IMG/VR virus record: IMGVR_UViG_3300045988_175036
Location: 1-64,000 of that record
Length of the DNA: 64,000 nucleotides
Strand: one strand, 5' to 3'
Source: a virus
Part shown: one piece after another, positions 1 through 64,000 of the stretch
How positions within the stretch are numbered: position 1 is the stretch's first letter
How the letters are laid out: each line of letters opens with the position of its first letter
Notes under the pieces: model-generated
Seen by the model: the letters and a program-made list of their open reading frames with translations, nothing else
Databases searched by the model: none
Told to the model about the DNA's origin: nothing
Made by a program: the position numbers and the translations under genes

Positions 1-20
1 ACTTTTTTTTAGTTGGAAAT

Positions 21-389
21 TCAAGTTTCGCAAAATTCTTTTTGCTCAATCATCATTGCCAACCAATCCCTAAATTGAGCATAGCTCATGGCGCGCGCGA
101 CCTCGTTTTCTATTACAACCAATCCTAGCTGGTGGTCGCGCGCGAACTCCTCTTTCAACGCGTAGTTTTTCTTTGTGTGTTCTTTTGCGTTTTCGTAATG
201 GATATCAATTAGGAGAAGTAGCTGATAGGGGACATAGCTCGTGTCTAAAATTCCAAAGGAATAACCAGTCGGCGCCCCGTGAGTCGAGCGCAACTCCTTG
301 AAAGTGTAGAACATTACATAATGAAAGCTCCATTCATCTAGGGCTTTTGCTACTAGGTTTTCGGTATATGTTTTGTGGTAACGAAGCAT
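21..389 (-). CDS. hypothetical protein (122 aa)
   Basis: ORF with AAGGAGG about 6 nt upstream of the ATG at 389. The segment LLLIDIHYEN..VVIENEV loosely resembles Vsr/DUF559-type nuclease cores, but the match is weak. Confidence 0.55.
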   Translation of the reverse strand: MLRYHKTYTENLVAKALDEWSFHYVMFYTFKELRSTHGAPTGYSFGILDTSYVPYQLLLLIDIHYENAKEHTKKNYALKEEFARDHQLGLVVIENEVARAMSYAQFRDWLAMMIEQKEFCET

Positions 390-447
390 TGCGCGCCTCC
401 TTTAGTAAGTTTTCTTCTGTTAGAAAGAGGGAAGAAAATTTGAGGAC

Positions 448-1371
448 TCAAAAATTTTGAGAGGAATACAAGAAAAACCTCTTATAACTGGAAATAAAAA
501 AATCTGTTAGAGAAAAACGGATAAGAATATTTTTGTAAGAAATAGGGCGTACAAGATAGTGGTTTAGAAGTAAGGGGGAGCATAGAAGAAAGGAGAGAAT
601 AGAAATAAAAAAGAAGTAGAAAAAGAGGAAATAGAAATAAAAAGAAAAAAAGAAAGGGAAAAGTAGAAAATATAGAGGAAGAAAAAATAATATGGGAAAA
701 TAAAAGAGGGAGAAAAGAAAAAAATTAGAAGAAGAATTATATGGAAGGGCGTAAATAATAGAATTAGAAAAAGGATATATAAGAGGGAATAATAAAAGGG
801 GAAAATAGAAGAGGAAAAGATAGGAGAGAAAGAGAAAAGAAAAAATTAGAAGAAGAGTATAAATAGAAGGGCGTAGAAGAAGGAAGACAAAAGAAGGGGA
901 TAAAGAAAAAAAAGAGAAACAAAGGAAATAGAGAAGAAAGAAAAGAAAGGGCGTAATCAATAGAACTAATAAGAGGGGAAAGTAAAATTGGAGAAAAGAA
1001 AAAGGGGAATAGAGGAAAGAAAAAGAAAAAAATCGTAGAAAAAGTGTAAACGAAAAAAAATTCCAAAAAAAAGGGAGAACAGAAAAAATTTTAGAAAAAG
1101 GGCGTAAATAAGAGGAAATAGAGGGGAGGAAGAGAAAAAAGGGGAAAAGGAAAGGGCAAAAAGGAGAAAAAAAATTCCAAAAAAAAAGAAGAGAACGAAA
1201 AAAATCGTAGAAAAAGTAAATGAAAAAATTTTCCAAAAAAGGAGAAAAAGGAAGAAAAAAGGGGAGAATAGATGAAAAGTGGAAAAAAGAAGGGAGTAGA
1301 AAAGAAAGAAAAAAGAGGGAACGAAAAGAACGAAAGAACGAAAGGAAGGAAAAAAAGAAGCTTAGAAGCAA
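448..1371. repeat. 0.9-kb polypurine (top strand) / polypyrimidine low-complexity tract with degenerate internal repeats
   Basis: The top strand is almost all A/G with scattered T. C is largely confined to five AGGGCGTA boxes (545, 747, 869, 949, 1100) and two ATCGTAGAAAAAGT boxes (1032, 1204). Partial repeats: 720-768 vs 841-885, and 1025-1090 vs 1197-1250. The only ORFs are F/L/S/P-rich translations of the bottom strand. Confidence 0.9.
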
Positions 1372-1400
1372 TGGCTTAGAAGCAACGGCTTATATATAGA
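1360..1400. repeat. 14-bp-period tandem repeat (GCTTAGAAGCAA x2 plus a degenerate third copy)
   Basis: GCTTAGAAGCAA at 1360-1371 and 1374-1385; GCTTATATATAGAAGG from 1388. Confidence 0.8.
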
Positions 1401-1531
1401 AGGGATGGCACAGTTCCCCACGTGGGAGGGGTAGAGTGCGTGTCCGGACGATGGCGGTCAATGGTTGTGGCCATTGGCGGATTGAGATATGTTGAGATAG
1501 GTAGAGGTGTGTGGAAATAGATTTCTCGCGC

Positions 1532-1571
1532 AAAATTCAATTCATTTCAAAATTCAATTCATTTCAAAATT
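1532..1571. repeat. 17-bp tandem repeat AAAATTCAATTCATTTC x2.4
   Basis: Units at 1532-1548 and 1549-1565, then a partial copy. CATTTCAAAATTT recurs at 1594-1606. Confidence 0.85.
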
Positions 1572-1663
1572 ATTTTCTGTCAAAGATTTAACCCATTTCA
1601 AAATTTTTACTATTGCTTATATAACGCTGCACCAGAAAATTTGACATCGTGTTACATGACATC

Positions 1664-1703
1664 AAAGAATAAGGAATAAGCCCCAGCTAATAAGCCAGGG
1701 CTT
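1664..1703 (-). terminator. rho-independent terminator after 1717..2085
   Basis: Top-strand arms AAGCCCCAGCT (1678-1688) and AGCCAGGGCTT (1693-1703), with one G.U pair. On the minus strand the hairpin is followed by a U-rich run, ATTCCTTATTCTTT. Confidence 0.6.
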
Positions 1704-1716
1704 AGGGGTAGAGAGC

Positions 1717-2085
1717 TCAGGAAAGCTTATAGCCCTTCTGAGTTCCCTTCTTCTCCGGAATCTTCACATCAACCTTCTCAAGCGTTCCTGCCTCGATAAG
1801 GGGCTTCAGAAGAGAAGGGATAGACTGAGGCTTGACCGTATCAGTAAGACCGGCTGCCTCGATAAGCATAGTGGCGGTCTGCGGCTCATTCGTCATAACG
1901 TCCATAATGGCATTACGAATAGGTTCCTTCTCTGCGTCCTTTGTGGCGCGCTTCTCAGCTGCCTTAGCGCGGTTCTTCTCGTTTGCAGCGTTCATTACTT
2001 CCAGCTCGTGTGCGGCGAATTCAACCAGTTCAGCGGGCAGGTTTTCAGCGGTAGCGATAGTGTTCAGAAATTCTCTCTTAGTCAT
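1717..2085 (-). CDS. hypothetical small DNA-binding-like protein (122 aa), paralog of 5082..5474
   Basis: Shares with 5082..5474 the N-terminus MT(K/T)REF.N.I..EN..AE, a basic K/A/E-rich linker and the C-terminal pattern ..SLL..L...G....V.VK....KG...KGY.L. A winged-helix fold is only inferred. Confidence 0.7.
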   Translation of the reverse strand: MTKREFLNTIATAENLPAELVEFAAHELEVMNAANEKNRAKAAEKRATKDAEKEPIRNAIMDVMTNEPQTATMLIEAAGLTDTVKPQSIPSLLKPLIEAGTLEKVDVKIPEKKGTQKGYKLS

Positions 2086-2231
2086 ACTAGTATCCTTCTT
2101 TCAATTTTCTAATAGATGGGTTTATATCCCCGATTTTAGAAATGGAAGAAGATAATCGAACGTAAGTCGCAGCTTATGCGCGGTTCCACTATGTGGAGGT
2201 TTCGTTTCTTCTTCCCTCAGTTTCTATATAT

Positions 2232-2260
2232 ATTATACTATATTTTCGTTGATTTTTCAA
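2232..2260 (-). promoter_or_regulatory. sigma-70/sigma-A-type promoter for 1717..2085
   Basis: Minus strand: -35 TTGAAA (2255-2260), 17-nt spacer, -10 TATAAT (2232-2237). Confidence 0.65.
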
Positions 2261-2270
2261 AATTGCGCCG

Positions 2271-2315
2271 GTCACGTAATGTGACATTTCTGCGCACGCT
2301 GTCATTTTACATGAC
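2271..2315. promoter_or_regulatory. two GTCAY-N5-RTGAC inverted repeats (candidate operators)
   Basis: GTCACGTAATGTGAC at 2271-2285 and GTCATTTTACATGAC at 2301-2315, just upstream of the 2232-2260 promoter. Confidence 0.6.
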
Positions 2316-2413
2316 ATCTTTCTTTGTCAAATTTTCCAGCTTAACAGTCGCAAAAAATGCGTTTTATTTTTTAAGAGGGAATTTCCATTGATACCTTTAC
2401 AAATTTCAATATT

Positions 2414-2508
2414 CAGCTTATACGTTCAAAATATTGAAGACCCAGCTTATATGAAATTTGACATAAACACAGCTTATTAGCAGGGGTGGTTGCGCAGACG
2501 CAGCTTAT
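2414..2508. repeat. iteron-like array: CAGCTTAT x4 at intervals of about 29 bp
   Basis: CAGCTTAT at 2414, 2443, 2470 and 2501, each followed by A/T-rich TTCAAAAT- or AAATTTGAC-like sequence. A further AGCTTAT lies near 2172. Confidence 0.7.
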
Positions 2509-2688
2509 TTCAAAATTTGACTTTTCATTCAAATTCGATATTAGTTATTATGTGAAGCGATAGAGTCCGCGCGATGTCATATAATATAGAAAAGCTCATG
2601 TAACGCGACAAATGTAATATTACGCGGCAAACGTAATATAATGTGGAATTTGATATTATGTAGATTGAAAATTTGACAAAAATTTGAA

Positions 2689-2707
2689 TTAGACGTGAAA
2701 CGTCTAA
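2689..2707. promoter_or_regulatory. TTAGACG-N5-CGTCTAA inverted repeat (left-most copy)
   Basis: TTAGACG-TGAAA-CGTCTAA, immediately downstream (minus sense) of the 2705-2735 terminator. Confidence 0.8.
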
Positions 2708-2735
2708 TAAAAAAAGAGTGATTAAATCACTCTTT
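2705..2735 (-). terminator. rho-independent terminator closing the leftward cassette series
   Basis: Minus strand: AAAGAGTGAT-TTA-ATCACTCTTT followed by TTTTTTATT. Confidence 0.8.
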
Positions 2736-2739
2736 ATCA

Positions 2740-2838
2740 TTATCCGAATTGGATAAAATTAGAATCTCCGCTTGCTTTCCAGGGGTGGTTGATACCCATG
2801 CGCTTGCACCAAAAATAAGCCTTAATTCTTCTAATCAT
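2740..2838 (-). CDS. small hypothetical protein (32 aa)
   Basis: AAAGGAAG RBS, ATG at 2838, translation MIRRIKAYFWCKRMGINHPWKASGDSNFIQFG. It sits between a consensus promoter and a terminator. It is below the 60-aa cutoff of the supplied ORF track. Confidence 0.45.
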   Translation of the reverse strand: MIRRIKAYFWCKRMGINHPWKASGDSNFIQFG

Positions 2839-2887
2839 TTTTATTACTTCCTTTCACTCTGGTTGTTTCTTTCAACCTTGTAACTAG

Positions 2888-2944
2888 ATTATAATATAAG
2901 AAATTGAATTTGTCAAGAACTTTTTTTAGACGGTTTACGTCTAA
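2888..2944 (-). promoter_or_regulatory. early cassette control region (promoter plus TTAGACG-N5-CGTCTAA)
   Basis: -10 TATAAT 2888-2893; -35 TTGACA 2911-2916 (17-nt spacer); inverted repeat TTAGACG-GTTTA-CGTCTAA 2926-2944. Confidence 0.75.
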
Positions 2945-2950
2945 AAATGC

Positions 2951-2979
2951 GTAAAAGAAAAGGACACATAATGTGTCCT
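2951..2979 (-). terminator. rho-independent terminator after 2995..3747
   Basis: Minus strand: AGGACAC-ATTAT-GTGTCCT followed by TTTCTTTTAC. Confidence 0.65.
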
Positions 2980-2994
2980 TTTCCTCTTTATGTG

Positions 2995-3747
2995 TCAACG
3001 CACCACGAATTTATTCTTTGTCTTGTAATACGTCGCGCGCGTTCCTTCGACGATAATTTTTTCACCCGGCAAGTCAATGGTGAACTCGCGTGTCACTTTA
3101 CGTTCAATAGAACGCTTTGCCTGATAGTCTCCATTCAAATCGGCACCACGGTCAAGGCAAGTAAACAAAATTTCTGCTTCGATTTCGCTGTCAGAAAGTG
3201 CGGTATGGTCTTCGGTGAATGACGTGTCAGAACGGATGTAACGTGTCAATGCTTCGGCAGTTGTGGAATAATGCCCGCTTTCAGTGAAAGCATTATTTTC
3301 TTCACACCATGCGCGGAATGTGTCATCAATCATAAAATGATGGACAAAACCGCGGATATCAGAAATAGGAACGGTTTCAAAAGGATTTATGACTTTGAAC
3401 CAATCGCAATTGAAATTGAAAACTTTTTCATCGAAAGCGGAATTGTAAGCAAACGCGCGTTCAACTTCATAATTGCGGAAATCACGGAGCATCTGCTGTG
3501 TTACATAACCGAACTTTTCCATTCGGATGGTTCGTGCTCTCAAAGCGCCAACATAAATAGAACGCTTGTTTGCGTAGTATGCAGTATTGAAAAGCGGGAG
3601 ATTATGCCAAATCTGCTCAATGACAAATTCACGCTTTACAAGGCAGGCGCGGGATTCTGTATCAAGAATCAGATAGCCGACATTATAACAAAACATCTTA
3701 TTTTCTTCAATTCCTGTCGTTTCAGTGTCGAATACACAAATTTTCAT
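2995..3747 (-). CDS. DEDDh-type 3'-5' exonuclease (DnaQ/epsilon-like), 250 aa
   Basis: ExoI FDTETTG near the N-terminus, ExoII YNSAFDEKVF, ExoIII HTALSDSEIE. RBS GAAAGGA. Confidence 0.75.
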   Translation of the reverse strand: MKICVFDTETTGIEENKMFCYNVGYLILDTESRACLVKREFVIEQIWHNLPLFNTAYYANKRSIYVGALRARTIRMEKFGYVTQQMLRDFRNYEVERAFAYNSAFDEKVFNFNCDWFKVINPFETVPISDIRGFVHHFMIDDTFRAWCEENNAFTESGHYSTTAEALTRYIRSDTSFTEDHTALSDSEIEAEILFTCLDRGADLNGDYQAKRSIERKVTREFTIDLPGEKIIVEGTRATYYKTKNKFVVR

Positions 3748-3806
3748 TTTTCAAAGTCCTTTCATATTTCATTGATGGGTCTTTCGTCCTCTATCAACGT
3801 AACCAT

Positions 3807-3895
3807 ATTATAGCATAGAAAAGGGATTTTGTCAAGAACTTTTTTTTGTCACGTAAGACGACGCTCGGCCGAGGTTTTAGACGATGGACGTCTAA
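3807..3895 (-). promoter_or_regulatory. early cassette control region
   Basis: -10 TATAAT 3807-3812; -35 TTGACA 3830-3835 (17 nt); degenerate GTCACGTAAGACGAC 3848-3862; inverted repeat TTAGACG-ATGGA-CGTCTAA 3877-3895. Confidence 0.75.
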
Positions 3896-3912
3896 GGTAG
3901 AATGAATGGGAA

Positions 3913-3933
3913 GAGGACGCGTTATGCGTCCTC
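3913..3933 (-). terminator. hairpin overlapping the stop codon of 3922..4092 (weak U-run)
   Basis: GAGGACGC / GCGTCCTC stem with TAA (3922-3924) in the loop. The downstream run TTCCCATTCATT is only moderately U-rich. Confidence 0.4.
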
Positions 3934-4092
3934 AGAAAAATCGCCTACGACAGAAAACCATACCTTACGGTATTCTGCTTTATAGACTTCTTGACTAACT
4001 TCTGTGAATCCTACTGTCGATAGTCTTTTTGCTTCTGATTCACTTGTCGTGCAAGTCAATCCACCTGTTTGCTTATTGATAAAATATTTCAT
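3922..4092 (-). CDS. hypothetical protein (56 aa)
   Basis: ACGGAGAA RBS precedes the ATG at 4092. The ORF track's 4110 start is a TTG lying upstream of that RBS. C-terminus ..SEDA. Confidence 0.6.
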   Translation of the reverse strand: MKYFINKQTGGLTCTTSESEAKRLSTVGFTEVSQEVYKAEYRKVWFSVVGDFSEDA

Positions 4093-4121
4093 TTCGAATT
4101 CTCCGTTCAATTTGTATCTTT

Positions 4122-4177
4122 ATTATACTACTTTTTTAGATTTTGTCAAGAAGAATTTTTAGACGTATTTCGTCTAA
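4122..4177 (-). promoter_or_regulatory. early cassette control region
   Basis: -10 TATAAT 4122-4127; -35 TTGACA 4144-4149 (16 nt); inverted repeat TTAGACG-TATTT-CGTCTAA 4159-4177. Confidence 0.75.
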
Positions 4178-4182
4178 AATCT

Positions 4183-4214
4183 TGAAAAAAAGAGGGTGAC
4201 GCTTTACGCGTCAC
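4183..4214 (-). terminator. rho-independent terminator with the stop codon of 4204..4587 in its loop
   Basis: GTGACGC (4196-4202) / GCGTCAC (4208-4214); TAA at 4204-4206 in the loop. On the minus strand it is followed by CCTCTTTTTTTC. Confidence 0.75.
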
Positions 4215-4587
4215 TTTCCTCCTTTTCCTTTTCGCGTTCCTCGCGCTTGCGCTTTGCTTCGGCGCGATTCTTTTCATCTCGTGCGATTTTTTCGGCTTTC
4301 TTCTTTGCGGTTTCGGCCTTCTTCGCGCGCTTTGCTTCGGTTTCCTGTGCGTAGTTCTGCGCTTCCTCATAACCGTCATAAGGAATATAACATTTATTTT
4401 CCTTATCGCGTTCGCCCTTCGGAATACTAAAAGCGATATTCAAATATCCTTCATCATCGCCACGCGCCCACGGGATGGAGATTGTTCCGCTTTTGACCTG
4501 TAACACATCTTCGCCCTTGCTCTCGAACAGTTCGCGCACGGCAGACATAAATTCCTCGCGGATTTCAGTTTCAACTTTACTTGCCAT
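4204..4587 (-). CDS. hypothetical protein (127 aa) with a highly charged K/E/R/A C-terminal half
   Basis: AAGGAAG RBS, ATG at 4587, C-terminus ..EESDA. Confidence 0.7.
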   Translation of the reverse strand: MASKVETEIREEFMSAVRELFESKGEDVLQVKSGTISIPWARGDDEGYLNIAFSIPKGERDKENKCYIPYDGYEEAQNYAQETEAKRAKKAETAKKKAEKIARDEKNRAEAKRKREEREKEKEESDA

Positions 4588-4622
4588 AGTTTTTGACTTC
4601 CTTTCTTTTATTTGGTAACTAG

Positions 4623-4721
4623 ATTATACCATAAATTTTTCAAAAAGTCAAGTATTTGAAGAAAAAAATTTTTGGCGCGTTAGATTGCATTCTCGAAGGA
4701 CTTTAGACGTATAACGTCTAA
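4623..4721 (-). promoter_or_regulatory. early cassette control region
   Basis: -10 TATAAT 4623-4628; -35 TTGACT 4646-4651 (17 nt); inverted repeat TTAGACG-TATAA-CGTCTAA 4703-4721. Confidence 0.7.
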
Positions 4722-4751
4722 AAATTTCTAAAGGGAAAGGCGAACCTAACC

Positions 4752-4949
4752 CTATTTTTCCTTTTCATCAATAAAAATTTCTTCATCGAGAAATTCCAAG
4801 CGATAAGTTTTTTCCTGGACAAGATAAGTTTTACAATGCGGACATTTGATAAAATACGAGTAATAATAATTATCATTTACTACTTCTTCAGTGGACTTGT
4901 AACAATTCTGAAATTCATCAAAGCGATTCTGACAATTTGGACAATACAT
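4752..4949 (-). CDS. small zinc-ribbon protein (65 aa)
   Basis: AAAGGAG RBS before the ATG at 4949. Motifs CPNC ... CPHC (CxxC-x35-CxxC). Confidence 0.65.
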   Translation of the reverse strand: MYCPNCQNRFDEFQNCYKSTEEVVNDNYYYSYFIKCPHCKTYLVQEKTYRLEFLDEEIFIDEKEK

Positions 4950-4978
4950 TTTAAAAGCTCCTTTCACTTGATATCTTT

Positions 4979-5035
4979 ATTATAGCAGAAACTTATGAAA
5001 AAGTCAAGAGAAACTTTTAGACGTTCTTCGTCTAA
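4979..5035 (-). promoter_or_regulatory. early cassette control region
   Basis: -10 TATAAT 4979-4984; -35 TTGACT 5002-5007 (17 nt); inverted repeat TTAGACG-TTCTT-CGTCTAA 5017-5035. Confidence 0.75.
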
Positions 5036-5042
5036 ATTGGTT

Positions 5043-5074
5043 CATAAAAAAGGACGTCACTTTATGTGACGTCC
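5043..5074 (-). terminator. rho-independent terminator after 5082..5474
   Basis: GGACGTCAC (5052-5060) / GTGACGTCC (5066-5074), followed on the minus strand by TTTTTTATG. Confidence 0.75.
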
Positions 5075-5081
5075 CGTTCGT

Positions 5082-5474
5082 TTACTCTACGTTGTTCGGC
5101 TCGGCGTCGCTCGGTTCGGCGTCTGCGAGGGAATAGCCCTTTGCCTTTCCCTTTCCCTTTACCTTGACTTCAACAGAAGTCACTTCACCGGACTTCTCAA
5201 GAATCCGGAGCAGAGAAGAACACTTCTGAACGTTCTTCAGTTCCGGCTTTGCATCAAAGAGGTCAGACGCGGTGATGTGGTGGTCAGCGGTGGCGAGAAC
5301 TTCGCGCACGATGGGCAGGAGCGCTTCGTTCTCCTTCTGCGCCTTCGTCGGTTTCGAAGAGCGCTCGGCGTTCTTCTTGTCCATTGCGGACAGGAGCGCG
5401 GCAGCCTTCTCAGAGATTTCAGCGGAAACGTTTTCCATGGACAGGATAGCATTGTAGAATTCACGAGTAGTCAT
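5082..5474 (-). CDS. hypothetical small DNA-binding-like protein (130 aa), paralog of 1717..2085
   Basis: Collinear similarity to 1717..2085 as described under that feature. AAAGGGG RBS. Confidence 0.7.
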   Translation of the reverse strand: MTTREFYNAILSMENVSAEISEKAAALLSAMDKKNAERSSKPTKAQKENEALLPIVREVLATADHHITASDLFDAKPELKNVQKCSSLLRILEKSGEVTSVEVKVKGKGKAKGYSLADAEPSDAEPNNVE

Positions 5475-5553
5475 AATAGACCCCTTTCATTTTAGCGACG
5501 GTCGCCACCCTATTTTTTATATTCAAGAGGTTTCCTCTCTTGATTACGCTTTT

Positions 5554-5737
5554 ATTATACCATAGATTTTTGAATTTGTCAAGAGGAAATTTTATTTTTT
5601 CAATTTCTTTTTTGTTTCTTTCCCTCTTGACATTATGGATTATATCATAATCTGCGCGAAAAGTCAAGAAGAAATTTTAGAAATTTTGTCACATAACGTG
5701 ACTTCGCGCGAGAAAGATTTAGACGAAGGACGTCTAA
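5554..5737 (-). promoter_or_regulatory. tandem-promoter control region with both palindrome types
   Basis: Proximal promoter: -10 TATAAT 5554-5559, -35 TTGACA 5577-5582. Distal promoter: -10 TATAAT 5639-5644, -35 TTGACT 5662-5667. GTCACATAACGTGAC at 5688-5702. TTAGACG-AAGGA-CGTCTAA at 5719-5737. Confidence 0.7.
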
Positions 5738-5749
5738 TTCAAGAGAGAA

Positions 5750-5777
5750 AGAAAAAAGAGGACGTTTACACGTCCTC
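5750..5777 (-). terminator. rho-independent terminator with the stop codon of 5766..5969 in its loop
   Basis: GAGGACG (5758-5764) / CGTCCTC (5771-5777); TAA at 5766-5768; U-run from the top-strand A-run 5752-5757. Confidence 0.7.
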
Positions 5778-5969
5778 TTCTCCAAAGAAATCTCTTAAAA
5801 CTGGAAGATAATTGTATCTAAAAAATGATTGAGCGGTAAAAAGATGGTCTGAAAGTTCTTGAAGTTCTGCCGCTTCTTCTTTACTTATAGTTTCTTTTGC
5901 TTGAGCAACTTCTATTGAGAGTTCTTCAATTTCGTCTACCATATTTCTAAATTTTTTAGTAAGATTCAT
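5766..5969 (-). CDS. hypothetical protein (67 aa)
   Basis: AAAGGAG RBS, ATG at 5969, C-terminus ..EEDV. Confidence 0.65.
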   Translation of the reverse strand: MNLTKKFRNMVDEIEELSIEVAQAKETISKEEAAELQELSDHLFTAQSFFRYNYLPVLRDFFGEEDV

Positions 5970-5997
5970 TTTTATTCTCCTTTCATTTGGTAATTAC

Positions 5998-6054
5998 ATT
6001 ATATCATAAAGAAATAAAAAAATCAAGAAAAATTTTTAGACGATAAACGTCTAA
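5998..6054 (-). promoter_or_regulatory. early cassette control region
   Basis: -10 TATAAT 5998-6003; -35 TTGATT 6021-6026 (17 nt); inverted repeat TTAGACG-ATAAA-CGTCTAA 6036-6054. Confidence 0.7.
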
Positions 6055-6057
6055 TTC

Positions 6058-6091
6058 AAGAGAGAAAGAAAAGAGGCGCTTTACGCGCCTC
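6058..6091 (-). terminator. rho-independent terminator after 6103..6387
   Basis: GAGGCGC (6073-6079) / GCGCCTC (6085-6091), followed on the minus strand by TTTTCTTTCTCTCTT. Confidence 0.7.
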
Positions 6092-6102
6092 AAAAAGATA
6101 TA

Positions 6103-6387
6103 TTACATTTTATTTTGCTCCTTTTCGTTGAGAATGTCAAAACATTTATTTTCATCAACTCCAATAAAAGTTACTTTACAAGAAACAGAATAGAATTTCC
6201 CACTTTTAAAGCTTGCTTCCCATTTTGCTACATATTTAAGACCATTGTTATCGTTTCGCCATTCTCCCGTTACCGTGCTTGTGATATATTTTCTTGCTAC
6301 TTTGTCTTTGACGTGGTTTTTCGCCATTACCATAGCCTGCTGAAGGTTGATAAAATAATATCCTCTTACGCGATAAATCATAGTCAT
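6103..6387 (-). CDS. hypothetical protein (94 aa)
   Basis: AAAGGAG RBS, ATG at 6387. Confidence 0.65.
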   Translation of the reverse strand: MTMIYRVRGYYFINLQQAMVMAKNHVKDKVARKYITSTVTGEWRNDNNGLKYVAKWEASFKSGKFYSVSCKVTFIGVDENKCFDILNEKEQNKM

Positions 6388-6461
6388 TAGAAATTCTCCT
6401 TTTGTGGTAAGTCACAACCTATTTTTATTTTGTTGAGTTCCTGTCTCAACTTTGTAATTAG

Positions 6462-6528
6462 ATTATAACATAAAAGTTTTGATTTGTCAATAATTTTTCG
6501 AAAAATTTTTTAGACGGTCTACGTCTAA
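6462..6528 (-). promoter_or_regulatory. early cassette control region
   Basis: -10 TATAAT 6462-6467; -35 TTGACA 6485-6490 (17 nt); inverted repeat TTAGACG-GTCTA-CGTCTAA 6510-6528. Leader hairpin GTTGAG..CTCAAC at 6432-6450. Confidence 0.75.
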
Positions 6529-6560
6529 TAGGAAAGGGAATACGCTTATCGCGTATTCCC
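6529..6560 (-). terminator. hairpin with the stop codon of 6546..6899 in its loop
   Basis: GGGAATACGC (6536-6545) / GCGTATTCCC (6551-6560); TAA at 6546-6548; short U-run TTTCCTA. Confidence 0.55.
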
Positions 6561-6899
6561 GCAAATAATTCTTTTCATTATCTGTTCAATAATACTGTGG
6601 CTATTCGGGATACAAAAAGGTAGTTTTATATTCAGTCTTTGTGCCTCGTTGAGAAGGTCTGCGCGAATGTTATCATATCCCGCAATGCTACTCAAAAGAC
6701 ACGTTCTTGCAATTTCTGCGTCGTGGTCTGCCTTTTTCCTGTCTGGCGTATTTTCTGGATAGAGATTGGTAGAGAGGATTGTTGCATAGGTGTCAAAAAC
6801 ACGCATTTCAAGTGTAAAAGTGCTTTCATGTAAACGTTCAATCCGATTATTGATTGCGGGATTGGTAGTTGGCTGAATTTTCTTTTTCTTTTTGAACAT
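6546..6899 (-). CDS. hypothetical protein (117 aa)
   Basis: AAGGAAG RBS, ATG at 6899. Confidence 0.65.
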   Translation of the reverse strand: MFKKKKKIQPTTNPAINNRIERLHESTFTLEMRVFDTYATILSTNLYPENTPDRKKADHDAEIARTCLLSSIAGYDNIRADLLNEAQRLNIKLPFCIPNSHSIIEQIMKRIICGNTR

Positions 6900-6933
6900 T
6901 TTGGAAACTTCCTTTCTTTTGTTTGGTAATTGT

Positions 6934-6990
6934 ATTATATCATAAGCATTTCAATTTGTCAATAATTTTTTTTAGACGGTTCACGTCTAA
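6934..6990 (-). promoter_or_regulatory. early cassette control region
   Basis: -10 TATAAT 6934-6939; -35 TTGACA 6957-6962 (17 nt); inverted repeat TTAGACG-GTTCA-CGTCTAA 6972-6990. Confidence 0.75.
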
Positions 6991-6991
6991 G

Positions 6992-7028
6992 ACAAAAAAC
7001 AGAAAAAGGTGACGCTCTATGCATCACC
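6992..7028 (-). terminator. rho-independent terminator overlapping the stop codon of 7024..7476
   Basis: GGTGACGC (7008-7015) / GCATCACC (7021-7028), with one G.U pair. Followed on the minus strand by TTTTTCTGTTTTTTG. Confidence 0.7.
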
Positions 7029-7476
7029 TAATTGAATGAAGGAAGTCAAAAATCTCTGTCGCGTCATATGCCACCATTCCTGCGTGCGTCCATTCTTCAC
7101 GATTTGGCTTTTCATCATCAAAAAGGAAACCGCCGCGTAACGTGCCAACTTCGCTTTTTGGTGTGCCGTAATGAACAATACAGATTTCATCGAATCGAAC
7201 GCTTTTTAAATGGCGCGAAAGCCATTCCATCTTCGCGCGGCGAACATCTTCAAGAAATTTTTCATCGCGGTCTTTGCTTCCCCATGATACTACACGAATT
7301 TTCCATCCCTTGCGCTGAATCGCGTTCAAACGTCGCGCCAGTCTTGAAAGATTGAGAAGTGCGCGCGCGTCTCTATATGGGCTTGCATCATGCGCGCGGA
7401 TTTTCGGAAGCCAATTTTCAACGCCGTAGAAATCGACAATTGTGCCGTCCATATCCAAACTAATAATTTTTTCCAT
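7024..7476 (-). CDS. HAD-superfamily phosphatase, 5'(3')-deoxyribonucleotidase-like (150 aa)
   Basis: N-terminal DMDGTIVDF (the DxDxT motif I), WGSK, and C-terminal FLFDDEKPN, as in NT5C-type nucleotidases. Confidence 0.55.
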   Translation of the reverse strand: MEKIISLDMDGTIVDFYGVENWLPKIRAHDASPYRDARALLNLSRLARRLNAIQRKGWKIRVVSWGSKDRDEKFLEDVRRAKMEWLSRHLKSVRFDEICIVHYGTPKSEVGTLRGGFLFDDEKPNREEWTHAGMVAYDATEIFDFLHSIR

Positions 7477-7505
7477 TTCAAAAACTCCTTTCTTTTTGTA
7501 TCTAA

Positions 7506-7605
7506 ATTATATCATAGTTTTCTTTTTTTGTCAATAAGAATTTTTATAAGTTTTTGTCATATAAGATGACATCAACAGTGGGAGTTTTAGACGATGAACG
7601 TCTAA
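7506..7605 (-). promoter_or_regulatory. early cassette control region with both palindrome types
   Basis: -10 TATAAT 7506-7511; -35 TTGACA 7529-7534 (17 nt); GTCATATAAGATGAC 7556-7570; TTAGACG-ATGAA-CGTCTAA 7587-7605. Confidence 0.75.
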
Positions 7606-7635
7606 TAAAAAAAGAGGACGCTTTATGCGTCCTCT
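7604..7635 (-). terminator. rho-independent terminator with the stop codon of 7623..7988 in its loop
   Basis: AGAGGACGC (7613-7621) / GCGTCCTCT (7627-7635); TAA at 7623-7625; followed on the minus strand by TTTTTTTATT. Confidence 0.8.
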
Positions 7636-7988
7636 CCTACGATTTCCCGAATATCATCAGGAAGTAGTTCACAAATTCTTGACATAATGTCAACCGCAGT
7701 CAACCATCCTTCAACTTCGTCTCCAACTTCTTCTTCATTGACAAGCGGCGCGCCCAGTGCTTCAATCAGCCCGCGCTCATGCCCATAACTTCCATAATGG
7801 CACACGCAATCCGCTACCCGCTCGCCCGTGCAAGCGTCCATAAAGATAACTTGAGGGCGCCCGCAAAATTTCACAACAGAATAAGTATATTTTATTGGTG
7901 GGAAAATCTTCAAGTAGTTAATAAGTTTGTCCATTTCTGTATTTTCAGGAATACCGCCATACATTTCTTCGAGTGCTTTATAATCCAT
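7623..7988 (-). CDS. hypothetical protein (121 aa)
   Basis: AAAGGAG RBS, ATG at 7988, C-terminus ..GEDA. Confidence 0.65.
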   Translation of the reverse strand: MDYKALEEMYGGIPENTEMDKLINYLKIFPPIKYTYSVVKFCGRPQVIFMDACTGERVADCVCHYGSYGHERGLIEALGAPLVNEEEVGDEVEGWLTAVDIMSRICELLPDDIREIVGEDA

Positions 7989-8022
7989 TTTAGAATCTCC
8001 TTTTCTTTTATTTGGTAACTAA

Positions 8023-8080
8023 ATTATAACACAAAAAATAAAAAAAGTCAAGAACTTTTTATTAGACGAAGCACGTCTAA
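8023..8080 (-). promoter_or_regulatory. early cassette control region
   Basis: -10 TATAAT 8023-8028; -35 TTGACT 8046-8051 (17 nt); inverted repeat TTAGACG-AAGCA-CGTCTAA 8062-8080. Confidence 0.75.
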
Positions 8081-8089
8081 TTTCCCACT

Positions 8090-8299
8090 AGAAGAAACGC
8101 GCGGTGATGGTTGCCCGCGCATTTCAATGTAAACAAAACAAAATCATGAAGAATTATTTTAGAAAGGAGATTTCCATCACACTGACCTTCTGTCAAAATC
8201 AGTGAAATGTATAACTAATTTTCTCCAACCATCAGAAGAAAATTAGAACCAATGAGAAGATTTTTCCTAACCCACCCACAACCATCTTCTCTTGATTAC
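8090..8299 (-). ncRNA. candidate phage-encoded structured ncRNA of about 210 nt (no credible ORF)
   Basis: Lies between a consensus promoter (-10 at 8306-8311, -35 at 8329-8334) and a GC-rich terminator: top-strand arms CGCGCGG 8098-8104 and CCGCGC 8114-8119, then a minus-strand GTTTCTTCT run. Internal hairpins at 8254-8291, 8215-8246 and 8180-8204. The longest ATG ORF is 17 codons and has no properly spaced RBS. Confidence 0.5.
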
Positions 8300-8305
8300 G
8301 TAATT

Positions 8306-8459
8306 ATTATAGCATGTTTCATGTGGTTTGTCAAGAGGAATTTCAAAATTTCTGGAAATTATTTTTGTAAAATTTTCTGAAATTCTTTCCTCTAACTATG
8401 TATATCATACTATATTTTCTGAAAAAGTCAAGAAAAACTTTTAGACGAAAAACGTCTAA
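8306..8459 (-). promoter_or_regulatory. tandem-promoter control region upstream of the candidate ncRNA
   Basis: Proximal promoter: -10 TATAAT 8306-8311, -35 TTGACA 8329-8334 (17 nt). Distal promoter: -10 TATGAT 8404-8409, -35 TTGACT 8426-8431 (16 nt). TTAGACG-AAAAA-CGTCTAA at 8441-8459. TTYCAGAAAWT direct repeats lie between the two promoters. Confidence 0.7.
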
Positions 8460-8465
8460 ATTGAT

Positions 8466-8499
8466 GTAGAAAAAGAGTTGACGCATTACGCGTCAACTC
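8466..8499 (-). terminator. rho-independent terminator with the stop codon of 8486..8884 in its loop
   Basis: GAGTTGACGC (8475-8484) / GCGTCAACTC (8490-8499); TAA at 8486-8488; followed on the minus strand by TTTTTCTAC. Confidence 0.75.
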
Positions 8500-8884
8500 C
8501 ATAGGTCTTCATTTCTTTTTTCAATTCTTCAATTTTATCAGCAGGAAGATACCAACGATAATGTTCTTCATCATAAAGATAAAGCCCAGTCGTTTTTCGA
8601 TTATTGCCGCCGTCGATGCTCCACGGAGAGATAATTCCACAGAATCTGAAAACTTCCTCGACAAAAGGAATTGCGCTCTCATCTTCAATATAAATTCCCC
8701 AAATCTCATCATAAAAACTAGCAATTACAGTATCAAAAGAAAGAACTTGTTTGTTCCCATTGAAAAAGATGACGCCGTTGAGATGGTCACCGATTTTTTC
8801 TAAAATTTCGTGTCGCTGGCATTCAATTTCATTGTCAAAAACCTGCCCGCAGAGGTCGCAAACATATTTTGTAATAGTAGTCAT
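8486..8884 (-). CDS. hypothetical protein (132 aa) with an N-terminal C2H2-like zinc finger
   Basis: CDLC..(x12)..H.ILEKIGDH pattern (YVCDLCGQVFDNEIECQRHE). AAAGGGG RBS. C-terminus ..GVDA. Confidence 0.65.
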   Translation of the reverse strand: MTTITKYVCDLCGQVFDNEIECQRHEILEKIGDHLNGVIFFNGNKQVLSFDTVIASFYDEIWGIYIEDESAIPFVEEVFRFCGIISPWSIDGGNNRKTTGLYLYDEEHYRWYLPADKIEELKKEMKTYGVDA

Positions 8885-8913
8885 TTTTTATTCCCCTTTC
8901 ATTTGGTATTTGT

Positions 8914-8971
8914 ATTATATCATAGAATTTTTCTTTTGTCAAGAATTTTTATTTAGACGGCAAACGTCTAA
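8914..8971 (-). promoter_or_regulatory. early cassette control region
   Basis: -10 TATAAT 8914-8919; -35 TTGACA 8937-8942 (17 nt); inverted repeat TTAGACG-GCAAA-CGTCTAA 8953-8971. Confidence 0.75.
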
Positions 8972-8977
8972 AATTTT

Positions 8978-9012
8978 CTAGGAGAGAAATGACGCGTTAT
9001 GCGTCATCTCTC
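8978..9012 (-). terminator. hairpin with the stop codon of 8997..9227 in its loop
   Basis: ATGACGC (8989-8995) / GCGTCAT (9001-9007), extendable with a bulge. TAA at 8997-8999. Moderate U-run. Confidence 0.55.
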
Positions 9013-9227
9013 AAGATTTCTTCGTTCAAAATATAACAATTGCCGTTGTCTTGAATTTCGATATTGCTCAAAACATTTTCCAATTCATCAACGGCTCTTT
9101 GTAATTCGTTGTTCCGTGTAAATTGCAACGCATTTCTCAACCAGCACCGTGCGTTATTGATATCAGCAAATTCTTTGTCTGAAAAAGAAATCTGCCGTCT
9201 TTTGATGGTAATATTTTCAATCTTCAT
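8997..9227 (-). CDS. hypothetical protein (76 aa)
   Basis: GAAGGAG RBS. ATGA overlap with the upstream ORF. C-terminus ..RDDA. Confidence 0.65.
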   Translation of the reverse strand: MKIENITIKRRQISFSDKEFADINNARCWLRNALQFTRNNELQRAVDELENVLSNIEIQDNGNCYILNEEILRDDA

Positions 9228-9391
9228 TTCAAAAACACTCCTTCAAAAATTTTGAAAATATTCCAATTTGCGAGAAATGGCCGCGCGAAAATCACATTGA
9301 AATAAGAAAAAATAAGCCAAAGAATTACAAGGATTCCAATTACACCAAAGAAATTTCCAAAAAATTTTTTAGTCTTCATAGACTTGCGCAT
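9224..9391 (-). CDS. small membrane protein (55 aa; alternative upstream start at 9442)
   Basis: Hydrophobic stretch FFGNFFGVIGILVILWLIFSYF. ATG at 9391 chosen because the upstream part of the track ORF overlaps the better-supported 9369..9506 ORF. Confidence 0.5.
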   Translation of the reverse strand: MRKSMKTKKFFGNFFGVIGILVILWLIFSYFNVIFARPFLANWNIFKIFEGVFLK

Positions 9392-9506
9392 AACAAATCC
9401 ACTCCAAAATGTAAAGATTAGCACGTCGCATTGCATCTTCAAAAGTCAATCCAAAAACAACTGCGCGTTTAGAAGTTTTGACGTTCTTGATAAAGTAAGT
9501 ATTCAT
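9369..9506 (-). CDS. small hypothetical protein (45 aa)
   Basis: AAAGGAGA RBS 6 nt before the ATG at 9506, directly downstream of a consensus promoter. Translation MNTYFIKNVKTSKRAVVFGLTFEDAMRRANLYILEWICYAQVYED. Below the track cutoff. Confidence 0.5.
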   Translation of the reverse strand: MNTYFIKNVKTSKRAVVFGLTFEDAMRRANLYILEWICYAQVYED

Positions 9507-9529
9507 TGTTTTCTCCTTTCTTTGGTTAT

Positions 9530-9586
9530 ATTATATCAGAATTTTTTGAAAAAGTCAAGAATTTTTTTTAGACGAATTACGTCTAA
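9530..9586 (-). promoter_or_regulatory. early cassette control region (drives the three-ORF unit 9506->8997)
   Basis: -10 TATAAT 9530-9535; -35 TTGACT 9553-9558 (17 nt); inverted repeat TTAGACG-AATTA-CGTCTAA 9568-9586. Confidence 0.75.
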
Positions 9587-9601
9587 GAAATTAGAGCTGA
9601 T

Positions 9602-9775
9602 TCAAGTCCAGCTCTTTCCTTCCAGATTTGGCAAAATTGTCAGCTTATAAACGCAGCTTCCAGCTTGTATATAGCTTTGGATGAGAGAAGGCAGCTCATC
9701 CAAAGTACCAATGTTGTCTTCGCTGATACCATGCTGGCCCTTGAAGCCGTTGTCATGTTCTACCAAAACTGTCAT
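9602..9775 (-). CDS. small hypothetical protein (57 aa)
   Basis: GGAAGGAG RBS, ATG at 9775, translation MTVLVEHDNGFKGQHGISEDNIG... Followed by the hairpin AGAGCTG..CAGCTCT (about 9592-9614). Below the track cutoff. Confidence 0.5.
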   Translation of the reverse strand: MTVLVEHDNGFKGQHGISEDNIGTLDELPSLIQSYIQAGSCVYKLTILPNLEGKSWT

Positions 9776-9852
9776 GATATATTACTCCTTCCATGTTATA
9801 CGACATTCTAATAAACTCTGGACAATATTCATTTTCCGCCGTCATTGCCTAT

Positions 9853-10030
9853 ATTATATCACATAATAGCGAAAAGTCAAGTCCTCTAACATGACAAAAT
9901 GGCGTCTAATAGTTAGACGAACTCCGTCTAAAAATGAATAAAAGTCACATAAGATGACTTAGACGAGCCACGTCTAAAAGTCATACTACATTGCTTTTAG
10001 ACGTGACCGGGTGATGTCATGTAAAGTGAC
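9853..10030 (-). promoter_or_regulatory. promoter with a dense upstream cluster of both palindrome types
   Basis: -10 TATAAT 9853-9858; -35 TTGACT 9875-9880 (16 nt). Half-site CGTCTAA 9903-9909. Full TTAGACG-N5-CGTCTAA at 9913-9931 and 9959-9977. GTCACATAAGATGAC 9944-9958. Half-site TTAGACG 9997-10003. GTCATGTAAAGTGAC 10016-10030. Confidence 0.7.
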
Positions 10031-10035
10031 ATCAA

Positions 10036-10068
10036 TTGATAAAAGAAAAGACGCTTTACGCGTCTTTT
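10036..10068 (-). terminator. rho-independent terminator with the stop codon of 10056..10310 in its loop
   Basis: AAAAGACGC (10046-10054) / GCGTCTTTT (10060-10068); TAA at 10056-10058; followed on the minus strand by CTTTTATC. Confidence 0.65.
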
Positions 10069-10310
10069 CCTACATAAACGATGATTTCATGGTCTCTTGT
10101 CAACTCAAGTCCTTTGACGTACCATCTTTCAATCTCATCGGGAAAGAGGACTTCACCTGTTGCAGAGTTGATATAGCGGCCACAGCCGTCGTTCTCGTAA
10201 TTTGAATTGTCATACGTCCATTCAGCGCCCGTTTCATCGTCATAAACGTATTCGGGATAAGCATATGCAACATAATCGCAGAAGTCCGCTAAAGTAATAG
10301 TTTTTTTCAT
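10056..10310 (-). CDS. hypothetical protein (84 aa; alternative start at 10334)
   Basis: GAAAGGAA RBS before the ATG at 10310 (MKKTITLADF..). C-terminus ..GKDA. Confidence 0.6.
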   Translation of the reverse strand: MKKTITLADFCDYVAYAYPEYVYDDETGAEWTYDNSNYENDGCGRYINSATGEVLFPDEIERWYVKGLELTRDHEIIVYVGKDA

Positions 10311-10359
10311 TTTACATTCCTTTCTGCCCGTCATGCCGATAGCTCAGCGTCATGTCATT

Positions 10360-10593
10360 TTACGCGTTCCAGCTCAAGTTTTCCCACTGTCCCACAGGTT
10401 CTCCGTATTTCTGAGCGGTGATAACCTTGCCGCTGATTCGCTCTTGCAAGACATATCCTAGCTCAGCGCCATTTTCAAGCGCGAGAACCAGATAGTCGGC
10501 GATTGTGTCGGCGTCTCCATATGTGGGGAAGTATTGCTCTCTGATTTCCTCTGTCCGAGAGAAACGGACAACCACGCGATAATTCATTTCCAT
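10360..10593 (-). CDS. hypothetical protein (77 aa)
   Basis: GGAAGGAG RBS, ATG at 10593. Confidence 0.6.
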   Translation of the reverse strand: MEMNYRVVVRFSRTEEIREQYFPTYGDADTIADYLVLALENGAELGYVLQERISGKVITAQKYGEPVGQWENLSWNA

Positions 10594-10629
10594 GTTACAT
10601 AGCTCCTTCCATTTTACGGGACTGGGCGC

Positions 10630-11130
10630 TTAGAGCGCCCATCCATTGTCCAACCATTCGGAAAACGGCATTGCCTGCGCGCAGGCAACAGCGCGTTCAA
10701 GCATTTCAAGTAACTTGAAATACTTCTTGCCGTGCGGAGCATTCAGTTTACCATTCCAAAATGTTTGGATAGTTATTTTACGCTCCCCATTGCTACTAGT
10801 CTTTTCGCGGAGAAGTCCAGCTTCTGACAGGACTTCAAGAAAAGTGTCCCGTCTCATGACATAGGCTCTCTGCCCTGCCAATTCTTTGCCCGGATCGATG
10901 ACCGGGCAATAAATCACATAACGTGACCCCTTGACCAGCTTGTCACCTAACCGGCCAAGCTCGCCGGCCCCCGATTTGATTTCATAGCACTGCGCAGCAC
11001 GGCGCATATCCGTGCGACCGGGCGCCGCCACTTTAGATTTCATATGCAGCGTCTCTTTACAGAGACGTTCAAACGCCTTGCCGTTCCGCCCGCAGTCTGT
11101 ATCTAAATAATTGTACTTTTCAATATTCAT
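10630..11130 (-). CDS. hypothetical protein (166 aa) with a PD-(D/E)xK-like motif
   Basis: GRTDMRRAAQCYEIKSG fits D-x8-E-x-K. First gene of a three-gene unit with no internal promoter. Confidence 0.55.
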   Translation of the reverse strand: MNIEKYNYLDTDCGRNGKAFERLCKETLHMKSKVAAPGRTDMRRAAQCYEIKSGAGELGRLGDKLVKGSRYVIYCPVIDPGKELAGQRAYVMRRDTFLEVLSEAGLLREKTSSNGERKITIQTFWNGKLNAPHGKKYFKLLEMLERAVACAQAMPFSEWLDNGWAL

Positions 11131-11194
11131 CTTTTATTCTCACTTTCCCGCCGTCTTTCCGGCGTGTCGTTGTTTTGTTTTTGTTTACGCTCTT

Positions 11195-11223
11195 ATTATA
11201 GCAATAGCGTCTAAGAATGTCAA
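11195..11223 (-). promoter_or_regulatory. leftward promoter of the divergent control region
   Basis: -35 TTGACA 11218-11223, 17-nt spacer, -10 TATAAT 11195-11200. A CGTCTAA half-site (11208-11214) sits inside the spacer. Confidence 0.7.
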
Positions 11224-11440
11224 CAACTTTTTTCACTAGTTTGTCGCATAACATTCCGTCAATTTCAACAAACTCAAGTCATGTTATATAGTAGGCTCTT
11301 GTGCAGAATGACGAACCGAAGAATGACGTATAACGGGGTGGGTTTTGTCGTTTGACATGACAAAATATAGACCGGGGTACATTTAGTAATTTTACTTTTT
11401 CTATGACGCGTTACATTTCGGGGCCTCGCAACTTTTCTCA

Positions 11441-11480
11441 CTGAAATTAGAAACTGAAATTAGAAACTGAAATTTCTCAC
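11441..11480. repeat. 13-bp tandem repeat CTGAAATTAGAAA x2.5, flanked by TCTCAC
   Basis: Units at 11441-11453 and 11454-11466, partial copy at 11467-11480. AAATTAGAAACT recurs at 11535-11546, downstream of the rightward -10. Confidence 0.8.
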
Positions 11481-11503
11481 TTGACCAAGGTCATCGAGAA
11501 AAT

Positions 11504-11532
11504 TTGACTTCGCCCCAAAATTTCGTTATAAT
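11504..11532 (+). promoter_or_regulatory. rightward promoter at the head of the structural block
   Basis: -35 TTGACT 11504-11509, 17-nt spacer, -10 TATAAT 11527-11532. Confidence 0.65.
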
Positions 11533-11568
11533 CTAAATTAGAAACTATGAACGGAGGGCTTATATGAA

Positions 11569-12867
11569 ATGCCTAAACGAAATCGCTTACAGCTAGACTT
11601 CTCGCTTTCTTCGGCAGAAGAACGTCAAGTCTTTCTCACGAAATATCTTGAAACCTTAGCGTTTACGCCAACTTCATCCGAACTAGAGCTAATGGCCGAC
11701 TATGTTCTATGGGGAGATAAGAATTCTGACGAAACCATTGAACTAGAAACCTTCTGGAAAAAGAAAGAAAAAAAAGTCGAGTCTCTTGACGAATTACAAG
11801 AAAACCCCACTTTCCTCGAAGCACGTCTTGCTTCTCCTTACGTCGCTCCAAAAACTCAAAAAACGCGTCGAGTCTTTTCTCGTGAAGAAGCTCGCTCTTT
11901 CGCTTCTCCCTATGTGCTCGCGCACCTTGAAGACCTTTGGCGCGAAATTGATACGCTCGACCTCGAAACTCGCTTCTATGAAAACTTTATTGGCCGTCAG
12001 GCCAAGCCTCCCCGCAGTCAGCTCCTTGAACGTTTTACTTCGGCGGAAGCCGAAGAAATTCGCGCGCGCGCCCAATCGCTAACCGAATATGCTTACTTGA
12101 AGAAACGAAAACTTCTAGTTGAGAAACGTTCTGAACAATATCCATGGCGTGATACTTACGCGGCCCCTCTAATCCAGCGTCACACCCCCACTATTGTCCA
12201 AGACCCCGTACCTCCTCCGCTCCTAAACGCAGATATTCCCATTCTTCCACTCGGAAACCTCCCAATTCAACTGGCTCCAAAAATTTTCCCTTCCTCCGGT
12301 GAGTTTCCAACTCCCGGCACTCTAACCCCAGACGAAGAAAAGCTTCTCTCCAAAACCATCTGGCGCGAACCCTCAAATGCGCCGAACTCATTTGATTTCC
12401 GTGACCCAGCACACCTCGCTTCTTTTATCTCTCTTTATTCTGAGCTTTTGCCCGACCAAAACTCTGATGAAGGCCTTCAAGCCCTTTTTTCCACTTTTAC
12501 CTATTACCAAAAACTCGCACGACTTTCACCTCTCTACCTCGACATATTGCGCGCGAAGGTCGAACACGAAACCAACACTAAAATTGTAGAGAAGATAGCA
12601 TCAAAATACGGCAAATCCTATGGCGAAAATTATATTTCAACTCTTTATCGCCAAAAGATATTGCCAAAAATAGCCGCAGCGGCGTCCGCGCATTACCAAG
12701 TTACTTCGGAGTTATTTTTCCCCGAAAACTTCAAAACGTGTAAGGATTGCGCGCGCACGCTACTTAGGACTCCAGATTACTTTATGCGCAAAGCGAAATC
12801 TTCAGATGGCTTTTCACCCCGTTGCAAAGCTTGCGAAAAAGCGCTGCGCGAAAGGAGGAAAAATTGA
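11569..12867 (+). CDS. hypothetical protein (432 aa) with a C-terminal CxxC..CxxC zinc ribbon
   Basis: GGAGGG RBS. C-terminus CKDCARTLLRTPDYF...PRCKAC resembles the N-terminal ribbon of 13130..14125. Confidence 0.7.
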   Translation: MPKRNRLQLDFSLSSAEERQVFLTKYLETLAFTPTSSELELMADYVLWGDKNSDETIELETFWKKKEKKVESLDELQENPTFLEARLASPYVAPKTQKTRRVFSREEARSFASPYVLAHLEDLWREIDTLDLETRFYENFIGRQAKPPRSQLLERFTSAEAEEIRARAQSLTEYAYLKKRKLLVEKRSEQYPWRDTYAAPLIQRHTPTIVQDPVPPPLLNADIPILPLGNLPIQLAPKIFPSSGEFPTPGTLTPDEEKLLSKTIWREPSNAPNSFDFRDPAHLASFISLYSELLPDQNSDEGLQALFSTFTYYQKLARLSPLYLDILRAKVEHETNTKIVEKIASKYGKSYGENYISTLYRQKILPKIAAAASAHYQVTSELFFPENFKTCKDCARTLLRTPDYFMRKAKSSDGFSPRCKACEKALRERRKN

Positions 12868-13139
12868 AACTAGATTTAGTAAATGAGTTTGTCGCACGCG
12901 CGGCGTCACTGGAAGTAGAGGAGTTTTTGGGGCTTACCAATCTTCTCAATGTTCCGCTGACTACGGAAGCGCGCGATCACCGTCCTTTTGAGGATGTCTT
13001 TATTGATGCAGTTGTCGCTTTCGGTAAAATGGGGCGGAAGCAAAAACGAGAACTTATAAAAGTGCTGCGCCGCGTAGAAAAAGACAATAAAGAAATGCGC
13101 GCGACCATTGAAGAGGAGGCGGCCTCCAAATGCCAGTAA
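12864..13139 (+). CDS. hypothetical protein (91 aa, TTG start)
   Basis: AAAGGAGG at 12851-12858, then TTG at 12864, which overlaps the upstream stop codon (TTGA). The track's ATG at 12822 lies inside the upstream gene and has no RBS. Confidence 0.5.
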   Translation: MKLDLVNEFVARAASLEVEEFLGLTNLLNVPLTTEARDHRPFEDVFIDAVVAFGKMGRKQKRELIKVLRRVEKDNKEMRATIEEEAASKCQ

Positions 13140-14125
13140 TTCCTCAAATTCCTCGCCCTAAGCGTTCGTTTCTCTCAAAACGGTGCGCGCGATGTCAGGT
13201 AGAACAACCAGAAGAGGATTTCGCTTTCACTCACAGCGAATTCTATCCCGACCACCATCTTCCACTTTGTAATTCATGCATTACTTCGATGTTGCGCGAA
13301 CACGACTTTGATTGGGGTTTTATTGATAAGTTGTGCCAATGGGCCGATATTCCCTTTATTGTAAAAGAATGGGAGAGATTGCGCGAACTCAATTCTCTTG
13401 ATAGTGTATGGGCAGCTTATTCCAAAGTTTTTGCCTCGCAAGATTATGAAGGCCTTGGGTGGGGCTCTTATTTCAAGCAATATCAAGAACTAAAAGCAGT
13501 CGGTCTAGTGGAAGAAGAGATTCCACTTTTGAAGGAGAAGCATTTCGATGAGCTGCGCGCGCGATGGGGCGCAAATTACGATGAAGAGGCTCTCGATTAT
13601 CTTGAGAACCTTTATCAAGGACTTTTGATGTCTCAAAATGTAGTCGGCGCGCTTCAAATTGACCAAGCTCAAAAACTTTGTAAAGTTTCGTATGAGATTG
13701 ATAGTCGCATCCGCGCGGGAGATAAAGATGTCGATAAATTCATGGCAACCTATGACAAGCTAGTCAAAACCGCTGAGTTCACACCTAAAAATATAAAGAA
13801 CGCGCGTGACTTTGATAGCTTTGGTGAATTGGCACTTTGGCTTGAAAAGCGCGGAAATCAAAATAAATTCTACGATGGCGCGACACGTGATGTTATCGAT
13901 GAGACTATCAAAAATATTCAAGCTTGGAACCAGCGTCTCTATGTAAATGAAAGTAGTCTAAGTGAAGAAATTACCGCGCGCCTACAAGCTCTCAAAAATG
14001 TCCAAGAAAGCGAAAACTTCTATGAGACAGAGCAAAAAGATTTCGACGCAGACCTCTACGAAGCAGAAGTTTTCAAAGATGAGGATAGTGAAGACTTTGA
14101 AACAGAAGGAGAGATGGGCATATGA
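13130..14125 (+). CDS. hypothetical protein (331 aa) with an N-terminal zinc ribbon; small-terminase candidate by position only
   Basis: CARC..x25..CNSC. Sits immediately upstream of, and overlapping, the large terminase. Acidic C-terminus. Confidence 0.35.
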   Translation: MPVIPQIPRPKRSFLSKRCARCQVEQPEEDFAFTHSEFYPDHHLPLCNSCITSMLREHDFDWGFIDKLCQWADIPFIVKEWERLRELNSLDSVWAAYSKVFASQDYEGLGWGSYFKQYQELKAVGLVEEEIPLLKEKHFDELRARWGANYDEEALDYLENLYQGLLMSQNVVGALQIDQAQKLCKVSYEIDSRIRAGDKDVDKFMATYDKLVKTAEFTPKNIKNARDFDSFGELALWLEKRGNQNKFYDGATRDVIDETIKNIQAWNQRLYVNESSLSEEITARLQALKNVQESENFYETEQKDFDADLYEAEVFKDEDSEDFETEGEMGI

Positions 14126-14510
14126 GTAATGTAATTCAATTGCGCCCGCCCACTTCTCCTTTTCTTCAAGATAATCGTATCTATCGAGATGGCATTTTAC
14201 TTGAAAAAGGTGTTGAAGTTACTGAAGACTTTTTATTGCGTAATGAAAAGTTTTTTGCGGATTTGACGCAACTTTATACCGTATACCCTGACGTCTACTT
14301 AGACACAATCCAACCAGAAAATAGTCAGTTTGACCTATTTCCGTATCAGCGATGCTTCTTGAGGTCTCTGATGCGTTATAATCAAGTTTATATAACAGCA
14401 ACACGCGCAGCCTCTAAATCTTTTCTTTCTGTTCTAGGAATGTTCTTACAATGCGTTTTCATCCCTGGTCACAAATGTTCACTTATTGCGCCAGTCAAAA
14501 CACAAGGCGT
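14122..14510 (+). CDS. terL: terminase large subunit, exon 1 of 4
   Basis: Walker A-like YITATRAASKSF. The frame runs into a stop 8 codons past the proposed 5' splice site (U14510). Confidence 0.8.
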
Positions 14511-14787
14511 AAGATTTTGCGCCTCTCCTTTGTAAAAAGGAGATAAATCAGACATCTAATTGCTGGGAAACCCTAAAGTCCAAATGCCTTTTATGGAGCG
14601 AAAGCAGAAACAAGTTTTGGAATGGTCTACGGTGAAAGCCTAAAGATTTTTATAATGGGTAATCAGCATCCAACTCATTTTGAGAGGTTCAACGACTATC
14701 CTACGGGAGTAAATTATGAAATGGTGTCTTACCTTTATGGTAAAAGATATAGTCTAATCTTATGTGAAAGCATAAGCTAACAAAATG
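14511..14787 (+). mobile_element. group I-like intron (277 nt, no ORF), terL intron 1
   Basis: P1: exon AGGCGU (14505-14510) pairs with GCGCCU (14519-14524), including U14510.G14519. Core elements: UAAUUGCUGGG 14557-14567, GGUAAUCAGCA, UUCAACGAC 14688-14696, GAUAUAGUCUAAUC 14746-14759. The intron ends in G14787. Splicing restores the frame as ..APVKTQGV|KIFKEKIAEIL.. Confidence 0.75.
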
Positions 14788-15460
14788 AAAAATCTTCAAA
14801 GAAAAGATAGCTGAAATACTAAAGATTTGGCCGCTTCTTGAAAAAGAACTTGAAGTCTTTATGGGCAAACCTCACATCAATTTATCAAAAGATGTCGGTG
14901 AAGCCTATTTCAAAAACGGTTCGCTATTTACTGTCGAGGGCGCCACGGATTCGTCTAGGGGATTAAGACGCCACTCAATTTTCCTCGACGAAACCCGTGA
15001 TGCTGACGAAGATGCAGTTAGTGAAATTATTATTCCTCAATTGAATGTTTCCCGTCGTAATGCGCTTGGCCTTGTAAATCCATATGAAGCTGTAAATCAG
15101 CAAATGATTAGTGGTACTTCTGCGGGCACTAAATCGTCTTATGCTTACGCGTTACTTTGTGAGACAATGATCCAGGCTATAATTGACCCAGCGCACGCTT
15201 TTGTGATGGGACTTGATTATAGATTGCCCGCAATGCATGGCCTGGTAGACAAAGCTTTCGTCGAACGTCAAAAATTCTCATCCTCTTACAATGAAGCCAC
15301 TTTCGCAGCAGAGTTTTTAGGAATTTGGGAAGGCGGAAGCAATGAAGCTTGGTATGATTTTGAGAAACTTTCTAAATACAGAAAGAAAAAAAATCCAGAG
15401 TGGCATCAAAAATATAAAGACGATCCAAATGTTTTCTACTTACTGTCGATAGATATTGGT
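14788..15460 (+). CDS. terL: terminase large subunit, exon 2 of 4
   Basis: Walker B SIFLDE, coupling motif SGTSAG, and the start of the nuclease domain, YLLSIDIG. Confidence 0.8.
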
Positions 15461-15699
15461 GGGCCCTTAGTTCTGCCCTATTTTGTAGTAATATAAAATG
15501 TGTATCTTTCTAATTGCTGGGACACCCTTCGGGGTAATCAGCAACCAATCTACGGACGGTTCAACGACTATCTCGCAAGAGAGTAGAGGCAAGCGCCTCG
15601 AAATGGAAGATATCCCACTGGGATAATGATATAGTCTAATCTTTATGGAAACATAAAGCCCTATGGTATGGAATTAGCGACTTCATACAAATATAAATG
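15461..15699 (+). mobile_element. group I-like intron (239 nt, no ORF), terL intron 2
   Basis: Carries the same core as intron 1: UAAUUGCUGGG 15511-15521, UUCAACGAC 15560-15568, GAUAUAGUCUAAUC 15628-15641. The 5' exon ends at U15460, with weak P1 pairing G15458-C15477, G15459-C15476 and U15460.G15475. Ends in G15699. The junction gives ..SIDIG|RIHDSTVATVF.. Confidence 0.65.
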
Positions 15700-15892
15700 A
15701 GAATTCACGATAGTACAGTAGCAACAGTATTTCGAGTCAATAAAGTAAATGGCAAATACTATTCAACAGTAGTAAATATCTATGTTCTAGGGCGTCAAGC
15801 GGAAACTAAAACTTTCTCTCAACAGGCAATTGATATAAAACTTCTAATTGAGAGATATAATCCGCGCGAAGTCCTTATTGACACTAATGGCT
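15700..15892 (+). CDS. terL: terminase large subunit, exon 3 of 4
   Basis: Nuclease-domain segment RIHDSTVATVFRV...VLIDTNG. Confidence 0.75.
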
Positions 15893-16128
15893 TAGTAGAA
15901 CTTAGGTCATTCAAAATCCCTCTAATTGCTGGGAAGCCTTTTTGAGGTAATCAGCAACGAAGTCGCGTTCGCGCGAAACGCTCAACGACCAATCGCAAGA
16001 TGTAGGGGCAGCGCCCTGAAATGGGGGATACTTTTTTTGTAAAGTAAAGATATGGTCTTCTCTACATAGAGATATGTAGCAGTTCATAAGAGAACGCATA
16101 CGCTTGCGAAACGTATGGAAAATAAAAG
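15893..16128 (+). mobile_element. group I-like intron (about 236 nt, no ORF), terL intron 3
   Basis: P1: exon AAUGGCU (15886-15892) pairs with GGUCAUU (15905-15911), including U15892.G15905. Core elements: UAAUUGCUGGG 15923-15933, CUCAACGAC 15981-15989, GAUAUGGUC 16049-16057. G16128 precedes exon 4. The junction gives ..LIDTNGL|GLGIADEMIK.. An alternative 3' site at G16117 is not excluded. Confidence 0.65.
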
Positions 16129-16664
16129 TAGGTCTGGGAATAGCCGACGAAATGATAAAAACTCATATTGATGGCCGAGGGCGTGAACTTCCTGCTTACG
16201 GCTTTTTCAATAATGATGATTATAAAAAAATTCAACCAAAAAATTGTATTTCAATTCTATACTCAATGAAAGCAAATGGCCCATTGAAATCAAAAATCAA
16301 TGGCAACGCTTATGCTCGTCTAAATAGTGGCCTTGTTCGTTTCTTGATTTCTGAACAAGAGGCGCGCGCTTCACTTCTTGCCACAAAAAAAGGCCAGAAG
16401 ATGTCTATGAAAGAGCGTGCAGAACGGCTTATCCCGCATGAAAATACAACAAAACTTTTCAATGAAATGGGGAACCTTCGTGCAAAACAAACGGGCAATG
16501 ATATCGTCCTTGAACCAATCAATACTCGGTTCCCAGATGATAAATACTATTCATTTGCTTATGGCCTTTGGCGCATCAAAGAAATAGAGGAAGAAGAACA
16601 AAAACGACAAAGGAAACGAGGTCTCAATAAACGAAAACTCGTATTCTTTACAGGAGGAACCTAA
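16129..16664 (+). CDS. terL: terminase large subunit, exon 4 of 4
   Basis: GLGIADEM.. through the basic C-terminus. The four exons sum to 1791 nt, i.e. 596 codons plus a stop, all in frame. Confidence 0.75.
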
Positions 16665-18179
16665 TTGGAAAATCAACAAAACAAAGTAAAAACCGCGCGC
16701 GATATTTCCTCCTTTTCCCGCGCGCGAGAACAAATGGTAGCCAAAAGCCGAGAGGTCTATGGAGACTATGATTATCTATCTGGCGCGCGAGCTTCTCGAA
16801 GATTGCGCAAATATTCCTTGAAGGAGATAGATGAAATTATTAGTTCTGGTTCTTTAGCAGAACAACGAATTTTATCTCGAAATTATTTTTCGCTGGATGG
16901 GCTTTATAAGAGAATTCTTTTGTATTATGCTACCTTGATGAAAGGGGCCGGATTGCTGGCGCCAGTCCCGGCGTATGGCAAGCAACTCTCCGCCGACCAC
17001 ATTCAAAAACGTTATTATAATGCTTTGAATTATATAGACAAGCTTCATCTGGAGGAATTCGAGACAAAAGTGGCATTGCGCGCGCTTATTGACGGATGCT
17101 ATTATGGCGTCATTCAAAGACTTGATAAGAATGATTTGGTTCTTCTTGATTTGCCTGCGCAGTTCGCTCGTTCATGCTATAAGGATATATATGGTAGAGA
17201 TATAATTGAATTTGATGTTACTTATTTCTCTCAAATTACTGATAAAGAAGAGAGAGAAGAAGAATTATCTCTTTTTCCATCAGTAATTAGTAAGTATTAT
17301 CGTCGATATGTAAAAGGTAGGGAAACTTGTTCGTGGGTAAAGGTGCCTTCAGAGTTAGGAGTTTGTTTCTCTTTTATCGAAGATGGTACTCCGCTCTTTC
17401 TTTCTACAATTCCAGCAACAATTCAATATGACGAAGCAGTAGATACCGAGAGAGAAAGAGATTTGGACGAAATTAGAAAAATTCTAATTCAAAAAATCCC
17501 TCATCTTCAAGATGGTTCACTTCTATTTGAACCGGAGGAAGCGGTTGAAATGCACGCTGGCACGGTCGAGATGATGGCTGGAAATAAGAATGTCTCAGTA
17601 TTGACTACATATGCTGATGTTGATTCAATTGTTTCTAAAACATCTTCAGATGCAGTTTCTAATAATTTGGAAAAGATGCTTCAAAATGTATATGCTGAAG
17701 CTAGTGTCAGTGCGCAATTATTCTCACCAACGGGAGCACAAGCTCTTGACAATTCTATTCGTAATGATATGTCCTTTATGATGATACTTATGAATAAAAT
17801 TGCCCGCTTTGTTACCGATTTAGTGAATGGACTTTTTGGAAATACGAATATCTCTTTCAAATATACCATTCTGCCAATTACTTATTACAATCAATCTGAA
17901 TTTATTACTGATTCCATGAAGCTCGCGCAAGCTGGATATAGCTATCTATTGCCATCTATCGCGATTGGTGTTGGACAAAGAGAACTTCTTGGAATAAAGG
18001 AATTAGAAAATGAAGCGCTAGGTCTTCGTGATAAACTAATTCCTCTTGCTTCTTCTTATACTGAGTCAGCTGGAAATGGCCCTGGACGCCCCACAAAAAC
18101 GACAGAACAAAAAGCTCCTTCAACGATTCAGAAAGAAGAATCAATCAATAAGCAAGGAGGCGTGAAGACCGATGAATAA
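16665..18179 (+). CDS. portal protein (putative, 504 aa, TTG start)
   Basis: Lies immediately after terL. Size is typical of portals. AGGAGG RBS before the TTG at 16665. No family motif recognised by eye. Confidence 0.55.
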   Translation: MENQQNKVKTARDISSFSRAREQMVAKSREVYGDYDYLSGARASRRLRKYSLKEIDEIISSGSLAEQRILSRNYFSLDGLYKRILLYYATLMKGAGLLAPVPAYGKQLSADHIQKRYYNALNYIDKLHLEEFETKVALRALIDGCYYGVIQRLDKNDLVLLDLPAQFARSCYKDIYGRDIIEFDVTYFSQITDKEEREEELSLFPSVISKYYRRYVKGRETCSWVKVPSELGVCFSFIEDGTPLFLSTIPATIQYDEAVDTERERDLDEIRKILIQKIPHLQDGSLLFEPEEAVEMHAGTVEMMAGNKNVSVLTTYADVDSIVSKTSSDAVSNNLEKMLQNVYAEASVSAQLFSPTGAQALDNSIRNDMSFMMILMNKIARFVTDLVNGLFGNTNISFKYTILPITYYNQSEFITDSMKLAQAGYSYLLPSIAIGVGQRELLGIKELENEALGLRDKLIPLASSYTESAGNGPGRPTKTTEQKAPSTIQKEESINKQGGVKTDE

Positions 18180-19524
18180 TTTCGAGTTTCCTGTCTCCGT
18201 TTATGGGAAATTAGAAAAGTATAATGACGTGCTTTCAAAAGGACGGTGCCGTATTTTTTATAAATACGGCAACCGCAATGGCACTTATATAACGGATGAG
18301 TTTTCTGAGAAACTTCTGTCAACAATAGCTTACGCGCCAGTCAAAGGTATTTATGAATATGATGATTTTACTGACCATGGCGCGCGGCGTTCTGAAGGAC
18401 GAATTTATGGTATTGTGCCAGAAAATCCACATCTTCAATGGGAAGAACATGAAGATGAGGATGGGGTTGTGCGCACATATGCTTGTGTTGATGTCCTAAT
18501 TTTTACTGCACTTTATAAAGAAGCCAGCGATATTATTGGTAAAGCACAATCAATGGAACTTTATGAACCTTCCTTACAATACCACAGAGAAATTATTCAT
18601 GGTCAACAATATATTGTTTTTGACGAAGGATGTTTCTTAGGACTTCAAGTATTAGGGAAGGATGTTGAGCCATGTTTTGAAGGCGCGGCTTTTTTCCAAT
18701 TACAGGAAAATATTGAAGAAGTTGTAAAGAAAATTCAAGAGATTGAAATGACATATTCCAAAGGAGGACAAAAAGAAATGCCTCAGATGAATTTTAAGTT
18801 GTCTGATAGCCAGAAATTCGATGCTCTTTGGTCTTTGCTCAATCCAAATTATACAGAGGAAGGCAATTGGACAATTGATTATGCTATTTGTGATGTATAT
18901 GACGAATATGCTCTAGCTTATAGTTATGAAAATGCGCAATATGAGCGTATTTATTATACTAAAAATGATGAGACTGATAGTGTAGCTCTTGGTGAAAAAG
19001 TTCGCGTTTATGTTGTCGATGTTACTGAAAAGGAAAAGACCACTCTTGACACATTGCGCGACCTCAATGGTGGAACGTATGAGCTTGTAAATGAAAATCT
19101 TGAGCACGCGCAAGAAAATGCTGAAAAAATTTCTGGTTTTGAACTCAAAGTTACCGAGTTAGAAAATAATATCGCAACTTTGAATACAGAGAAGTCTGCA
19201 ATTCAGTCAAGTTATGAACTTGAGCATCAAAAAGTTGAAAGTCTAACTGCTGAAAATGAAGGACTAAAACAGTATAAGCTATCCATCGAAGCAGAACAGA
19301 AGAATGCGGTTTTCACAGAGTATAAGGACAAGCTTTCTGAAGAAATTCTTGATACTTATCGTGAGAAGGCAGCAGAATATTCTGTCGTTGACCTAGATAA
19401 AGAATTAGCTTATGAACTGAAGAAAACAAATTTCTCTTTCTATGAGAAAAAGGATAATGGTTATTTACGCAAAGATGTCCAGAAGAATGGCATCGACGAG
19501 ATTCTTGCTCGTTATGTAAAGTAA
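18172..19524 (+). CDS. scaffolding-like or prohead-maturation-like protein (450 aa)
   Basis: Lies between the portal and capsid genes. The C-terminal half is heptad-rich coiled coil (ELKVTELENNIATLNTEKSAIQ...). Function of the N-terminal domain is not assigned. Confidence 0.45.
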   Translation: MNNFEFPVSVYGKLEKYNDVLSKGRCRIFYKYGNRNGTYITDEFSEKLLSTIAYAPVKGIYEYDDFTDHGARRSEGRIYGIVPENPHLQWEEHEDEDGVVRTYACVDVLIFTALYKEASDIIGKAQSMELYEPSLQYHREIIHGQQYIVFDEGCFLGLQVLGKDVEPCFEGAAFFQLQENIEEVVKKIQEIEMTYSKGGQKEMPQMNFKLSDSQKFDALWSLLNPNYTEEGNWTIDYAICDVYDEYALAYSYENAQYERIYYTKNDETDSVALGEKVRVYVVDVTEKEKTTLDTLRDLNGGTYELVNENLEHAQENAEKISGFELKVTELENNIATLNTEKSAIQSSYELEHQKVESLTAENEGLKQYKLSIEAEQKNAVFTEYKDKLSEEILDTYREKAAEYSVVDLDKELAYELKKTNFSFYEKKDNGYLRKDVQKNGIDEILARYVK

Positions 19525-19545
19525 TAAATTTTTGGAGGACTAAAA

Positions 19546-20100
19546 ATGGCTACTAAGAGATTAGTAATCGACGGTTATGGTCAGGTTGAGCTAAACAACG
19601 TTGCCTTCCGTCGTGATGGACGTATCGTGGCTCAGTGCGCGCCCGATACTACCGATTTTGCTTCTGTTCCAGTTGAGAATGGTATGATTCTTGCTGTTGA
19701 CGAGGCTAACCGCACTGTAAAGTTTGCTACTGACAATTCTCTTCCTCTCGCTCTGGTTTATTCTACTGAGCATATGTATGACGAGAGAATGCCTGGTCTA
19801 AAGAACTTCAAACTAAATGGCTCTGATGACTTCCTACCTCGTCTAGGTTATCCAGCTGTTGGCGATAAGTGGCATACTAACACTATTTGCTATTCTGATA
19901 CAGAATATACTAATGAAGCAGCGCTCATTACTGCACTAAAGGCATATAAGACTGCTGCTGTTTATGGTAAGGCTGATGCTACTGGTGCTGTTTGTTTGAC
20001 TGCCACTGCTCCTACCGTTGGTCTAAAGCTAAAGGTTGTTGAGTATGGCACTATGCCCGACGGTCAGAAGGGTGTAAAGCTACAAGTTTTAGATGTGTAA
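19546..20100 (+). CDS. head protein (184 aa), possibly a decoration or auxiliary capsid protein
   Basis: Strong RBS and a position directly upstream of the putative major capsid gene. No motif recognised. Confidence 0.35.
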   Translation: MATKRLVIDGYGQVELNNVAFRRDGRIVAQCAPDTTDFASVPVENGMILAVDEANRTVKFATDNSLPLALVYSTEHMYDERMPGLKNFKLNGSDDFLPRLGYPAVGDKWHTNTICYSDTEYTNEAALITALKAYKTAAVYGKADATGAVCLTATAPTVGLKLKVVEYGTMPDGQKGVKLQVLDV

Positions 20101-20115
20101 TAGGAGGGTAATAAA

Positions 20116-21171
20116 ATGACTATTGCTGAACTACAAGAAATTGCCCTTCACGCTGTAAAGGGCACTGTGCCTGCTACTTATGCAAATAAGGAAGTTGATA
20201 TGCAGGCCGCTTTTGCTGATGGTCTTAGCGAGCTAATGGGCTCCTACAATCAGTTTATGAAGAATCGTTATGACATTTATGAAATTGTCATGAAGGCCTA
20301 TAACGAAATTCTTCCTGCAAAGGTTATTGATGCCATTGGTGCTTTTGCTGATGTTCAAACCACGAAGAATGGCGAGAAGGTTATGTTCAAGGTCCGCAAG
20401 GGCAAGCTACGCGCCAAGAAGTTCCTAACTCAGGCTGCTATCAATGGTGTTTATGAGACTTTCCGTCTTGATTCTGACACCTTCACTCTTGCTATGCACA
20501 ATGTCGGCGGCGGTGTCTCTGTTGACCTACAACGTGTTGCTGACGGCGCGGAGTCTCTAGCCGAGTGTATGGCTATTCTAAATGAGGGTCTAACTGACGC
20601 TGTTTATTATGAGGTTTATAAAGCCCTCCGTGCAGCTATCAATGCCTCTGCTCGTCCTGCTGCTAATAAGGTTGACGTTTCTTCTTGGGATGCTGAGAAG
20701 ATGGTCAAGCTAGTCAATGTTGTTCGTGCGTATGGCAATGGCGTTGCTATTTTTGCTCCTCCTGAGTTCATTGGTGCGATGGGTGCTGACGCCATTGTTT
20801 CTGGTATTGCCAATACCACCAATGGCATTTATCATCCTCAAGATATTGATGCTATTCATAATACTGGTTACATCAATATCTTCCGCGGTTGCCCAGTCGT
20901 TCCAATTCGTCAGTCCTTTATTGACGAGAGCAATGAGAAGACCTGGATTGACCCACAGATTGCTTATGTTCTTCCCGCTGGCGGTGAGAAGGTTGTCAAG
21001 GTTGGACTCGAAGGTGGCTCTCTAATTCGTGACTACCAGAACCGTGATGGTTCTACCGAGATTTATGCTGAGCAGAAGATGGGCTGTGCTATTCTTGCTC
21101 ATCATAACTGGGGTATTTATAGAAATACCGGTATCGAGCAAACTTACGAGAACCCCTACGTCAATCTTTGA
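20116..21171 (+). CDS. major capsid protein (putative, 351 aa)
   Basis: Size and position fit a capsid gene. Strong AGGAGGG RBS, biased codon use, and a strong terminator directly downstream. Confidence 0.55.
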   Translation: MTIAELQEIALHAVKGTVPATYANKEVDMQAAFADGLSELMGSYNQFMKNRYDIYEIVMKAYNEILPAKVIDAIGAFADVQTTKNGEKVMFKVRKGKLRAKKFLTQAAINGVYETFRLDSDTFTLAMHNVGGGVSVDLQRVADGAESLAECMAILNEGLTDAVYYEVYKALRAAINASARPAANKVDVSSWDAEKMVKLVNVVRAYGNGVAIFAPPEFIGAMGADAIVSGIANTTNGIYHPQDIDAIHNTGYINIFRGCPVVPIRQSFIDESNEKTWIDPQIAYVLPAGGEKVVKVGLEGGSLIRDYQNRDGSTEIYAEQKMGCAILAHHNWGIYRNTGIEQTYENPYVNL

Positions 21172-21193
21172 TAAATCCCTACGATATATAATG

Positions 21194-21226
21194 GATGGGG
21201 GAGGTAGCTCCTCCTCCATCTTTTTC
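21194..21226 (+). terminator. rho-independent terminator after the capsid gene
   Basis: GATGGGGGAGG (21194-21204) / CCTCCTCCATC (21210-21220), with one G.U pair, followed by TTTTT. Confidence 0.8.
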
Positions 21227-21255
21227 TAAATTTTGGAGTAAAAGGAGTATTCATA

Positions 21256-21729
21256 ATGTCTAAGGTAAAAATTATTAGTAAGTATTCTGGTTCAGTTTTG
21301 GTAAAAATTCCAGACTTGAATTTCCGTCGTGAACTAATTGCGCGCGGCTCATCTTTTACAGTAGATAGCGAGTTTTTACAAGAAATGATGTATGATTATG
21401 GCTTCCGTTATATGATAGAAAGCGGAATGCTTTATATCGATGACCTTCAAGTAAAGAAAGACCTGGGTCTTGAACCAGAAGACGCCACAGAACCAGTCAA
21501 TCTAATTCCGCTAGAAGAGCCTCAAATGAAGCGCGCGATGACGGTTATGCCAATCAATGAGTTCAAAGCATTTATCAAAAAGCTCACATATGAACAAATG
21601 CTTGCGCTATCTGATTATGCTATTTATAACGAGCTAGGAGATTTTCAAAAAGCACAAATCATCAAAGAGGCTTGTGAAAAGGATATTCTAAAAGCGATTG
21701 AACTAAATAGGCAGGCTAAGGAGGGCTAA
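21256..21729 (+). CDS. hypothetical head/neck-module protein (157 aa)
   Basis: Strong RBS; call rests on synteny only. Confidence 0.5.
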   Translation: MSKVKIISKYSGSVLVKIPDLNFRRELIARGSSFTVDSEFLQEMMYDYGFRYMIESGMLYIDDLQVKKDLGLEPEDATEPVNLIPLEEPQMKRAMTVMPINEFKAFIKKLTYEQMLALSDYAIYNELGDFQKAQIIKEACEKDILKAIELNRQAKEG

Positions 21730-21732
21730 TAA

Positions 21733-22164
21733 ATGGCGACTCCTTTACAAACAGTATATCAAGCTTTTTTGTCAAAGATTTTAGAGGATGAGTGGCAAGG
21801 ATGGTCGCAGGAAGAATTAGAGGCTGATTTAGAAACACTTCTAACTGGCGCTGTCACTCGTTTCAAGTTCCCCCGCAAATCTCTTGAATGGAATAACGAA
21901 GGTTTCATTGAAGATTTAGATAATGAAGAAATTCAAATTTTAGCTTGTTATATGAAAGTAGAATGGCTCAATAGGACTATTCTCTGCTGGGAAAATGTAA
22001 AACCTCTTTATGAGGAAAGAGACTTTTCTCAAGCAAATCTTCTTGATAAGTTTGATCAAATGCTAAAAACCGAACAAAAGGCTGCCGCGCAGTTAGAAGC
22101 AATTTATTATCGTTCTATAAAGCGGAGGCCCTTTGCTTATCGTAAGTTGGCTGAGCAGTCATGA
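21733..22164 (+). CDS. hypothetical head-tail connector-module protein (143 aa)
   Basis: Strong RBS; call rests on synteny only. Confidence 0.5.
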   Translation: MATPLQTVYQAFLSKILEDEWQGWSQEELEADLETLLTGAVTRFKFPRKSLEWNNEGFIEDLDNEEIQILACYMKVEWLNRTILCWENVKPLYEERDFSQANLLDKFDQMLKTEQKAAAQLEAIYYRSIKRRPFAYRKLAEQS

Positions 22165-22430
22165 AAAAAGAATTTGCTGAAGGATATATCAACAAGCTAA
22201 AGAGCAAACTTTTTGGTCTATTGTGTGAATTTGAAAAGAATGGCGAGTGGGAAAAATTTCTTGATTCGATTATTACTGAGCTTCTTGGTTTTCCAGAGGA
22301 TTTACGCACAATAAACTATTATATTTTGCTGGCTAAAATTTCTTCGCTTCGTTATCTTCGTTATGAATATTTTCGTAATACAATTTTTAGTTGTATGACT
22401 TTATTGGGGAAGACTAATGAACTATTATGA
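22161..22430 (+). CDS. hypothetical protein (89 aa)
   Basis: Start and stop overlap the neighbouring genes, suggesting translational coupling. Confidence 0.5.
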   Translation: MKKEFAEGYINKLKSKLFGLLCEFEKNGEWEKFLDSIITELLGFPEDLRTINYYILLAKISSLRYLRYEYFRNTIFSCMTLLGKTNELL

Positions 22431-23145
22431 TATTTATAATAAGCGACTGAATCGCTATGGCAATGATTATCAGTCACGACTTCAAGGGAAGCGCGAGCAT
22501 CAATTTGAGTTATATCTTTCTCGTTCTGTTTATTATACAGTTTTCAAATACAATAACACCGATGTTGAAGGTAGTTTTGAACGCTATAAACAAGATGAGA
22601 CAAAAGCTCTTCATTATCTTTTGACAAAAATTGAAGTAAAAATTCCAAACGGAACGGTTCTTATGATACCGAATAAAGATGGAATTGAAGAACCTTGGAT
22701 GGTATATTATCTTGAACGAATAAAAGCAAGTGGATATAACCGTTATATTATGCTTCATATGACTCACTATTTGACCTGGACCGCGCGAGATGGTTCAACT
22801 CAAAATACTTGGGCTTATATGTATGGTCAAGAAAACAATATGTTGATAGATGAACTTCGTTCAAGAAGTCGAATGGATACTCTTTATACAGAGAATTTGA
22901 AGACTAGTTTCTTTATTATGCCAAGAAATCAATACATAAAAAAAGACGATTATTTTATTGTCGGTGAAAAACCTTTTCAGGAATATTATCGAGTAACAGG
23001 ATACGACTTTCAATCAAGTGAAGGAGTTGAATATGTGACAATTGACCCAGTTTATGAATTTGATTTGACACCCGCGCCTATGAAGCAAGAGAATGATACA
23101 GATGAGGATTTCTTTTGGCTGAATGGAGGGGAAATAAATGATTAG
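22417..23145 (+). CDS. hypothetical neck/tail-completion-module protein (242 aa)
   Basis: Translationally coupled chain; call rests on synteny only. Confidence 0.5.
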   Translation: MNYYDIYNKRLNRYGNDYQSRLQGKREHQFELYLSRSVYYTVFKYNNTDVEGSFERYKQDETKALHYLLTKIEVKIPNGTVLMIPNKDGIEEPWMVYYLERIKASGYNRYIMLHMTHYLTWTARDGSTQNTWAYMYGQENNMLIDELRSRSRMDTLYTENLKTSFFIMPRNQYIKKDDYFIVGEKPFQEYYRVTGYDFQSSEGVEYVTIDPVYEFDLTPAPMKQENDTDEDFFWLNGGEIND

Positions 23146-23626
23146 AAATCTAAGAGAAATTGGGCCTTATCTTCAAAAAATTGTTACTAGACTCCAATCA
23201 AATCAAAATCTTCTCAAATATCTTTATTATACAGATAAAGATCCTTTAGCAAATCAGAACTTATCAAAGAAGCAGATACAGGAAGAAATTTTCAATGAAT
23301 TGATAAAAATCGTTCCTCGTGTGGGGCCGAAAGAAACTGCAAAAAGTTTGATTTCTATCCGAGTGGTGAATGGACATCAAAATGATGCTAATAATCAAAT
23401 TGAAGATTTATCTGTTGCTATTGAAGTTTTTGTTCCTATGACTCAATGGATTATCAAAGATGAGAACCTTCGACCATTTTGTATAATGGGAGAAATTCAG
23501 AATTCTTTGAACGGGAAGAATATTGATGGCCTTGGTCGAGTTCATGGTGGAGATTTTGCTGCTAATTTCTTTACAGATGAAATTTCCTGTTACGAAATGA
23601 CATATTCTTTTTCATTATATGATTGA
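23138..23626 (+). CDS. hypothetical neck/tail-completion-module protein (162 aa)
   Basis: GGAGGGG RBS; call rests on synteny only. Confidence 0.5.
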   Translation: MIRNLREIGPYLQKIVTRLQSNQNLLKYLYYTDKDPLANQNLSKKQIQEEIFNELIKIVPRVGPKETAKSLISIRVVNGHQNDANNQIEDLSVAIEVFVPMTQWIIKDENLRPFCIMGEIQNSLNGKNIDGLGRVHGGDFAANFFTDEISCYEMTYSFSLYD

Positions 23627-24368
23627 TGAAAGAGTTTTTCTTGGCTTCCCTAAAAATTTTGATAATCTCTGTAAAATATATCCGCCCAAGATAAAAGATG
23701 TAGTTGGGAATGATAAATTTCCTTTATATAAAAGAGTTCTTACTTTGTCTCAAGAGGAGATAGAGGACGAATTCACTGAGAAAGGGTTAGATTTAGCCAA
23801 TATGTTGTCGCCTTTTGAAACATTATTTACTAATGCTTATAATAGTGAAGAAATGCGGCAACTGACCAATGATGCTTTTTTCTTTTTTATTCATGAACCC
23901 ATAACGCTTCTTTATGAGCAGAAAAAAATTATTATTGGAGACATTGAAAAAGTTTTGAAAAAAATTGAAAAAATTGATGATTTGAAAATTATTGATGATT
24001 CTAATTTTTTCAATTTTCAGAATGAAGTGCGCGTGATGCTTGGTGAAAAGAAAATTGATCCTCCCAATCCAAATGAGGATCCGCGTCTAAAAAGGATGAA
24101 AGCCAAAGCTCGTTATCGTGATAGAGTGAAGGCAAAATCAGGAAAAGGTCTCCAGTTAGGTTCATCATTGGCTTCACTTTGTTGTATGGATTTTGGACTA
24201 AATCCACTTTCTCTTGGAGAGTTGAGTTATGCTTCAGTTCCAATTTTGATACGTTACTATCAAGAAAAAGAAAAATATCAACTTGATGTTGATAGCTTAC
24301 TTGCTGGCGCTGATGCTAAAAAAGTAAAACCCAAATATTGGGTTAGAAACATTGATATGGATGAATAA
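23619..24368 (+). CDS. hypothetical protein (249 aa)
   Basis: Translationally coupled; call rests on synteny only. Confidence 0.5.
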   Translation: MIDERVFLGFPKNFDNLCKIYPPKIKDVVGNDKFPLYKRVLTLSQEEIEDEFTEKGLDLANMLSPFETLFTNAYNSEEMRQLTNDAFFFFIHEPITLLYEQKKIIIGDIEKVLKKIEKIDDLKIIDDSNFFNFQNEVRVMLGEKKIDPPNPNEDPRLKRMKAKARYRDRVKAKSGKGLQLGSSLASLCCMDFGLNPLSLGELSYASVPILIRYYQEKEKYQLDVDSLLAGADAKKVKPKYWVRNIDMDE

Positions 24369-24389
24369 ATTTTTATAGGAGGCTATAAA

Positions 24390-24416
24390 ATGGCTGATAT
24401 TCTAAGTCGCTATGGT
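24390..24416 (+). CDS. major tail (tube) protein, exon 1 (9 codons)
   Basis: Strong AGGAGG RBS and an ATG at 24390, but a stop after only 10 codons. MADILSRYG ends at U24416. Exon UAUGGU pairs with ACCAUA (24429-24434). Confidence 0.55.
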
Positions 24417-25620
24417 AGATAAAATGCCACCATAAGAAGTAATTCTTATTGGAAAAATCTTGTGAATTGCTGGAAGATTCTAAAGCTAACTGACTACAAC
24501 GTAAGAAGTAATTCTAAGCGTGAGAGTGAAAAAATAGTTAGATAGTGAACTCGAAGGAGGTCTAAAATGGATAATCAGCAGCTAAGCATCAATTCAGAAA
24601 TATATTATAGAAAGCCTACTAGTGGGAATGGTTTTATTTATAAATACACAAGTCCATCTGGAAAGAGTTATATTGGAAAAGCAATAGGAACTTTGAAAAA
24701 GAGAGCTATAAATTTAGTCTCTGGGATAGGGTATAAGAAATGTCCTCTTTTTTGGCGAGCAATAAATAAATATGGATTTTTGAATTTTCAGGTAGAAATA
24801 ATTGAAGAAGCCCCTTTATCAATTTTAGGCGAAAAAGAAATTTTTTATATTGAAAAATATAATACAAGAAACCCCCATGGATATAATATTGCTCAAGGTG
24901 GAGAAGGGGGGCAAAAGAAAGAGGTTTATGTATATTCGGCGCAGAATGGAGAATATGTTGGGCATTATTCAAGCTTGACGGAGGCTTCAGTGGAAACAGG
25001 AGTTCCTATTGAAACAATCAGTATAATAATGAAGCAGCAAAGACGAAAACAGGCTCACAATTTGATTTTTTTGGATAGCTATATTGAAAGATATGATATA
25101 AATAATTTAGCTCGAAAAAATTATACAAAAGTTTTTGTATATGATAAAAACGGGAGCTACGTAGGCAGTTATAGCAGTATTTCTAATGCTTCGAAAGAAT
25201 TGGACATATCAGAAAGTGCAATAACACGAGCACTTGCCGGCACTATTTTACATGCTTCATTTTTTCAGTTTAGAAAAGAAAAAGAAGAGTATTTACCTCC
25301 AATTCCCAAAAATTCAAAAAGCCCGATTCCTGTATGCCAAATTGACCCAAAGACAGGAGAAATTCTAAACAGATTTAGTTCTCTTCAAGAAGCTGGTCGA
25401 GCGGTCGGATTGACAAGTGGTAGTGGAATAAAAAAAGTAATTACAAGAGGTAAAGGAACTAGTGGTGGATATTTCTGGATAATTGATGAAAGTTCAACGA
25501 CTAAGTAGAGCAAAATCCTAGCTCTCTGTGCAAGACCTCCAATTTTATTGGAGGAAGATATAGTCTAATCTTAGGCGAAAGTCTAAGCAGCATTTATCTA
25601 GTCACAATAAATGCGGACAG
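24417..25620 (+). mobile_element. group I-like intron carrying a GIY-YIG endonuclease gene (3' boundary uncertain by about 12 nt)
   Basis: Same core family as the terL introns: GAAUUGCUGGA 24464-24474, UUCAACGAC 25493-25501, GAUAUAGUCUAAUC 25557-25570. In-frame 3' sites that follow a G are at 25621, 25627 and 25633. Confidence 0.65.
24567..25508 (+). CDS. GIY-YIG homing endonuclease (313 aa) with three NUMOD1/IENR1-like helix-turn-helix repeats
   Basis: GFIYKYTSPSGKSYIGKAIG, RAINKYGF, EKEIFYIEKYNT and GYNIAQGG. Repeats VYVYS..GEYVGHYSSLTEA, VFVYDKNGSYVGSYSSISNA and IDPKTGEILNRFSSLQEA. The last codons overlap the intron core element at 25493-25501. Confidence 0.85.
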   Translation: MDNQQLSINSEIYYRKPTSGNGFIYKYTSPSGKSYIGKAIGTLKKRAINLVSGIGYKKCPLFWRAINKYGFLNFQVEIIEEAPLSILGEKEIFYIEKYNTRNPHGYNIAQGGEGGQKKEVYVYSAQNGEYVGHYSSLTEASVETGVPIETISIIMKQQRRKQAHNLIFLDSYIERYDINNLARKNYTKVFVYDKNGSYVGSYSSISNASKELDISESAITRALAGTILHASFFQFRKEKEEYLPPIPKNSKSPIPVCQIDPKTGEILNRFSSLQEAGRAVGLTSGSGIKKVITRGKGTSGGYFWIIDESSTTK

Positions 25621-26352
25621 ATTGGGAACCTGTTGAATGTTATGATTAAGGAAGTTTGTGACTTCACTCTATATGATATCAATGACGACGGTTCTATTGG
25701 CGCCCCTGCGCTATATCTGGATACTCTAAAAATTTCAACCGTCGAGCAAACAGCTGATAGCACTTCTGCTCGTGGCGGCAAGGGTAATAGCGAATTGGTT
25801 ATGTGGGATTTTGGTCGTGAAATCACCCTAAACCTTCAGGATGCTCTTTTCTCTGCTAAATCTATGGCAATCATGTTTGGTGATGCTGATGGTGCTTCTG
25901 CTCCTGCTAGTGGTTCTGTGCTTCGTACTTGGAACCTAACTAAGCTTGGCACTCTTAGCGCTGCTCCTACTCAGCTAGATCTAGGCCTTGGTAAGAAGCA
26001 TACTGTTTCTACTAGCGCTGTTTATTATACGGCTACTGGCTCTTCTAGCTCTGAATGGAGTGCTGACGCTGTGTATATCACTGACAAGGTTACTACCAAA
26101 GACCACACTGAAATTGTTATCAATGCTGAGACGTTCCCCGGAACTTATGCATGTATTGGCGACACTTACTGCCGCAGTGAAGATACTGGTAACGATAGCT
26201 TCTTCCAAATTCAAATTCCAAAGGCAAAGATGCTTTCTGACGTTACTCTAACAATGGAAGCTGAGGGCGACCCCACTGTCTTTGATATGCAGATGAAGGT
26301 TCTCCGTCCAAAGAACGGCGAAATGATGAAGCTAGTCAAGTATGATATCTAA
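25621..26352 (+). CDS. major tail (tube) protein, exon 2
   Basis: Beta-rich protein of about 245 aa lying upstream of the tape measure gene. A strong terminator follows. No good RBS precedes the internal ATG at 25642. Paralogous to 26416..27195. Confidence 0.55.
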   Translation: MGNLLNVMIKEVCDFTLYDINDDGSIGAPALYLDTLKISTVEQTADSTSARGGKGNSELVMWDFGREITLNLQDALFSAKSMAIMFGDADGASAPASGSVLRTWNLTKLGTLSAAPTQLDLGLGKKHTVSTSAVYYTATGSSSSEWSADAVYITDKVTTKDHTEIVINAETFPGTYACIGDTYCRSEDTGNDSFFQIQIPKAKMLSDVTLTMEAEGDPTVFDMQMKVLRPKNGEMMKLVKYDI

Positions 26353-26373
26353 AATCTGAATAGAGAAAAAAGG

Positions 26374-26406
26374 GCGGTGGAGGTTGGCCTCCATCGCTCT
26401 TTTTTG
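26374..26406 (+). terminator. rho-independent terminator after the tail tube gene
   Basis: GCGGTGGAGG (26374-26383) / CCTCCATCGC (26388-26397), followed by TCTTTTTT. Confidence 0.8.
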
Positions 26407-26415
26407 GAGGATAAA

Positions 26416-27195
26416 ATGGTAGATTTATTTTCTTTCAAGGAATTAGAGCCATGCTATTTGAAAGCTACTTATCCTATAGAGATTGGGAATAGAAAAATTG
26501 AAAAAGGAGAAGTTCTTGCTACTTTTGATAAAATTCAAATTGGAGCTTTGAAAGAAGTAAAAAATTTTGTAGCTGCACGAGGTGGCTTTGATAATCGTGC
26601 ACATGTCTATTGGGAAACAACAAAAGAACTTCCTCTTTCATTTTCTCAAGGAGTCTTTTCAAAAACTCAGCTGGCTCTTCTGATGAACTCAAAATTGGTG
26701 GACTTTCAGAAAGATGACCCTATTCCAGTCTTGTTTAGCGAGAAAATAGAAAGTGATGAGAATGGAGAGTTCAATCTAAAAGAAATTCCAATAAGACTCT
26801 TCTTATATGAAGAAAAAACTGGAGAAAAAATTTCTTTTGGGTTGGATGGAAAAAGAGTAAAAATTGAAAATCCATATACAGAAGTGGTAGCGCAATATAC
26901 CTATAATTATATGGATGGTGCTTCTCAAATTCGGTTGGGTAAGCGTTTATTGACTGGCTTTGTGGAACTTGAAGCTAGAACTAGAGTAAAGGACGATACA
27001 ACCGGGCAAGTTGTAACTGGACTTTTCAAAATTCCAAAGTTGAAACTAATGTCTGATTTATCTATTCGGCTGGGCGCGCAAGCTACACCGGTGGTTGCTA
27101 ATTTCTCGGCGGTAGGCGTTCCAGTGGGTTCAAAAGGGAGTTCTTATGTAGGAGAATTCTATATTTTGAGTAATGATATAGATAGTGATTTCTAA
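26416..27195 (+). CDS. tail tube-like paralog (259 aa)
   Basis: GGAGG RBS and an ATG at 26416; the track's start at 26377 lies inside the terminator stem. Shares ..ARGG.. and F.IPK.K(M/L).SD(V/L) with the tail tube protein. Confidence 0.5.
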   Translation: MVDLFSFKELEPCYLKATYPIEIGNRKIEKGEVLATFDKIQIGALKEVKNFVAARGGFDNRAHVYWETTKELPLSFSQGVFSKTQLALLMNSKLVDFQKDDPIPVLFSEKIESDENGEFNLKEIPIRLFLYEEKTGEKISFGLDGKRVKIENPYTEVVAQYTYNYMDGASQIRLGKRLLTGFVELEARTRVKDDTTGQVVTGLFKIPKLKLMSDLSIRLGAQATPVVANFSAVGVPVGSKGSSYVGEFYILSNDIDSDF

Positions 27196-27200
27196 GTGAT

Positions 27201-27235
27201 ATCAGCATTAGTTTTCCGCTAATGCTGATTTTTTA
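27201..27235 (+). terminator. rho-independent terminator
   Basis: ATCAGCATTAG (27201-27211) / CTAATGCTGAT (27219-27229), followed by TTTTT. Confidence 0.75.
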
Positions 27236-27249
27236 TGTGGGAGGGAGAA

Positions 27250-29166
27250 ATGGCAGAAAAAAGAGTAATACAAATTGCCTTTGATGGCAATATAGAAAAA
27301 GTATCTTCTAAAATTCAGACCATTCAAAACGAACTTAGTAAGTTAAGTCTAGGAAAAGGCTTAAATCGTGAATTTGAAGATACTTTTTCTTCTTTGATGA
27401 GTGAACTAAAAAAGCTTCAAGGTTTGACAGATGGTAATAAAGTAGATTTTGTTGATGTAAAAAAAGTTGAGAAAAGCACTGATGCTATTGATAGACTTTA
27501 TGATAAGCTGTCTCGTCTTGCAAGTTCTTCTGGAGTGAATAGTTCGCTTCTCAAAAATGATAAGAAGGCAATTGATGCACTGACTAGCGCGCGAACGAAA
27601 TACAATTCGGTTACAGTAGCGGGACTAAAGGAGCAGCAACGTCTTCAAAAAGATTTAGCTAATGCTCAAGAAAAAACAAACTCTAAAGCTGAAAGGGCGC
27701 AATTTATTGATAATTTACGCGAACAAACTACTAATGCGTTACTAAACGCGCAGAAGGAACTGGCTTCATTAGAAGCTCAATTGCGTGCAAAAGGCGGAAA
27801 TAATCCAACTAAATACCTAAAAACAGATGAAGATGGTAATGTAGTTAGTGCGGATAAGCGAACTTCTCTTGGAAAGCAATACAACGCACTAAAGGAACAG
27901 TTACCTCAGTTAGAAGCAGCGGCGAAAAGTGCCGAAAAGGCTGTTAAGCCAAGTTTTGCACAAATTGAAGAAGAAGCAAAAAAGATTGCTGATGGAATTG
28001 ATAAAGCGAAGAAAGCTCTTAGTGATTTCAATAACACGCAGCCGCAGAAACAAGCAAAAGCTTTTGGAGAGGTACGCCAAGAACTTGAAAAGATTAGCGG
28101 TATTGATTGGAAATCTCTTGGTATTGACCTCAGTAGTATCAATAATATTGATGAACTAAATGATAAACTTTCAATTTTTTCTAGCGATGCTGGGGTTCGC
28201 GCGCAGCTAGTTCTTGAAAATATTCGGAATGCAAGTTCTGAAGGAGCCGAACCACTTAGGGTTCTAGGAAGAAATGCTCAAGCCGCAGGACAAGATTTAC
28301 AAGAACTAACTGACCGAGATAAAGATATTCAACGTCTAACTGACCAATTGAAGAATTTCTTTTCAATTTCTAATTCGGTCCAATTGTTCAAACGAGCAAT
28401 CCGTTCTGCCTTTGAAACAGTAAAAGAACTTGATAGTGCGATGACTGAGATCGCGGTTGTTTCTGATTTCTCTGTCGGAGACATGTGGGAGAAATTACCA
28501 CAATTTACGGCACAAGCAAATGAGCTAGGCGTAGCTATCAAAGATACTTATAATGCAACTGCCCTCTATATTCAGCAAGGCCTTGATCTCCAGCACTCAA
28601 TGGAGCTTTCTAATGAAACTCTAAAAATGGCTCGTATCGCTAGTATGGAAGCCGCAGATGCTACCGATGCGATGACAAGTGCTTTGCGTGGATTCAATAT
28701 GGAATTGAATCAGGCCTCTGCGCAACGTGTCAATGACGTTTACTCAGAATTAGCTGCAATCACAGCATCTGATGTGGAAGAACTTTCTACGGCTATGTCA
28801 AAGACTGCATCTATTGCTCATAATGTCAATATGGAATTTGAGACGACGGCGGCTTTCTTAGCACAAGGCATTGAAACGACACGCGAGTCAGCCGAGACTA
28901 TTGGTACGGCTCTCAAGACTGTTATAGGTCGTTTTTCAGAAGTCAAATCCCTCTATTCAAAAGGTGAAATTACTGGCACTGATGATAACGGTGAAGAAAT
29001 CAATGTAAATAAAGTTCAAAAAGCCCTTCGTACAGCTGGTGTTGATATGACGAAGTTTTTCACTGGCGAAGAAGGATTAGACCAGGTTTTCCTAAATTTG
29101 TCTAAAAAATGGGATAGTTTAGACATAACAACCCAAAGATATATAAGCACCATGGCGGCCGGTAGT
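27250..29166 (+). CDS. tail tape measure protein, exon 1
   Basis: GGGAGGGAG RBS before the ATG at 27250. Coiled-coil N-terminus. TP901-type core (ELDSAMTEIAVVSDFSVGDMW..LGVAIKDTYNATALYIQQGL). The frame degenerates after ..STMAAGS. Confidence 0.8.
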
Positions 29167-30794
29167 AGACGAATTAAACGACGCTGTCCACTGCTTTCTG
29201 CGGCCTAATAATACAGATAACTAAAAATCCTCTTAACTGCGGGAATATCTATTAACTTCTTAATAACCAAGTATAGGTAGAAATATACTATATGGCGAGG
29301 GTAATGACTAAGGTATGGTAAAATCATTAAGAGGGGACAATCCGCAACGAAGCCTCTGAATAGAAAGAGGAACGCTCACAGACTATCGAACGCAATTGAA
29401 ATAAGGCGGCTGAAATGCCGCGCGAAGCAAGTAGAGTAGGGCAGACCGAAAGAGAGGACTCGTTTCATAGCTATTATTGGAAATTTGACTTTTACTCCTT
29501 TATGTGTTATAATATAAATATATAGGAGGAATTATATGGAAAAGCAAATTTTTATTGATGGAATTGAAACTGTTTATACAGTTAGTGATGAAGGTGTTAT
29601 TAAAAATAGTAAAACTGGACGAGTAATGACAATTAACAAAGGTAATGTTCAACTTAATGTTAATGGAAAAGGAACGGGTCGTTCAGTTGGGAAAATTGTA
29701 GCCGAGGCTTTTTCTTGAAAAGCCAGAAGGTACTTCTTTAGTAAACCATAAAGATGGAGATAAGATGAATAATCGAGTTGATAACCTTGAATGGATTACT
29801 AATAAAGAAAATTCTAAAAACGTTTGGAATAAACGAAGAGAAAATAACACAACAAATGCTGGTAAAACAGTGGAAAGGAAGAAGCGAGAAAATATAGTCG
29901 AAATTGATACTGGTTTTTTGACAGAAGATGAAAAACAAATAGAAATAGATGGAGAATTGATTCCTTATTCGATAAGTCAAAATGGTAAAGTGAGAAATTT
30001 ACGAACGGGTAAATTTCTAAAAGGCTCTATTCTTCATACTTATAATTATATCAATTTTCGTTGGGATGGAAAGCAAAAGAATAAAGCAGTCCATAGATTA
30101 GTTGCTGAAGCTTTTCTCTCAAAGCAAGAAAATGCGACAATGGTAGATCATATAGATGGCGATAGGCTAAATAATAAAATCGAAAATTTGAGATGGGCAA
30201 CTCCTAAAGAAAATGCTAATAATATTCACTTAGAGAAAACGCCTGAAAAGCCTAAAATTCAAGAACACTTTTTTACTGAGGATGAGTTATGCTCTGAAGT
30301 TTGGAAGAAGTATCTTGGTTATGGCATTTCTAATTTAGGAAGAATAAAAGGTAAAAGAGGCCAAGTCCTAAAAGGAACCGCATTAGACTGTGGGTATATT
30401 AGTTATATGATAAATAATAGGTCATCTCTTGGTCATGTATTAGTTTGGGAAGCTTTTAATGGTGAAAAACACAATGAAATGGTTATCAATCATATAAATG
30501 GAAATAAGCATGATAATCGCTTGTGTAATTTAGAGGAAATTTCTCATCAAGAAAATATGCTTAAGGCTTCAGAAGAAACTAATGCGTGGGGCTTTAGAGA
30601 AGTTGGTGAATTTGATGAAGCAGGTAATATGCTTAGAAAATTTGCTAATGCCTCTGTCGCCGCGCGGGAGATTGGAATTTTGCCTAGTTCAATGAGAAAT
30701 ACCATTAGAAGAAATGGTAAATGCCATAATGGTTTATCATATCGTTATTTAGATAAGTAATATTGTCAAAAAACTTATAAAAAGTCGATTTAAG
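29167..30794 (+). mobile_element. group I-like intron (about 1.63 kb) carrying an HNH endonuclease gene
   Basis: Splicing U29166|...G30794| fuses ..QRYISTMAAGS to QSRFIAMISNYSKTMELVN.. in frame. About 370 nt of structured, ORF-free RNA precedes the endonuclease gene. A tentative P7 pairs AUCGA(A)C 29385-29391 with GUCGAU 30784-30789. The core differs from the other four introns. Confidence 0.6.
29536..30760 (+). pseudogene. HNH homing endonuclease with three tandem NUMOD4-HNH modules, split by a frameshift at a T5 run
   Basis: ORFs 29536..29718 and 29765..30760 join into one protein (..[33 protein letters not shown]..) if one T is removed from TTTTT at 29709-29713. HNH motifs: NHKDGD..NN..NLEW..ENSKN, DHIDGD..NN..NLRW..ENANN and NHINGN..DN..NLEE..ENM. 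A C-terminal IENR1-like HTH is present. Confidence 0.7.
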
Positions 30795-33700
30795 CAATCA
30801 AGATTCATCGCAATGATTTCCAACTATTCCAAAACTATGGAATTGGTAAACGCAGCGAATAATAGTGCTGGTGCAAGTCAAGAACAGTATGAAAAAACAC
30901 TCGAAAGTCTTGAAACGAAACTCTCAAAGTTGAAAAATGCTTGGGATGAATTTGTAATGGGGCTTTCTAATAATGAAGTCATAAAAACCGCAGTAGATGT
31001 TCTAACAGGCTTGCTTCAAACAATCAATAAAATTATTGATGGACTTTCTGGCGGGAATGGTCTTATAAAATCAATTATATCCATTACTGCTGCAATTGGT
31101 GGTTTGAAGCTAGGAAAGTCTATTATTAGCTCTCTTATCGGGAATATGGTGGACACAAGAGAGGGTGGAATACTTTCTAATATTTTTGGAACAAAAACTA
31201 CTCAACAAAAAGCTGGACTTCAAACGGGAAAGAATTTTCTTTCTGGGCTTTCAGATGCAATAAAGAACAAAAGTCTGCCTAAGACAGACTATATTATTTC
31301 CGACTTTTCAAAAAATTTGACAACTGTTTTCAAAAGTAAGGAATGGAGCTTTGATTTTTCAAATGCAAAGCCAGAAGGTCTTACGCAGTTCAAACAGAAT
31401 ATTACAAACTCTCTATCGCAAGGCGATGAAGCTTCTAAAGCTCTTTCAGCACAGTTTTCTTCTCTTTGGGATACAAAGAAATACAATGAAGCAATAACTG
31501 TTCTTGAAAAAGCTGGAATCCAGATAAAATTGACTGGCGAAGAAGCTCAGCAAATGGGTATTTCTGTATCAAAGACTGACAAAGATTTTAGAACAATGGC
31601 TATCGCGGCAGGAGTGGCAGCAAGTGCTTTGATGGGACTGGCTACTATTCTTGATAATAATGGAAAGGAAAAAGCAGCCAATATCGTTCGCGGCATAGCT
31701 ACTGCTCTAATGGGTCTTATTCCAGTTATTACAATGGTTCAAACTGCTATGATAACTGGCGCTAAAAGTGTATCTGTTGCTATCAAAAATATTCCATTTA
31801 TTGGTTGGATTGCAGCAATTATTTCTGCTGTAATTTCTCTTATTCAAATTTTTTCACAATTTGCTCCAGAGACTCAAGCCAAAAAGACAGAACGTTTAGC
31901 AGAGCAAACCCAGAAGGCAGCAGAAGTAGCACAAGCAGCGCAACAAGCTTACTCCAATTTGGTTGAAAGTTTTGACAAATATGGAGAAGCTGTTGATAAA
32001 ATCAATGATTTGACAGTTGGAACTACAGAATGGAAAAATGCACTTCTTGATGTAAATAATCAAGTTTTGGAACTCTTGGATAAGTATCCTCAATTAGCAT
32101 CTTATTTGACTTCTGAAAATGGTGTATTAGGAATTTCAGAGGAAGGTATCCAGAAGGCTACAGATATTGCACAAGAGCAAGCACGTAGAGCTCAAGCCTT
32201 ATCCGTTACGAGTCAGTATGCTGAAACAACCAATCAGAGAAGAATTGCTCAAAAAGCATATCAACAAAACTTCTGGTCTTATGACCAATATACTGGTAAT
32301 GTTATCACAAACCCCGAAGCAGCAAAAGCTTTTTCAAATTATCTCAAAGAAAATCCAGATATGACAGCCGAAGATTTTCAGACTTTGGCTGGAGGCGCAG
32401 GGGAAGAACTCTCCAAATTGGCTGATATTACTGGCCTTACTGTCAATCAAATGGCGGATTTAGTAGATATTACTCGTTCTTATAATAAAGATATGGTAGC
32501 TTATGGTCTTCAAGAAGAAAATTACCGTAATGCTTTGGGAGTTTTAGCGGGGGATGTTTCTTCTAATAAACGTTGGAGTATGGTCACTCAAATGTTTAAC
32601 CTGGATGAGACTGCTTCTGAAATAGACGCCGCGCGTGATAAATTGGATACGACAATTTCTGAAATGGCTCGTGACTTGAAAGATCAAGGTTATACAAGTA
32701 TTATGGATTTGACCGGAAGTGACGCCACTTACCGTCAAGTTTATGAAGCCGTTACAGGTCAAAGTTCAGAGGGCGTTGATATTGACAGTATAAAGGATTA
32801 TTTAGCTCAATTCCAAGTTTTGAATGGCCAAGTTGAAGAAGCTATTCCAATTCTAAATAAGTTGACATCAATGAAAAATCAAGGCCTAGCTGATGAAATT
32901 GCTGGACGAATTGCTGGTGGAACTGGCCTAACGCGAGCTCAAGCAGAAAAACCACTTACAAAAGCTGACTTGCAGGAAATGGCATCTCAAATGGGATATG
33001 CTAATGACGATGAAATGGCAAAAGCTTTTGGATTTGATGATTGGACGGCTCTTTTCAATCAGTGGTCACAGGACGCCGCTTCAATTGCTTCACAGTTTGA
33101 GGAAAAGGAAGCAACTGCTGCTAATGTTATTGGTCAAAATCAAGTAGAAAAAGCAAGCTCTTTGATGGGAGATAAAGACTTCCAAACCTACTCCAAATAT
33201 CTTGAACAATTGGCAACTCTTTATGCTAAAGCGGGGGTAAATGGCGCGCAAGCGGTTGATTTGTTCCAAAGTTCTCTTGAAGCTTTGATTTCTAATAATC
33301 CTCAGTATGAGAAAGAAATCAAAGATATTATTGGAATGACCGACCTTTCTGACTATGACAGTGTCGAAGCAGCAATTTCTGATATAAAAGAACTTATTCC
33401 TGGAGTTGGAGACGAACTCAATAATTTTGAGACAGCTCTTATTCAACTAGGTAAAGCCACTAAAAAAGTCAACTTGAAAACCACAATGTCTGATTTGACT
33501 TCGATGTTAGACTTAGCAGATGAGATTTCTTCCCGCTCTCGTTCCGAAGGCATTACTCAAGACGAACTAGAACAAATTGTATCTAGTGGTGCTGCTGACT
33601 ATTCTGATTTTATGTTTACAGGTCAGGAATTTATTCCAGTGACTTCTACTATGGACGACCTGGCCGAAGCAGTGCGCGCGAACACTCAAGCCGCTATTGA

Positions 33701-36700
33701 AAATACTTTAGCGCTTTTGAAGCAAGCAATTAGTGAGGGCGAATATGTTGAAGAAATGTTCAATCAAGAGGAATCTTGGAAAGGGATTTCTGACGAGCAA
33801 AAAAATCGAATTCTAAGCGGAGAAGCTAGTGCGACGCTTGATGCGAATGTAATTCGAGATGTTCTTCAATTAGACAAGAGTGCCTCTACGGAAGAGGTTA
33901 TGTCTAAATATCGCGCCTATATGCCAGATTATTTGAATTTAGCTGATAATCGTTCTCAAGCAGAAAATTATCAGAGTTATATGGACCAGGCAGCCGCTTG
34001 GAACACCGACGCGCAAAATCTCCTTCTACAAGGAAATACAGATGCTCTCGATGATATTGTCAACGCGCGTGAATTGAGTGGAACCGTTGAAAAACTAACG
34101 GATGATTATGAAGCCAATACAGAAAACGGCGAAGCCAACTCTGACATGATGAAAACTCAAGGTGTCAGATATACAGAGAATGAGAAAAAAATAAAAAAAC
34201 TTTGTGAAGGTATTGAAGACGTAAAGGATGCTTTTGATAAAGGAACTGAAGCTTTGGCCAACGGTGAGACTCCTGCTGACGATTATTGGCAAGCTCTTTC
34301 TAAAATTGAGAGTAAAGGCCGCCAAGTCTTTGGTGAGAATTTTACTCAAGATTTCATCCAGCAAAATGCTGATTTGATTTCTCAGCTGACCGAAGGCGGA
34401 GAAGTTGGCGAACAAGCTTTTATTTCCCTTCAACAGAAAATTTCTGAAGCCACTCAGCAAGCAGTTGAAGATTTGACTTATTTTGATACTAATCTCCAGC
34501 AAGTTAGAAGTGCACTTGACGGGTTAGATGGAGTAAAAGCCGAGTTCAAGGTCAATGGCACTGCTGATGTATCTCAATTAGTTCAACAACTAATCCTTGC
34601 TGGTAACACAGCGGCTGAGGCCGCGCGGATTGTTGAGTCTTTGACAGGTTCAACTGTTACTTATACTGTTGATTGGCAGTGGGTTACTCTTCCTACTTCG
34701 TTAGCAATGAGTTCCACTTATGCCGGTCTTGAGAAGGCAGGCGCGAGTGGCGGTTTTACTTCTGTAAAAATTCCTAAAGTTATTCAGGCAGTTGGCACAA
34801 AAAATAATTATAGCGGCTCTGGATACTCCGGTTCTTCTAGCGGAGGCGGCGGAGGAGGAGGAAGTTCTTCTAAAGATACCGTTTGGGAGAATCCTTATGA
34901 TAAGCTTTATAATTTGACGGAGCAAATCAATGAGGCTCTACGTCAGCGCGAAAAACTTGAAAGAGAGTATGACAGAATTCTTGAGCGCAGAGGTTCGACT
35001 TTCAAAGAACTTCGTGCGAACTACAATGCTCAAGTCAAGTCTCTTGAAGAAGAAATTAAACTCCAAGAGAAACTGCGCGCGGGTCGTAAGGGACAGCTTG
35101 ATGCGATTAGTAATGAAAAATATACGGATAGTGAAGGAAATCGTAAGACGTTCGCGCAGACCGGAGCAACAAAATATGCACGATATGACCAAAGTCTAAA
35201 TCGTATTATTATTGATTGGGATGCTATTGATATGATTACTGATGATGACCTTGGTTCTGCTGTCGAGGCTTATGTCAGTCGGTTAGAAGAACTTCAAGAC
35301 CAATTTGAAACAACAGATGAAACAATTGAAGATATGAAAGATACTCTTGATGAGTTACGCAAAAGTCAAATGTCTGATTATCTTGATTTTGAACAAAGTG
35401 TCTATGACGCTCTTGTAAATGCTCAACAGAAGCTTATTGACGAGTATCAATCTCTATCTGATAGTATTGCTGATTCAAATTCTAAAATTTTGGAAAATCT
35501 TCAAGAAAGTATTGATTTAGAGCGTCAAATTCGAGATAATACAAAAACAGAAGAAGATATCAATGAGAAAGAAGCTCGTTTAGCTTTCTTGCGACGTGAT
35601 ACTTCAAACGCCAACGCTTTAGAAATCAAAAAATTGGAAGAGGAATTGAGCGACGCTAGGGAAGATTATTCTGATAGTTTAGTTGACCAACAGCTTGAAC
35701 GCCTTACTCAACAAAATCAAGATGCACAAGAAGCACGTGAAAAGCAAATTGAACTTATGCAAGCTCAACTTGATTATGCTTCTGAGAATGGCGAATTCTG
35801 GAATAGAGCATATGAATTGATAAATGAAGGCTTCGCGGCAGATGGTTCTCTCAATCAAGCAGCTCAATTATGGGAACTCCTCAAAGCTGATGAAGGCTGG
35901 AATGGTCTAAGCAAATTTGGCCAGCTGAATTGGCAAGAAGAAATTTCTAAGGCGATTATCGCTGCCAGCCAAGGCTATGCTAACTGGAACATGTATAAAG
36001 CTGAACAAGTGGACAAGTCTTTGGTTCTACCAGATGGAACTCTATTGACTTATGATGGGAAGCAATGGAAAGATAGTAATGGCAATGTTTATAATGGAAT
36101 TGATTTTGATTCTAATAAAAATCAATTTACCTATGGTTCGATTGATTATACTACACCACCAACACCAGGAGGGGGCAGTACCGGTTCATCCAGTGGAGCC
36201 GAGAAGAAAGAAATTTCTGTTGGCAGCACATTCAATGCCACTGGTGCTCCTATCTATCCATATCCGGGCGGCTCGGCTCAGCGGCAATATTTTGCTAATG
36301 ACCCTTATTATGTAGCAATTGGTGAATCTGGCGATTATTGGCTTGCTCGTTGGCATGGAGCTTCTTCTGGCTCAACTGGTTGGTTCAAGAAAACAGATGT
36401 AAAAGCATATAGGACTGGTGGCTTAGCTGATTTCACCGGGCCCGCTTGGCTTGATGGAACAAAATCTCATCCAGAATTAGTTCTCAATGCTAAAGATACT
36501 CAAAACTTCCTCATTCTCAGGGATATTTTGAGTTCTGCTGTCAAAAATGCTGGAACTTCAAATAATGGCGGAGATAATTATTATGATATAAACATTTCTG
36601 TTGATGAAATTGCTTCTGATTATGATGTTGACCAACTCGCGCGCCGTGTCAAGGAACAAATTGTAGAAGACAGCATTTATCGTAATGTCAACACAATAAG

Positions 36701-36713
36701 TTTTATCAGATAA
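30795..36713 (+). CDS. tail tape measure protein, exon 2
   Basis: Continues the tape measure core. Has TM-like segments (about aa 270-345 of this exon), long coiled coils, a Gly/Ser linker (SSSGGGGGGGSSS), and a C-terminal ..GGLADFTGPAWLDGTKSHPELVLNAKDT.. motif. Exon 1 plus exon 2 gives 7836 nt, or 2611 aa. Confidence 0.8.
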   Translation, partial: QSRFIAMISNYSKTMELVNAANNSAGASQEQYEKTLESLETKLSKLKNAWDEFVMGLSNNEVIKTAVDVLTGLLQTINKIIDGLSGGNGLIKSIISITAAIGGLKLGKSIISSLIGNMVDTREGGILSNIFGTKTTQQKAGLQTGKNFLSGLSDAIKNKSLPKTDYIISDFSKNLTTVFKSKEWSFDFSNAKPEGLTQFKQNITNSLSQGDEASKALSAQFSSLWDTKKYNEAITVLEKAGIQIKLTGEEAQQMGISVSKTDKDFRTMAIAAGVAASALMGLATILDNNGKEKAANIVRGIATALMGLIPVITMVQTAMITGAKSVSVAIKNIPFIGWIAAIISAVISLIQIFSQFAPETQAKKTERLAEQTQKAAEVAQAAQQAYSNLVESFDKYGEAVDKINDLTVGTTEWKNALLDVNNQVLELLDKYPQLASYLTSENGVLGISEEGIQKATDIAQEQARRAQALSVTSQYAETTNQRRIAQKAYQQNFWSYDQYTGNVITNPEAAKAFSNYLKENPDMTAEDFQTLAGGAGEELSKLADITGLTVNQMADLVDITRSYNKDMVAYGLQEENYRNALGVLAGDVSSNKRWSMVTQMFNLDETASEIDAARDKLDTTISEMARDLKDQGYTSIMDLTGSDATYRQVYEAVTGQSSEGVDIDSIKDYLAQFQVLNGQVEEAIPILNKLTSMKNQGLADEIAGRIAGGTGLTRAQAEKPLTKADLQEMASQMGYANDDEMAKAFGFDDWTALFNQWSQDAASIASQFEEKEATAANVIGQNQVEKASSLMGDKDFQTYSKYLEQLATLYAKAGVNGAQAVDLFQSSLEALISNNPQYEKEIKDIIGMTDLSDYDSVEAAISDIKELIPGVGDELNNFETALIQLGKATKKVNLKTTMSDLTSMLDLADEISSRSRSEGITQDELEQIVSSGAADYSDFMFTGQEFIPVTSTMDDLAEAVRANTQAAIENTLALLKQAISEGEYVEEMFNQEESWKGISDEQKNRILSGEASATLDANVIRDVLQLDKSASTEEVMSKYRAYMPDYLNLADNRSQAENYQSYMDQAAAWNTDAQNLLLQGNTDALDDIVNARELSGTVEKLTDDYEANTENGEANSDMMKTQGVRYTENEKKIKKLCEGIEDVKDAFDKGTEALANGETPADDYWQALSKIESKGRQVFGENFTQDFIQQNADLISQLTEGGEVGEQAFISLQQKISEATQQAVEDLTYFDTNLQQVRSALDGLDGVKAEFKVNGTADVSQLVQQLILAGNTAAEAARIVESLTGSTVTYTVDWQWVTLPTSLAMSSTYAGLEKAGASGGFTSVKIPKVIQAVGTKNNYSGSGYSGSSSGGGGGGGSSSKDTVWENPYDKLYNLTEQINEALRQREKLEREYDRILERRGSTFKELRANYNAQVKSLEEEIKLQEKLRAGRKGQLDAISNEKYTDSEGNRKTFAQTGATKYARYDQSLNRIIIDWDAIDMITDDDLGSAVEAYVSRLEELQDQFETTDETIEDMKDTLDELRKSQMSDYLDFEQSVYDALVNAQQKLIDEYQSLSDSIADSNSKILENLQESIDLERQIRDNTKTEEDINEKEARLAFLRRDTSNANALEIKKLEEELSDAREDYSDSLVDQQLERLTQQNQDAQEAREKQIELMQAQLDYASENGEFWNRAYELINEGFAADGSLNQAAQLWELLKADEGWNGLSKFGQLNWQEEISKAIIAASQGYANWNMYKAEQVDKSLVLPDGTLLTYDGKQWKDSNGNVYNGIDFDSNKNQFTYGSIDYTTPPTPGGGSTGSSSGAEKKEISVGSTFNATGAPIYPYPGGSAQRQYFANDPYYVAIGESGDYWLARWHGASSGSTGWFKKTDVKAYRTGGLADFTGPAWLDGTKSHPELVLNAKDTQNFLILRDILSSAVKNAGTSNNGGDNYYDINISVDEIASDYDVDQLARRVKEQIVEDSIYRNVNTISFIR

Positions 36714-36773
36714 ATCGAGGCAACCAAGGATAAAGCAACTTATAAAAAGATTGAGTAAAGGAGGAAAAAATAG

Positions 36774-37658
36774 ATGGGCGTTTTAGGCGGAGACTTCATT
36801 GGCTTCTCTTTTGATGGTCATCATTCCTCCGACCTTGGGATTATGAGAGTAAGTGATGGAAGCAGGTATGCTGATTACCTGCTTCCCACTTCTCAGGATT
36901 TGACGGTCCAAGTTCCGGGCGGAGATGGAACCTACTATTTTGGTTCGTATGACACATCAAAAGTTTTTTCTATTTCTATTGCCTTTGATAGTCTAAAAGA
37001 AGAACAAATTAGTAATCTCCGAAAGATTTTTGGAGAAAAAAAGATTGGCAAGCTTATATTTGATGAAATGCCATATAAATATTATATGGTAAAAATTACA
37101 GGCCAGCCGCAATTGAAATATATTTGCTTTGGAAAAACTGGGCAAGAACGCATTTATAAAGGCGAAGGTACAATTCAATTTACTGCTTATTATCCTTATG
37201 CCAAGAGCACCGCACTTTTTCTTGGTGCTACTAATCTTACATCACTTGAAAATAAGGACGAATGGGCTGCGGCAAGTCGCTTACCACAAACCGCGCCGAC
37301 TTTGACTGGTAGTTCAATCCCTGTTTATAACGTTGGCGACCTACCAATGGACTGGCGCGCGCGGTATATATTCCCTAATGTCCCAACTGACATTTATATG
37401 GATGGGGTTGGAATGCTAAAATTTTCAGCCATTGCCAAGCAAGGTAGCGATGAATTTATTGAGGTAAATTCAAAAACAAACCTGATAGAAGGTTTGGATA
37501 CAAATGGAGAAAAGACTGGAAATATTTATAATAAATTCATGACCGGCGGAACTTTTTTCAAAATTCCTCCTATGGCAAGTGAGTCAGAGAAAAAGAATTT
37601 TATTTCGGTTGGCACTTCTTCTTGTTGGAAATTACTATACGACTATATCTATTACTAA
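36774..37658 (+). CDS. distal tail protein (Dit-like, 294 aa)
   Basis: Lies directly after the tape measure gene. N-terminus F.FDG..SSDLGI.. is typical of siphovirus tail-family proteins. Confidence 0.6.
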   Translation: MGVLGGDFIGFSFDGHHSSDLGIMRVSDGSRYADYLLPTSQDLTVQVPGGDGTYYFGSYDTSKVFSISIAFDSLKEEQISNLRKIFGEKKIGKLIFDEMPYKYYMVKITGQPQLKYICFGKTGQERIYKGEGTIQFTAYYPYAKSTALFLGATNLTSLENKDEWAAASRLPQTAPTLTGSSIPVYNVGDLPMDWRARYIFPNVPTDIYMDGVGMLKFSAIAKQGSDEFIEVNSKTNLIEGLDTNGEKTGNIYNKFMTGGTFFKIPPMASESEKKNFISVGTSSCWKLLYDYIYY

Positions 37659-37668
37659 GGAGGTTTGA

Positions 37669-40600
37669 ATGAAAAAAGATATTTATCAAATCTCTTTATG
37701 GGAAGATTATGTAGTTCCGGCAACTGATACTGTCCCAGAGCATTATGAAGAACAACTTCTAGGCATTATTGGCTCCGATACGATGACAGCAGAATATCGT
37801 GCAACAGAGCCAAAGTTGATTCAAAATATCAACGGAACAAATACTCTTACTTTCAAAGTCTACTATACCTATATTGATACAGAGACCGGAGAGCGTCAAG
37901 ATAATCCTTTTATAAAACTTCTAGTAAACGAACGGAAAGTAAAATGTTTATGGAAAGGACAATGGTATGACTTCGTAATCAAGTCAATTCAAGAAGATAG
38001 CTCTGGTAAATCAATTACTTATACTTGTAAAGACTTATATATAAATGAGTTGAGCAAAACTGGTTTCAACTTAGAATTTGATAATGAGCTTGAGAACAAT
38101 CAAGGAACGGCGCAAGAATTAGGAGCAAAAATATTAGAAGGCACAGACTGGCAAGTAGCGTCTGAAGGACAGGATATTGTTCAACAGACAATTGAAGAAC
38201 CACTTTTTTTAGTCCAAATTCAAACTGCCATTACGGTCTATAAGAGTAATGGAAAAGACACATATGAAATTCCTTCTAGTAAAAAAATACTTGTGCCATA
38301 TTCTGTTACTCAAACTCCTTATCCTCAAATTTTTCAATTCTTCTATGACGAAGATGAAAATTATGCCAAATATCAAGAAGATAATAGTGTTCATCTTACC
38401 GGATTAGATTGTTCATTACTCAAAAATCCAATTTATTCTGTAACAGACGATGGAACTTTTACTCTAAAATTTGGAACCACTACCGTTCTAACAATTCCAA
38501 ACACTCAACCATTATCAGATTGGCGTGCTGATAGACCAATCCGCGCGCCTCTACAAGAGTATAGTTCTCTAGTTGGCAGATATTGTTATGTCTATAAAGG
38601 ATACGCCGGAAAGAAAATTTATAAATATATTACTACAGAATATAACGACCCGACAGTGGTTTTGAATTTAGTTGTCAATAATAAAGAGTTCAAGGACACT
38701 ACAGGTTGGATTGGTGAGGGGATGAGTTGGCAACTTTATCCTCCTTATACAGACATTAGTAATATAGAGTCCTATAGTGCTACTACCTATTTGGGTCTTC
38801 AAGGCGGAAAGACTATCTATAATGCCGGCCTTCAAAAATCTTCCATGTATATTGAAGGTGGGTTTCAGAAAGGCGAAAAATATATTTTCCGCGTGAAGGG
38901 GTATCAGACACTTGGTGGCGCAAAACTAACAACTAATTATCACATAGACCCCAAAGTCTGTTCTCATGATAATAACTTTACTCCATTAGCAACTTCTGAT
39001 GCTAATTATATCAATTACTTTGACGTTGGAACGGCAATTCAAAATGGTGATTGGATTGAGTATCCAATGACTTGCCAGGTTTCAATCCCTCGCTCTAAAA
39101 TTACAACCTCAAATATTGGTTTATTTATTACTCCTGTTGTTAGCTGTTGGATTGAAGAATTTCAATTCTTCAAAGAAGTTTATGGCAAAGATAGTGATGG
39201 CAATTCTACAAGAATAAATCCAGGCGAGATGGATAAAAATAGTGTTGCAACTGAAGTTTATTGCTATTTTGACTCCGCTACAACAGTGCTTGATGAGAAA
39301 GATATAGAATATCTTTGGAAGGCTACCTCTGACTGGTCTGGGAGTAGCGTGCCAGAACCTCAATATTCTATTGACGCAGATGGTAATTATACTTACGAAA
39401 AAATTCGTAGTATTACTGGAAAAAATTCGAATCGTTTCAATCTTTTACAATCTGTTGCCGAGACTTTTGAGTGTTGGGTTCGTTTTGAAATAAAGCATAA
39501 TGAGAATACGGGTAAAATTCTTTATGAAGATGGGAAACCGCAAAAATTTGTTTATTTCAAAAATGAAGTGGGAGAAGAAAACGGATGCGGATTCGTTTAT
39601 GGAATTGACTTAAAAACAATTTCTCGTTCTATCAATTCAGACCAAATCACTTCAAAAGTTGTTGTTGTTCCTAATACCACTCAATATGCAGAAAACGGTG
39701 TGTGTGAAATAGCGCAATCAGAATACAACCCTTGTAAGGAGAACTTCATTCTCAATTTTGATTATTATATAAATCAAGGATTGTTAGATGGTGGAGCAGC
39801 AAATAAAGATTTGTGGCTTTCTTCAGCTTCTGGAGGTCTTGGATATTATCCTTCCCTCAAAGAAAAGAATGAAGAATATTATAAGTCTGTTGAAGAGAAC
39901 GTCGCAAGAAAACTTGAACATGATAAACAGAATTCAACTCTTCAACTTTATCAGCAGTATTTGACTTCGACGACAGAACAGATTACTTCAACGAAGTCTG
40001 ACATCGCTAGATTGGCAGGTCTATTATCATATGATGCCGCGCGAGTTACTAGCTATGTGAAAGAACATCCTGGTTTTGAAAAGCTAGAAACTCTTATTGT
40101 TACTCTAAAAACTTTAGAAGGACAGAAGACAGATTATCAAGGAATCTATGGAAATCTAAAGAAAAGTGTTGACGCTCTTGAAAAAGCAATTGAAGCAGCA
40201 GAAGCCCGACAAACAAAGCTTTTGGAAGAAATAGATACGCTTCATAAAGCCTTTTATGAAAAGTATTCTCGTTTTATTCAAGAAGGTTCCTGGACCTCTC
40301 AAAACTACTTAGATGAGAATCTTTATTATCTGGATGCAAAGTCTGTAGCTTATACAAGCGCGCGCCCTCAAATTTCGTATAATATTTCTGTTCTAAGATT
40401 GAGCGCACTTGATGAATTCAAGAACAAAGTTTTTAGAATTGGTGATATAAGCTATATTGAAGACACTGAATTTTTTGGATATACTTATATTGCCACCGAA
40501 AGTGGAAAAGTAAGAAGTCCTTATCGTGAGAAAGTTCTAATTAGTGAAATCACTTCTAACTTTGATAGCCCCGAAAAAGATAGCTTCAAAGTTCAAAATT

Positions 40601-43600
40601 ACAAAACTCAATTTGAAGACCTTTTCCAGAGAATTACAGCTACGACTCAGTCTCTTCAATATTCAGTGGGTGAATACCAACGAGCCTCTGATGTAGTTGA
40701 AGGAACAGGTGTAATCAATAATGAGACGCTTCAATCGAGTATCGCGCGCAATGAACAGCTAATCTTCAGCTCTCAAAATAATACAATAGTCAAAGATGCT
40801 ACAGGTTTGACAGTCATCGACGCGAGTAATCCATCTAATCAGACAAAAATTACCGCCGGTGGCCTTTTTATCACAACGGATGGCGGATTGACCTGGAAGA
40901 ATGCTATTCGTGGTGAAGGTATTGCCACTCAGTATTTGACCGCGGGGGCAATCAATACAGAGAATATTACAATACTTGATGGCATCAATCCATCTTTTCG
41001 ATGGGATAGCTATGGTATTACGGCCTATAAAAAGAATGTCTCAGATAACGGTATCTTACTTGGATATACTTCAAACCAATTTGTCCGATATGACCAGTAT
41101 GGTATTTATGGCGTAAAGGATATTACAATCCAAGACGCTTCTGGTGAGTATAAACCTTCAAGTGAAGATCAGATTTGGAATGATGCTTCTTTCGGCCTGA
41201 CTTGGAAGGGTTTCTTTCTAAAAAATAAATATGGCGCAGGTCTTGTCGAAATCTCTTCAGAAAAAGATATCAATATAAGTGATGGTACTAATGACCGTAT
41301 TCGTATAGGTAAGCTCTCTGGAGATGGAACCACTGAGAATCCTTATACCTTTGGTATTAGAATAAATGATGCCACTGGCGCGATCGTCATGGAGACAAAT
41401 AGTGATGGAACTCTTTGGCTCAAGGATAGTTTGAATGTAGAGACAACGGATAGCGGTCTAAAAGTAGCAATCGGTAAACTTGGAGAAAGAGATGATAGTG
41501 GTCTCGCGCAAGTTATAAATGCCAATGACGCTTTTATTGTCTACGAAGACGGGTCAGTCCGTGCCCTCAATGGTAACTTTACTGGTGTTATAAATGCCAC
41601 AGATGGCTTTTTCAGTGGCGTTATCAATGCTACTGATGGTTCCTTTACTGGTGTTATAAATGCGACTGGTGGTACAATTGGCTCCATTCAGATTACCAAT
41701 GAAGGATTGACAGTAGGAAATGGTGGCTTTGAGATTACAAAGACTGGCGTAGACGGCACTATTGAGAAATTACTCTATGTCGATGACGAAGGTAATCTGA
41801 AAATTACTGGTGACTTAGAGGGTGCTGGTGGTTATTTTAGTGGAGAGCTCCGCGCGCCGACTGGTACAATTGGTGGCTTTGTAATTGAAGAAAATCTTTT
41901 ATACTCTCTTGGGCAAGATGAGAATGGTTCACCAAACATAGTCTTAAAAGGAACCGAAGGCAAGATTGTTGCGCGCGACATTGAATTAGGTGTCGGCGCG
42001 GTTATCAAAGATTATATCAAGTTAGGTAACGCTTTTCTTCAAAATCCTGATATCCATGATAATAAATTTATTGAAATCAAAGATGAAAATGGCCAGCCAA
42101 TTATTTCACTAACAGACACTGGAATTTTTACTCTTGGCTCTCTCGTTTTCAATGGTATCAATTCAACTATCAGTGGAAAGAATTGGGGAATTACTCCAGA
42201 CGAGGCTCGTTTTGGAAATGTCATCGCTCAAGGTGGCACAATTGAAAATGTAATTTTCAAAACTTCTTCTATTCAAACTCTTGGTGGCCTTATGATTTTC
42301 AAACCAACAAGTCATGGAGTAGGAGAGGGAAATATTTTTACGCTTGATGAAGAAAATAGCTTTTTCCAAAAAGGAGATTTTGTTAGTATAACTTCTGTTG
42401 GAGAAAGAAGTTTTTCCATTGAGACTTATATTGTTGATAAAAATGGCTTAGAAGTTACTTTAGCAGATAATGTTGAAGGTGCAGAAGCAATTACAAAATT
42501 AGCTTCAGCTTCTTGGGTGGATGGTAGAGCTGTATCCCTATCAGATGAATTACTTATTGGTATAAATCCAAACCCGGCTGGTCTTGGTAAAGATGCTCAT
42601 CTATTTAGAAGTGGTTTTTCATTTGTTGAGCCTGAACTTGGCGAAGATGGCAAATCTCTGGAATATAATGCTCCAAGCCTTTTCTTGGGCAATCTTTCTT
42701 CTCTTGGTATTCAAAATGTTTCAGGTTTTGGTCTTTATGGTGATAATGTTTTTCTAAAGGGTACTTTGACAACAAAAACTGGTGCAGACACCTATGCTGG
42801 TATCAATACTTTGAGTGGAGTACTCTCTAATAAAGTACGCTTCACAACTCAAGGTAAAATTGTTATTTGGGCTGGTGCAAGTAATTTTGATGAAAGTTCT
42901 ATCCAGAATGCTCCTTTTTTTGTAACTGATAATGGTAATTTATTTGCACGCCAAGGTGTGTTTGAAGGTTCGATTCTTACTAATTCAACAATTCAAGGTG
43001 CAGATATCTATGCTGCGCGCATTCATGGTGGAACTCAGGAAAGTGATGGCGTTGCAGCCCTGACCATCTATGATACCGCCGCAGGTATTATTTTCAAGAA
43101 GAATTTTGATGAAAATAATAAAGAGAATGGTGGTCAAGAAACCTTTAGAATTAGTGCTGATGGCTTCATTCAAAATGGAATTGAATTTATTTCCTTTGAA
43201 GATGAGGGCGTTCAATTTTCAGGCAATCGCGCGCGGATGGTTCAATTCCAAACTCAATTTGAAAATGCTTCTCTTATTATGAAAGGGACTTCTCTTTATA
43301 AGGGAATTTCGGTTGATAGTGGTAATACACAAGTTCTTTCAAAAATTGATTTTTCTACTGGAGATAAGGAACAAATTGATTTTATAGTAGGAGAGAGAAT
43401 TGCTTCATTTACTAATGAAGAGGCAATTTTTGATAAGAAAACAGTTTTACGAGACAATGTTCTTATGGGAGACATAAATACTGTTTATGTTTCTTACCAA
43501 AAAGTTGCTAAGGGCTATGATGTTTATGTTTATACCAATGAGAATGTTGATGTAAGTTCGAATATTGTTGATATCGCAGTTGCAGGTTATGCGATTGCTG

Positions 43601-43605
43601 GATAA
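37669..43605 (+). CDS. tail-associated (Tal-like) minor structural / fiber protein (1978 aa)
   Basis: Lies after Dit. The N-terminal region resembles the prophage-tail endopeptidase-type domain. Tandem repeats GVINATDG(F/S)F(S/T) occur around 41580-41670. Confidence 0.6.
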   Translation: MKKDIYQISLWEDYVVPATDTVPEHYEEQLLGIIGSDTMTAEYRATEPKLIQNINGTNTLTFKVYYTYIDTETGERQDNPFIKLLVNERKVKCLWKGQWYDFVIKSIQEDSSGKSITYTCKDLYINELSKTGFNLEFDNELENNQGTAQELGAKILEGTDWQVASEGQDIVQQTIEEPLFLVQIQTAITVYKSNGKDTYEIPSSKKILVPYSVTQTPYPQIFQFFYDEDENYAKYQEDNSVHLTGLDCSLLKNPIYSVTDDGTFTLKFGTTTVLTIPNTQPLSDWRADRPIRAPLQEYSSLVGRYCYVYKGYAGKKIYKYITTEYNDPTVVLNLVVNNKEFKDTTGWIGEGMSWQLYPPYTDISNIESYSATTYLGLQGGKTIYNAGLQKSSMYIEGGFQKGEKYIFRVKGYQTLGGAKLTTNYHIDPKVCSHDNNFTPLATSDANYINYFDVGTAIQNGDWIEYPMTCQVSIPRSKITTSNIGLFITPVVSCWIEEFQFFKEVYGKDSDGNSTRINPGEMDKNSVATEVYCYFDSATTVLDEKDIEYLWKATSDWSGSSVPEPQYSIDADGNYTYEKIRSITGKNSNRFNLLQSVAETFECWVRFEIKHNENTGKILYEDGKPQKFVYFKNEVGEENGCGFVYGIDLKTISRSINSDQITSKVVVVPNTTQYAENGVCEIAQSEYNPCKENFILNFDYYINQGLLDGGAANKDLWLSSASGGLGYYPSLKEKNEEYYKSVEENVARKLEHDKQNSTLQLYQQYLTSTTEQITSTKSDIARLAGLLSYDAARVTSYVKEHPGFEKLETLIVTLKTLEGQKTDYQGIYGNLKKSVDALEKAIEAAEARQTKLLEEIDTLHKAFYEKYSRFIQEGSWTSQNYLDENLYYLDAKSVAYTSARPQISYNISVLRLSALDEFKNKVFRIGDISYIEDTEFFGYTYIATESGKVRSPYREKVLISEITSNFDSPEKDSFKVQNYKTQFEDLFQRITATTQSLQYSVGEYQRASDVVEGTGVINNETLQSSIARNEQLIFSSQNNTIVKDATGLTVIDASNPSNQTKITAGGLFITTDGGLTWKNAIRGEGIATQYLTAGAINTENITILDGINPSFRWDSYGITAYKKNVSDNGILLGYTSNQFVRYDQYGIYGVKDITIQDASGEYKPSSEDQIWNDASFGLTWKGFFLKNKYGAGLVEISSEKDINISDGTNDRIRIGKLSGDGTTENPYTFGIRINDATGAIVMETNSDGTLWLKDSLNVETTDSGLKVAIGKLGERDDSGLAQVINANDAFIVYEDGSVRALNGNFTGVINATDGFFSGVINATDGSFTGVINATGGTIGSIQITNEGLTVGNGGFEITKTGVDGTIEKLLYVDDEGNLKITGDLEGAGGYFSGELRAPTGTIGGFVIEENLLYSLGQDENGSPNIVLKGTEGKIVARDIELGVGAVIKDYIKLGNAFLQNPDIHDNKFIEIKDENGQPIISLTDTGIFTLGSLVFNGINSTISGKNWGITPDEARFGNVIAQGGTIENVIFKTSSIQTLGGLMIFKPTSHGVGEGNIFTLDEENSFFQKGDFVSITSVGERSFSIETYIVDKNGLEVTLADNVEGAEAITKLASASWVDGRAVSLSDELLIGINPNPAGLGKDAHLFRSGFSFVEPELGEDGKSLEYNAPSLFLGNLSSLGIQNVSGFGLYGDNVFLKGTLTTKTGADTYAGINTLSGVLSNKVRFTTQGKIVIWAGASNFDESSIQNAPFFVTDNGNLFARQGVFEGSILTNSTIQGADIYAARIHGGTQESDGVAALTIYDTAAGIIFKKNFDENNKENGGQETFRISADGFIQNGIEFISFEDEGVQFSGNRARMVQFQTQFENASLIMKGTSLYKGISVDSGNTQVLSKIDFSTGDKEQIDFIVGERIASFTNEEAIFDKKTVLRDNVLMGDINTVYVSYQKVAKGYDVYVYTNENVDVSSNIVDIAVAGYAIAG

Positions 43606-43617
43606 AAGGAGATATAA

Positions 43618-46600
43618 ATGGCAACTACTGGTTATTTTGATGGCGCAAAGACGAGTAGGGGCTGGTATGCGCGCCTTGAGTGGTCATACACTCAAGGCAC
43701 CTCTACCACTATTACCCTTACGTTGAAAGTGTATAATGGAACTGCGCCCTCTTATAATAATTTCACAAATTCTGCTTATTACATACTAGCTGGCAATAAA
43801 ATATACAAAACTTTCAATTGGACTTCAGTTGGATGGAATACACTAGGAACGACCACAGCTGTGGTAGAGGGTTCTAAAACTTCTTATTCTGCTAGTGCGC
43901 AATGGGTAAGTGGAGTAACTTCAGCATATACTCCTGCATCACTATCTGTGAATGGAGTTATTACTTTCCCTGCCTGTACATCTAACGTAGGTGCGCCTTC
44001 TGGAGCTTATGTTAGAACTCCTTATTGGGATAAAGGCTCTATTATTCCTCCTACGACTACTAATATGACAGTGGCTTGGTGGCCAGCTTCTGACGGAAAT
44101 GGAGGCAATACTGTTTCTTCATATAAAATTTATTTTCTAATTAGTTCCTCAGGAGCAGTTCCATCTGAAAGCAATTATTCCAAAGTATTTACAACAACAG
44201 ACTTGACAAGAGAGGCTGATGGTTCAATTAGAAGGACTTTTAGCTTACCGGTATCAACTTCACAAAGAGGACAGACCATTCGTGCCGCTATTCAAGCAAT
44301 TGGTTCTTTAGGAATGAATTCTGCGCTTGTGGCTTGCTCTACAGTGATAACTGTAAATAAGAAACCTTCCGCGCCGACTGGCCCAGTGTCTCTTTTATAT
44401 AGTTCTACTTATACAGAATGTCATCCAGAAATTATTGTTGGCAATTCAAATGATGCTTCGCAAACGCCTACATTATATTATAGCTTAAATAATTCAACAA
44501 CTAAAAATCAATATACTTCTTCAACAAAACTTCCTCTTATGGCTTCTTCGCAGTCTTATAACTTTTACACCTTTGATGGACTAGAATATAGCGATAGTTT
44601 TACTTGTGTTATTACAAAAAATATAAAACCGATATTATCCAACGTAACAGTGACGATTTCCGAGACAGCAGTCACAAAAAACAGTGCTTTTTCTACAAAT
44701 TCTATATACGCGACAAAAATAAAAATTAGTGGTAATTCTTCTAAATCTAATGGTTACTTCAAAATCCAGCTAAAATATCAAAATTATGCAGCTTCGCCAA
44801 CTTTATATAATAAAGCAGTCGAAATTCAAAGAATAGATGGAGGTCTTTTGAAGAATAAAGAAATCTCTATTCTAAGCTATGTCCCTTATGGAATTAGTTA
44901 TGGAGTTTCTTTAGTTTATAATGATGGAATAGAAAATTCTTCAGAAGTATTTATTGATACCATTCAGGGGAAAAAACTTTCAATTGCACCTTATCCAACA
45001 CTTCAAAAGACATATAATCAGTTTGATTTTTCAAATATTAGTGGAACAAAAGAAAATGAATTTTGGAATAAAATTCGTTTTTGTTATACTTATGATAGCA
45101 CGTTTGTAGGAGATAAAAGCAGATTTTTCTTATCTGGCAGTGCTCTTGAAGTATTAGACGTCCAAACTGGAGCAGATAATAACAAGAACTATATATATTA
45201 TGATGCTACTTTTGCTGATACAATTCCTTCTGGCTCATATACTCTTAGTGCAGTGTTATATGACACGCGCCATCAAGATAGTTCAATTACAGATATTACA
45301 AAGGTAGAGGCAAAAGCAATTTCTTCAATTTTGCCAATTTTGACTTCTTCTACTCAGTTAAATGTATATACTGGCGGCGCAAATGATACTTTTACAATTA
45401 CTTTTACAAAGTTTTACGCAGACGGAGAAAGTCTTGAGGATTGGTCGATTACTTCTTTGAACTCAAGTGTCACTGCTTATTTTGTATATGAAGGAACTTA
45501 CTATATAATTAGTGAGCCGGTAATAGCCGCAGCTGCTTCAGAAGATTTGGTTAGAATCACTTTCAAGAAAAGCGCTGTTCCTGGAATATTTCAAAATTTT
45601 CCAAACAAAAATGGTTTATATGCGATGAATTGCGCAATAAAAATTGTAAATCTGTATGGTCGAGAATTTGATTTTATAGGAACTTCTTCGGTTGGCGTCA
45701 ATTTCAATTCTAGTCCGACAATATCTTTTGAAAAAGCTAATGTAAAATATCAATATAATAATAGTAGTTATCCTCTCAATGATAATCCTATTAGAGAAAC
45801 ATTAGTTCTTTGCTTCTCTCCCACTATCAAAGGTTATAATAACTCTCAGATAAATTTCTTTATAGATGTTTCAAGAGCAACAAGCTCCGGCCCCTGGGAT
45901 CTATTCACAAAAGGAACTTGTTTTAGAAGTGGTGAGCCATCTTATAATTCGCCTTCAGAGTTTAGTTCTTATGGGATCGGGCGTACTTCAATAAAAGAAA
46001 TTACAGATAATAATGCTTGCTGGTTCAGAGTTAGAATAAATGACGGTTATAATAATGAAGTAACGAGCTCTGTTGTAGGTCCTTTTTCTCGCGCGAAACA
46101 TATCGCTATGGATTTGACATTATCAGAATTACAGTATGCTTCAAATAAATTTACCTTCAATTATAAAATAAATGACTTAGGTCTAGCTCAAAGTTCTCTC
46201 ACGGATGGAACAATAATAATTCAACATTCAGAAGGAGCCCTTCAAGAGCAAACTTCTGGCATCGCGTGGGTTCCACATAATTTTTCTTGGGTTTCTTTTA
46301 TTTCTGGGAAATCTTCATCTGTCAGTTATTCAATGTCCGGAGATTTTGAATATGTCCGAGCGAAAATAACTACATTGTTTACGACAGATTATCCTTCAGG
46401 TCTTTCTATTACAACTAGAAAAATTTCTTATTCTAATAGTGATTTAGTTTATAACGTCACTCCAACTTTTGCTATAAGAAGGAATCAGTTGGGAATAAAT
46501 GTTGTTGAACCAACTGATTATGCTGATGGTGCTGTGGTTATTGGCGCGGCGACTGGTAAGAAAATGGTATATTTTTTGAGCGCAAACGGTATGGCTACCA

Positions 46601-46656
46601 TTGATATGGAAAATCTTTCAATCAATAATTTTATTATTGATGGCGGCAGTTGGTAA
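43618..46656 (+). CDS. distal tail / receptor-binding candidate (1012 aa), S/T/N-rich and beta-rich
   Basis: Call rests on position and composition. FN3/Ig-like periodicity is suspected but not demonstrated. Confidence 0.45.
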   Translation: MATTGYFDGAKTSRGWYARLEWSYTQGTSTTITLTLKVYNGTAPSYNNFTNSAYYILAGNKIYKTFNWTSVGWNTLGTTTAVVEGSKTSYSASAQWVSGVTSAYTPASLSVNGVITFPACTSNVGAPSGAYVRTPYWDKGSIIPPTTTNMTVAWWPASDGNGGNTVSSYKIYFLISSSGAVPSESNYSKVFTTTDLTREADGSIRRTFSLPVSTSQRGQTIRAAIQAIGSLGMNSALVACSTVITVNKKPSAPTGPVSLLYSSTYTECHPEIIVGNSNDASQTPTLYYSLNNSTTKNQYTSSTKLPLMASSQSYNFYTFDGLEYSDSFTCVITKNIKPILSNVTVTISETAVTKNSAFSTNSIYATKIKISGNSSKSNGYFKIQLKYQNYAASPTLYNKAVEIQRIDGGLLKNKEISILSYVPYGISYGVSLVYNDGIENSSEVFIDTIQGKKLSIAPYPTLQKTYNQFDFSNISGTKENEFWNKIRFCYTYDSTFVGDKSRFFLSGSALEVLDVQTGADNNKNYIYYDATFADTIPSGSYTLSAVLYDTRHQDSSITDITKVEAKAISSILPILTSSTQLNVYTGGANDTFTITFTKFYADGESLEDWSITSLNSSVTAYFVYEGTYYIISEPVIAAAASEDLVRITFKKSAVPGIFQNFPNKNGLYAMNCAIKIVNLYGREFDFIGTSSVGVNFNSSPTISFEKANVKYQYNNSSYPLNDNPIRETLVLCFSPTIKGYNNSQINFFIDVSRATSSGPWDLFTKGTCFRSGEPSYNSPSEFSSYGIGRTSIKEITDNNACWFRVRINDGYNNEVTSSVVGPFSRAKHIAMDLTLSELQYASNKFTFNYKINDLGLAQSSLTDGTIIIQHSEGALQEQTSGIAWVPHNFSWVSFISGKSSSVSYSMSGDFEYVRAKITTLFTTDYPSGLSITTRKISYSNSDLVYNVTPTFAIRRNQLGINVVEPTDYADGAVVIGAATGKKMVYFLSANGMATIDMENLSINNFIIDGGSW

Positions 46657-46657
46657 T

Positions 46658-46686
46658 TTGATTTTTCTTTTATTTTTTGATATAAT
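46658..46686 (+). promoter_or_regulatory. sigma-A-type promoter with extended -10
   Basis: -35 TTGATT 46658-46663, 17-nt spacer ending in TGA, -10 TATAAT 46681-46686. Confidence 0.55.
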
Positions 46687-46707
46687 AAATCAAAAGGAGA
46701 TGATAAA

Positions 46708-47091
46708 ATGAATCTAACAATGTCGCAAATTCTTGCTCTAAACGAGCAGAAAAAAGCTTTTGAAAAGCTTTCTTTACCAATCAAAACTTCATATAAACTT
46801 ACAAAACTTTTTTCTTCGATTGACCAAGAAATAGATTTCTATACAAATAAAATGAAAGAAATTATTACAGCATATTCTCAGAAAGATGAGAACGGAGCCC
46901 CTATTTGGTCAGAGGATGGCACTTATATAAAAGTTATTCCAGAAAAAATGACTGAATGTCAATCCGAAGTTCTACAATTGAACGCATTGGAGATTGCGCC
47001 GCCTGATATTTCATTTTCTATTGAAGATTTTGGAGAAGTAAATTTATCACCAGAAAATCTTCAAGTGATTTTACCTTTTATCAGGGACTAA
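46708..47091 (+). CDS. hypothetical protein (127 aa)
   Basis: AAAGGAG RBS; followed by a long terminator hairpin. Confidence 0.6.
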   Translation: MNLTMSQILALNEQKKAFEKLSLPIKTSYKLTKLFSSIDQEIDFYTNKMKEIITAYSQKDENGAPIWSEDGTYIKVIPEKMTECQSEVLQLNALEIAPPDISFSIEDFGEVNLSPENLQVILPFIRD

Positions 47092-47100
47092 TATAATAAA

Positions 47101-47160
47101 AGAGACTAAAGTTGTAGCTTTTCACCAAACTTGTTACAACTTTAGTCTCTTCTTTTTATT
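47101..47160 (+). terminator. rho-independent terminator (16-bp stem)
   Basis: AGAGACTAAAGTTGTA (47101-47116) / TACAACTTTAGTCTCT (47135-47150), followed by TCTTTTTATTTT. Confidence 0.8.
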
Positions 47161-47211
47161 TTATCAATTCCTAAGCTTCTTATATATAGAAGGAGTAAAG
47201 GAGGAATAAAA

Positions 47212-47541
47212 ATGGCAGGTTATAACCCTTATCAAACCAACTCTTATCAAGCGACACAGTTCTTTCCGCAACCACAGGGAAATGTTTATATAATAAATAA
47301 TTCTATGGAAATAGCTAATATTCCTGTCGGTGGAGGGATTTCAGTAGCATTATGTCCTAGTGAAGCAATAATGTTTTTGAAATCAATGCAGAATGGAGCG
47401 CCAACACTTCTGGCATATACTCTAACTCCATGTGAAACTCGCGCTAATCAAACCTCTGATGAACGGGTGGCAGCTCTTGAAAAAGAAGTAGCTGAACTAA
47501 AAAAGCAGCTAAAAGGAGGAAAATTGAATAATGAACTCTAA
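47212..47541 (+). CDS. hypothetical protein (109 aa)
   Basis: AAAGGAGG RBS; Q/P/Y-rich N-terminus; short C-terminal coiled coil. Confidence 0.6.
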   Translation: MAGYNPYQTNSYQATQFFPQPQGNVYIINNSMEIANIPVGGGISVALCPSEAIMFLKSMQNGAPTLLAYTLTPCETRANQTSDERVAALEKEVAELKKQLKGGKLNNEL

Positions 47542-47740
47542 TCCATTACAAATGATGATACAAATGAGTCAAAAACAGCAACGACCTCAAAATCCGCCTA
47601 TTGACCCTCAACGTTTTTGTCAGATGGCACCAAAATTGACAAAAGAAAACCTTGTCCAACTAGCTCAACAGGCTCGCGCGCAAGGTATACCTGATGAACA
47701 AATTGAACAAGGTTTAAATTTCCTTTTGAACCTAAAATAA
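47531..47740 (+). CDS. hypothetical protein (69 aa), Q-rich
   Basis: AAGGAGG RBS; start overlaps the upstream gene. Confidence 0.55.
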   Translation: MNSNPLQMMIQMSQKQQRPQNPPIDPQRFCQMAPKLTKENLVQLAQQARAQGIPDEQIEQGLNFLLNLK

Positions 47741-47799
47741 GTTGTCGTCCGGAAGACAAATTATTTTTGGAATATATATTTTAGGAGGTTTCTATTACA

Positions 47800-48507
47800 A
47801 TGATGGGAACTGAAGGTTTATCTGCTGGCGATATTCTCGCCCTAACAAAAGATAACGATAACGGTATGAGCGGAGCATGGAACAATCCTTTTATCTATTT
47901 GGTTTGGCTAGCTCTTCTCGGTGGAAATGGCGGTCTATTTGGTAACAGAAATGCTGACGCTGCTGTTCAAGGCGCGCTAACTCGTTCCGACCTCTTTGAA
48001 GGCTTCAACAATCAAGATGTCAATAGTCAACTCCGTGGTATTACTAATGGCGTCTGTGATGGCTTCTATGCAATCAATAGTGGAATGAAAGACGGCTTCT
48101 ATGGTAATCAGGCCGTAGTCAAGGACGGCTTCTATTCCACTCAGTCCGCTCTGGCAGAGAACAGATTTGCTCAACAGCAATGCTGCTGTGAAATCAAGGG
48201 TGGCATCAAAGACCTTTCTTCCGAAGGTTACAAGAATACCTGCGAAATTACAACTGCCATCCATGCTGAAGGTGAAGCAACTCGTGCGCTAATCAACGCA
48301 AATACGATGCAAGACCTTCGCGACAAACTAGCCGACCGCGACCGAGACCTAATGAATGCGCAGTTCCAGCTTTCTCAACAGACTCAGAACGCTACTCTTA
48401 TTGGGACGTTACGTCCATTTCCACAGCCTGCGTATATTACTTGCAGCCCTTATCAGTCAGTAGGTGGCACTTGCGGCTCTAGTTACAATTGCGGCTGCGG
48501 CATCTAA
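47800..48507 (+). CDS. hypothetical protein (235 aa) with one hydrophobic segment and a Cys-rich C-terminus
   Basis: Hydrophobic segment WNNPFIYLVWLALLGGNGGLFG, repeated (K)DGFY motifs, an internal CCC, and a C-terminal CSPYQSVGGTCGSSYNCGCGI. Confidence 0.6.
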   Translation: MMGTEGLSAGDILALTKDNDNGMSGAWNNPFIYLVWLALLGGNGGLFGNRNADAAVQGALTRSDLFEGFNNQDVNSQLRGITNGVCDGFYAINSGMKDGFYGNQAVVKDGFYSTQSALAENRFAQQQCCCEIKGGIKDLSSEGYKNTCEITTAIHAEGEATRALINANTMQDLRDKLADRDRDLMNAQFQLSQQTQNATLIGTLRPFPQPAYITCSPYQSVGGTCGSSYNCGCGI

Positions 48508-48549
48508 CAGCTATTACCGAGAGTACAAATTCGTATCGGAGGTAATAAA

Positions 48550-48966
48550 ATGATTGAAAGTTATACAAATACTTCTCAAACCATAGCGCCAGAAGGGCTA
48601 CTATCTTTCGCAACAAATGATGTCCTGACTGGTTGCACTGTGCTTCATTCTGCTGGTTCTACTTCGTTTACCCTAAAACGTCCAGGTTTTTACTATGTTT
48701 CTTTTACAGGCACTGGTGCTATTACTGGCGCGACCGCTGGCGCAATTACTGTAAATTTACTGAAAAATGGTGTAGCTCTGCCAGGAGCAACAGCCACTCA
48801 AACATCAGCTTCGGCCACTGATATTCGTACAGTAAATTTTTCAAAAATTGTCCAAGTACTTCCTTCCTGTTGTGCCATAAATAACACTACCACTCTAACC
48901 TTCCAAAATGCGGGTTTAGATACTACTTATTCCAATGTCAATGTAGTAATTACAAAACTCGCATAA
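48550..48966 (+). CDS. BclA C-terminal-domain-like (C1q/TNF-like jelly-roll) protein (138 aa)
   Basis: Pattern ..F.L.RPGFYYVSF.....G....ITVNLLKNGVALPGA.......IVQV....TLTFQN........NVVITKLA resembles exosporium BclA/BclB C-terminal domains. Recalled from memory only, with no collagen repeats present. Confidence 0.45.
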   Translation: MIESYTNTSQTIAPEGLLSFATNDVLTGCTVLHSAGSTSFTLKRPGFYYVSFTGTGAITGATAGAITVNLLKNGVALPGATATQTSASATDIRTVNFSKIVQVLPSCCAINNTTTLTFQNAGLDTTYSNVNVVITKLA

Positions 48967-48978
48967 GGAGGTCCTGAA

Positions 48979-49278
48979 ATGAAAAAATACAAAGCGCTTT
49001 ATAAGGGAATGTATGACGATTTGAAAGATTCGGAAATGATGATTGATTATGCTTTTTGTATCCGAGAAGAAGGTGACAAAACTCTCGCGGATGAAATAGC
49101 AAAGTACGCGCAATATCGTCTTCAACATTTCTCTGATTTTCACAAATTATTTGAACAAGAAGTTTCGAAAGAAAAGGAAATTTCGATGGAAACTGTTCAT
49201 AAATGTATGTGGGAAGAGGCTCATGAAGCTCTACAAGAATGGCATGATAAAATAGAAAGAAAAGTCAAATCTTATTGA
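48979..49278 (+). CDS. hypothetical protein (99 aa)
   Basis: AAGGAGG RBS. Last plus-strand gene before the convergent terminator. Confidence 0.6.
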   Translation: MKKYKALYKGMYDDLKDSEMMIDYAFCIREEGDKTLADEIAKYAQYRLQHFSDFHKLFEQEVSKEKEISMETVHKCMWEEAHEALQEWHDKIERKVKSY

Positions 49279-49284
49279 AATTGG

Positions 49285-49311
49285 GAGAGGAGCTTCGGCT
49301 CCTCTCTTTTA
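49285..49311. terminator. terminator hairpin at the convergence of the plus and minus blocks
   Basis: GAGAGGAGC-TTCG-GCTCCTCTC (49285-49306), followed by TTTTATT on the plus strand. Confidence 0.75.
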
Positions 49312-50031
49312 TTCCCATTGAACAATTTCTTTATGAGGAAAGTTTCTATCAGAAACAAATTTTCCAATTCCAATGGCGTCCGCGCAGTCATCATTTACAC
49401 TTACGTCATACCATTGTTTTACTAGATTTTTCATTGAAGCTTTTCGGTCGCTTCTTGAGCGCCCCTTTACGCCACAGTGCGCGCGCCATGTATTTGTTGG
49501 ACATATTTCAAAAGAGATACCACGCGCGAAGCACGTTTCCATCAAAATTCCTTGAAGGCGTGCGAGTGTTTGAAATGTCGTAACTCCATAATTCTGCTCA
49601 TATTGAATTCCTTCAATACCAACAAAATCAATTTCAAAAGTAGAAATAATTGACATCATCCATTCTTTTATGCGATGGTCACGCGCAATTTCATCTGTAT
49701 TTTCAGGCGCATCGAAGTATCCATACTTTATCAATTTTTTATCTTCAAAGATTGAAAAGCCACTTCGTTTTGTCGCTTGGTCAAGCCCAAGAACACGAAA
49801 ACTTCCTTTTTTCTTTGGAATTGCTTCTAATTTTATTTCTTTATATGGATTGTCTTTACAGAAAGGACATTCGCGCCGCATACGAATCTTTTTCCATGGC
49901 GCGAATACTTGATGTCCCTCTGAGCACACAAATTCCATTATAGTATCAAGATTTTTATACTCTGTAGAAATGAGTTTCCAGCCGTCTTTTTCGATTTCGG
50001 CTTTTATGTCGTCCAATTGTATCTTAGCCAT
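49309..50031 (-). CDS. RuvC-like Holliday junction resolvase with an N-terminal zinc-finger domain (240 aa)
   Basis: VLGLDQATKRSGFSIF (catalytic Asp), FVGIEGIQYE (Glu) and DCADAIGIG. N-terminal C..H...CPFC. Confidence 0.7.
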   Translation of the reverse strand: MAKIQLDDIKAEIEKDGWKLISTEYKNLDTIMEFVCSEGHQVFAPWKKIRMRRECPFCKDNPYKEIKLEAIPKKKGSFRVLGLDQATKRSGFSIFEDKKLIKYGYFDAPENTDEIARDHRIKEWMMSIISTFEIDFVGIEGIQYEQNYGVTTFQTLARLQGILMETCFARGISFEICPTNTWRAHCGVKGRSRSDRKASMKNLVKQWYDVSVNDDCADAIGIGKFVSDRNFPHKEIVQWE

Positions 50032-50048
50032 TCACTCACTTCCGTTAT

Positions 50049-50930
50049 TTACTTTAGGTTAGTGGAGCCAAAACCTCCATTACCTCTTTCTGTGTCATCA
50101 AGATTTTCAACTTGGAAAAGAACTGCCTTAGGGACTTCCATTAGAACAAGTTGCGCGAACTTTTCGCCTTTTCCAATTGTCATATCACTACCTCTAAGAA
50201 TTGAGGTAATGATAGGGCGGCCATTATCATCAAAATCATAAGTGATATCCTTGATAGGAGGCTCAATATTTTCAATAATTACTTGAAGCTCCCCTCTAAA
50301 TCCAGCATCAACCGTCCCAATTGAATTAGCAATTCTCATTTTTGTCTTGAGGGCGCGACCACTCTTTGGACGAATTTGAATTTCATAACCATTTGGAACA
50401 GCCACCTTGATGCCAGTTGGAATAAGCTTTGTTTCGCCGGGATGAATCACATAGTCATCCACTGCATAAACATCCATTCCACTATCATCGGGATGCGCAT
50501 ACTCAGGCATTTTTGCGTCTGGATGGCACTTTACAAAAGGAATTTGGATATAACGTTTTGCGATACCTTCTGTTTCACTAATAGCCGTATTGATGCCGCG
50601 CAGTAGCTTTTTGAGAAAATCTCGCTTTGGTGCAGTCAGGTCAGTAATTACATCAATTTCATTTACCAATTGGAGAAATTCGTCCTGGACGCTTTCTGCT
50701 GTAGAGCCAGTGGCATTGATAGACTGCGCAAGCATTAGGCGCGCGTTCGTAGTATTGAGACTACGAAGGAAACTATCCAGAATGCCAGGGGACACTAATT
50801 CAAATTGAGCATCATCCATTGATAACAGAACAGCAATAGCATCAATAGAATTTCCATCAAGACTATTTAGTTGAGAAAGCGCGTCGCGCACTTCTTCAAT
50901 AACTTTTTTAGAATTTGGTTCTACGTTCAT
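50049..50930 (-). CDS. dut: dUTPase with an N-terminal extension of about 130 aa and an internal insertion (293 aa)
   Basis: All five trimeric dUTPase motifs are present: DSGMDVYA, RPKSGR, GTVDAGFRGE, KFAQLV and RGNGGFGSTN. About 25 extra residues lie between motifs 3 and 4. Confidence 0.85.
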   Translation of the reverse strand: MNVEPNSKKVIEEVRDALSQLNSLDGNSIDAIAVLLSMDDAQFELVSPGILDSFLRSLNTTNARLMLAQSINATGSTAESVQDEFLQLVNEIDVITDLTAPKRDFLKKLLRGINTAISETEGIAKRYIQIPFVKCHPDAKMPEYAHPDDSGMDVYAVDDYVIHPGETKLIPTGIKVAVPNGYEIQIRPKSGRALKTKMRIANSIGTVDAGFRGELQVIIENIEPPIKDITYDFDDNGRPIITSILRGSDMTIGKGEKFAQLVLMEVPKAVLFQVENLDDTERGNGGFGSTNLK

Positions 50931-51151
50931 TCGGCCTCTTCACCCCACAGAGAGCAATATGTCATTTGAATTTTGCAGACCCAAATTTCATCCACAACAA
51001 TTCCCTTTTGCTTCTTCGTTTTATAAGTGTAACCGGCTGCTGTAATCTGAAAGCCTTCTTCACGAGCCTTTTCCCGGTATGCTTCAATAGTTTCTTTTGC
51101 TTCGTTTTCGTTTAGGGTAATTAGTTCTTCTGTCTTTTTATAGAGTGTCAT
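50927..51151 (-). CDS. hypothetical protein (74 aa)
   Basis: GGAGG RBS before the ATG at 51151 (MTLYKKTEEL..). The track's longer start lies inside the upstream gene. Confidence 0.5.
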   Translation of the reverse strand: MTLYKKTEELITLNENEAKETIEAYREKAREEGFQITAAGYTYKTKKQKGIVVDEIWVCKIQMTYCSLWGEEAE

Positions 51152-51986
51152 TATTTTTTGCCTCCACTTGATAGCTTGTATTTTCATTACAGTTGCACGT
51201 AGTATACCACGGATTACTAGGAGTGCCAATTTCATAAGGTTTTGGCGTATAAGGAACAGTTGCAGGAGAAGTTACAATTAGCGGACTATTAGTAATCTTG
51301 TCCTCAATTTTTGTTAGTCGTTCCATAACTTGGTCAAGCGTAATTGCGCTACTGGTTTTCTTTTCTTCCTTTTCATAGCAAATCAAATCTTTAGCATAAG
51401 GAAGTGTCTCAATCCACTTACAAAATTCTCTCCATTCCGGCAGCTTATGGCTACGACGCTGACGCCAGATATTCTTCAAACAACGGTAATTTGTGGTAAG
51501 CCGCGCTGTAAGTTCAAAGCCAGGAGGAATATTATACAAAATTTCAAGATAAAGTTCTGTTTTCTGTTTCGAGAGACTTTGCTTTGCTTCCTCGTTTTGT
51601 CCTTTTAGCGCAGAAAGTCGGTTGTATTCATTGATTTTTCCTTGGACAATATCAATGATGCGTGAATCAACATATCTATTGCATTGTTCTTTTAGGGAAA
51701 ATTTTGTGGCACAGTGCATAGTGGATTGTGAACTAACAAAAAATTTGAAGATATACCTCTCCATTTCAATCCACGCTTTATTAGAAAAGCGCAAGTCAAA
51801 ACTCACGAGAATACCTGTAAGGAATTGGTCGTGCGCGCCAACCCAATCAGCGGCGTGAGATAGGTTCTTCGCTCGTTTTAGCGCGGCTTCTACTGTCTCT
51901 TCCCAATCGGTTGTAGTTCTCAAAGGATACCCTGAAGCATGAAGACTTTCTTCTAAATCATAGACCTTTACATTTTCAACTCTCAT
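51138..51986 (-). CDS. ThyX-fold (flavin-dependent thymidylate synthase-like) protein lacking the RHR signature (282 aa)
   Basis: GAHDQFLTGILVSFDLRFSNKAWIEMERYIFKFFVSSQSTMH aligns by eye to the ThyX block GHE.PFEH..F.F.....S.....Q..RHR..S...SGRY, with ERY in place of RHR. TTNYRCLKNIWRQRRSHKLPEWRE aligns to the ThyX block ..N.RSL.NF..LR....AQWEI.. An extra C-terminal tail of about 90 aa is present. Confidence 0.5.
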   Translation of the reverse strand: MRVENVKVYDLEESLHASGYPLRTTTDWEETVEAALKRAKNLSHAADWVGAHDQFLTGILVSFDLRFSNKAWIEMERYIFKFFVSSQSTMHCATKFSLKEQCNRYVDSRIIDIVQGKINEYNRLSALKGQNEEAKQSLSKQKTELYLEILYNIPPGFELTARLTTNYRCLKNIWRQRRSHKLPEWREFCKWIETLPYAKDLICYEKEEKKTSSAITLDQVMERLTKIEDKITNSPLIVTSPATVPYTPKPYEIGTPSNPWYTTCNCNENTSYQVEAKNNDTL

Positions 51987-52506
51987 TTAGCAACTCCTCA
52001 AAAATTAAATCTTTTGGCAAAAAATTATTACATATGTATATACTAGCAAACGAAACTCCTTTTACTATCTTCGTATAATCTTCATCTTGATAAAAATTTA
52101 TTCTTTTATCAAAGATAAGGGCTTGTTTATTTTGTAAATAGGGAAAACGTTTTTGTCCTTGTAAGGTAGGCAGCGGAAAAAGCATTGCATAAGGTTTTTG
52201 GAGTTCTTCTAGCCTTTTTAAGATATCGTCTTTACAAGAGAATGGAGGATTAGAAATGATAATATCATATTTATCAGGAGAATAGTAAAAAAAGTTTTTC
52301 CCCAAGTCAATATGGGAAAATATTACTTTATTCCCATTCTGTAAAAAAATTTGAACATATTTACTATTCTCCTTATCAAAAGGACACCAAATGATATCCT
52401 CTTTTGAGACATATTTTAATAAGGGGGTAATAGCGTTAGGTGGGGTATAGTATTCATCAGAAGCTTTATCCGTTTTTGCTGTTAAATAACCTTTATTTTG
52501 TCCCAT
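51976..52506 (-). CDS. small putative N6-adenine DNA methyltransferase (176 aa)
   Basis: N-terminal DEYYTPP and catalytic ISNPPFS (the NPPF motif IV). Confidence 0.55.
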   Translation of the reverse strand: MGQNKGYLTAKTDKASDEYYTPPNAITPLLKYVSKEDIIWCPFDKENSKYVQIFLQNGNKVIFSHIDLGKNFFYYSPDKYDIIISNPPFSCKDDILKRLEELQKPYAMLFPLPTLQGQKRFPYLQNKQALIFDKRINFYQDEDYTKIVKGVSFASIYICNNFLPKDLIFEELLNES

Positions 52507-52922
52507 TATACCTCCACGATTTTATAGTCGCATCCATCAATAGAACGGATATAATTTAAAACATCTTTATATTCTGGTTTTGTAAACCAGTTATTGAGAA
52601 GATAGGTATATGTAACTTTCTTAGCTTTTAAAGCCCTTCCAATTTTTTGATATTGGAGAAGTTTGAAAGCACAAGTTTGTAATTTTTCATCAACTGAGCC
52701 GGCCACTTGTTGATATTTCTTCTCATAAATTTTTAGTTCTCCATTTACAAAATAAGCCTCATCTGGCAATAGCTTCTTAGAAATTAGTTTTCTCCAATCA
52801 ATCTTTTCTTGAGACAAATACTTATATAGATTATGCTTAGATAAATCTATGCCTTCTTTTTGAGCTTGACAGATTTCTTCCCAAACTAAACCACTAGAAG
52901 TATCTCTAATCATATTCTTCAT
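52506..52922 (-). CDS. hypothetical protein (138 aa)
   Basis: The ATG overlaps the upstream stop codon (TGATG). No motif recognised. Confidence 0.55.
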   Translation of the reverse strand: MKNMIRDTSSGLVWEEICQAQKEGIDLSKHNLYKYLSQEKIDWRKLISKKLLPDEAYFVNGELKIYEKKYQQVAGSVDEKLQTCAFKLLQYQKIGRALKAKKVTYTYLLNNWFTKPEYKDVLNYIRSIDGCDYKIVEV

Positions 52923-53338
52923 CAAATAATTTTCTCCTTTACATAATCTCCACTTTCATTCAAATAATAAACTGTCTTTATTCCTAGGTCTCGTATCAGT
53001 CGCGCGCACGCCGCGCAGGGTCTGCTACAGCCTCTTTCTCCATTTTTGTGTTCTCTATAAACATAGATATTGACTTTATCCCATTCAATATCTTTCCCAA
53101 TAAGAGGAGAAAGTGCAGCGACCTCTGCGTGTTCTCGCGCGATTGAATTCTCGTAGTCATCAAAATTTCGATAAATATTATAACGGTGCTGAAGAGGACG
53201 AGTCTTCTGACTATTACAAGCAGAAGAAAGAATCCTGTTGCCACTGACAACAACCGCGCCGACCTTTGTCTGCTTGAAATCAGATAAATAACTGACTTCA
53301 CGCGCGATATTGAAAAAGCGTTCTTCTTTGTGCGTCAT
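52922..53338 (-). CDS. deoxycytidylate (dCMP) deaminase
   Basis: Zinc-binding motifs HAEVAAL and CSRPCAACARLI. AAAGGGGA RBS and an ATG at 53338. Confidence 0.85.
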   Translation of the reverse strand: MTHKEERFFNIAREVSYLSDFKQTKVGAVVVSGNRILSSACNSQKTRPLQHRYNIYRNFDDYENSIAREHAEVAALSPLIGKDIEWDKVNIYVYREHKNGERGCSRPCAACARLIRDLGIKTVYYLNESGDYVKEKII

Positions 53339-53369
53339 CAAACTAGTCCCCTTTACTCTTTATAAAAAT

Positions 53370-53398
53370 ATTATATCAAAAATTTTAGTTTTTTTCAA
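53370..53398 (-). promoter_or_regulatory. sigma-A-type promoter with extended -10
   Basis: -35 TTGAAA 53393-53398, 17-nt spacer ending in TGA, -10 TATAAT 53370-53375. Confidence 0.55.
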
Positions 53399-53600
53399 AT
53401 TCTTGCTTTGCTTGTAGATAGCCATTTGTATATGCATCCTTCAATGCCTTTTGGACGTTAGTCCAGACACTAGGGAAAAGACGCATTATGACATAGGAAA
53501 ATTTTATTGGATAGTCAGTTGGATAGAGAAGCAAACTTTCTGAAAGTTTTGTAATCTTTTCTTTTGTTGTGGTGACTTCATTTATTTCTTTACTTTCCAT
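53385..53600 (-). CDS. hypothetical protein (71 aa)
   Basis: ORF with an RBS lying between the RNR and deaminase genes. Confidence 0.5.
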   Translation of the reverse strand: MESKEINEVTTTKEKITKLSESLLLYPTDYPIKFSYVIMRLFPSVWTNVQKALKDAYTNGYLQAKQEFEKN

Positions 53601-53611
53601 ATTATTCCTCT

Positions 53612-55840
53612 TTAGTTACAGTGAGAGTAACCGCATTCCTTACAGATATCGCAGCCGCCGCTATGCTCCAAAACCGCGTCGCACTCTGGACAACGCTCTC
53701 CGAACTTTTGTGATTTCTTTTTCTTTGGTTCCTCTAAATATCCCAATTCTTCTTGAACTTCTTTCCACATATCCATCAGTGCATTGCCTATTGCCATTGG
53801 GCAACACGCGCCCTTAGATGTATCATGCTTTGTGGCTGTCCTAATAGCATAACTAGGACAAGCACCAGTTGAATTGAGCTGGTCTTGAATATCATTTATG
53901 CTAACTCCAGCTCTACAGGCAAGAGAAACCATTCGAGATAATCCAACCATATAGTTGGAACATCCCCCCAAACTACCTTTTGTAAAGAACACTTCAACTA
54001 AATCACCATAAACTGGTTCAAAGAACCCAAGAACATGAGTTGAGCCGCAACCATTGATTATTTTTCTTTTCTTTCCAATCAAGTCGTCCGCACACTTCAT
54101 AATTTCTCCACGTTTTAATTCTTTATGAGAAATTTCTTCTTCTTTTTTATTTTCTGTAGTCAAAATGCCAAGGCGCTTACAACCATCTCTGAACATGGTA
54201 ATACCTTTACACCCAGACGACCAAGCAAGTAGATACATATGTGCAATATCATCTTTAGTTGCAGAATTTGGCATATTTACTGTAGAACTAATTGCTGTAT
54301 CAACATGTTTTTGCATTACAGCTTGTGTTAGCACTCTACTCTGCCAAGAGATATCAGCTGAACCGACAAAATAATCTGGTAGCTCTTTTGTATTATTTAT
54401 CTCCATATATTCGCGTGCTGCTTTACAATAAACATCGTAGTAGGCATCTTCTCCATCTGTCATGCCTACTGTTCTTCTTGTATATTTTAGCGCAAATTCT
54501 GGCTCACAACCACCACTTTCTCCTAGTAGAGTAGCTAATGAACCAGTTGGAGCAATTGAAACTAAACTACAATTTCTTAAGCCATATTCTTTTAGTTTAG
54601 TTATTTCATCAGGACTAAAATGAAATTTTATGATATCACTATCAAAAATTTCTTCTTTGTATTTTGGATACGGACCGAACTCTTTTGCCAATTCGTTGCT
54701 TGCAAGGACCGCGCGTCTAAAGATAAGAGAAAAGACATCATCAGTAAATTCAATAGCCTCTGGCGAGCCATATCGGAAGCCGAGCTTCATAAGGGCCGTT
54801 GCATAGCCAAAGATACCTAGGCCAATATTTCTATAGTTATAAGACATATCTCTTTGCTGTTGTAAAGGGTGTCTGTTATAATTTTCATCAATAAGTTTAT
54901 CAAGAGTTTTAATACCAACATCAATTGCCGATAGTAAGTCCGCTGTATTGAGGTGAGCTTGTGGTGTATAAGGGTTTACAATAAATTCAGAAAGATTCAG
55001 GGAAGATAGACAGCAAGCGCCATGTTTGGGGAGCGGTTGCTCGCCACAAGGATTACAAGTCTCAATCTCATAATCTTCATCGAATTGCATCAAATTATAA
55101 TTTCTAAATTTGTTGGTAAAGAGGCAAGCGGGGTCAGCCCAATCATAACAATTATCAACTAGCATTTTGAAAATTTCGATTGGGGTAACATCATATTCTA
55201 TTTCATGCCCGGAGTAGTTTCGCTTTTCGTGTAGTACTACAACTTCTCCAGTGTCATAATATTTCTCAACAGCTCGCATAAATTCGTCATCAAGTTCAAG
55301 AGACAAATTGGCTTTTTCAATTTCCCCTTCTTTTGACTTTATTTTTATAAAAGTCTCTGCTTCTTTATGCCGTGCGTCAATAGAAAGCATTAGCGCACCC
55401 TTGCGCGCACCTCCTTGTGAAGTTCCCGCTGTGACTTCATTGAAAATTTTCATAAAAGGAACAATTCCATCAGAATAGTATTCAGTTTTTATTGGAGTTC
55501 CCTTTGGGCGTAATTTTGTAAGAGAAATTCCTTGGCCGCCTTGTGCTTTGAAAGTAATGCCAATGTCTTTTGCGGCATCCATAATGTCGTAGTAATCATC
55601 TTCAATATACCCTCTTGAATAACAATTGAATAAACTGCCAGTATTATTAAGACCTCTATTTGCTAAAGTGCGCCCGCCCATCAAGAACTTTTTCTCGATA
55701 ATTAGTTTTCGTAATTCATTATCTCCTGCACTTACTCTATCTAGCCATTCTTCAAAACTTTCATTATTGTGTCGATATTTACGTTGCCAGATGTCTTGCG
55801 CGAGTTGATTATTTTCTCCAAGCCAATCCTTTACGGTCAT
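53612..55840 (-). CDS. nrdJ: class II (adenosylcobalamin-dependent) ribonucleotide reductase, NrdJ-like (742 aa)
   Basis: Active-site TCNPCGEQPLP, SIAPTGS, and a C-terminal CPEC...CDICKEC zinc module. GGAGG RBS before the ATG at 55840. Confidence 0.8.
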   Translation of the reverse strand: MTVKDWLGENNQLAQDIWQRKYRHNNESFEEWLDRVSAGDNELRKLIIEKKFLMGGRTLANRGLNNTGSLFNCYSRGYIEDDYYDIMDAAKDIGITFKAQGGQGISLTKLRPKGTPIKTEYYSDGIVPFMKIFNEVTAGTSQGGARKGALMLSIDARHKEAETFIKIKSKEGEIEKANLSLELDDEFMRAVEKYYDTGEVVVLHEKRNYSGHEIEYDVTPIEIFKMLVDNCYDWADPACLFTNKFRNYNLMQFDEDYEIETCNPCGEQPLPKHGACCLSSLNLSEFIVNPYTPQAHLNTADLLSAIDVGIKTLDKLIDENYNRHPLQQQRDMSYNYRNIGLGIFGYATALMKLGFRYGSPEAIEFTDDVFSLIFRRAVLASNELAKEFGPYPKYKEEIFDSDIIKFHFSPDEITKLKEYGLRNCSLVSIAPTGSLATLLGESGGCEPEFALKYTRRTVGMTDGEDAYYDVYCKAAREYMEINNTKELPDYFVGSADISWQSRVLTQAVMQKHVDTAISSTVNMPNSATKDDIAHMYLLAWSSGCKGITMFRDGCKRLGILTTENKKEEEISHKELKRGEIMKCADDLIGKKRKIINGCGSTHVLGFFEPVYGDLVEVFFTKGSLGGCSNYMVGLSRMVSLACRAGVSINDIQDQLNSTGACPSYAIRTATKHDTSKGACCPMAIGNALMDMWKEVQEELGYLEEPKKKKSQKFGERCPECDAVLEHSGGCDICKECGYSHCN

Positions 55841-56031
55841 TCTTTTTCCTCCGTGTAACAATATTCACAATAGCCATTTATAAAATTGTGCTGACATTGT
55901 GCTTGAAGTTTTTTATTTTCTTCTAATAATTTAGCAACAGTATTATTTAGGGTGAATTTATTTGGTGTTACTAGCTGTTCAATAATACTATTATTTTCAT
56001 CTATTTTTTGTTTTATTTCTAAATTAGTCAT
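55837..56031 (-). CDS. hypothetical protein (64 aa)
   Basis: Translationally coupled (ATGA). C-terminal C..x10..CEYC. Confidence 0.5.
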   Translation of the reverse strand: MTNLEIKQKIDENNSIIEQLVTPNKFTLNNTVAKLLEENKKLQAQCQHNFINGYCEYCYTEEKE

Positions 56032-57160
56032 TTATAAACATCTCCTTTTCATAATGGACAGAGATTGTCTCGTAGAACATCTTGAAAAGTTCATAATTCT
56101 TTTCACGAATATATATAAAGCTTTTCCGATTTTCCTCAAGGGAAGTCTTTGGAGAGAGAGATTTCTCTGTAAAAATTGGACCAGAATTATACTGAGATTT
56201 TGCTTTTAGGTAATAATATAATGTGGTCAGTTTTCTATCTTGGCTTTTTTGAAAAAATTCATTCCAAAGTCGAAAAAGGTTTTCTAACTCTTGTGAAAAT
56301 GGAGATTCTCTACCAAGAGTAAGTAGAAAATTTATCTTATGAGTAGATAAGTATAAACACTGTCTGTATACAATAGGTAGTGTTTCTAGGATTTGCTCAT
56401 CACAAGATGTTGTGGAAAACGGATTATATATAATTTTCCGCGCAGTTCTAGCAGGAATATCATCACATAGTTCTTTTACCATTTTATCAGGCATCAGGTC
56501 TTCATATTGAACTTGGAAAATACCTGAAAGAGGTGGAAGACTAAGCCATTCATAGAGTTCTTCTTTTGTGCTTACAGTTGGCGGAAATTTCATCCCAATT
56601 GGCAACACGTGAATTTTTTCAGGATTATTTACACCAAAACGAGAATTAGATAACTCTTTCAGGAAACTAACGGCTCCTTCAACTTGTCCAAGGTTATAAT
56701 CATGAAGAATAATACCTGATGTTTTTGGAAAAATCTGTGCTTTGAGTTGCTTTTCCACAAAGCTATCAATACCATGGCCTTCACGCGAAAGACGTCCATG
56801 TCCTGCGCGTAAAATCCTCTTAAAAGTAGCCTTATCTACTCCGAAGTAACTTTCATATTTTTCATACGGAGAAAAATCAGGGACAATACTTTCAATTTCT
56901 TTTGAAAAAGGAACATAATTTTCTAATGATACCGCGCGACCACCATATCCTACATTAGGTAAAAAAAGTTCTTTTGGATACAATCTATCCTCGTAATCTT
57001 TTCTTACAAAAAAAGAATTATAGCGTTCTGGCTCCAAAGTAGGAGCCAAAAGCGTTATATCTCTTTTCTTCTTGTAGTAGGCAAGAAGCTTCGCACACTC
57101 AAGATTTGGCATTACATTCCAATAATGAAAAAAATCATAATCATGAATTCCAACTATCAT
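56024..57160 (-). CDS. hypothetical protein (378 aa)
   Basis: Long ORF translationally coupled between the polymerase and RNR genes. No motif recognised by eye. Confidence 0.6.
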   Translation of the reverse strand: MIVGIHDYDFFHYWNVMPNLECAKLLAYYKKKRDITLLAPTLEPERYNSFFVRKDYEDRLYPKELFLPNVGYGGRAVSLENYVPFSKEIESIVPDFSPYEKYESYFGVDKATFKRILRAGHGRLSREGHGIDSFVEKQLKAQIFPKTSGIILHDYNLGQVEGAVSFLKELSNSRFGVNNPEKIHVLPIGMKFPPTVSTKEELYEWLSLPPLSGIFQVQYEDLMPDKMVKELCDDIPARTARKIIYNPFSTTSCDEQILETLPIVYRQCLYLSTHKINFLLTLGRESPFSQELENLFRLWNEFFQKSQDRKLTTLYYYLKAKSQYNSGPIFTEKSLSPKTSLEENRKSFIYIREKNYELFKMFYETISVHYEKEMFIND

Positions 57161-60100
57161 TCATCTAACTCCAACCTTGGGCGCATTTTTATTTTACCAT
57201 CTGGATAAACTTCTTCAATCAATTCACAAAGATGGTAGGGGGTTGCTTTATATTTTTTCGCGCGGAAGCTATCACCATCACGAATTCCACACACTACAAT
57301 TTTGTTTCCACGTGCAAAAGTAGATTTTTCTTTGACGTGTTTCTTGCCATCCACACCTTTTTCAGAAATTTGGCGATCATAGATATTGAAGACTTCACCA
57401 AAAATCTTTACTGTAACAACCCCATCTGGCGTCAAAAGTGTCACTAATTTCTTCATCTTATCACGGTCAAGAACGGTTCCATAGATACGATGAATTTTGA
57501 AGATTGGAACACGTTTACCCTTGATTTCAAAAACTCGCTCAATCTCTGGTTCTTCTGCTAAGTCAAAGAAGTTCGAGAAGCCATAATATGTGTTATCGAC
57601 ATGTGCGAGTTCGTGTTCATGGAAATAACAAGAAACGCTGTCCATTTCCCATTTACTTATATTTCCAAGGCAATACTTATTCCACACATCTTCTGTCAAT
57701 CGACTATTTACAGAAGAAAGAAGTTTTTGATTATTCTCTTTGACGTAGGGACGAATTCTATCCATTACTTCATCATAGATTTTTTTCCACGTGATTTGCT
57801 TTATGCCAAAGCCACTTTCCGCGCGAGCGTCCTCAACCAGCTTGTCGATTGAGAAGTTCTTATCAAAGAAAACCATCGCAATGTTATCTAAAAGGAATAA
57901 ATCATCTACTTTGGATGTCTTTAGATATTTGTTGAAGTTGAAGACCCGGCGAACAAAATCGTATTCGCTTGGAATAAGTCCAAAATCAATCAACATTTTC
58001 ATATTTTGGAGAGTAATACGTTTCTTTGCGTCGCTAATAAGGTTGATATATTCGTGCATCACTTGTTCGCGTTGGCCGAAACTGTCGAAAGCGCCGCACT
58101 TTATGAGATTTACCATTTGAGGCTTGTTGATTTTTACTTTTGAGAGGAAGTCTGGGATTGAAGTGTAAGGACGATTTTCGATTATTTGTTTTACAATATC
58201 TTGACCGATTTTTGTAATACCATTCATACCAAAACGAATAATTGAATTTTCAACATCTGGAGAAAATGTAAAAGTGGATTTATTTATATCTGGTGGAGCA
58301 ACTGTAATTCCAGCTGCTTGCATTTTTCCAAGCGCCGCGGCAATTTTACCGTAATTACTTACTTTTACTTTTTTCTTCTTTTTAGTTGTTAAGACTTTAT
58401 TGACTTCAGTATCATCTTCTTCATCTTCTTCATCGTCATCATCGAATTCTTCTATGCAATCAGTATATTTTTCTATTGTGAACGTGTCCTCTTCTTCATT
58501 TCCATCGTTATCATCACCCTGTTGTTCATTGCCACCACTGTCACTAATTAAGCAAGCACAATTCCAAAAAATAATTGGAAAGCGATAAGCCAAATTCATT
58601 TCTTGCAAAGCCACAAGAGAATATGAAAGGGTGTGCGCACGACAAAATGAGTAACCACGCTGAACACGAAGTAAAATGTCCCAGACATAATGAACAAGTT
58701 TCATATCACATTTTTTTTCTTGAGCATTTTCAAAATAAGCCTTTTCACATTCGTCAAAAAGCTTACCTTGTTTTTTTGCAATTGCCTTACGGCATTTGTC
58801 TGCAAAGGTCAGACTATTACCACCAAGTTGTTCTTCTTGTAGAAGCTGCATCATTCCTTCTTGACTTTCACAAATACCATCGGTAATAGCGTTGTGCGAC
58901 ATTAGCCAATCAATATTGACCTGACTTAGGCCATACGTGCACATCTCTCGTTCCCATTCTATGATATTGGAACGATATCTGGCCCACATATCAAGAGGTT
59001 GTTCTGCACCCTTTTCAGGAGCCATGAGACGAATAACTGAATTCAAAACCGCTAATTCACTGACACTTTTTGGATGCGTTAGCGCGATACCATTGATACC
59101 ACTTTGTTTTTCCATTTGAAAAAGACTGGTAATTTTATGCTCCCAAACCATTTGCCACATTTTTGGGGCGGTGCGCTCAAGATTATAAATTCCAATGATT
59201 TTCTCATAGGTTTCTCGTAATGTTGCTTCTGGTTTTATATAGCCATATTCTACTAATAAATCTAACTCATTATGAATTTTATCAAGGGCTTCAATAGAGA
59301 GCATGTCAATTTTAATGAGTGATACATCCTCGCAATCATGTAACTCAAAAGCAGTAATAATCGTACCATCTGGCGCGCGCATTAGAGCCGTAGAATTAGT
59401 GAAAGGTTCATCAACAAAAATTACTCCGCCAGCATGTATTCCAACTCCACAAATCAGTCCTTCAATTTTAGAAGCTACTGCCCAAACTTCTGGATAATTT
59501 TCCGTCATTTCAAAAACAAATTGTTTGATTGGCTTGAAGTCCTTCTCTTCGTCACCATTCATGCATTGTGATAAAGACCGTAACTGGCCGCGGTCGGATG
59601 GAATTAGTCCAGCTAGATAAGAAGCAATATCAACCTCAATATTGAGGCCGCGACAGGCAGTTAGAATAGCAGACTTGGATTTTTCGGTTTTGAAGGTTGC
59701 CACATTAGACACTCTGTCTTCGCCATAAAAGTCTCGAAACTTTTGAAGGACTTGTGCACGCTTACTTCCTTCGATATCTGTATCACAGTCAAGAACCGAA
59801 GCTCGATCAGGGTTCAAAAAGCGCCAATGGAATACTTTCGTCTCTTCAAGAAGCGGGTTTATTTGAGTAATTCCAAGTACGTATAGTAGAATAAATCCTG
59901 CACCAGAACCCCGCCCTGGCCCAACAAGAGAACCAGCCTCCCAGCACAAATCAATATTTTTTTGAAGATTTAGATAATATGCAGACCAATGAGCATTATT
60001 TTTGATAGAAGAACGCCAAGTATCATCGAGACACACATTTATTTCTTTATAAGCCTCATCCGTTTGAAGCCCGCGTCGAGATTTTATACCATCAATAACT

Positions 60101-61155
60101 GCCCAAACAAGATGTCTATCACCAATATAATTAGAATTATAAAAAGTTTCAAGAAGTGGGATTTTATTTTTATAGAAAAGATATTCATCTTTATTTTGTG
60201 GATACTTGTACCACTCTAATTCTGGAATTCTTAGAGGTTTTAGTAGGCTATAATCTTCACAGGTTTCTCTAATCTTAAGGATATTTCTATATGCTTTTTC
60301 TAATTGTTCCCTTGAAAAATATCCAAAATAACTTTCAAGTTCTTCCGTATTCATCATATACGTAGACACGTAAAAGTCATCAACTTCACGGTCGCCATTT
60401 TGAGCATTTAGATATGCTTTATGGATAGTGCGGTCTTCTTTCTTTAGGTAATGACTATCAGTTGTAATAATATAGGGGATGTCTAATTCTTCTGAAAGTT
60501 CAAAGAGTCGTTGATTTACATAGACTTGATCTTTATTATGGCTTGGTTGCATTTCAAAGAAAAAATTACCATGTCCAAATAAGTTATCTAATTGACTAAT
60601 CCAATTATAAATTTTTGGTAACAACTCTGGTTCAGTCTTCGCACGAAGGAGTTGAGTAGGAAGACAGCCACCCAAACACGCTGATGAACCAATAATATGT
60701 CCTGGGTTAGCACCAATTATCTCAAATAAATCGCTATAATAAGTCGGAACACGTCTCATGCCTCGCGCCGTATAGCTACGAAGCCAAGCACGCGTAGAAA
60801 GTTCACGGATTTGTTGGTGACCAATTGCATCTTTTGCAAGAAGAATAAAGTGATAATATTTGTCTTGACCTGCTTTATAATTAGAAGCATTGAGGCCATT
60901 GCGGCAAAGATAAATCTCATTTCCTAGAATAAGCTTAAAATCAGGATTCTTTTCTTTTACCTTTCGATAATATTTCTCAGCGCGAACTGCGCCAGAGACG
61001 GTTTCATGGTCAGTAATGGCTACTACTTGATGTCCTAGTTCAATTGCATAATCAATCAAATCTTCAGTCTTAATGATACAGTCACGAAGACGTTCATTTG
61101 ACCAGTCAAGATGATTATGTAGAGAACCAGGGTACTTTAGTTTTCGTTCGTCCAT
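57157..61155 (-). CDS. dnaE: DNA polymerase III alpha subunit-like replicative polymerase (DnaE-type, 1332 aa)
   Basis: N-terminal PHP domain (SLHNHLDWS, VAITDHE). Size and layout fit a C-family polymerase. An internal acidic insertion plus Lys run is present. Confidence 0.85.
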   Translation of the reverse strand: MDERKLKYPGSLHNHLDWSNERLRDCIIKTEDLIDYAIELGHQVVAITDHETVSGAVRAEKYYRKVKEKNPDFKLILGNEIYLCRNGLNASNYKAGQDKYYHFILLAKDAIGHQQIRELSTRAWLRSYTARGMRRVPTYYSDLFEIIGANPGHIIGSSACLGGCLPTQLLRAKTEPELLPKIYNWISQLDNLFGHGNFFFEMQPSHNKDQVYVNQRLFELSEELDIPYIITTDSHYLKKEDRTIHKAYLNAQNGDREVDDFYVSTYMMNTEELESYFGYFSREQLEKAYRNILKIRETCEDYSLLKPLRIPELEWYKYPQNKDEYLFYKNKIPLLETFYNSNYIGDRHLVWAVIDGIKSRRGLQTDEAYKEINVCLDDTWRSSIKNNAHWSAYYLNLQKNIDLCWEAGSLVGPGRGSGAGFILLYVLGITQINPLLEETKVFHWRFLNPDRASVLDCDTDIEGSKRAQVLQKFRDFYGEDRVSNVATFKTEKSKSAILTACRGLNIEVDIASYLAGLIPSDRGQLRSLSQCMNGDEEKDFKPIKQFVFEMTENYPEVWAVASKIEGLICGVGIHAGGVIFVDEPFTNSTALMRAPDGTIITAFELHDCEDVSLIKIDMLSIEALDKIHNELDLLVEYGYIKPEATLRETYEKIIGIYNLERTAPKMWQMVWEHKITSLFQMEKQSGINGIALTHPKSVSELAVLNSVIRLMAPEKGAEQPLDMWARYRSNIIEWEREMCTYGLSQVNIDWLMSHNAITDGICESQEGMMQLLQEEQLGGNSLTFADKCRKAIAKKQGKLFDECEKAYFENAQEKKCDMKLVHYVWDILLRVQRGYSFCRAHTLSYSLVALQEMNLAYRFPIIFWNCACLISDSGGNEQQGDDNDGNEEEDTFTIEKYTDCIEEFDDDDEEDEEDDTEVNKVLTTKKKKKVKVSNYGKIAAALGKMQAAGITVAPPDINKSTFTFSPDVENSIIRFGMNGITKIGQDIVKQIIENRPYTSIPDFLSKVKINKPQMVNLIKCGAFDSFGQREQVMHEYINLISDAKKRITLQNMKMLIDFGLIPSEYDFVRRVFNFNKYLKTSKVDDLFLLDNIAMVFFDKNFSIDKLVEDARAESGFGIKQITWKKIYDEVMDRIRPYVKENNQKLLSSVNSRLTEDVWNKYCLGNISKWEMDSVSCYFHEHELAHVDNTYYGFSNFFDLAEEPEIERVFEIKGKRVPIFKIHRIYGTVLDRDKMKKLVTLLTPDGVVTVKIFGEVFNIYDRQISEKGVDGKKHVKEKSTFARGNKIVVCGIRDGDSFRAKKYKATPYHLCELIEEVYPDGKIKMRPRLELDE

Positions 61156-61169
61156 TCTCTTCCTCCTTT

Positions 61170-61463
61170 TTATTCGCCAATTATATGGAAAGTTTTATCT
61201 GGAAATACCTTCTTTATTCTAACCCTATCATCATGTTCGGCCACGTCAAAAAAGCTCCATCCCTTATGTAAGCTCATTATTCCTACAATTCTCCATGGTT
61301 CTTCATCAATTAAATAATAAAGTTCGTCTATTTGAATTTTTTTATAGATATTTTCGTCTTCAAAAAGAATATAATTTTCAATTTCTTCTAAAGATTGAAG
61401 AGTATTAGGGAGTGAAGCAACTAATTCTTTTGTAAAATTTTCAATTTTATAAATTTTTATCAT
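61170..61463 (-). CDS. hypothetical protein (97 aa)
   Basis: GGGAGA RBS; start overlaps the end of the upstream methyltransferase gene. Confidence 0.5.
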   Translation of the reverse strand: MIKIYKIENFTKELVASLPNTLQSLEEIENYILFEDENIYKKIQIDELYYLIDEEPWRIVGIMSLHKGWSFFDVAEHDDRVRIKKVFPDKTFHIIGE

Positions 61464-62253
61464 TTTCTTTCTCCCATTGTTCTTTTAGCCATTTGCGGAG
61501 TCTCCATGCAGGCAAATTTGGCGAAGCAACACATTGAAGTAAATTTTTATAATTACATTCTTTTAGCTTTTTTTCTAACCACTCTTTTATATTATCGTCA
61601 CATCTAAAAACTATTTCATTAGGACAGGTTTCACCTTCATCCAATAGCTTTATTGTCCCCCAAGCGGAAACACGGAAGTCCCAAGGATAATTTAATATAT
61701 CATCTGGGTGCTTATATTTACCAGTCCGAAAGATATGCCTGCATTCTAAAATTCCTGAAATGTCATAATTTTGTTTATGTCCATTCTTACAATAATGATA
61801 TATATTCAAGCAACAATGAATTTTTCTTCCGCTATAAGGTAAAATTCCTAAGTCTTCACTATATAATAGTTCAGTGTCTTTCATTGTTCTATTTTGATTT
61901 AATTGACTAATTGGCTGAATGAGTGAAATATATGGCGAATGAGTTAAAGAAGCCTTTATAAATTGAACAGAAAGTTTATTAGCTCTACCAAAAGGGGGGT
62001 TGCCAATCACAAGAGATTTTTCTTCATAAGGGAGTTTTATATCTCTATAATCAGCTTGAATAATATTTGGGCCTTCAGGCAAAATATCATAAGCTAATGT
62101 GTTATTTGGCAAATAAGCCAGATATGCCCCAGCTCCTGCTGATGGCTCAATAATTCTGTCCCAATCTGTTCCAAGAATTTCAAAAGTTTTTTCAACGCAG
62201 TACTTGGCTATACTATTTTCAGTATAATATTTATCATTTGCAATTTTTCCCAT
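61447..62253 (-). CDS. N6-adenine DNA methyltransferase (268 aa)
   Basis: DKYYT, motif I IIEPSAGAGAY and motif IV IGNPPFG. Confidence 0.75.
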   Translation of the reverse strand: MGKIANDKYYTENSIAKYCVEKTFEILGTDWDRIIEPSAGAGAYLAYLPNNTLAYDILPEGPNIIQADYRDIKLPYEEKSLVIGNPPFGRANKLSVQFIKASLTHSPYISLIQPISQLNQNRTMKDTELLYSEDLGILPYSGRKIHCCLNIYHYCKNGHKQNYDISGILECRHIFRTGKYKHPDDILNYPWDFRVSAWGTIKLLDEGETCPNEIVFRCDDNIKEWLEKKLKECNYKNLLQCVASPNLPAWRLRKWLKEQWEKENDKNL

Positions 62254-62254
62254 A

Positions 62255-62770
62255 TCATACCTCTAAGAATTTATTTAGCTCGGAAAAAGTCATAAAACGG
62301 TATTTAGAAAAAGATTGTTTATTTTTCTTGGTTGAGCCAGAAATTGTATAACAGCTTTCTTCTATCCTAGAATGTTGTTTACTTTTAGAAAATAATTGTT
62401 CATTTATAATATCTCTACTAGGAATAAAAAATATCTCTTCTCCGCCATTTTCAGTATCATAATTAACGAAAAGAAAATATTCACACTCATATGGATGACA
62501 TTGATTATAAGTAATTGTTTTCAACGGCAGCCGAGCAGATTTGACCTCTACTCTACCATATTTTTCAGAAAACATATCATGACCAGCGGAGTTATCTTTT
62601 CTCAGAGCTGGAACTTGGCTAAGAATATACGGCTCGCTCCATTCTTCACCAAAGGCTTTATTGGATAAACTTTTTAAGTTTCCATAAGGATTTAATTCTG
62701 AAATTCTTTTTTCACATTCTGCAATAATTTGTCTCAATTCTGAGACAGAAGTAATTTTTGATAAATCCAT
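62255..62770 (-). CDS. PD-(D/E)xK nuclease-like protein (171 aa)
   Basis: GHDMFSEKYGRVEVKSAR fits D-x10-E-x-K. Sits directly upstream of the methyltransferase with a 1-nt gap. Confidence 0.45.
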   Translation of the reverse strand: MDLSKITSVSELRQIIAECEKRISELNPYGNLKSLSNKAFGEEWSEPYILSQVPALRKDNSAGHDMFSEKYGRVEVKSARLPLKTITYNQCHPYECEYFLFVNYDTENGGEEIFFIPSRDIINEQLFSKSKQHSRIEESCYTISGSTKKNKQSFSKYRFMTFSELNKFLEV

Positions 62771-62802
62771 AAGAAAATTTCCTTTCCAATTTCTTTATTT
62801 CT

Positions 62803-62831
62803 ATTATATCACAATTTTCTCTAAAAAGCAA
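62803..62831 (-). promoter_or_regulatory. sigma-A-type promoter with extended -10
   Basis: -35 TTGCTT 62826-62831, 17-nt spacer ending in TGTGA, -10 TATAAT 62803-62808. Confidence 0.5.
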
Positions 62832-64000
62832 ATCTACTATCTTCAATCTCCAAATCAGTTATGAAGATTTGAGGGGTTGTTTTACCTCCCCATTCGTTTA
62901 GATTTGGCTTGCCAACTAAAGTAATATCCATATCACCTGGAAAGTCTTTTAGCTCTCTAATCAAATCTTTCGCGCGGAACTTTACATAGGTAATTCCATT
63001 CTTCTCAATTCGTAAAGTGTCTAAATTCTTTCCAATAATTTTTACATTGTTCTGAGAAACATTCAAATTGGTAATTGCCATAACCGGTTCTTCATTTTGT
63101 TGTCCATAAACTTGCTCAATTGCGCAAAGCTCTTCAATGGCTTCTTCAATTTTTTGGTCGTCAGCGCGCATCACAAAATCTACGTCATAGTAATTTTCGC
63201 CGAAATCAATTTTTGAGAGTTCTTTATTGGCAATTTCATGGAAAGTAGAAAGATTGCGGTCAAGAATACTTACTCCAAGAGCTTGGTCGTGACCAAGCGT
63301 ATACTCAAATAGTTTAGTACTAGCCATGAAATTTTTGAAAGATTTTAGTTCTGTATTTCCAGGCGCGCGAGCACTCCCTCGAATATATCCTTCATTATTG
63401 AGACGAGCTACGATTGTAGGGCGTTTATACTTCGATGCGATGCTCATTGCCAGAAGTCCATTCAGTTCTGCGGGAAATACATCATCATCCTCTAGCCGAA
63501 TAAATAGAACTTGGTTAGATAATAAATCCTTCTTGAAAATTTTGGCTTCAAGTTTCTCAACCATCTGCTCTTTCATTTTATCTTGGTGAGACTTAGCGTT
63601 CACGCACTCGCGCGTGCTTTCAACACAAAGACGTTCTTTTGTGCCTTTCGCGCCTCGCTTATGACAATCAACCATTACCTCGGGCATTACAAAAGATAGA
63701 TATAAGCGTTCTTTCTCATCCATTGACCCAACTCTAATCATGGCATTGATTAGCGGCACAATATAGAAAGCGACTGTGATTGGAGTGATTTTCCCGCCCA
63801 TTGAATAGTCTTGCTTTTCAAGCAAAGTCCTAAACATTTTATTCTTGATATTTTTGAAGCCAGTTTGAACAAGATATTGATTTTCAACCTCTAACATTGA
63901 CATCATATCTGCGACAATGCCTAAAGCACATAAATCAATGTATTCCCAAGCAAGGTCTTTTATAAAAAAGTCGTCAAGCGCGCGACACAGCTGCCAAGTG
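62821..64000 (-). CDS. DHH/DHHA1-family phosphoesterase, RecJ-like exonuclease (5' end outside the window)
   Basis: The frame stays open upstream of the track's ATG all the way to the window edge (..LCALGIVADMMSM.., a RecJ-type motif). DHHA1-like TLGHDQALG near the C-terminal third. Confidence 0.6.
   Translation of the reverse strand, partial: TWQLCRALDDFFIKDLAWEYIDLCALGIVADMMSMLEVENQYLVQTGFKNIKNKMFRTLLEKQDYSMGGKITPITVAFYIVPLINAMIRVGSMDEKERLYLSFVMPEVMVDCHKRGAKGTKERLCVESTRECVNAKSHQDKMKEQMVEKLEAKIFKKDLLSNQVLFIRLEDDDVFPAELNGLLAMSIASKYKRPTIVARLNNEGYIRGSARAPGNTELKSFKNFMASTKLFEYTLGHDQALGVSILDRNLSTFHEIANKELSKIDFGENYYDVDFVMRADDQKIEEAIEELCAIEQVYGQQNEEPVMAITNLNVSQNNVKIIGKNLDTLRIEKNGITYVKFRAKDLIRELKDFPGDMDITLVGKPNLNEWGGKTTPQIFITDLEIEDSRFAF

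Follow-up and report, generated by a model that had tools for sequence, protein, structure and literature searches.

An alternating G/C signature in an AT-rich gut phage and its family looks like the diffuse trace of biased GT-to-GC substitution

The palindrome GCGCGC is conspicuously common in this phage of ~38% G+C, which raises the question of what exactly is enriched and what maintains it. An exact overlapping count across the window (the whole 64,000-nt stretch analysed) gave 67 copies, close to the ~65 estimated by eye in the initial annotation, against 2.9 expected from base composition, the mere handful that it had anticipated. Dinucleotide-preserving shuffles (n=100) yielded 5.58±2.25 copies with a maximum of 10, and the 65 copies within genes compare with 8.3±3.1 under codon-order shuffling and 18.1±4.0 under synonymous-codon shuffling within genes (z=11.6). 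The excess therefore survives both dinucleotide-aware and codon-aware nulls and is not accounted for by codon choice. The hexamer itself, which had been put forward as a selected BssHII-type site, does not stand as the unit: order-3 and order-4 Markov models predict 111 and 160 copies on both strands against 134 observed, leaving no hexamer-specific excess, and the enrichment of CGCGCG is no weaker (80 copies in the window; 77 in genes against 15.8±3.8 under synonymous-codon shuffling). The enriched entity is thus alternating G/C rather than a particular 6-mer. At the tetramer level, GCGC occurs 333 times (4.05×) and CGCG 300 times (3.65×) in the window, and both exceed synonymous shuffling (323 observed to 177 expected and 290 to 161, respectively). 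Non-alternating G/C controls are not enriched (GGCC 0.96×, CCGG 0.68×, GGGCCC 0.7×).

Maximal alternating runs number 323 at a length of at least 4 nt and 83 at a length of at least 6 nt. Their lengths are geometrically distributed with an extension probability of ~0.5 (160 runs of 4 nt, 80 of 5, 42 of 6, 25 of 7, 11 of 8, four of 9 and one of 11), the median being 4-5 nt and most falling between 4 and 6 nt. The excess occurs in all three codon phases, on both strands, in the non-coding DNA of the window (alternating tetramers 3.26×) and, beyond the window, in the other half of a genome of ~120 kb (restA; GCGC 4.77×, 37 GCGCGC in 32 kb). Run spacing is Poisson-like (CV 1.0-1.17), with no periodicity or flanking motif found around the runs. 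Individual features of the window are as follows.

12061-12071, plus strand: longest alternating run (CGCGCGCGCGC, 11 nt), in-frame Arg-Ala-Arg-Ala in the sigma-factor-like gene at 11569-12867
11569-14125, plus strand: densest region by tetramer counts, sigma-like and YonG-like genes
49309-50031, minus strand: RuvC-like gene with the top per-gene excess (18 alternating tetramers, 10.2×)
391-396, no strand assigned: non-coding GCGCGC between the ribosome-binding site and start codon of the minus-strand ORF at 21-389
20116-21171, plus strand: cold spot, YonB-like major capsid gene (45.5% G+C; 5 observed, 5.6 expected, 0.9×)
25633-26352, plus strand: cold spot, YomU-like tail tube gene (1.2×)
24369-25632, plus strand: cold spot, mobile homing-endonuclease insert (NUMOD1/I-HmuI-like) with 1 alternating tetramer
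14501-14776, 15447-15658 and 15806-16079, plus strand: three group I introns of the terL region, GCGCGC in none
57157-61155, minus strand: DNA polymerase III alpha (YorL-like) of the phage's own replisome, a candidate source of substitution bias

The sigma-like gene and the YonG-like gene (13130-14125) each carry 32 alternating tetramers (4.7× and 7.8× expected, respectively), and the Arg-Ala-Arg-Ala example picked out at 12061 is indeed read in frame. The capsid and tail tube genes show no excess. A non-coding GCGCGC had been reported at 361-370; such a site exists, but at 391-396, beside a ribosome-binding site that reads cctcc on the plus strand. Of the elements said to lack the motif, the homing-endonuclease insert is truly depleted, with a single alternating tetramer where the genome-wide ratio predicts 7.8, and is missing altogether from one relative (L025), whereas the claim for the terL introns holds for literal GCGCGC only, since CGCGCG occurs in the third intron at 15863 and 15970 and the same intron has eight alternating tetramers. 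The purine tract does have zero copies, which is uninformative for a stretch so poor in G+C and so skewed (~1 expected).

The dinucleotide relative abundances of the phage (GC 1.26, GT/AC 0.75) point in the same direction as the longer words, and the compositional pressure is strong enough to raise Ala-Arg and Arg-Ala dipeptides in the proteome ~1.7× (1.5-1.75×, confined to those family members that abound in alternating G/C). As the initial annotation had supposed, this runs against the depletion of short palindromes, several of which are strongly avoided in the same genome (TTAA 54 observed to 384 expected, GATC 20 to 160, GTAC 33 to 116; likewise TGCA, TCGA and CTAG). The phage thus resembles others that avoid restriction sites, as does a sister branch of the family (L039/L040) that dispenses with GCGC and CGCG altogether and also avoids GGCC; for GCGC and CGCG, however, the sign is reversed in the present lineage (1.8× against the codon-aware null).

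The excess is shared by ~30 relatives at 47-82% marker-protein identity (GCGC 2.5-5.4×), and tetranucleotide signatures correlate at r=0.87-0.89 within the family, as opposed to values of 0.09-0.32 with GC-rich phages of apparently the same host and no higher than 0.66 for cellular proxies. SPbeta, PMBT24 and phAss-1 do not show the excess. This is a real, unusual and family-intrinsic compositional signature, present in nearly the whole family. Its individual sites turn over, as alternating runs overlap in 49% of cases at 78% protein identity but in only 8% at 52-56%. At moderate divergence, synonymous G/C third positions are nonetheless more conserved inside runs than outside (0.63 vs 0.46 and 0.55 vs 0.37).

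One of the three origins originally offered, a mutational footprint, finds direct support in the SNP spectrum at neutral sites (~105 kb across 8-14 genomes). Polarised by minor allele rather than by an outgroup, and with 'rates' read from polymorphism that confound mutation with selection, T→C changes creating an alternating tetramer score 0.263 against 0.138 (odds ratio 2.2, p=3e-15) and T→G changes 0.054 against 0.022 (p=6e-5). C→T changes destroying one do not differ (0.246 vs 0.244), the per-site loss of alternating tetramers being at the background rate (odds ratio 1.01). Overall, tetramer-creating mutations are ~1.9× favoured, compared with 1.13× for creation of non-alternating control words. 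The T→C preference follows a 5' G, with 0.275 at GTG, 0.20-0.21 at GTN and 0.137 for non-GTG contexts pooled, and is hottest at GTGC (0.36) and CGTGC (0.46). The resulting GT→GC bias is strand-symmetric, as T→C on the sense strand reaches 0.24-0.35 at GTN and A→G reaches 0.24-0.27 at AAC, CAC and TAC, and the 5'-G effect is equally seen in non-coding DNA. GC-rich apparent co-host phages lack it (0.118 vs 0.135, from only 115 T→C SNPs); the bias travels with the phage family.

We consider it an even call that the abundance of GCGCGC is merely the most conspicuous part of a diffuse alternating G/C signature, shared across the family and arising from neighbour-dependent substitution bias; the signature looks like the imprint of GT-to-GC substitution rather than a set of functional sites. 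The substitution bias acts on either strand, within genes and outside them, favouring T→C after G and A→G before C (GT→GC being equivalent to AC→GC), most strongly in the steps GTG→GCG and GTGC→GCGC. A newly formed GpC step thus tends to lengthen an existing alternating run, yielding the geometric run lengths, while existing runs disappear at the ordinary rate. The bias may reflect the error and repair spectrum of the phage replication and recombination machinery, for which polymerase III alpha, helicases and RecJ/RuvC-like nucleases are candidates; the remaining replisome genes (GyrA/B, DnaB, RNase H, ligase, UvrD-like) lie outside the window. Against a replisome origin, SPbeta and phAss-1 encode YorL-type polymerases yet lack the signature.

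When trinucleotide context is modelled from the SNP rates, a G+C of 0.37, GC of 1.18 and GT of 0.82 are recovered, but context-dependent rates up to 5 nt do not fully reproduce the signature: equilibrium simulations reach 1.5-2.0× for GCGC, 1.35-1.5× for CGCG and 2-4× for the hexamers, against the observed 4.05×, 3.65× and 23-27×. These SNP-rate models also partly reproduce the selection-driven avoidance of TTAA and GTAC. Since the measured rates predict only 1.5-2×, weak fixation bias or longer-range context would have to add to the substitution bias. Fixation bias or selection is also indicated by recent polymorphism, where losses of alternating tetramers exceed gains (293 vs 189) although the family level is maintained. 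It could take the form of biased mismatch correction in recombination heteroduplex or of weak selection on density.

Four other explanations bear on the same data. Similar k-mer usage in phage and host is common, and the phage could simply mirror the oligonucleotide signature of its host; the cellular comparison does rest on proxies for an inferred host, and the apparent co-host phages deviate in the same direction (GC 1.21, GT 0.82). Host amelioration is nevertheless improbable, as the excess is missing from all seven cellular proxies (Lachnospira, Ruminococcus, Butyrivibrio, Ligilactobacillus, Enterococcus, Bacteroides and Clostridium: GCGC 0.25-1.78×, CGCG 0.05-0.82×, 0-1 copies of each hexamer) and from the weakly correlated phages of 61-62% G+C sharing a 97%-identical tail-fibre segment (GCGC 1.3×, CGCG 1.0×). 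It also persists across branches whose differing restriction-avoidance profiles imply different hosts, and a phage at 38% G+C in a likely host of ~60% is clearly not ameliorated. A recognition motif, one of the roles originally suggested, is unlikely given the lack of deep positional conservation, orientation bias or extended consensus and the Poisson-like spacing. The idea of a Chi-like motif built around GCGCG, serving recombination or nuclease defence and enriched to protect linear phage DNA from AddAB/RecBCD, draws on the GCG cores of known Bacillota Chi sequences (that of Lactococcus is GCGCGTG) and on a mild excess of GCGCGA/TCGCGC over order-4 Markov expectation (86 vs 62). We regard it as very unlikely: it is already largely refuted by the absence of orientation skew in any arm (GCGCG to CGCGC 36/30, 92/87 and 32/33), GCGCGTG is rare (5 copies on one strand and 9 on its complement), no particular 7-8-mer stands out, and the excess, besides being symmetric, is graded by run length. 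The E. coli Dcm/Vsr system offers a parallel, in which very-short-patch repair drives word over-representation, reportedly (Bhagwat and McClelland, in 1992) by inflating CCWGG-related words. Were GCGC/CGCG or GpC 5-methylated by a host or phage enzyme, over-correction of T:G to C:G by Vsr-like or glycosylase repair could likewise inflate the present words through a T→C bias in defined context. The hottest step, GTGC→GCGC, is indeed a reversal of deamination at an HhaI-type site, one apparent co-host phage encodes a C5-methyltransferase, and the total avoidance of GCGC, CGCG and GGCC by L039/L040 shows that some of the family's hosts target these words for restriction. We still judge methylation, another of the roles originally suggested, unlikely, since motif search and Pfam detected neither C5-methyltransferase nor Vsr among the ORFs scanned (mostly at least 150 aa) across the ~120-kb genome, the effect is dinucleotide-level and covers all GTN contexts rather than a site, the codon-aware null reveals no depletion of deamination products (GTGC/GCAC 0.95, CGTG/CACG 0.90-0.94), C→T at GCG (0.28) does not stand out against TCG and ACG (0.30-0.37), and the GC-rich apparent co-host phages lack the bias.

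Selection on the density of interchangeable GCGC/CGCG-type runs, whatever their positions, deserves more attention, and we entertain it as a tentative, less probable alternative. The benefit could lie in structural or topological elements for the phage gyrase (a B-Z or stiffness effect), in G/C clamps within an AT-rich genome or transcriptome in a GC-rich host, or in a 'self-like' composition that guards the DNA against a host nuclease. The shortfall of the substitution rates, the third-position conservation within runs, the effect on protein sequence and the phage-encoded gyrase all speak for it, as does a direction opposite to the general prokaryotic suppression of alternating G-C runs of at least 6 nt (PMC4060949). 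An excess of losses over gains at a level that is stable across deep family divergence is the pattern expected if fixation favours alternating words. This recalls the Akashi-type asymmetry between polymorphism and divergence, in which weak selection or GC-biased gene conversion maintains preferred states against mutation and 'unpreferred' losses exceed gains in polymorphism. The phage bias is, however, specific to word and context rather than a general AT→GC effect, and no shift of the gain and loss frequency spectra relative to controls was detectable with 8-14 genomes. Further against density selection are the background rate of tetramer loss, the absence of positional conservation at 52-56% identity and of orientation bias, periodicity or flanking motif around Poisson-spaced runs, the lack of excess in the most highly expressed genes and a branch (L039/L040) that manages without either tetramer. 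The remaining original suggestion, an alternating-CG structural role, may be a candidate: the runs belong to the same sequence class as Z-DNA-prone (CG)n tracts and phage gyrase could supply negative supercoiling, although most runs, at 4-6 nt, are too short for Z-DNA.

Neighbour-dependent substitution, the preferred reading, finds its nearest precedent in Karlin-type genome signatures, in which replication and repair context effects set di- and tetranucleotide biases, including GpC over-representation. Like these, the phage bias is genome-wide, strand-symmetric and independent of gene and codon phase, recurs in relatives and non-coding DNA, and is matched by a context-dependent substitution spectrum in the phage SNPs. 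It differs in not being common to candidate hosts or apparent co-host phages, and in an unusual higher-order magnitude (~4× for GCGC/CGCG and ~25× for the hexamers).

The over-representation of GCGCGC reported in the initial annotation is confirmed in both count and significance: two independent counts agree on 67 overlapping copies in the window (64 kb, 37.9% G+C), in which CGCGCG is present in 80 overlapping copies. The GCGCGC excess survives both dinucleotide-aware (67 vs 5.6±2.3 copies) and codon-aware nulls (65 vs 18.1±4.0).

Table. Expected number of GCGCGC copies in the window, by null model.
Base composition: 2.9
Dinucleotide-preserving shuffles: 5.6±2.3 (maximum 10)
Codon-order shuffle within genes: 8.3±3.1
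Synonymous-codon shuffle within genes: 18.1±4.0 (65 observed in genes)

The palindromic hexamer, which the same annotation took to be the enriched unit, does not hold up as such. GCGCGC occurs 134 times on both strands, for which order-3 and order-4 Markov models predict 111 and 160 copies, so the hexamer is wholly accounted for by its sub-words. Ratios for shorter and related words show that the excess is a property of alternating G/C in general. The lengths of alternating runs are geometrically distributed, with an extension probability of about 0.5 vs about 0.19 by composition, and no strand asymmetry is seen. According to a published survey, alternating G-C runs are generally suppressed across prokaryotic phyla once they reach 6 nt (PMC4060949), and we found no literature dealing specifically with over-representation of GCGC or GCGCGC in phages or bacteria.

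Table. Observed/expected ratios by base composition, and lengths of maximal alternating G/C runs in the window.
GCG/CGC: 1.78
GCGC: 4.05
CGCG: 3.65
GCGCGC: 23
CGCGCG: 27
GGCC: 0.96
CCGG: 0.68
GGGCCC: 0.7
Maximal runs (nt: count): 4: 160; 5: 80; 6: 42; 7: 25; 8: 11; 9: 4; 11: 1

Several sources of such an excess can be discarded from the composition of the window itself. GC-rich patches or mosaicism are out, as the enrichment does not extend to GGCC, CCGG, GGGCCC or other words made only of G and C. Codon pairs or translation, acting through GCG-CGC, are likewise out as a cause, since the excess is found in all three codon phases (GCGCGC 18/29/18 in phases 0/1/2) and in non-coding DNA (alternating G/C 3.26×), and survives synonymous shuffling. 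Against the synonymous-codon null both GCGC (323 observed, 177 expected) and CGCG (290 observed, 161 expected) are enriched, and being over- rather than under-represented they rule out a restriction-avoidance footprint at these words. Nor is the excess a by-product of the avoidance of other palindromes, because none of the one-step neighbours of GCGC and CGCG is depleted. Relative to the same null, TTAA (54 observed, 384 expected; z -27), GATC (20 and 160; z -14) and GTAC (33 and 116; z -10) are avoided, as are TGCA, TCGA and CTAG, with TCAA and TTGA enriched in compensation for the A/T-containing palindromes. Avoidance of these A/T-containing 4-bp palindromes is a classic restriction-avoidance footprint, and that of TTAA is notable in an AT-rich phage with a probably GC-rich host.

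Two functional roles suggested in the initial annotation, a recognition motif and a methylation target, are likewise unsupported as explanations of the runs. The proportion of runs overlapped by a run in a relative is 49% at 78% protein identity, 35% at 64% and only 8% at 52-56%, and run density is kept although positional conservation falls to background. Spacing is not regular but Poisson-like (CV 1.0-1.17), with no periodicity and no flanking or extended consensus. Discrete protein-recognition sites are unlikely given the loss of positional conservation at 52-56% identity and the irregular spacing, and a Chi-like hotspot is rejected on the lack of a specific extended consensus and of orientation skew (GCGCG vs CGCGC 36/30, 92/87 and 32/33 in three arms). 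For methylation, motif and Pfam searches of the phage ORFs (mostly 150 aa or longer) in the window, the remaining genome and the gap region detected neither a C5-cytosine methyltransferase nor a Vsr. The words expected from deamination are not depleted relative to the synonymous shuffle (GTGC/GCAC 0.95, CGTG/CACG 0.90-0.94), so that a methyltransferase plus Vsr (VSP-type) footprint is unlikely on both counts, the missing cognate gene among the scanned ORFs and the retained T-containing words. A flip to Z-DNA needs alternating purine-pyrimidine runs of roughly 10-12 bp or more. Z-DNA-forming tracts appear unlikely from run length, as most runs (240 of 323) span just 4-5 nt and only 11, 4 and 1 reach 8, 9 and 11 nt, respectively.

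The excess is not uniform along the genome. It is lacking in a mobile endonuclease insert (1 vs 7.8 expected) and in the major capsid (20116-21171; 0.9×) and tail-tube (25633-26352; 1.2×) genes. The latter two have 44-46% G+C, above that of the genome, yet lack the excess, which suggests that codon selection overrides compositional pressure in highly expressed genes. Among the genes richest in alternating G/C is one located at a switch to divergent transcription (11569-12867), which encodes a 432-aa protein with a sigma-factor-like region (phrog_5767) and a C-terminal Lar-like zinc-ribbon segment.

The signature extends through the other half of the genome (GCGC 4.77×; 37 copies of GCGCGC in 32 kb) and about 30 family members with 47-82% marker-protein identity and 34-40% G+C (GCGC 2.5-5.4×, CGCG 1.7-5.1×). 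A sister branch of 29% G+C (IMGVR_UViG_3300045988_164799 and _174608) is at the opposite extreme to the window lineage for GCGC and CGCG, having essentially no GCGC, CGCG, GGCC or GATC and strong depletion of CATG and ACGT. Ratios in more distant phages and in bacterial replicons are as follows.

Table. Observed/expected ratios in outgroup phages and bacterial replicons.
SPbeta: GCGC 0.56, CGCG 0.17
Enterocloster phage PMBT24: GCGC 0.61, CGCG 0.11
phAss-1: GCGC 1.62, CGCG 0.93
Seven bacterial replicons from candidate clades: GCGC 0.25-1.78, CGCG 0.05-0.82

Outside the window the phage carries a 57% G+C island (positions 9866-11643 of locus L117, about 100.6-102.4 kb of contig IMGVR_UViG_3300045988_178625). 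Its 1.7 kb comprise the C-terminal part of a tail fibre and the next gene, and match viral contigs of ~44 kb and 61-62% G+C (L118 and others) at 97% nucleotide identity; relatives of the terminases of these contigs carry annotations from Oscillospiraceae MAGs. This implies that a 38% G+C phage and phages of 62% G+C have recently exchanged DNA. Together with the affinity of the endolysin, which is closest to lysins of actinobacterial phages, the shared tail-fibre segment suggests that the host is probably a high-GC Gram-positive. Comparison of the endolysin and GyrB with the phage collection did not resolve the host, and a GC-rich 44-kb phage compared with the same collection gave no named host. 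The GC-rich phages, which appear to share the host, show GCGC at 1.3× and CGCG at 1.0×, and their tetranucleotide signatures correlate with the window at 0.09-0.32 vs 0.87-0.89 inside the family. Restriction-avoidance profiles vary by family branch, which implies different host restriction repertoires among branches, and the alternating-GC excess persists. The signature therefore follows the phage family, not the host. Host amelioration is improbable, as the word bias is absent from the GC-rich phages and from seven cellular proxies standing in for the true host chromosome. A scan of GTDB genomes matched seven MAG contigs of inconsistent taxonomy, the MAGs that contain these relatives being assigned to Muribaculaceae, Bacteroidales, Methanobrevibacter, Clostridium, Staphylococcaceae and Bacilli. 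Such placements are probably, if not almost certainly, binning artefacts of free phage contigs and are a warning for host inference from MAG membership.

Near-identical genomes number in the hundreds in public assemblies, with 345 sequences in the portal's 90%-identity cluster. Recent substitutions were assessed by blastn projection of 8-14 such genomes over about 105 kb, taking the minor allele as the derived state at synonymous and non-coding sites; the genomes share 84-99% of nucleotides with the reference, and most of them 93-99%.

Table. Rates of recent substitutions affecting G/C tetramers.
C→T destroying an alternating tetramer: 0.246 vs 0.244 for other C→T (OR 1.01)
T→C creating an alternating tetramer: 0.263 vs 0.138 for other T→C (OR 2.2, p=3e-15)
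T→G creating an alternating tetramer: 0.054 vs 0.022 for other T→G (p=6e-5)
T→C creating a non-alternating G/C tetramer: 0.166 vs 0.147 (1.13×)

By context, T→C reaches 0.275 at GTG, 0.20-0.21 at other GTN and 0.137 in non-GTG contexts pooled, rising to 0.36 at GTGC and 0.46 at CGTGC. The bias is strand-symmetric: read on the sense strand, T→C is raised when a G precedes (0.24-0.35) and A→G when a C follows (0.24-0.27 in AAC, CAC and TAC). The effect of the 5'-G is also present in non-coding DNA and absent from the GC-rich phages (0.118 vs 0.135). A GT→GC (AC→GC) bias of this kind explains both the over-representation of GC and the under-representation of GT/AC, and accounts for the growth of runs from their ends. 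Judging from the distribution of the signature, the bias may stem from the phage's own replisome. The compositional pressure reaches the proteome, Ala-Arg and Arg-Ala dipeptides being at 1.7× in the window phage and 1.5-1.75× in relatives rich in alternating GC but only 0.8-1.15× in relatives without the signature.

The mutational footprint proposed in the initial annotation thus stands in part: recent SNPs are biased towards GT→GC and create alternating tetramers, but at rates too low for the full excess. Equilibrium simulations from SNP-derived rates reproduced G+C (0.37), GC (1.18) and GT (0.82), and trinucleotide and pentanucleotide simulations yielded 1.5-2.0× for GCGC (observed 4×), 1.35-1.5× for CGCG and 2-4× for the hexamers (observed 23-27×), so the measured rates are insufficient. 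As polymorphic losses of alternating tetramers (293) also exceed gains (189), a further force is needed. Candidates are a weak selection for density, a bias in mismatch correction during recombination, and context beyond 5 nt; frequency spectra from only 8-14 genomes do not tell these apart. An unlikely alternative is that the runs are actively maintained, by selection or dedicated conversion, as interchangeable functional elements in a family of ~120-kb AT-rich gut phages infecting high-GC hosts. They might serve the phage's own gyrase and topology as substrates or buffers, or mark the DNA by its composition as 'self-like' and so blunt a nuclease or silencing system that the host directs against AT-rich DNA. 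Active maintenance would account for a level above the capacity of the measured mutation bias and for the reshaped proteins, and selection on density, if it is the right reading, would mean that short alternating G/C elements have an unrecognised role in AT-rich phages whose hosts are GC-rich. We conclude that the window phage has a real, unusual and family-intrinsic compositional signature whose full magnitude is only partly explained.

If a neighbour-dependent substitution bias is indeed the main source, this would be a clean natural example of a phage family with its own mutational signature, different from that of its host and of phages that seem to share that host, probably arising because the phage brings its own replisome, and strong enough to alter dipeptide usage in the proteome. 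Such phages will be mis-assigned by k-mer host prediction and metagenomic binning, as are the relatives binned into Muribaculaceae, Methanobrevibacter and Clostridium MAGs, and scans for 'motifs' by word enrichment need context-aware nulls.

The window phage is an SPbeta-like siphovirus of ~120 kb, met only in gut metagenomes, of which the window covers about half and whose assemblies are circularly permuted. Its structural proteins have YonB, YonD, YonG, YomU and YomW domains, and it encodes its own replication set (Pol III alpha, GyrA with an intein, GyrB, DnaB, RNase H and an ATP-dependent ligase) as well as UvrD-, RecJ- and RuvC-like proteins, many homing endonucleases, seven tRNAs and a CHAP+PG_binding_1 endolysin. 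The load of selfish elements is heavy, with three group I introns splitting terL (14501-16079) and a NUMOD1/I-HmuI-like endonuclease in the tail-tube region (24369-25632); several genes of the GIY-YIG and LAGLIDADG types occur outside the window (loci L056, 8933-12529, and L069, 7119-9080), as do inteins in GyrA and a family-2 glycosyltransferase. The distant relative phAss-1 (OQ749652.1) has TAG-recoded genes (PMC10607447) and the ORFs of the window phage are long and intact when read with the standard code, so recoding is not shared by the whole family. A nucleotide-metabolism gene set (window 50049-50930, 7024-7476 and 51976-52506; L069 7119-9676) comprises a protein of 293 aa in which dUTPase/dCTP-deaminase-like domains are duplicated, an NT5C-like deoxynucleotidase, a GT2 glycosyltransferase, a dNMP-kinase-like ORF and an ORF with an (N/D/S)PPY-type motif whose similarity to adenine methyltransferases is weak and sub-threshold, which together could hint at DNA base modification. 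The stretch at 400-1400 is rich in purines (skews of +0.30 for both GC and AT across 1-2000) and yields a spurious F/Y/S-rich minus-strand 'ORF' (448-1371). Counterparts are found at the ends of several independent IMG/VR contigs, and the tract may mark a physical genome end or an assembly break point.

Follow-up and report, generated by a model that had tools for sequence, protein, structure and literature searches.

In phage phi29, the small dimeric protein p4 binds an inverted repeat on a defined helix face upstream of the strong sigma-A early promoters A2b/A2c, and represses by contacting RNA polymerase, leaving the core promoter unoccluded. In the IncP plasmid RK2, a palindromic operator of the KorA/KorB system is repeated at many strong promoters, some sites being immediately upstream of the -35, and yields coordinated repression. 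Cluster A mycobacteriophages such as L5 and Bxb1 carry dozens of near-identical stoperators in short intergenic regions; the motif differs among related phages, tracking repressor divergence, and a stoperator at the immunity repressor's own promoter provides autoregulation. A monomeric HTH repressor reads these asymmetric sites, which keep one orientation along transcription units and occur genome-wide, where they stop elongating polymerase in a temperate phage (PMC6550527, PMC9283540). In T4-type phages, promoter-early stem-loops (PeSLs) combine a terminator with an early promoter on either side of small variable ORFs; they are concentrated in a plastic region, and the boundaries of indels between close relatives match their positions. 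The conserved stem-loop of a PeSL is the terminator itself and is loosely conserved, e.g., G(n)-loop-C(n) (PMC2839356, PMC4122927).

Here, we analyze a window of 64,000 nucleotides from an uncultured gut phage, apparently virulent and ~100-120 kb in size, whose early arm carries an array of one palindrome. This palindrome looks like an undescribed master switch of the early genes, since relatives have swapped it together with one small early protein, and it also seems to mark points of cassette exchange. On balance, we favor its being the operator of a lineage-specific dimeric phage regulator that controls the early arm, likely by repression, with the first early gene product, g166, as the candidate.

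The palindrome array of the early arm

The 19-bp palindrome TTAGACG-N5-CGTCTAA occurs 17 times between 2689 and 9977, against 0.00 copies expected from 100 dinucleotide shuffles, and all 17 coordinates given in a first-pass annotation are exact matches. A search of the window allowing up to three mismatches returned no site with one or two mismatches and three with three, one of which (11196-11214) is the half-site in the spacer of the first promoter. The annotation reported no full copy to the right of ~11.3 kb, and none was found beyond 9977 within the 64 kb; its three lone half-sites of the early arm were also recovered, two in the compound control region (Table 1) and one at 11208-11214. 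Elsewhere in the genome, lone half-sites are not depleted (5 observed vs. 6.5 expected), so one half-site alone may be weak.

The palindromes sit between the preceding terminator and a near-consensus sigma-70-type promoter, and the order first described, from terminator hairpin through palindrome, promoter, and Shine-Dalgarno to ORF, is confirmed (Table 1). This terminator-operator-promoter module recurs approximately every 450 bp. Most near-consensus promoters of the window (17/21) belong to the early arm, and 13 of those 17 have a palindrome. Two details of the first description need revision. The cassettes were called monocistronic, which is not universal: 9568-8971 has three ORFs, and 8441-8080 lacks a convincing one. 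The central 5 nt were said to vary freely; they are variable within limits, with T at position 8 in 14 of the 17 copies, and in relatives each lineage has fixed bases at positions 8 and 12.

Table 1. Features of the early arm, left to right. Distances are from the palindrome to the -35 hexamer; motif 2 is GTCAY-N5-RTGAC.
Feature	Coordinates	Strand	Context
gp122 winged-helix paralog	1717-2085		promoter at 2260
Motif 2, two copies	2271..2315	.	upstream of the promoter of the gp122 paralog
Palindrome copy 17	2689..2707	.	array end, after terminator of a 32-aa ORF; promoter absent within 140 nt downstream
Palindrome copy 16	2926..2944	.	9 nt upstream of TTGACA-17-TATAAT (2916-2888); ORF 2740-2838
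Palindrome copy 15	3877..3895	.	-35 (3835-3830) at 41 nt, motif-2-like element between; ORF 2995-3747 (250 aa, DEDD-type exonuclease-like)
Palindrome copy 14	4159..4177	.	9 nt; ORF 3922-4092
Palindrome copy 13	4703..4721	.	51 nt; ORF 4204-4587 (gp127 family)
Palindrome copy 12	5017..5035	.	9 nt; ORF 4752-4949 (zinc-ribbon protein)
Palindrome copy 11	5719..5737	.	51 nt, motif 2 between; tandem promoters; ORF 5082-5474 (gp130, winged helix)
Palindrome copy 10	6036..6054	.	9 nt; ORF 5766-5969
Palindrome copy 9	6510..6528	.	19 nt; ORF 6103-6387
Palindrome copy 8	6972..6990	.	9 nt; ORF 6546-6899
Palindrome copy 7	7587..7605	.	52 nt, motif 2 between; ORF 7024-7476 (NT5C-type 5'-nucleotidase)
Palindrome copy 6	8062..8080	.	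10 nt; ORF 7623-7988
Palindrome copy 5	8441..8459	.	9 nt upstream of weaker P1, TTGACT-16-TATGAT (by eye)
Second promoter of copy 5, consensus	8334-8306		cassette without convincing ORF
Palindrome copy 4	8953..8971	.	10 nt; ORF 8486-8884
Palindrome copy 3	9568..9586	.	9 nt; tricistronic: 9369-9506, 9224-9391, 8997-9227
Compound control region	9903..10003	.	follows first operon; full palindromes 9913-9931 and 9959-9977, half-sites 9903-9909 and 9997-10003, motif 2 9944-9958; all upstream of promoter 9880-9853
Motif 2, extra copy	10016-10030		just beyond compound control region
g166, first early gene	10630..11130	-	166 aa, pI 9.3
First (immediate-early) promoter	11195..11223	-	TTGACA-ttc-TTAGACG-ctattgc-TATAAT; half-site within spacer; no upstream palindrome

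Nine sites of the window lie 9-10 nt from the -35 hexamer, the remaining distances being 19, 32, 41, 51, 51, 52, and 78 nt; at 8441, automated promoter picking chose the stronger promoter 106 nt downstream instead of P1. Across all arrays, the distance peaks at 7-10 nt and then at 18-19, 28-33, 40-42, and 50-51 nt, and array orientation is always that of the promoters. The 117 non-redundant sites at least 14 nt from the -35 recur with a period of ~10.7-11.5 nt that is in register with the main class, as calculated without phylogenetic correction. This phasing could arise in part from fixed-length inserts, among them motif 2, itself a possible second operator class; in the lineage with the GTAGTCT palindrome, a 9/19-20/29 spacing pattern arises independently.

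Conservation, lineage specificity, and cassette exchange

Palindrome arrays are present in more than 45 related viral contigs, and of the sites in 61 array loci, 511 are exact, 15 have one mismatch, and 2 have two mismatches. Between 76 orthologous site pairs, only 0.38% of arm positions differ, compared to 8.1% in the flanks and 16.1% in the center; the arms are thus under selection, ~20-40x more conserved than their surroundings, and remain invariant whereas the promoter hexamers vary. Sister lineages share the architecture and bear other palindromes (TTAGATG, TCGTACG, GTAGTCT; TTAGATGT-N3-ACATCTAA, TCGTACGT-N3-ACGTACGA, GTAGTCTG-N2-CAGACTAC), each uniform within its genome. The eighth base pair is likewise uniform within genomes and differs between lineages (T.A, A.T, C.G, or asymmetric). 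Lineages with near-identical other early genes have different palindromes, and the same palindrome is found across phages whose sigma-like proteins share only 37% identity. Arm conservation and the use of one palindrome per genome, different in sisters, strongly support the original proposal of sequence-specific recognition over a generic hairpin.

The scan of cellular genomes covered 185,579 species genomes in two passes, one of which additionally demanded a promoter. Among the matches listed, every array was on a short, phage-like contig from a Clostridia MAG bin, and the bona fide chromosomes of likely hosts had no recurrent sites. The same palindrome with 8-bp arms occurs as a single operator-like site before an operon of an MFS transporter and a GntR-type regulator in at least 14 Paenarthrobacter/Arthrobacter genomes.

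A boundary for recombination, also raised in the first-pass annotation, is supported as a second property of the palindrome. Of 68 synteny breakpoints, 68% (43% expected) fall in the interval from -80 to +120 nt around a palindrome center, and for 14 the position coincides exactly with a palindrome edge. Neighboring cassettes share whole modules of ~60-90 bp, with indels arising between modules, and the cassettes of copies 10 and 8 are missing in relative L099. The suggested analogy to PeSLs is therefore supported for the boundary role; in the strict sense it fails, since here the invariant palindrome comes in addition to the terminator stem-loop and is distinct from it.

A candidate regulator and its alternatives

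Genes of the g166 family lead the arrays, never with a full palindrome upstream, and in types A, B, C, and D the first promoter has the half-site of its own lineage in, or adjoining, its spacer. The family is found in 23 of 27 array-bearing loci and in none of 46 related loci without such arrays, while the sigma-like protein, g331, the nucleotidase, and the exonuclease are equally frequent in both. Each g166 cluster (at least 60% identity) has one operator type, with a top cross-type identity of 59%, and g166 is the most diverged protein shared by a type-A and the type-C phages. This match to operator type could stem from shared ancestry rather than function, and the first gene of type D (hhalign probability 2%) is only a positional analogue. 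Two winged-helix families and the gp127 family were tested as the recognizer and rejected; gp127 is equally frequent in loci with and without arrays, and no HTH repressor was found in this phage. The basic charge of g166 (pI 9.3) and its best structural match, described below, also speak in its favor, and we infer that g166 is the best candidate reader.

Among the recognizers listed in the annotation, a DNA-binding regulator fits best because of the fixed, helically phased position upstream of the -35 and the co-varying half-site of the first promoter. TTAGACG-N5-CGTCTAA would act as a double-stranded-DNA operator for a two-fold-symmetric, sequence-specific protein, most likely phage-encoded since it would be specific to each phage lineage. 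Centered ~54 bp upstream of the transcription start at nearly every early promoter of the host sigma-A type, the operator would present its protein on one helix face relative to RNA polymerase, so that the whole early arm could be controlled together. Repression, i.e., shut-off of a transient early burst, is the most likely direction because the promoters are already near-consensus and a half-site lies in the core spacer of the first, where a bound protein would have to clash with polymerase; a center near -54 is nonetheless unusual for a simple repressor. Made from the sole early promoter lacking an upstream palindrome, g166 would act on the 16 control regions further downstream, and the spacer half-site would let it regulate its own promoter. 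Secondarily, the repeated module may offer homology for cassette gain, loss, and replacement, as proposed for T4 PeSLs.

The features of g166 itself raise the possibility that it is an active site-specific endonuclease or nickase and the arrays its cleavage or recombination sites, serving cassette exchange or early-region processing. Its invariant residues E21, D41, E50, and K52 (an E...D...E-x-K motif seen by eye) are what one would expect in an active nuclease, not in a pure repressor, and its model best matches a virome protein with the depositor label 'restriction endonuclease'. Restriction-type dimers typically target interrupted palindromes, and breakpoints exactly at palindrome edges and the strict co-occurrence of g166 with arrays would suit such an enzyme. 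Yet the nuclease-like status comes down to this motif and one label, because a PDB search with the model gave nothing significant, leaving the fold unconfirmed, g166 lacks a Pfam domain, and none of its 357 relatives is a named protein. Cleavage at 17 positions in the phage's own essential early arm would be self-destructive unless the sites were protected, and no protection mechanism was seen; a cleavage site needs neither a phased distance to the -35 nor a half-site in the g166 promoter, and edge breakpoints are expected anyway, since perfect conservation is limited to the palindrome. We regard a nuclease role as unlikely, and nearly the same, if slightly lower, credence goes to a reader from a Clostridia host, for instance a nucleoid protein or global regulator, with different palindromes reflecting different hosts. 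Small cellular winged-helix regulators are plausible readers of such sites, the Paenarthrobacter/Arthrobacter operator gives an example of the same palindrome in cells, and a conserved host factor would explain one motif alongside 37%-identical sigma-like proteins. Against this stand the restriction of arrays to phage-like contigs among the matches listed and an operator type that follows the presence and cluster of g166; different palindromes amid near-identical early genes are also easier to explain by a phage-borne determinant.

Less probable still is a role as an RNA or single-strand hairpin, whether back-up terminator, RNase III/Y processing site, or read-through stabilizer. The palindrome directly follows each terminator, could form a 6-7-bp stem, and has positions 8 and 12 that co-vary when all phages are pooled. 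However, at -6.2 to -7.2 kcal/mol such a hairpin is weak, neither strand has a U-tract, and the palindrome lies upstream of the promoters, so it would be transcribed only via read-through, outside the main transcripts. The covariation vanishes within genomes, each having one fixed pair, and in the window's own lineage the two positions do not pair. Unlike the neighboring terminators, the stems are identical without compensatory change, and the palindrome has no Rfam match; uniformity of sequence rather than of pairing within genomes argues against a purely structural element, and the RNase option of the first description is thus disfavored. We give least credence to functionless arms in a regulatory cassette homogenized by recombination or gene conversion, i.e., PeSL-type concerted evolution. 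The modules shared whole by neighboring cassettes fit this idea, but homogenization would also level the flanks and the center, the latter being the most variable part, and would leave the type-covarying half-site of the first promoter unexplained.

Comparison with described systems

As at the phi29 p4 sites, a putative dimer would occupy inverted repeats on a defined face of the helix upstream of early promoters. The proposed operator array differs in scale, with ~16 separate cassettes here, whereas p4 serves three promoters of a single control region from sites located further upstream; to our knowledge, p4 and g166 share no sequence or structural similarity. Like the RK2 operators, it repeats one palindrome at many strong promoters of a mobile genome, although RK2 is a plasmid system that uses ParB-type and HTH proteins at 12 sites of varied distance, with neither a cassette architecture nor a link to terminators. 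As with Cluster A stoperators, there are many near-identical sites, a lineage-varying motif that tracks the candidate protein, and a site at the candidate's own promoter; unlike stoperators, the sites here have two-fold symmetry, occur in the early arm only, and lie at fixed, phased distances upstream of promoters, in an apparently virulent phage. With PeSLs, the array shares terminator and early-promoter units around small ORFs and breakpoints at the module. The difference is that terminator sequences vary here, while the invariant element is a separate 19-bp palindrome that is no terminator and is specific to its lineage, implying a recognizer dedicated to it.

Palindrome uniformity and promoter spacing

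The window is a piece of a tailed phage, and its genes include those for a portal protein, a tape-measure protein, a ribonucleotide reductase and a RecJ-like exonuclease. At the DNA level it resembles no GenBank phage; judged by the portal protein, phAss-1 comes closest among named phages, with 31% identity. The early arm runs leftward over about 2.7-11.2 kb, divergent from a sigma-factor-like gene. Its minus strand holds 17 of the 21 near-consensus sigma-70-type promoters of the window, and 13 of these 17 have the palindrome TTAGACG-N5-CGTCTAA upstream.

The 17 perfect copies reported in the first-pass annotation are all exact, and none arises in dinucleotide-preserving shuffles. Even at a tolerance of three mismatches, the 64 kb hold no copy with one or two mismatches, i.e., sites are perfect or absent, and the sole extra match of interest is the half-site already noticed inside the first early promoter. 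The described minus-strand order also stands: a terminator hairpin with its T-run, the palindrome, a near-consensus TTGACA-17-TATAAT promoter, a Shine-Dalgarno sequence and a small ORF. The cassettes had been called monocistronic, which most are, but one is tricistronic and one lacks a convincing ORF; likewise, the central five nucleotides were thought to vary freely, but position 8 is T in 14 of the 17 sites, so the centre is partly constrained.

An exact-pattern scan of IMG/VR with the palindrome returned at least 118 stretches, and at least 61 IMG/VR stretches carry 3-22 sites each, on contigs of about 90-140 kb. Among the matches listed, related contigs have 4-36 sites each, and site orientation equals promoter orientation in every array; the array loci listed (510 kb of arrays) contain 511 perfect sites, 15 with one mismatch and two with two. 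As a guard against ascertainment bias, orthologous sites were drawn from BLAST alignments spanning window sites. In the resulting 76 pairs, the 7-nt arms differ at 4 of 1064 positions (0.38%), compared with 16.1% for the five central bases and 8.1% for the flanks.

Spacing to the promoter is equally structured. In the window, the distance to the -35 hexamer is 9-10 nt at nine sites, with site 8441 placed in this class through a weaker promoter (P1) read by eye, the scripts having chosen a stronger one 106 nt downstream. The remaining distances are 19, 32, 41, 51, 51, 52 and 78 nt, and site 2689, the array end, has no promoter after it. Across 408 non-redundant sites from the array loci listed, 281 of them with a clear promoter, the main peak lies at 7-10 nt (150 sites), followed by 18-19, 28-33, 40-42 and 50-51 nt. 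Among the 117 sites that stand 14 nt or further from the -35, the Rayleigh statistic, which ignores kinship, is highest for a period of about 10.7-11.5 nt, and the phase, 8.3-9.0, is that of the main class. An independent lineage with GTAGTCT arms has distances of 9 (seven times), 19, 20, 29 and 29 nt. In the main class with a 17-bp spacer, the site centre falls near -54, overlapping the distal UP element region. This helical phasing is good but not conclusive evidence that a bound factor would interact with polymerase, because the statistics ignore phylogeny and a second motif of constant length sits in some of the long gaps.

That second palindromic motif, GTCAY-N5-RTGAC, has seven window copies (0.09 expected), all in the early arm, and close relatives have 40 copies in 90 kb (0.3 expected). 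It occupies the palindrome-promoter gap of long-gap cassettes, two copies precede the promoter of the gp122 gene, and it may be a second operator class. One cassette (8080-8441) has tandem promoters and no convincing ORF; after its second promoter, and in the cassette of gp130, a winged-helix paralog of gp122, stands a possible regulatory leader or small RNA. Rfam holds no family for the leader of this cassette.

Coordinates and sequences of the features discussed (window positions unless a related locus is named)
Feature	Location	Strand	Sequence or description
Palindrome, type A, 17 copies	2689-9977		TTAGACG-N5-CGTCTAA
Palindrome, type B	L184 (14 sites)		TTAGATGT-N3-ACATCTAA
Palindrome, type C	L207, L222, L232		TCGTACGT-N3-ACGTACGA
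Palindrome, type D	L196, L202		GTAGTCTG-N2-CAGACTAC
First promoter, type A	11195-11223	minus	TTGACA-ttc-TTAGACG-ctattgc-TATAAT
First promoter, type B	L184		TTGA-CATCTAA-...-TATATT
First promoter, type C	L232		TTGTAA-tgggcgt-TCGTACG-tgc-TAATAT
First promoter, type D	L202		TTGACT-ttatgtc-GTAGTCT-gc-TATAAT
Second motif, 7 copies	2271-2285, 2301-2315, 5056-5070, 5688-5702, 7556-7570, 9944-9958, 10016-10030		GTCAY-N5-RTGAC
Leader	8288-8300, 5536-5548	minus	CGTAATCAAGAGA
Related leader	L184, L202, L232		GTCAAGAGGGAAA, after promoters
g166 gene	10630-11130	minus	first early gene
gp130 gene	5082-5474		winged-helix protein
gp122 gene	1717-2085		winged-helix protein
gp127 gene	4204-4587
DEDD-type exonuclease-like gene	2995-3747
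NT5C-type 5'-deoxynucleotidase gene	7024-7476
Sigma-factor-like gene	11569-12867	plus	promoter -35 at 11504
Direct repeat, 2.7 copies	11440-11474		ACTGAAATTAGAA, perfect, 13 nt
ORF ends inside terminators (examples)	4204-4230, 7623-7650, 8486-8510
122-aa ORF	21-389		window left edge
Low-complexity region	448-1400		about 950 bp
GGGCGTA, 5 copies	545, 747, 869, 949, 1100		within the low-complexity region
Repeat, 5 copies	2170, 2414, 2443, 2470, 2501		CAGCTTAT (ATAAGCTG on minus strand)
Arthrobacter-type site	L280, 958-976		TTAGACGT-N3-ACGTCTAA

Proposed recognition of the palindrome and its candidate reader

The palindrome lies upstream of promoters and forms only a weak hairpin (-6.2 to -7.2 kcal/mol). 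Both strands continue after it into A-rich sequence instead of a U-tract, so the palindrome is not an intrinsic (Rho-independent) terminator, and no Rfam family matches it. Pairing in RNA seems at first to be indicated by positions 8 and 12, which co-vary strongly when all phages are pooled, yet this is a lineage effect: each genome keeps to a single pair, which is T.A in about 25 contigs, A.T in about 11 and C.G in one, and in the lineage of the window the two positions are asymmetric and unpaired. Uniformity within a genome combined with difference between genomes is unexplained by base pairing alone and is what co-evolving sequence-specific recognition would produce. PeSL-type concerted evolution of the repeated module would also make copies uniform, but it would homogenise the centre too; invariant arms around a variable centre rule out its simple form as the cause. 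The preference for sequence-specific recognition over a generic hairpin, voiced in the first-pass annotation, is thus upheld by selection confined to the arms and by the single fixed 8/12 pair per genome. The sites are two-fold symmetric over 14-16 bp, and we infer that a protein binds them. A recombination role modelled on integrons fits poorly: the arms TTAGAC/GTCTAA resemble what we take to be the attC cores, GTTRRRY and RYYYAAC, but the core order is inverted, the flanking bases are unfit and no integrase was seen.

The direction of control is suggested by the first promoter, the sole early promoter without an upstream palindrome, which instead carries a single half-site in its spacer. This half-site is kept in all relatives, including distant ones, while adjacent spacer bases and offset vary, and it co-varies with the operator type. 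A protein sitting there would have to compete with polymerase, which is the main reason why repression is preferred over activation. Against repression at the half-site counts the lack of any avoidance of lone half-sites elsewhere in the genome.

Among the matches listed, the families that recur in 33-35 of the 46 array contigs are a DEDD-type exonuclease-like protein, gp127, gp130/gp122 and an NT5C-type nucleotidase. By its AF2 model (pLDDT 82.5), gp130/gp122 is a winged helix matching Fur/PerR, PadR/LmrR and Orc1 domains (best E = 2e-3), a fold that would suit a reader, but near-identical recognition helices and wings accompany different palindromes (L219 vs. L222; L186 vs. L188, at 98% identity), which excludes it as the specificity determinant. 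The gp127 protein, acidic as are gp130 and gp122, is 99% identical between L186, with TTAGACG arrays, and L188, with none, and was likewise rejected. These locus pairs do not serve as natural experiments, being mosaic by gene, so no single differing gene can be isolated. Nor are a sigma-like 432-aa protein, g331, the nucleotidase or the exonuclease specifically associated with arrays; in 73 gp130-anchored loci, these four and gp127 have no array bias.

The 166-aa first early gene product, g166, behaves differently in the same 73 loci: it occurs in 23 of the 27 with type A-D arrays and in none of the other 46 (Fisher p = 3e-15). In gp130 sequences, lineages with and without arrays are intermixed, so the association does not reflect one phylogenetic split. 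The g166 gene comes first in the arrays of types A, B and C and never has a full palindrome upstream. In type D, the head gene is a positional analogue with the same E...D...E-x-K spacing and unproven homology (hhalign probability 2%). Clusters of g166 at 60% identity or more hold one operator type each, including the T.A, A.T and asymmetric subtypes, and the highest identity across operator types is 59%. Between a type-A phage and type-C phages, g166 is the most diverged shared protein, at 30-41% identity vs. 47-82% for the others. Motif type therefore matches both the clusters and the presence of g166, making it the candidate binder, and shared ancestry could also produce this match.

The g166 protein is basic (pI 9.3), and E21, D41, E50 and K52, invariant in 28 diverse homologues, resemble a PD-(D/E)xK site. 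Modelled with confidence (pLDDT 90), it matches nothing in the PDB significantly (best E = 0.12), and no Pfam domain or informative name was found among 357 homologues. One BFVD match to the model (E = 2e-9, TM 0.73) is a virome protein that its depositor labelled 'restriction endonuclease', and the predicted resemblance to such enzymes consists of this match and the residue motif. Searches of the small early proteins with Pfam, PHROGs and PADLOC gave nothing informative. That g166 is an active site-specific nuclease is a live alternative to its being a regulator. If a phage protein recognises the palindrome, we give g166 roughly an even chance of being that protein. The fuller reading is held more tentatively, as a possibility short of even: a small basic family with a restriction-endonuclease-like motif and no solved structural relative would have been recruited as master regulator of the early programme of a virulent phage, reading phased palindromes and the half-site in its own promoter. 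Protein and operator would have co-switched repeatedly, yielding 'heterotypic' early-control groups among gut Clostridia phages, and the sites would double as cassette-exchange joints.

Operator types, cassette exchange and hosts

Sister lineages, gathered through the gp130 winged-helix protein instead of the motif, retain the order of terminator, palindrome, 7-10 nt and promoter with different palindromes; thus, the operator diversified while the architecture stayed. No variant palindrome was found in the parts scanned of L141 and L143. Sister lineages lacking g166 (L174, L188, L205, L224) carry a CCCGGGC element and A/T-rich palindromes (GTTAA...TTAAC, ATATATAATATAT) upstream of equally strong promoters, a set that may be an analogous control system with another regulator. 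The GTATACG repeats of L185 and L188 make up tandem-repeat regions instead of cassette operators, and a full site within a promoter spacer of L092, an unrelated high-GC contig, is probably due to chance.

A literature search for the motif returned unrelated primer matches only. Among the matches listed, TTAGACGTCSGACGTCTAA is the core of a longer hairpin present in several copies per genome in many Patescibacteria/CPR MAGs (Giovannonibacteria, Nealsonbacteria, Wolfebacteria, Saccharibacteria and others; e.g., L238, L245, L271, L268 and L304 of L235-L308), far above chance for ~1-Mb genomes. It looks like a REP- or MITE-like element sharing the phage operator sequence. A single conserved site in at least 14 Paenarthrobacter/Arthrobacter loci lies directly upstream of an operon for an MFS transporter and a GntR/FadR-type regulator and downstream of a PucR-type regulator gene, and is likely a cellular operator of the same sequence.

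The expectation that cassette boundaries coincide with the repeat was borne out against close relatives, in which similarity breaks at the regulatory module. For instance, two cassettes of the window, 5719-6036 and 6510-6972, are missing from L099, where the alignments on either side overlap across 64-91 bp of the repeated module. Alignments end internally at 68 distinct points; 68% of these fall between -80 and +120 nt from a palindrome centre, compared with an expected 43%. Fourteen lie exactly at palindrome edges (about one expected), an edge effect that is partly automatic since the palindrome is the only block common to all cassettes. Many cassette ORFs end inside the terminator, with the stop codon in the hairpin loop (GAC GCN TAA NGCGTC), so that proteins of the window lineage end in ...DA; in relatives (array loci listed), 119 of 419 non-redundant cassette ORFs have their stop codon in the loop of a perfect hairpin. 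These stop codons fit exchange at module boundaries.

In bacterial genome collections, arrays occur solely on short phage-like contigs among the matches listed, binned with MAGs of Acutalibacteraceae, Ruminococcus, Eubacteriales and other Clostridia, which suggests the host range. This confinement to phage-like contigs weakly suggests a non-integrating lifestyle; neither an integrase nor a prophage context turned up in the 64-kb window or the genome scans. The early arm encodes the exonuclease-like protein, the 5'-deoxynucleotidase and the nuclease-motif g166, a set resembling the host-DNA degradation functions of the phage T5 pre-early genes.

Several features flank the array. PHROGs link the left-edge ORF weakly to homing endonucleases (E = 0.002); it is followed by an apparently non-coding low-complexity region, 84% purine on the plus strand, with many short tandem repeats. 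Between the array end and the gp122 gene, four of the five CAGCTTAT copies are spaced 27-31 nt and look iteron-like. On the other side, a direct repeat lies just upstream of the promoter of the sigma-factor-like gene.

Significance and comparison with known systems

What the computations show is that the sites exist, are under selection, are positioned relative to promoters and switch between lineages, that the half-site co-varies with them, that g166 is associated with the arrays and that breakpoints cluster at the module; protein binding, the binder itself and the direction of regulation are inferred. If this reading is correct, one operator-regulator pair governs the whole set of host-takeover genes in a large, abundant clade of uncultured ~100-120 kb phages of gut and rumen Clostridia. 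The series of switches (TTAGACG, whose eighth position is T, A or C; TTAGATG; TCGTACG; GTAGTCT) offers a natural system for asking how a DNA-binding protein and dozens of sites shift specificity jointly. In metagenomic phage contigs, the signature of palindrome, 9 nt and TTGACA can be used to spot early regions and, indirectly, Firmicute-type hosts, and the compact, insulated promoter-operator-terminator parts could serve Clostridia synthetic biology.

Multi-operator control is already familiar in temperate actinophages and plasmids; new, if true, would be its form in an apparently virulent phage with a PeSL-like architecture, where a symmetric site stands in phase ahead of every strong early promoter. 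Mechanistic parallels are provided by phi29 p4 and the KorA/KorB operators of RK2. By analogy of layout, the closest architectural analogue is the promoter-early stem-loop (PeSL) cassette of T4-type phages, proposed as a unit of cassette exchange (PMC2839356, PMC4122927). The likeness drawn in the first-pass annotation extends to the unit itself, a terminator hairpin with a T-run followed by TTGACA-17-TATAAT in nearly every cassette, and to its coincidence with insertion, deletion and replacement boundaries between close relatives. It does not extend to the invariant element: the conserved stem-loop of a PeSL is the terminator and is loosely conserved, whereas here terminator stems vary by cassette and an extra invariant 19-bp palindrome without a U-tract stands between terminator and promoter. 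The PeSL idea also becomes testable in a second, unrelated phage group.

In logic, the closest documented analogue is the stoperator/repressor system of Cluster A mycobacteriophages, in which identical sites abound, their motif follows the divergence of the repressor and one site serves autoregulation (PMC6550527, PMC9283540). Both have many near-identical intergenic sites in one phage genome, here 17 putative protein-binding sites in the window. Stoperators, however, are asymmetric, read by a monomer and set in one orientation to transcription, whereas the sites here are two-fold symmetric; stoperators are also spread genome-wide, unlike the early-arm palindromes, and they block elongation and belong to temperate phages. 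The finding is best described as a multi-site phage operator system combined with PeSL-like cassettes, with a candidate regulator from an uncharacterised protein family.

What the first reader, a model, noticed from the sequence alone, without database searches (positions are those of the whole stretch)
8090..8334. Promoter-plus-terminator unit with no ORF: candidate structured phage ncRNA of about 210 nt
A consensus promoter (TTGACA 8329-8334, 17-nt spacer, TATAAT 8306-8311) is followed by about 210 nt on the minus strand. That stretch contains three clear hairpins (8254-8291, 8215-8246 with an 11-bp stem, and 8180-8204). It ends in a GC-rich terminator hairpin (8098-8120) followed by GTTTCTTCT. 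The longest ATG ORF is 17 codons with no properly spaced SD, whereas every neighbouring cassette has a strong AAAGGAG RBS. The unit occupies a normal cassette slot, with TTAGACG repeats on both sides.
Basis: partly seen in the sequence, partly recalled or inferred. Interest (0 to 1): 0.65.

Follow-up and report, generated by a model that had tools for sequence, protein, structure and literature searches.

The report
Conserved non-coding early RNA gene of gut phages
One gene slot in the early region of this uncultured human-gut phage carries no protein gene but a strongly promoted, terminator-ended RNA of about 155-210 nt; it is better conserved than the protein gene next to it, belongs to no described RNA family, and its function is still unknown.

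Summary
A 12/12 consensus promoter (8334-8306, minus strand) is followed by about 209 nt with hairpins H1, H2 and H3 and a GC-rich terminator hairpin T. No ribosome-binding-site-led ORF is present, although all 15 other gene-carrying cassettes of the early region have one.

The non-coding reading is well supported by comparison, though transcription could not be tested. I recovered 22 distinct versions from related gut-phage contigs.
- The 17-codon ORF loses its ATG (to ACG) in six versions, is frameshifted in others, and its tail changes radically.
- RNA divergence is 5-12%. The adjacent gene diverges 37-46% at codon position 3 and 22-30% at positions 1+2.
- The unit sits behind three different promoter arrangements and in front of different downstream genes. 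Some relatives lack it, so it is an accessory, self-contained unit.

There is no match in Rfam, GenBank phages, plasmids or representative prokaryote genomes. My best guess at mechanism is a trans-acting regulatory RNA, and that is inferred. Covariation statistics are underpowered. This is a new RNA family of a known kind.

The parts
8441..8459 (.). Upstream boundary palindrome TTAGACGTTTTTCGTCTAA, the element that marks the start of each cassette.
   Evidence: 17 copies in the window against 0 expected; one copy lies ahead of every early promoter.
8404..8431 (-). Promoter P1 (TTGACT, 16-nt spacer, TATGAT; TATAAT in relatives). It is the only promoter of the unit in eight relatives.
8334..8393 (-). 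Inverted repeat in the P1 leader (AGAGGAAAGAATTTC...GAAATTCCTCT). It ends at the -35 element of P2, and its 5' part is a polypurine, Shine-Dalgarno-like sequence.
   Evidence: fold of the leader is -16 kcal/mol; the same module occurs at 5540-5737. The repeat is absent from versions that have only P1.
8306..8334 (-). Promoter P2: TTGACA, 17-nt spacer with TG, TATAAT (12/12). The inferred transcription start is near 8298.
   Evidence: Searches show it is conserved. L065/L066 carry a P2-like copy directly ahead of the RNA.
8090..8298 (-). RNA body, 209 nt here and 154-157 nt in the commoner short form.
   Evidence: the covariance model built from the short forms hits only 8090-8299 in the window (110 bits, E = 4e-30); divergence is 5-12% against 37-46% at codon position 3 of the adjacent gene.
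8247..8297 (-). Hairpin H1 at the 5' end. Arms are AAUCAAGAGAAGAU and AUCUUCUC-A-UUGGUU. The apical region is G-rich: GGUUGUGGGUGGGUUAGG, 8266-8283.
   Evidence: Position 8 of the stem is GC, GU or AU; outer position 4 is UG or UA; an inserted A pairs with a U that is bulged in other versions. The G-rich segment is nearly invariant.
8215..8246 (-). Hairpin H2: 12-bp stem and 8-nt loop UGAUGGUU (8227-8234).
   Evidence: positions 10-12 change on both sides between the long and short forms; position 5 goes UA to CA to CG; position 2 is UG, CG or UA; the loop is unpaired with probability 0.90.
8175..8209 (-). Hairpin H3, an insertion specific to the long form.
   Evidence: absent from 16 of 22 distinct versions.
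8161..8169 (-). CUCCUUUCU, the Shine-Dalgarno complement (CCUCCUUUCU in short forms, CACCUCCUUUCU in L065). It is a conserved island between two indels.
   Evidence: It is the only copy on the sense strand of the early region. Mean unpaired probability is 0.56.
8126..8143 (-). U-rich single-stranded tract UUUUGUUUUGUUUACAUU ahead of the terminator.
   Evidence: nearly invariant; unpaired probability 0.59.
8094..8125 (-). Terminator hairpin T: 11 pairs with a GC core and a 10-nt loop GCAACCAUCA (8105-8114). The loop is the reverse complement of UGAUGGUUG in the H2 loop.
   Evidence: a 9-nt loop-loop complement is reached by 0/500 and 1/500 shuffles; three of the six GATGGTTG copies in 64 kb lie inside this unit.
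8090..8097 (-). U-tract UUUCUUCU after the terminator hairpin. It is better in some relatives (UUUCUUUUU) and poorer in others (CUUCUUCU).
8062..8080 (.). Downstream boundary palindrome, followed by the next cassette's own promoter at 8051-8023.
8232..8285 (-). 17-codon ORF MVVGGLGKIFSLVLIFF, rejected as a gene.
   Evidence: Its start codon is lost in six relatives, it is frameshifted in at least two others, and its tail changes radically.

Best explanation
The unit is a self-contained, accessory, non-coding RNA gene of the early (host sigma-A-dependent) region of a family of uncultured human-gut phages.

Host RNA polymerase starts at the consensus promoter P2, or at the upstream P1, and stops at a GC-rich hairpin followed by a U-tract. 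This gives an RNA of about 209 nt here and about 155 nt in most relatives.

The conserved architecture has five parts:
- a 5'-terminal hairpin H1 with a G-rich top;
- a 12-bp hairpin H2;
- a single-stranded C/U-rich linker that carries the Shine-Dalgarno complement CCUCCUUUCU;
- a U-rich tract;
- a terminator hairpin whose 10-nt loop can kiss the H2 loop.

What is shown:
- the promoter, the hairpins and the terminator hairpin T are in the sequence;
- no ORF is conserved;
- purifying selection on the unit is stronger than on the adjacent protein gene;
- the unit is independent of which promoter arrangement precedes it and which gene follows it.

What is inferred:
- The RNA acts in trans as an abundant early riboregulator.
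- The unpaired CU-rich linker pairs with purine-rich ribosome-binding sites of mRNAs and blocks initiation, as C-rich sRNAs of Firmicutes do.
- H1 protects the 5' end from exonucleolytic decay.
- The H2-terminator loop contact compacts and stabilises the RNA.

My probabilities are about 0.85 that it is a real non-coding RNA gene and about 0.3 that Shine-Dalgarno occlusion in trans is the mechanism.
For: Promoter and cassette grammar:
- Searches show the promoter and the cassette layout, and that this is the only one of the 16 gene-carrying cassettes without a ribosome-binding-site-led ORF.

Relatives:
- 22 distinct versions were recovered.
- Three promoter contexts all place the start just upstream of H1.
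- The downstream gene differs between relatives and always has its own promoter.

Against coding:
- ATG is ACG in six versions, there are frameshifts, and single-base indels occur at several sites.

Selection:
- RNA divergence is 5-12%, against 22-30% at codon positions 1+2 and 37-46% at position 3 of the adjacent gene in the diverged relatives.
- In L001 the RNA shows 0/209 mismatches, against 11/399 and 44/366 in the flanking genes.

Structure:
- H1, H2 and the terminator hairpin T appear in the minimum-free-energy fold of 10 of 13 versions.
- 92.8% of cells are paired, against 44-59% when the partners are slid.
- Two-sided changes occur in H2 and H1.
- Loops and linker are at least as conserved as the stems.

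Loop-loop contact:
- The complement is 9 nt.
- Five independent loop substitutions keep pairing through G.U, and one breaks it.
- Both loops are unpaired with probability 0.90 and 0.93.

Shine-Dalgarno complement:
- It is an invariant island between indels and occurs only once on the sense strand of the early region.
Against:
- The covariation shuffle test gives no excess over shuffles, because mean column identity is 92%.
- The short form folds no better than its shuffles (z = -1.21).
- The Shine-Dalgarno complement is only moderately accessible (unpaired probability 0.2-0.93). In several versions it is predicted to pair with the purine-rich 5' arm instead.
- No specific target was found. There is no antisense match of 14 nt or more in the 64-kb window.
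- The linker pairs no better with early than with other translation-initiation regions (P = 0.7).
- The host is unknown, so host targets could not be searched.
- The U-tract is poor in L070, L072 and L073.
- Promoter regions in these phages are about as conserved as the RNA, and mosaic exchange of cassettes could inflate apparent conservation.
Confidence: 0.55

Rival explanations
1. A structured RNA that works by binding a protein or assembling with itself (decoy, scaffold or sponge) rather than by pairing with mRNAs. Its invariant loops and G-rich top would be the contact surfaces, and the H2-terminator loop contact would build a defined tertiary fold or link molecules.
For: - Loops, the G-rich segment and the linker are as conserved as, or more conserved than, the stems.
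- The loop-loop complement is 9 nt, with substitutions that keep pairing.
- No mRNA target emerged.
- The G-rich segment has four G-runs (G4Hunter-type score 1.1-1.55).
Against: - No partner is known.
- The adjacent 132-aa zinc-finger-like protein is only syntenic, and it occurs without the RNA in L074 and L075.
- The short form has no significant folding energy.
- There is no match to any structured RNA family.
Confidence: 0.2
2. A cis-acting transcription element. One form is an attenuator whose terminator is regulated. The other is a put-like RNA that modifies the polymerase transcribing it, so that it reads through the many terminators of the downstream cassettes.
For: - Two conserved hairpins lie directly after very strong promoters, with no ORF.
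- The unit sits upstream of about 12 further terminator-ended cassettes on the same strand.
- The U-tract is interrupted, and poor in L070, L072 and L073.
- The terminator loop is complementary to an upstream loop.
Against: - Every downstream cassette, including the next one, has its own consensus promoter.
- The gene that follows differs between relatives.
- The complementarity is confined to the loops and cannot replace the terminator stem (read from the sequences).
- The linker and terminator loop are strongly conserved, which a put-like element does not need.
- L010 and L074 lack the unit while keeping the downstream cassettes.
Confidence: 0.12
3. A DNA-level element: a transcription-primed (R-loop) replication origin, or a cluster of protein-binding sites (TGATGGTTG three times), rather than an RNA gene.
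For: - GATGGTTG occurs three times within 200 bp, against six copies in 64 kb.
- A G-rich transcript lies directly after a strong promoter, in AT-rich DNA.
Against: - L010, L074 and L075 lack the unit, so it is not essential.
- The H1 copy of the motif decays in four independent ways, while the two copies that sit in hairpin loops are kept.
- The cumulative GC-skew minimum is at about 12-14 kb, not here.
- Stem changes are of the pair-preserving kind.
Confidence: 0.05
4. A micropeptide gene (17 aa, hydrophobic, like a type I toxin), or a decaying cassette that has lost its gene and has no function.
For: - A 17-codon ATG ORF encoding a hydrophobic peptide exists in the window.
- The cassette slot normally holds a protein gene.
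Against: Against a peptide gene:
- The start codon is lost in six versions, the ORF is frameshifted in others, and 5 of 7 tail codons change radically with no synonymous change.
- There is no spaced ribosome-binding site and no antisense promoter.

Against a decaying cassette:
- The sequence is more conserved than the neighbouring protein gene.
Confidence: 0.04

Closest known systems
C-rich sRNAs of Firmicutes that occlude the Shine-Dalgarno sequence (RsaE/RoxS, LhrC, S. aureus RNAIII). This is from my own knowledge; LhrC and UCCC motifs are also mentioned in PMC12282133.
   Same: - It is a small, terminator-ended RNA from its own promoter.
- It has an unpaired pyrimidine-rich motif complementary to ribosome-binding sites.
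- A U-rich tract precedes the terminator.
   Different: - There is no sequence or structure match to any Rfam family.
- The motif is CCUCCUUUCU, identical to the 16S rRNA 3' tail, rather than UCCC or CCCC.
- It is encoded by a lytic-type phage.
- No target has been identified.
Abundant ORF-less early transcripts of large lytic Firmicutes phages: phage K lnc/snc RNAs (PMC9241854) and the highly transcribed intergenic regions of Listeria phage CKA15 (PMC12282133).
   Same: - The unit is an ORF-less slot with its own early sigma-A-type promoter.
- It lies in a phage whose early region is built of many strong promoters.
- Its function is unknown.
   Different: - There is no sequence similarity to any GenBank phage.
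- Those RNAs were seen by RNA-seq, whereas this one is supported by comparative genomics only.
phi29 packaging RNA (pRNA). This is from my own knowledge.
   Same: - It is a structured phage RNA of about 170 nt made from an early promoter.
- Two of its loops are complementary to each other.
   Different: - The pRNA family did not match in Rfam.
- Some relatives lack the unit, so it cannot be an essential part of the packaging motor.
HK022 put RNA, a cis-acting antitermination RNA. This is from my own knowledge.
   Same: Two stem-loops lie directly downstream of a strong early promoter, with no ORF, upstream of terminators.
   Different: - The unit ends in its own conserved terminator.
- The downstream genes have their own promoters.
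- The conserved linker and terminator loop are not explained by this model.
5' mRNA stabilisers of Bacillus: the STAB-SD of cryIIIA and the polypurine stabiliser of phage SP82 early RNA. This is from my own knowledge.
   Same: - A polypurine, Shine-Dalgarno-like AGAGGAAAG lies near the 5' end of the P1 transcript without a start codon.
- Both start sites are followed by a 5'-terminal hairpin.
   Different: This concerns only the leader and H1, not the body of the RNA. It was not tested.

Membership tests
Any described RNA family (Rfam 15, 4227 models, including sRNAs, riboswitches, pRNA, 6S, Y RNA and CRISPR repeats) | A covariance-model score at or above the family's gathering threshold. | tested here: not met
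   at gathering thresholds the only hits in the window are three group I introns elsewhere; the best hit in 7900-8600 has E = 0.42 and 15.7 bits against a threshold of 76; no hit at E <= 0.1 in the diverged relatives L073, L065 and L012.
Independent sigma-70/sigma-A transcription unit | A consensus -35 and -10 at correct spacing, and an intrinsic terminator (a GC-rich hairpin plus a U-tract). | tested here: met
   the promoter scores 12/12 with TG; the hairpin has 11 pairs and is followed by UUUCUUCU. The terminator is atypical, with a 10-nt loop and an interrupted U-tract, so the scan did not call it. Activity was not measured.
Non-coding RNA gene (as opposed to a small protein gene) | No ORF with conserved start, frame and product; indels that are not multiples of three are tolerated. 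| tested here: met
   ATG becomes ACG in six versions; 1-nt indels occur at GGAAAAATC, GGGTTAGG, GTGTTTTTG and AGTGCCTCC; the GTG/ATG ORF after GGAG is absent from L003, L048, L029 and all long forms.
Structured RNA supported by covariation | Statistically significant compensatory changes in the proposed helices. | tested here: inconclusive
   92.8% of cells are paired against 44-59% when slid, but the shuffles equal the observed value, and only one pair shows a double change within the short forms; between the long and short forms, H2 positions 10-12 and H1 position 8 change on both sides, but these trace to few events.
Kissing-loop (loop-loop) tertiary contact | Two hairpin loops with 6 or more complementary bases, kept complementary in relatives. 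| tested here: inconclusive
   the complement is 9 nt, reached by 0/500 and 1/500 shuffles; five one-sided wobble-compatible changes and one disruptive change; there is no double compensatory change. Physical contact cannot be tested here.
Type I toxin-antitoxin locus | A conserved small hydrophobic toxin ORF, plus an overlapping or divergent antisense RNA promoter. | tested here: not met
   The ORF is not conserved. There is no promoter-like site on the plus strand within 8050-8500.
Shine-Dalgarno-occluding trans-acting sRNA | An accessible motif complementary to ribosome-binding sites, plus demonstrated pairing with and repression of target mRNAs. | not testable with these tools
   The motif is present and conserved. 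Its accessibility is moderate. No specific target is predicted in the window. The host genome is unknown.
cis-acting leader of the downstream gene | A constant association with one downstream gene that depends on read-through. | tested here: not met
   The downstream gene varies between relatives: a 121-aa gene, a 131-aa DUF7448 gene, a 70-aa gene, an NT5C gene and a MazE-like gene. It always has its own promoter.

The most novel reading that the evidence does not exclude
The RNA mimics the 3' end of 16S rRNA: a hairpin followed by single-stranded (CA)CCUCCUUUCU. It is made in bulk from tandem consensus promoters early in infection. It would either titrate Shine-Dalgarno-led mRNAs or titrate a factor that recognises the ribosomal anti-Shine-Dalgarno tail. 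That would be an RNA-based takeover of translation initiation, held in a compact fold by the H2-terminator kissing loop.
Probability: 0.1. Interest if true: 0.85.

Novelty: new member of a known kind. Interest (0 to 1): 0.55.

Why it matters
Non-coding RNAs of lytic phages are poorly known. The few seen by RNA-seq in large Firmicutes phages have no assigned function. Here comparative genomics alone isolates one clean case: a self-contained cassette under stronger constraint than its protein-coding neighbour, with defined ends. It also offers three short candidate functional elements that can each be mutated: the Shine-Dalgarno complement, the loop-loop pair and the G-rich top.

The family occurs in many human-gut metagenomes. 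It adds a new RNA family, for which a covariance model now exists. It also gives a concrete handle on how gut phages manipulate their hosts early in infection. If the Shine-Dalgarno-complement reading is right, this would be an RNA route to translational takeover.

Tried and rejected
Searches that found no relative or family:
- Megablast and blastn against GenBank phages found none. The only hit was a 56-nt promoter match to a Listeria phage.
- blastn against plasmids found nothing.
- A gapped-motif scan of 185,579 representative prokaryote genomes gave three chance hits with no wider similarity.
- Rfam found nothing at gathering or permissive thresholds, and no tRNA or tmRNA was found.
- The bare 18-mer and 17-mer scans of viral contigs mostly returned chance hits in unrelated contigs. 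The covariance model confirms that these are not homologues.
- There is no second copy in the window.

Coding readings, all rejected:
- the 17-aa ORF;
- the 39-codon TTG ORF that runs through the terminator;
- the GTG/ATG ORF behind GGAG in some short forms;
- plus-strand ORFs behind AGAAAGGAG;
- read-through of TGA under an alternative genetic code.
None is conserved across forms.

Target search:
- No antisense match of 14 nt or more was found in the window.
- The linker shows no preference for early over other translation-initiation regions.

Other steps:
- A first RNAalifold run used wrong coordinates for two loci and was not used.
- The structure of the neighbouring 132-aa protein was predicted to look for an RNA-binding partner. 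It showed only a weak single C2H2-type zinc-finger resemblance.
- The H1 copy of GAUGGUUG was considered as a second kissing partner and dropped, because it decays in four lineages.
Full report
**What is in the sequence**

On the minus strand, the stretch from 8459 to 8062 has the layout of an early gene cassette of this phage.
- It begins with a TTAGACG-N5-CGTCTAA palindrome at 8441-8459.
- A promoter follows: P1, TTGACT-16-TATGAT, at 8431-8404.
- A second, perfect promoter follows: P2, TTGACA, 17-nt spacer with TG, TATAAT, at 8334-8306.
- About 209 transcribed bases come next.
- A GC-rich hairpin (8094-8125) with UUUCUUCU (8090-8097) ends the unit.
- The next palindrome lies at 8062-8080.

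The window holds 17 such palindromes against 0 expected. It also holds eight 12/12 promoters in 9 kb, all on this strand.

A scan of the cassettes, each running from one palindrome to the next, shows that all 15 other gene-carrying cassettes have a ribosome-binding-site-led ORF of at least 25 codons. This one has none.

The transcript 8298-8085 folds at -65.3 kcal/mol (z = -4.75).

**The genome**

The window is a large phage with no close relative in GenBank.
- Its portal protein is about 30% identical to those of uncultured human-gut phages such as phAss-1. The host of phAss-1 was predicted to be a member of the Clostridia (PMC10607447).
- Consensus sigma-A promoters with TG and strong AAAGGAG ribosome-binding sites point to a Firmicute host. 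This is inference.
- The neighbouring early proteins are small and mostly without Pfam matches.

**Relatives**

I found related loci by three routes.
- The two flanking proteins found related IMG/VR contigs.
- A gapped motif found 14 human-gut metagenome contigs.
- Distant homologues of the upstream 132-aa gene, down to 55% identity, led to further contigs.

Together these give 22 distinct versions of the RNA: 6 'long' forms of 209-211 nt and 16 'short' forms of 154-157 nt. The short form lacks H3 and ten further bases. H3 is therefore an insertion and not part of the core.

A covariance model built from the short forms finds exactly one copy in the window, at 8090-8299 (110 bits). It finds none in the unrelated contigs that share only a 17-mer.

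**It is not a protein gene**

- The ATG of the 17-codon ORF is ACG in L061, L065, L067, L069, L070 and L072.
- A single-A deletion frameshifts the ORF in L007 and L029.
- The long and short forms differ at 5 of its last 7 codons, with radical replacements and no synonymous change.
- One-base indels are tolerated at four other places.
- No other ORF on either strand keeps its start and frame across forms.
- There is no antisense promoter.

**It is under selection and self-contained**

Against the window, the RNA of the diverged relatives differs at 5-12% of aligned bases. The adjacent 132-aa gene differs at 22-30% of codon positions 1+2 and at 37-46% of position 3. In L001 the RNA is identical (0/209), while the flanking genes carry 11/399 and 44/366 mismatches.

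Three promoter arrangements occur, and each places the start just upstream of H1.
- P1 plus P2 together, as in the window.
- P1 alone, where a 66-nt deletion removes P2 but leaves H1 intact. This is seen in eight versions.
- In L065 and L066 a 54-aa gene is inserted after P1-P2, and the RNA has its own P2-like promoter.

The downstream gene varies between relatives and always has its own promoter. L010, L074 and L075 lack the unit. It is therefore accessory.

One caveat applies. Promoter regions are about as conserved as the RNA, and cassettes are clearly exchanged between phages, which could inflate apparent conservation.

**Structure**

H1, H2 and T appear in the minimum-free-energy fold of 10 of 13 versions. 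I counted pairs outward from the loops in all 22 versions.

H2:
- Positions 10-12 change on both sides between the long and short forms; this amounts to the deletion of one base pair.
- Position 5 goes from U-A to C.A to C-G.
- Position 2 is U.G, C-G or U-A.

H1:
- Position 8 is G-C, G.U or A-U.
- An inserted A pairs with a U that is otherwise bulged.

T: changes are mostly one-sided and wobble-compatible.

The formal test on the short forms gives 92.8% paired cells, against 44-59% when the partners are slid. It shows no excess over column shuffles, because mean column identity is 92%. The short form also has no significant folding z-score (-1.21). The helices are therefore compatible with the data and modestly supported, but not statistically proven.

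*(a) Loop-loop complementarity.* The 10-nt terminator loop G-CAACCAUCA is the exact reverse complement of UGAUGGUUG in the H2 loop.
- A loop-loop complement of 9 nt is reached in 0/500 shuffles of the long form and 1/500 of the short form.
- Three of the six GATGGTTG copies in the 64-kb window lie inside this 200-nt unit.
- Both loops are unpaired in the nested-structure ensemble, with probabilities 0.90 and 0.93.
- Five independent substitutions keep pairing through G.U. One, in L066, breaks a terminal pair.
- A third copy, in H1, decays in four lineages and is probably irrelevant.
- The standard cassette terminators of this region have short loops that carry the gene's stop codon. This terminator is of a different kind.

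*(b) The Shine-Dalgarno complement.* An invariant CUCCUUUCU sits as an island between the two indels that separate the forms. It reads CCUCCUUUCU in short forms and CACCUCCUUUCU in L065.
- It is the complement of the AGAAAGGAG ribosome-binding sites of this phage.
- From textbook knowledge, it is identical to the 3' tail of Firmicute 16S rRNA.
- It is the only copy on the sense strand of the early region.
- Its predicted accessibility is moderate (mean 0.56). In some versions it competes with the 3' arm of H1 for the purine-rich 5' arm.

*(c) The G-rich top of H1.* GGUUGUGGGUGGGUUAGG is nearly invariant.

Overall, loops and linker are at least as conserved as the stems.

**Mechanism**

Shown by the data: this is a conserved, ORF-less unit bounded by a promoter and a terminator hairpin.

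Inferred: it is an abundant early trans-acting RNA.
- The layout is a 5' hairpin, a single-stranded pyrimidine-rich segment, a U-rich tract and a terminator. This is the usual layout of base-pairing sRNAs.
- The motif suggests occlusion of ribosome-binding sites.

I could not find a specific target.
- No antisense match of 14 nt or more exists in the window.
- The linker pairs equally well with early and other initiation regions.
- The host is unknown.

Rivals:
- a protein-binding or self-assembling structured RNA, favoured by the invariant loops;
- a cis-acting attenuator or put-like antiterminator, disfavoured because every downstream cassette has its own promoter and the neighbour varies;
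- a DNA-level site or origin, disfavoured because the unit is dispensable and the stem changes preserve pairing;
- a micropeptide gene or a dead cassette, contradicted by the comparative data.

**Comparison with what is known**

Nothing in Rfam matches, including pRNA, 6S, Y RNA and Firmicute sRNAs. There is no homologue in GenBank phages, plasmids or representative prokaryote genomes.

The closest analogues in kind are the abundant ORF-less early transcripts seen by RNA-seq in phage K and in Listeria phage CKA15 (PMC9241854, PMC12282133). The closest analogues in inferred mechanism are the C-rich Shine-Dalgarno-targeting sRNAs of Firmicutes.

It is a new RNA family of a known kind. Its interest is moderate, and would be higher if the 16S-tail mimicry or the kissing loop proves functional.

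Noticed in passing
window 2689-9977, both strands (palindromic): There are 17 exact TTAGACG-N5-CGTCTAA palindromes against 0 expected by chance. One lies just upstream of each early promoter, and cassette gains and losses between relatives fall between palindrome-bounded units. They look like operators for a dimeric regulator, or like insulator or recombination joints.
   Followed up: partly
window 4196-8500, minus strand (for example 8474-8500, 7610-7638, 6536-6560, 6073-6091, 5051-5075): The terminators of the early cassettes resemble one another, and each carries its gene's stop codon in the hairpin loop (...GACGCG-TAA-TGCGTC...). As a result many early proteins end in -DA. The terminator of the RNA unit is not of this type.
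   Followed up: partly
window 5540-5737, minus strand: The tandem promoter module is repeated here ahead of the 130-aa gene 5082-5474. The module is P1, then an inverted repeat AGAGG(G)AAAG...TTTCCTCT abutting the -35 element, then P2. The initial transcribed sequence CGTAATCAAGAGA and the 5' hairpin are the same as in the RNA unit.
   Followed up: partly
window 14501-14776, 15447-15658 and 15806-16079, plus strand: Three group I introns (Rfam RF00028, 66-89 bits) lie within 1.6 kb, between ORF pieces 13130-14125, 14861-15496 and 16104-16664. These pieces have no Pfam match. They are probably one interrupted gene just upstream of the portal gene.
   Followed up: partly
window 8486-8884, minus strand, and loci L001-L075: The upstream 132-aa protein always precedes the RNA in the 22 versions found. 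Its AlphaFold2 model is confident (pLDDT 88.9). It shows a single N-terminal C2H2-type zinc finger (only weak Foldseek hits, E = 0.3-2) and an otherwise unmatched fold. In L074 and L075 the gene is duplicated in tandem and the RNA is absent.
   Followed up: partly
loci L010 1460-2020, L065 3390-4080 and L074 1880-2520: The early region is a mosaic of cassettes. L010 lacks three cassettes that the window has: the cassette of small ORFs, the 132-aa gene and the RNA. L065 and L066 have an extra 54-aa gene between P1-P2 and the RNA. Downstream neighbours differ between relatives (DUF7448, NT5C, a MazE/AbrB-like protein).
   Followed up: partly
window 7024-7476, minus strand: This early gene encodes an NT5C-like 5'(3')-deoxyribonucleotidase (Pfam PF06941, E = 4e-6). 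It is conserved in all relatives examined.
   Followed up: no
window 30813-43605, plus strand: Two very large ORFs of 1966 and 1978 aa lie close together. They were not examined.
   Followed up: no
window 7999-8054: The promoter region of the 121-aa gene gives the only blastn match to a GenBank phage: Listeria phage LMTA-148, 56 nt at 82% identity, in an unannotated stretch.
   Followed up: no
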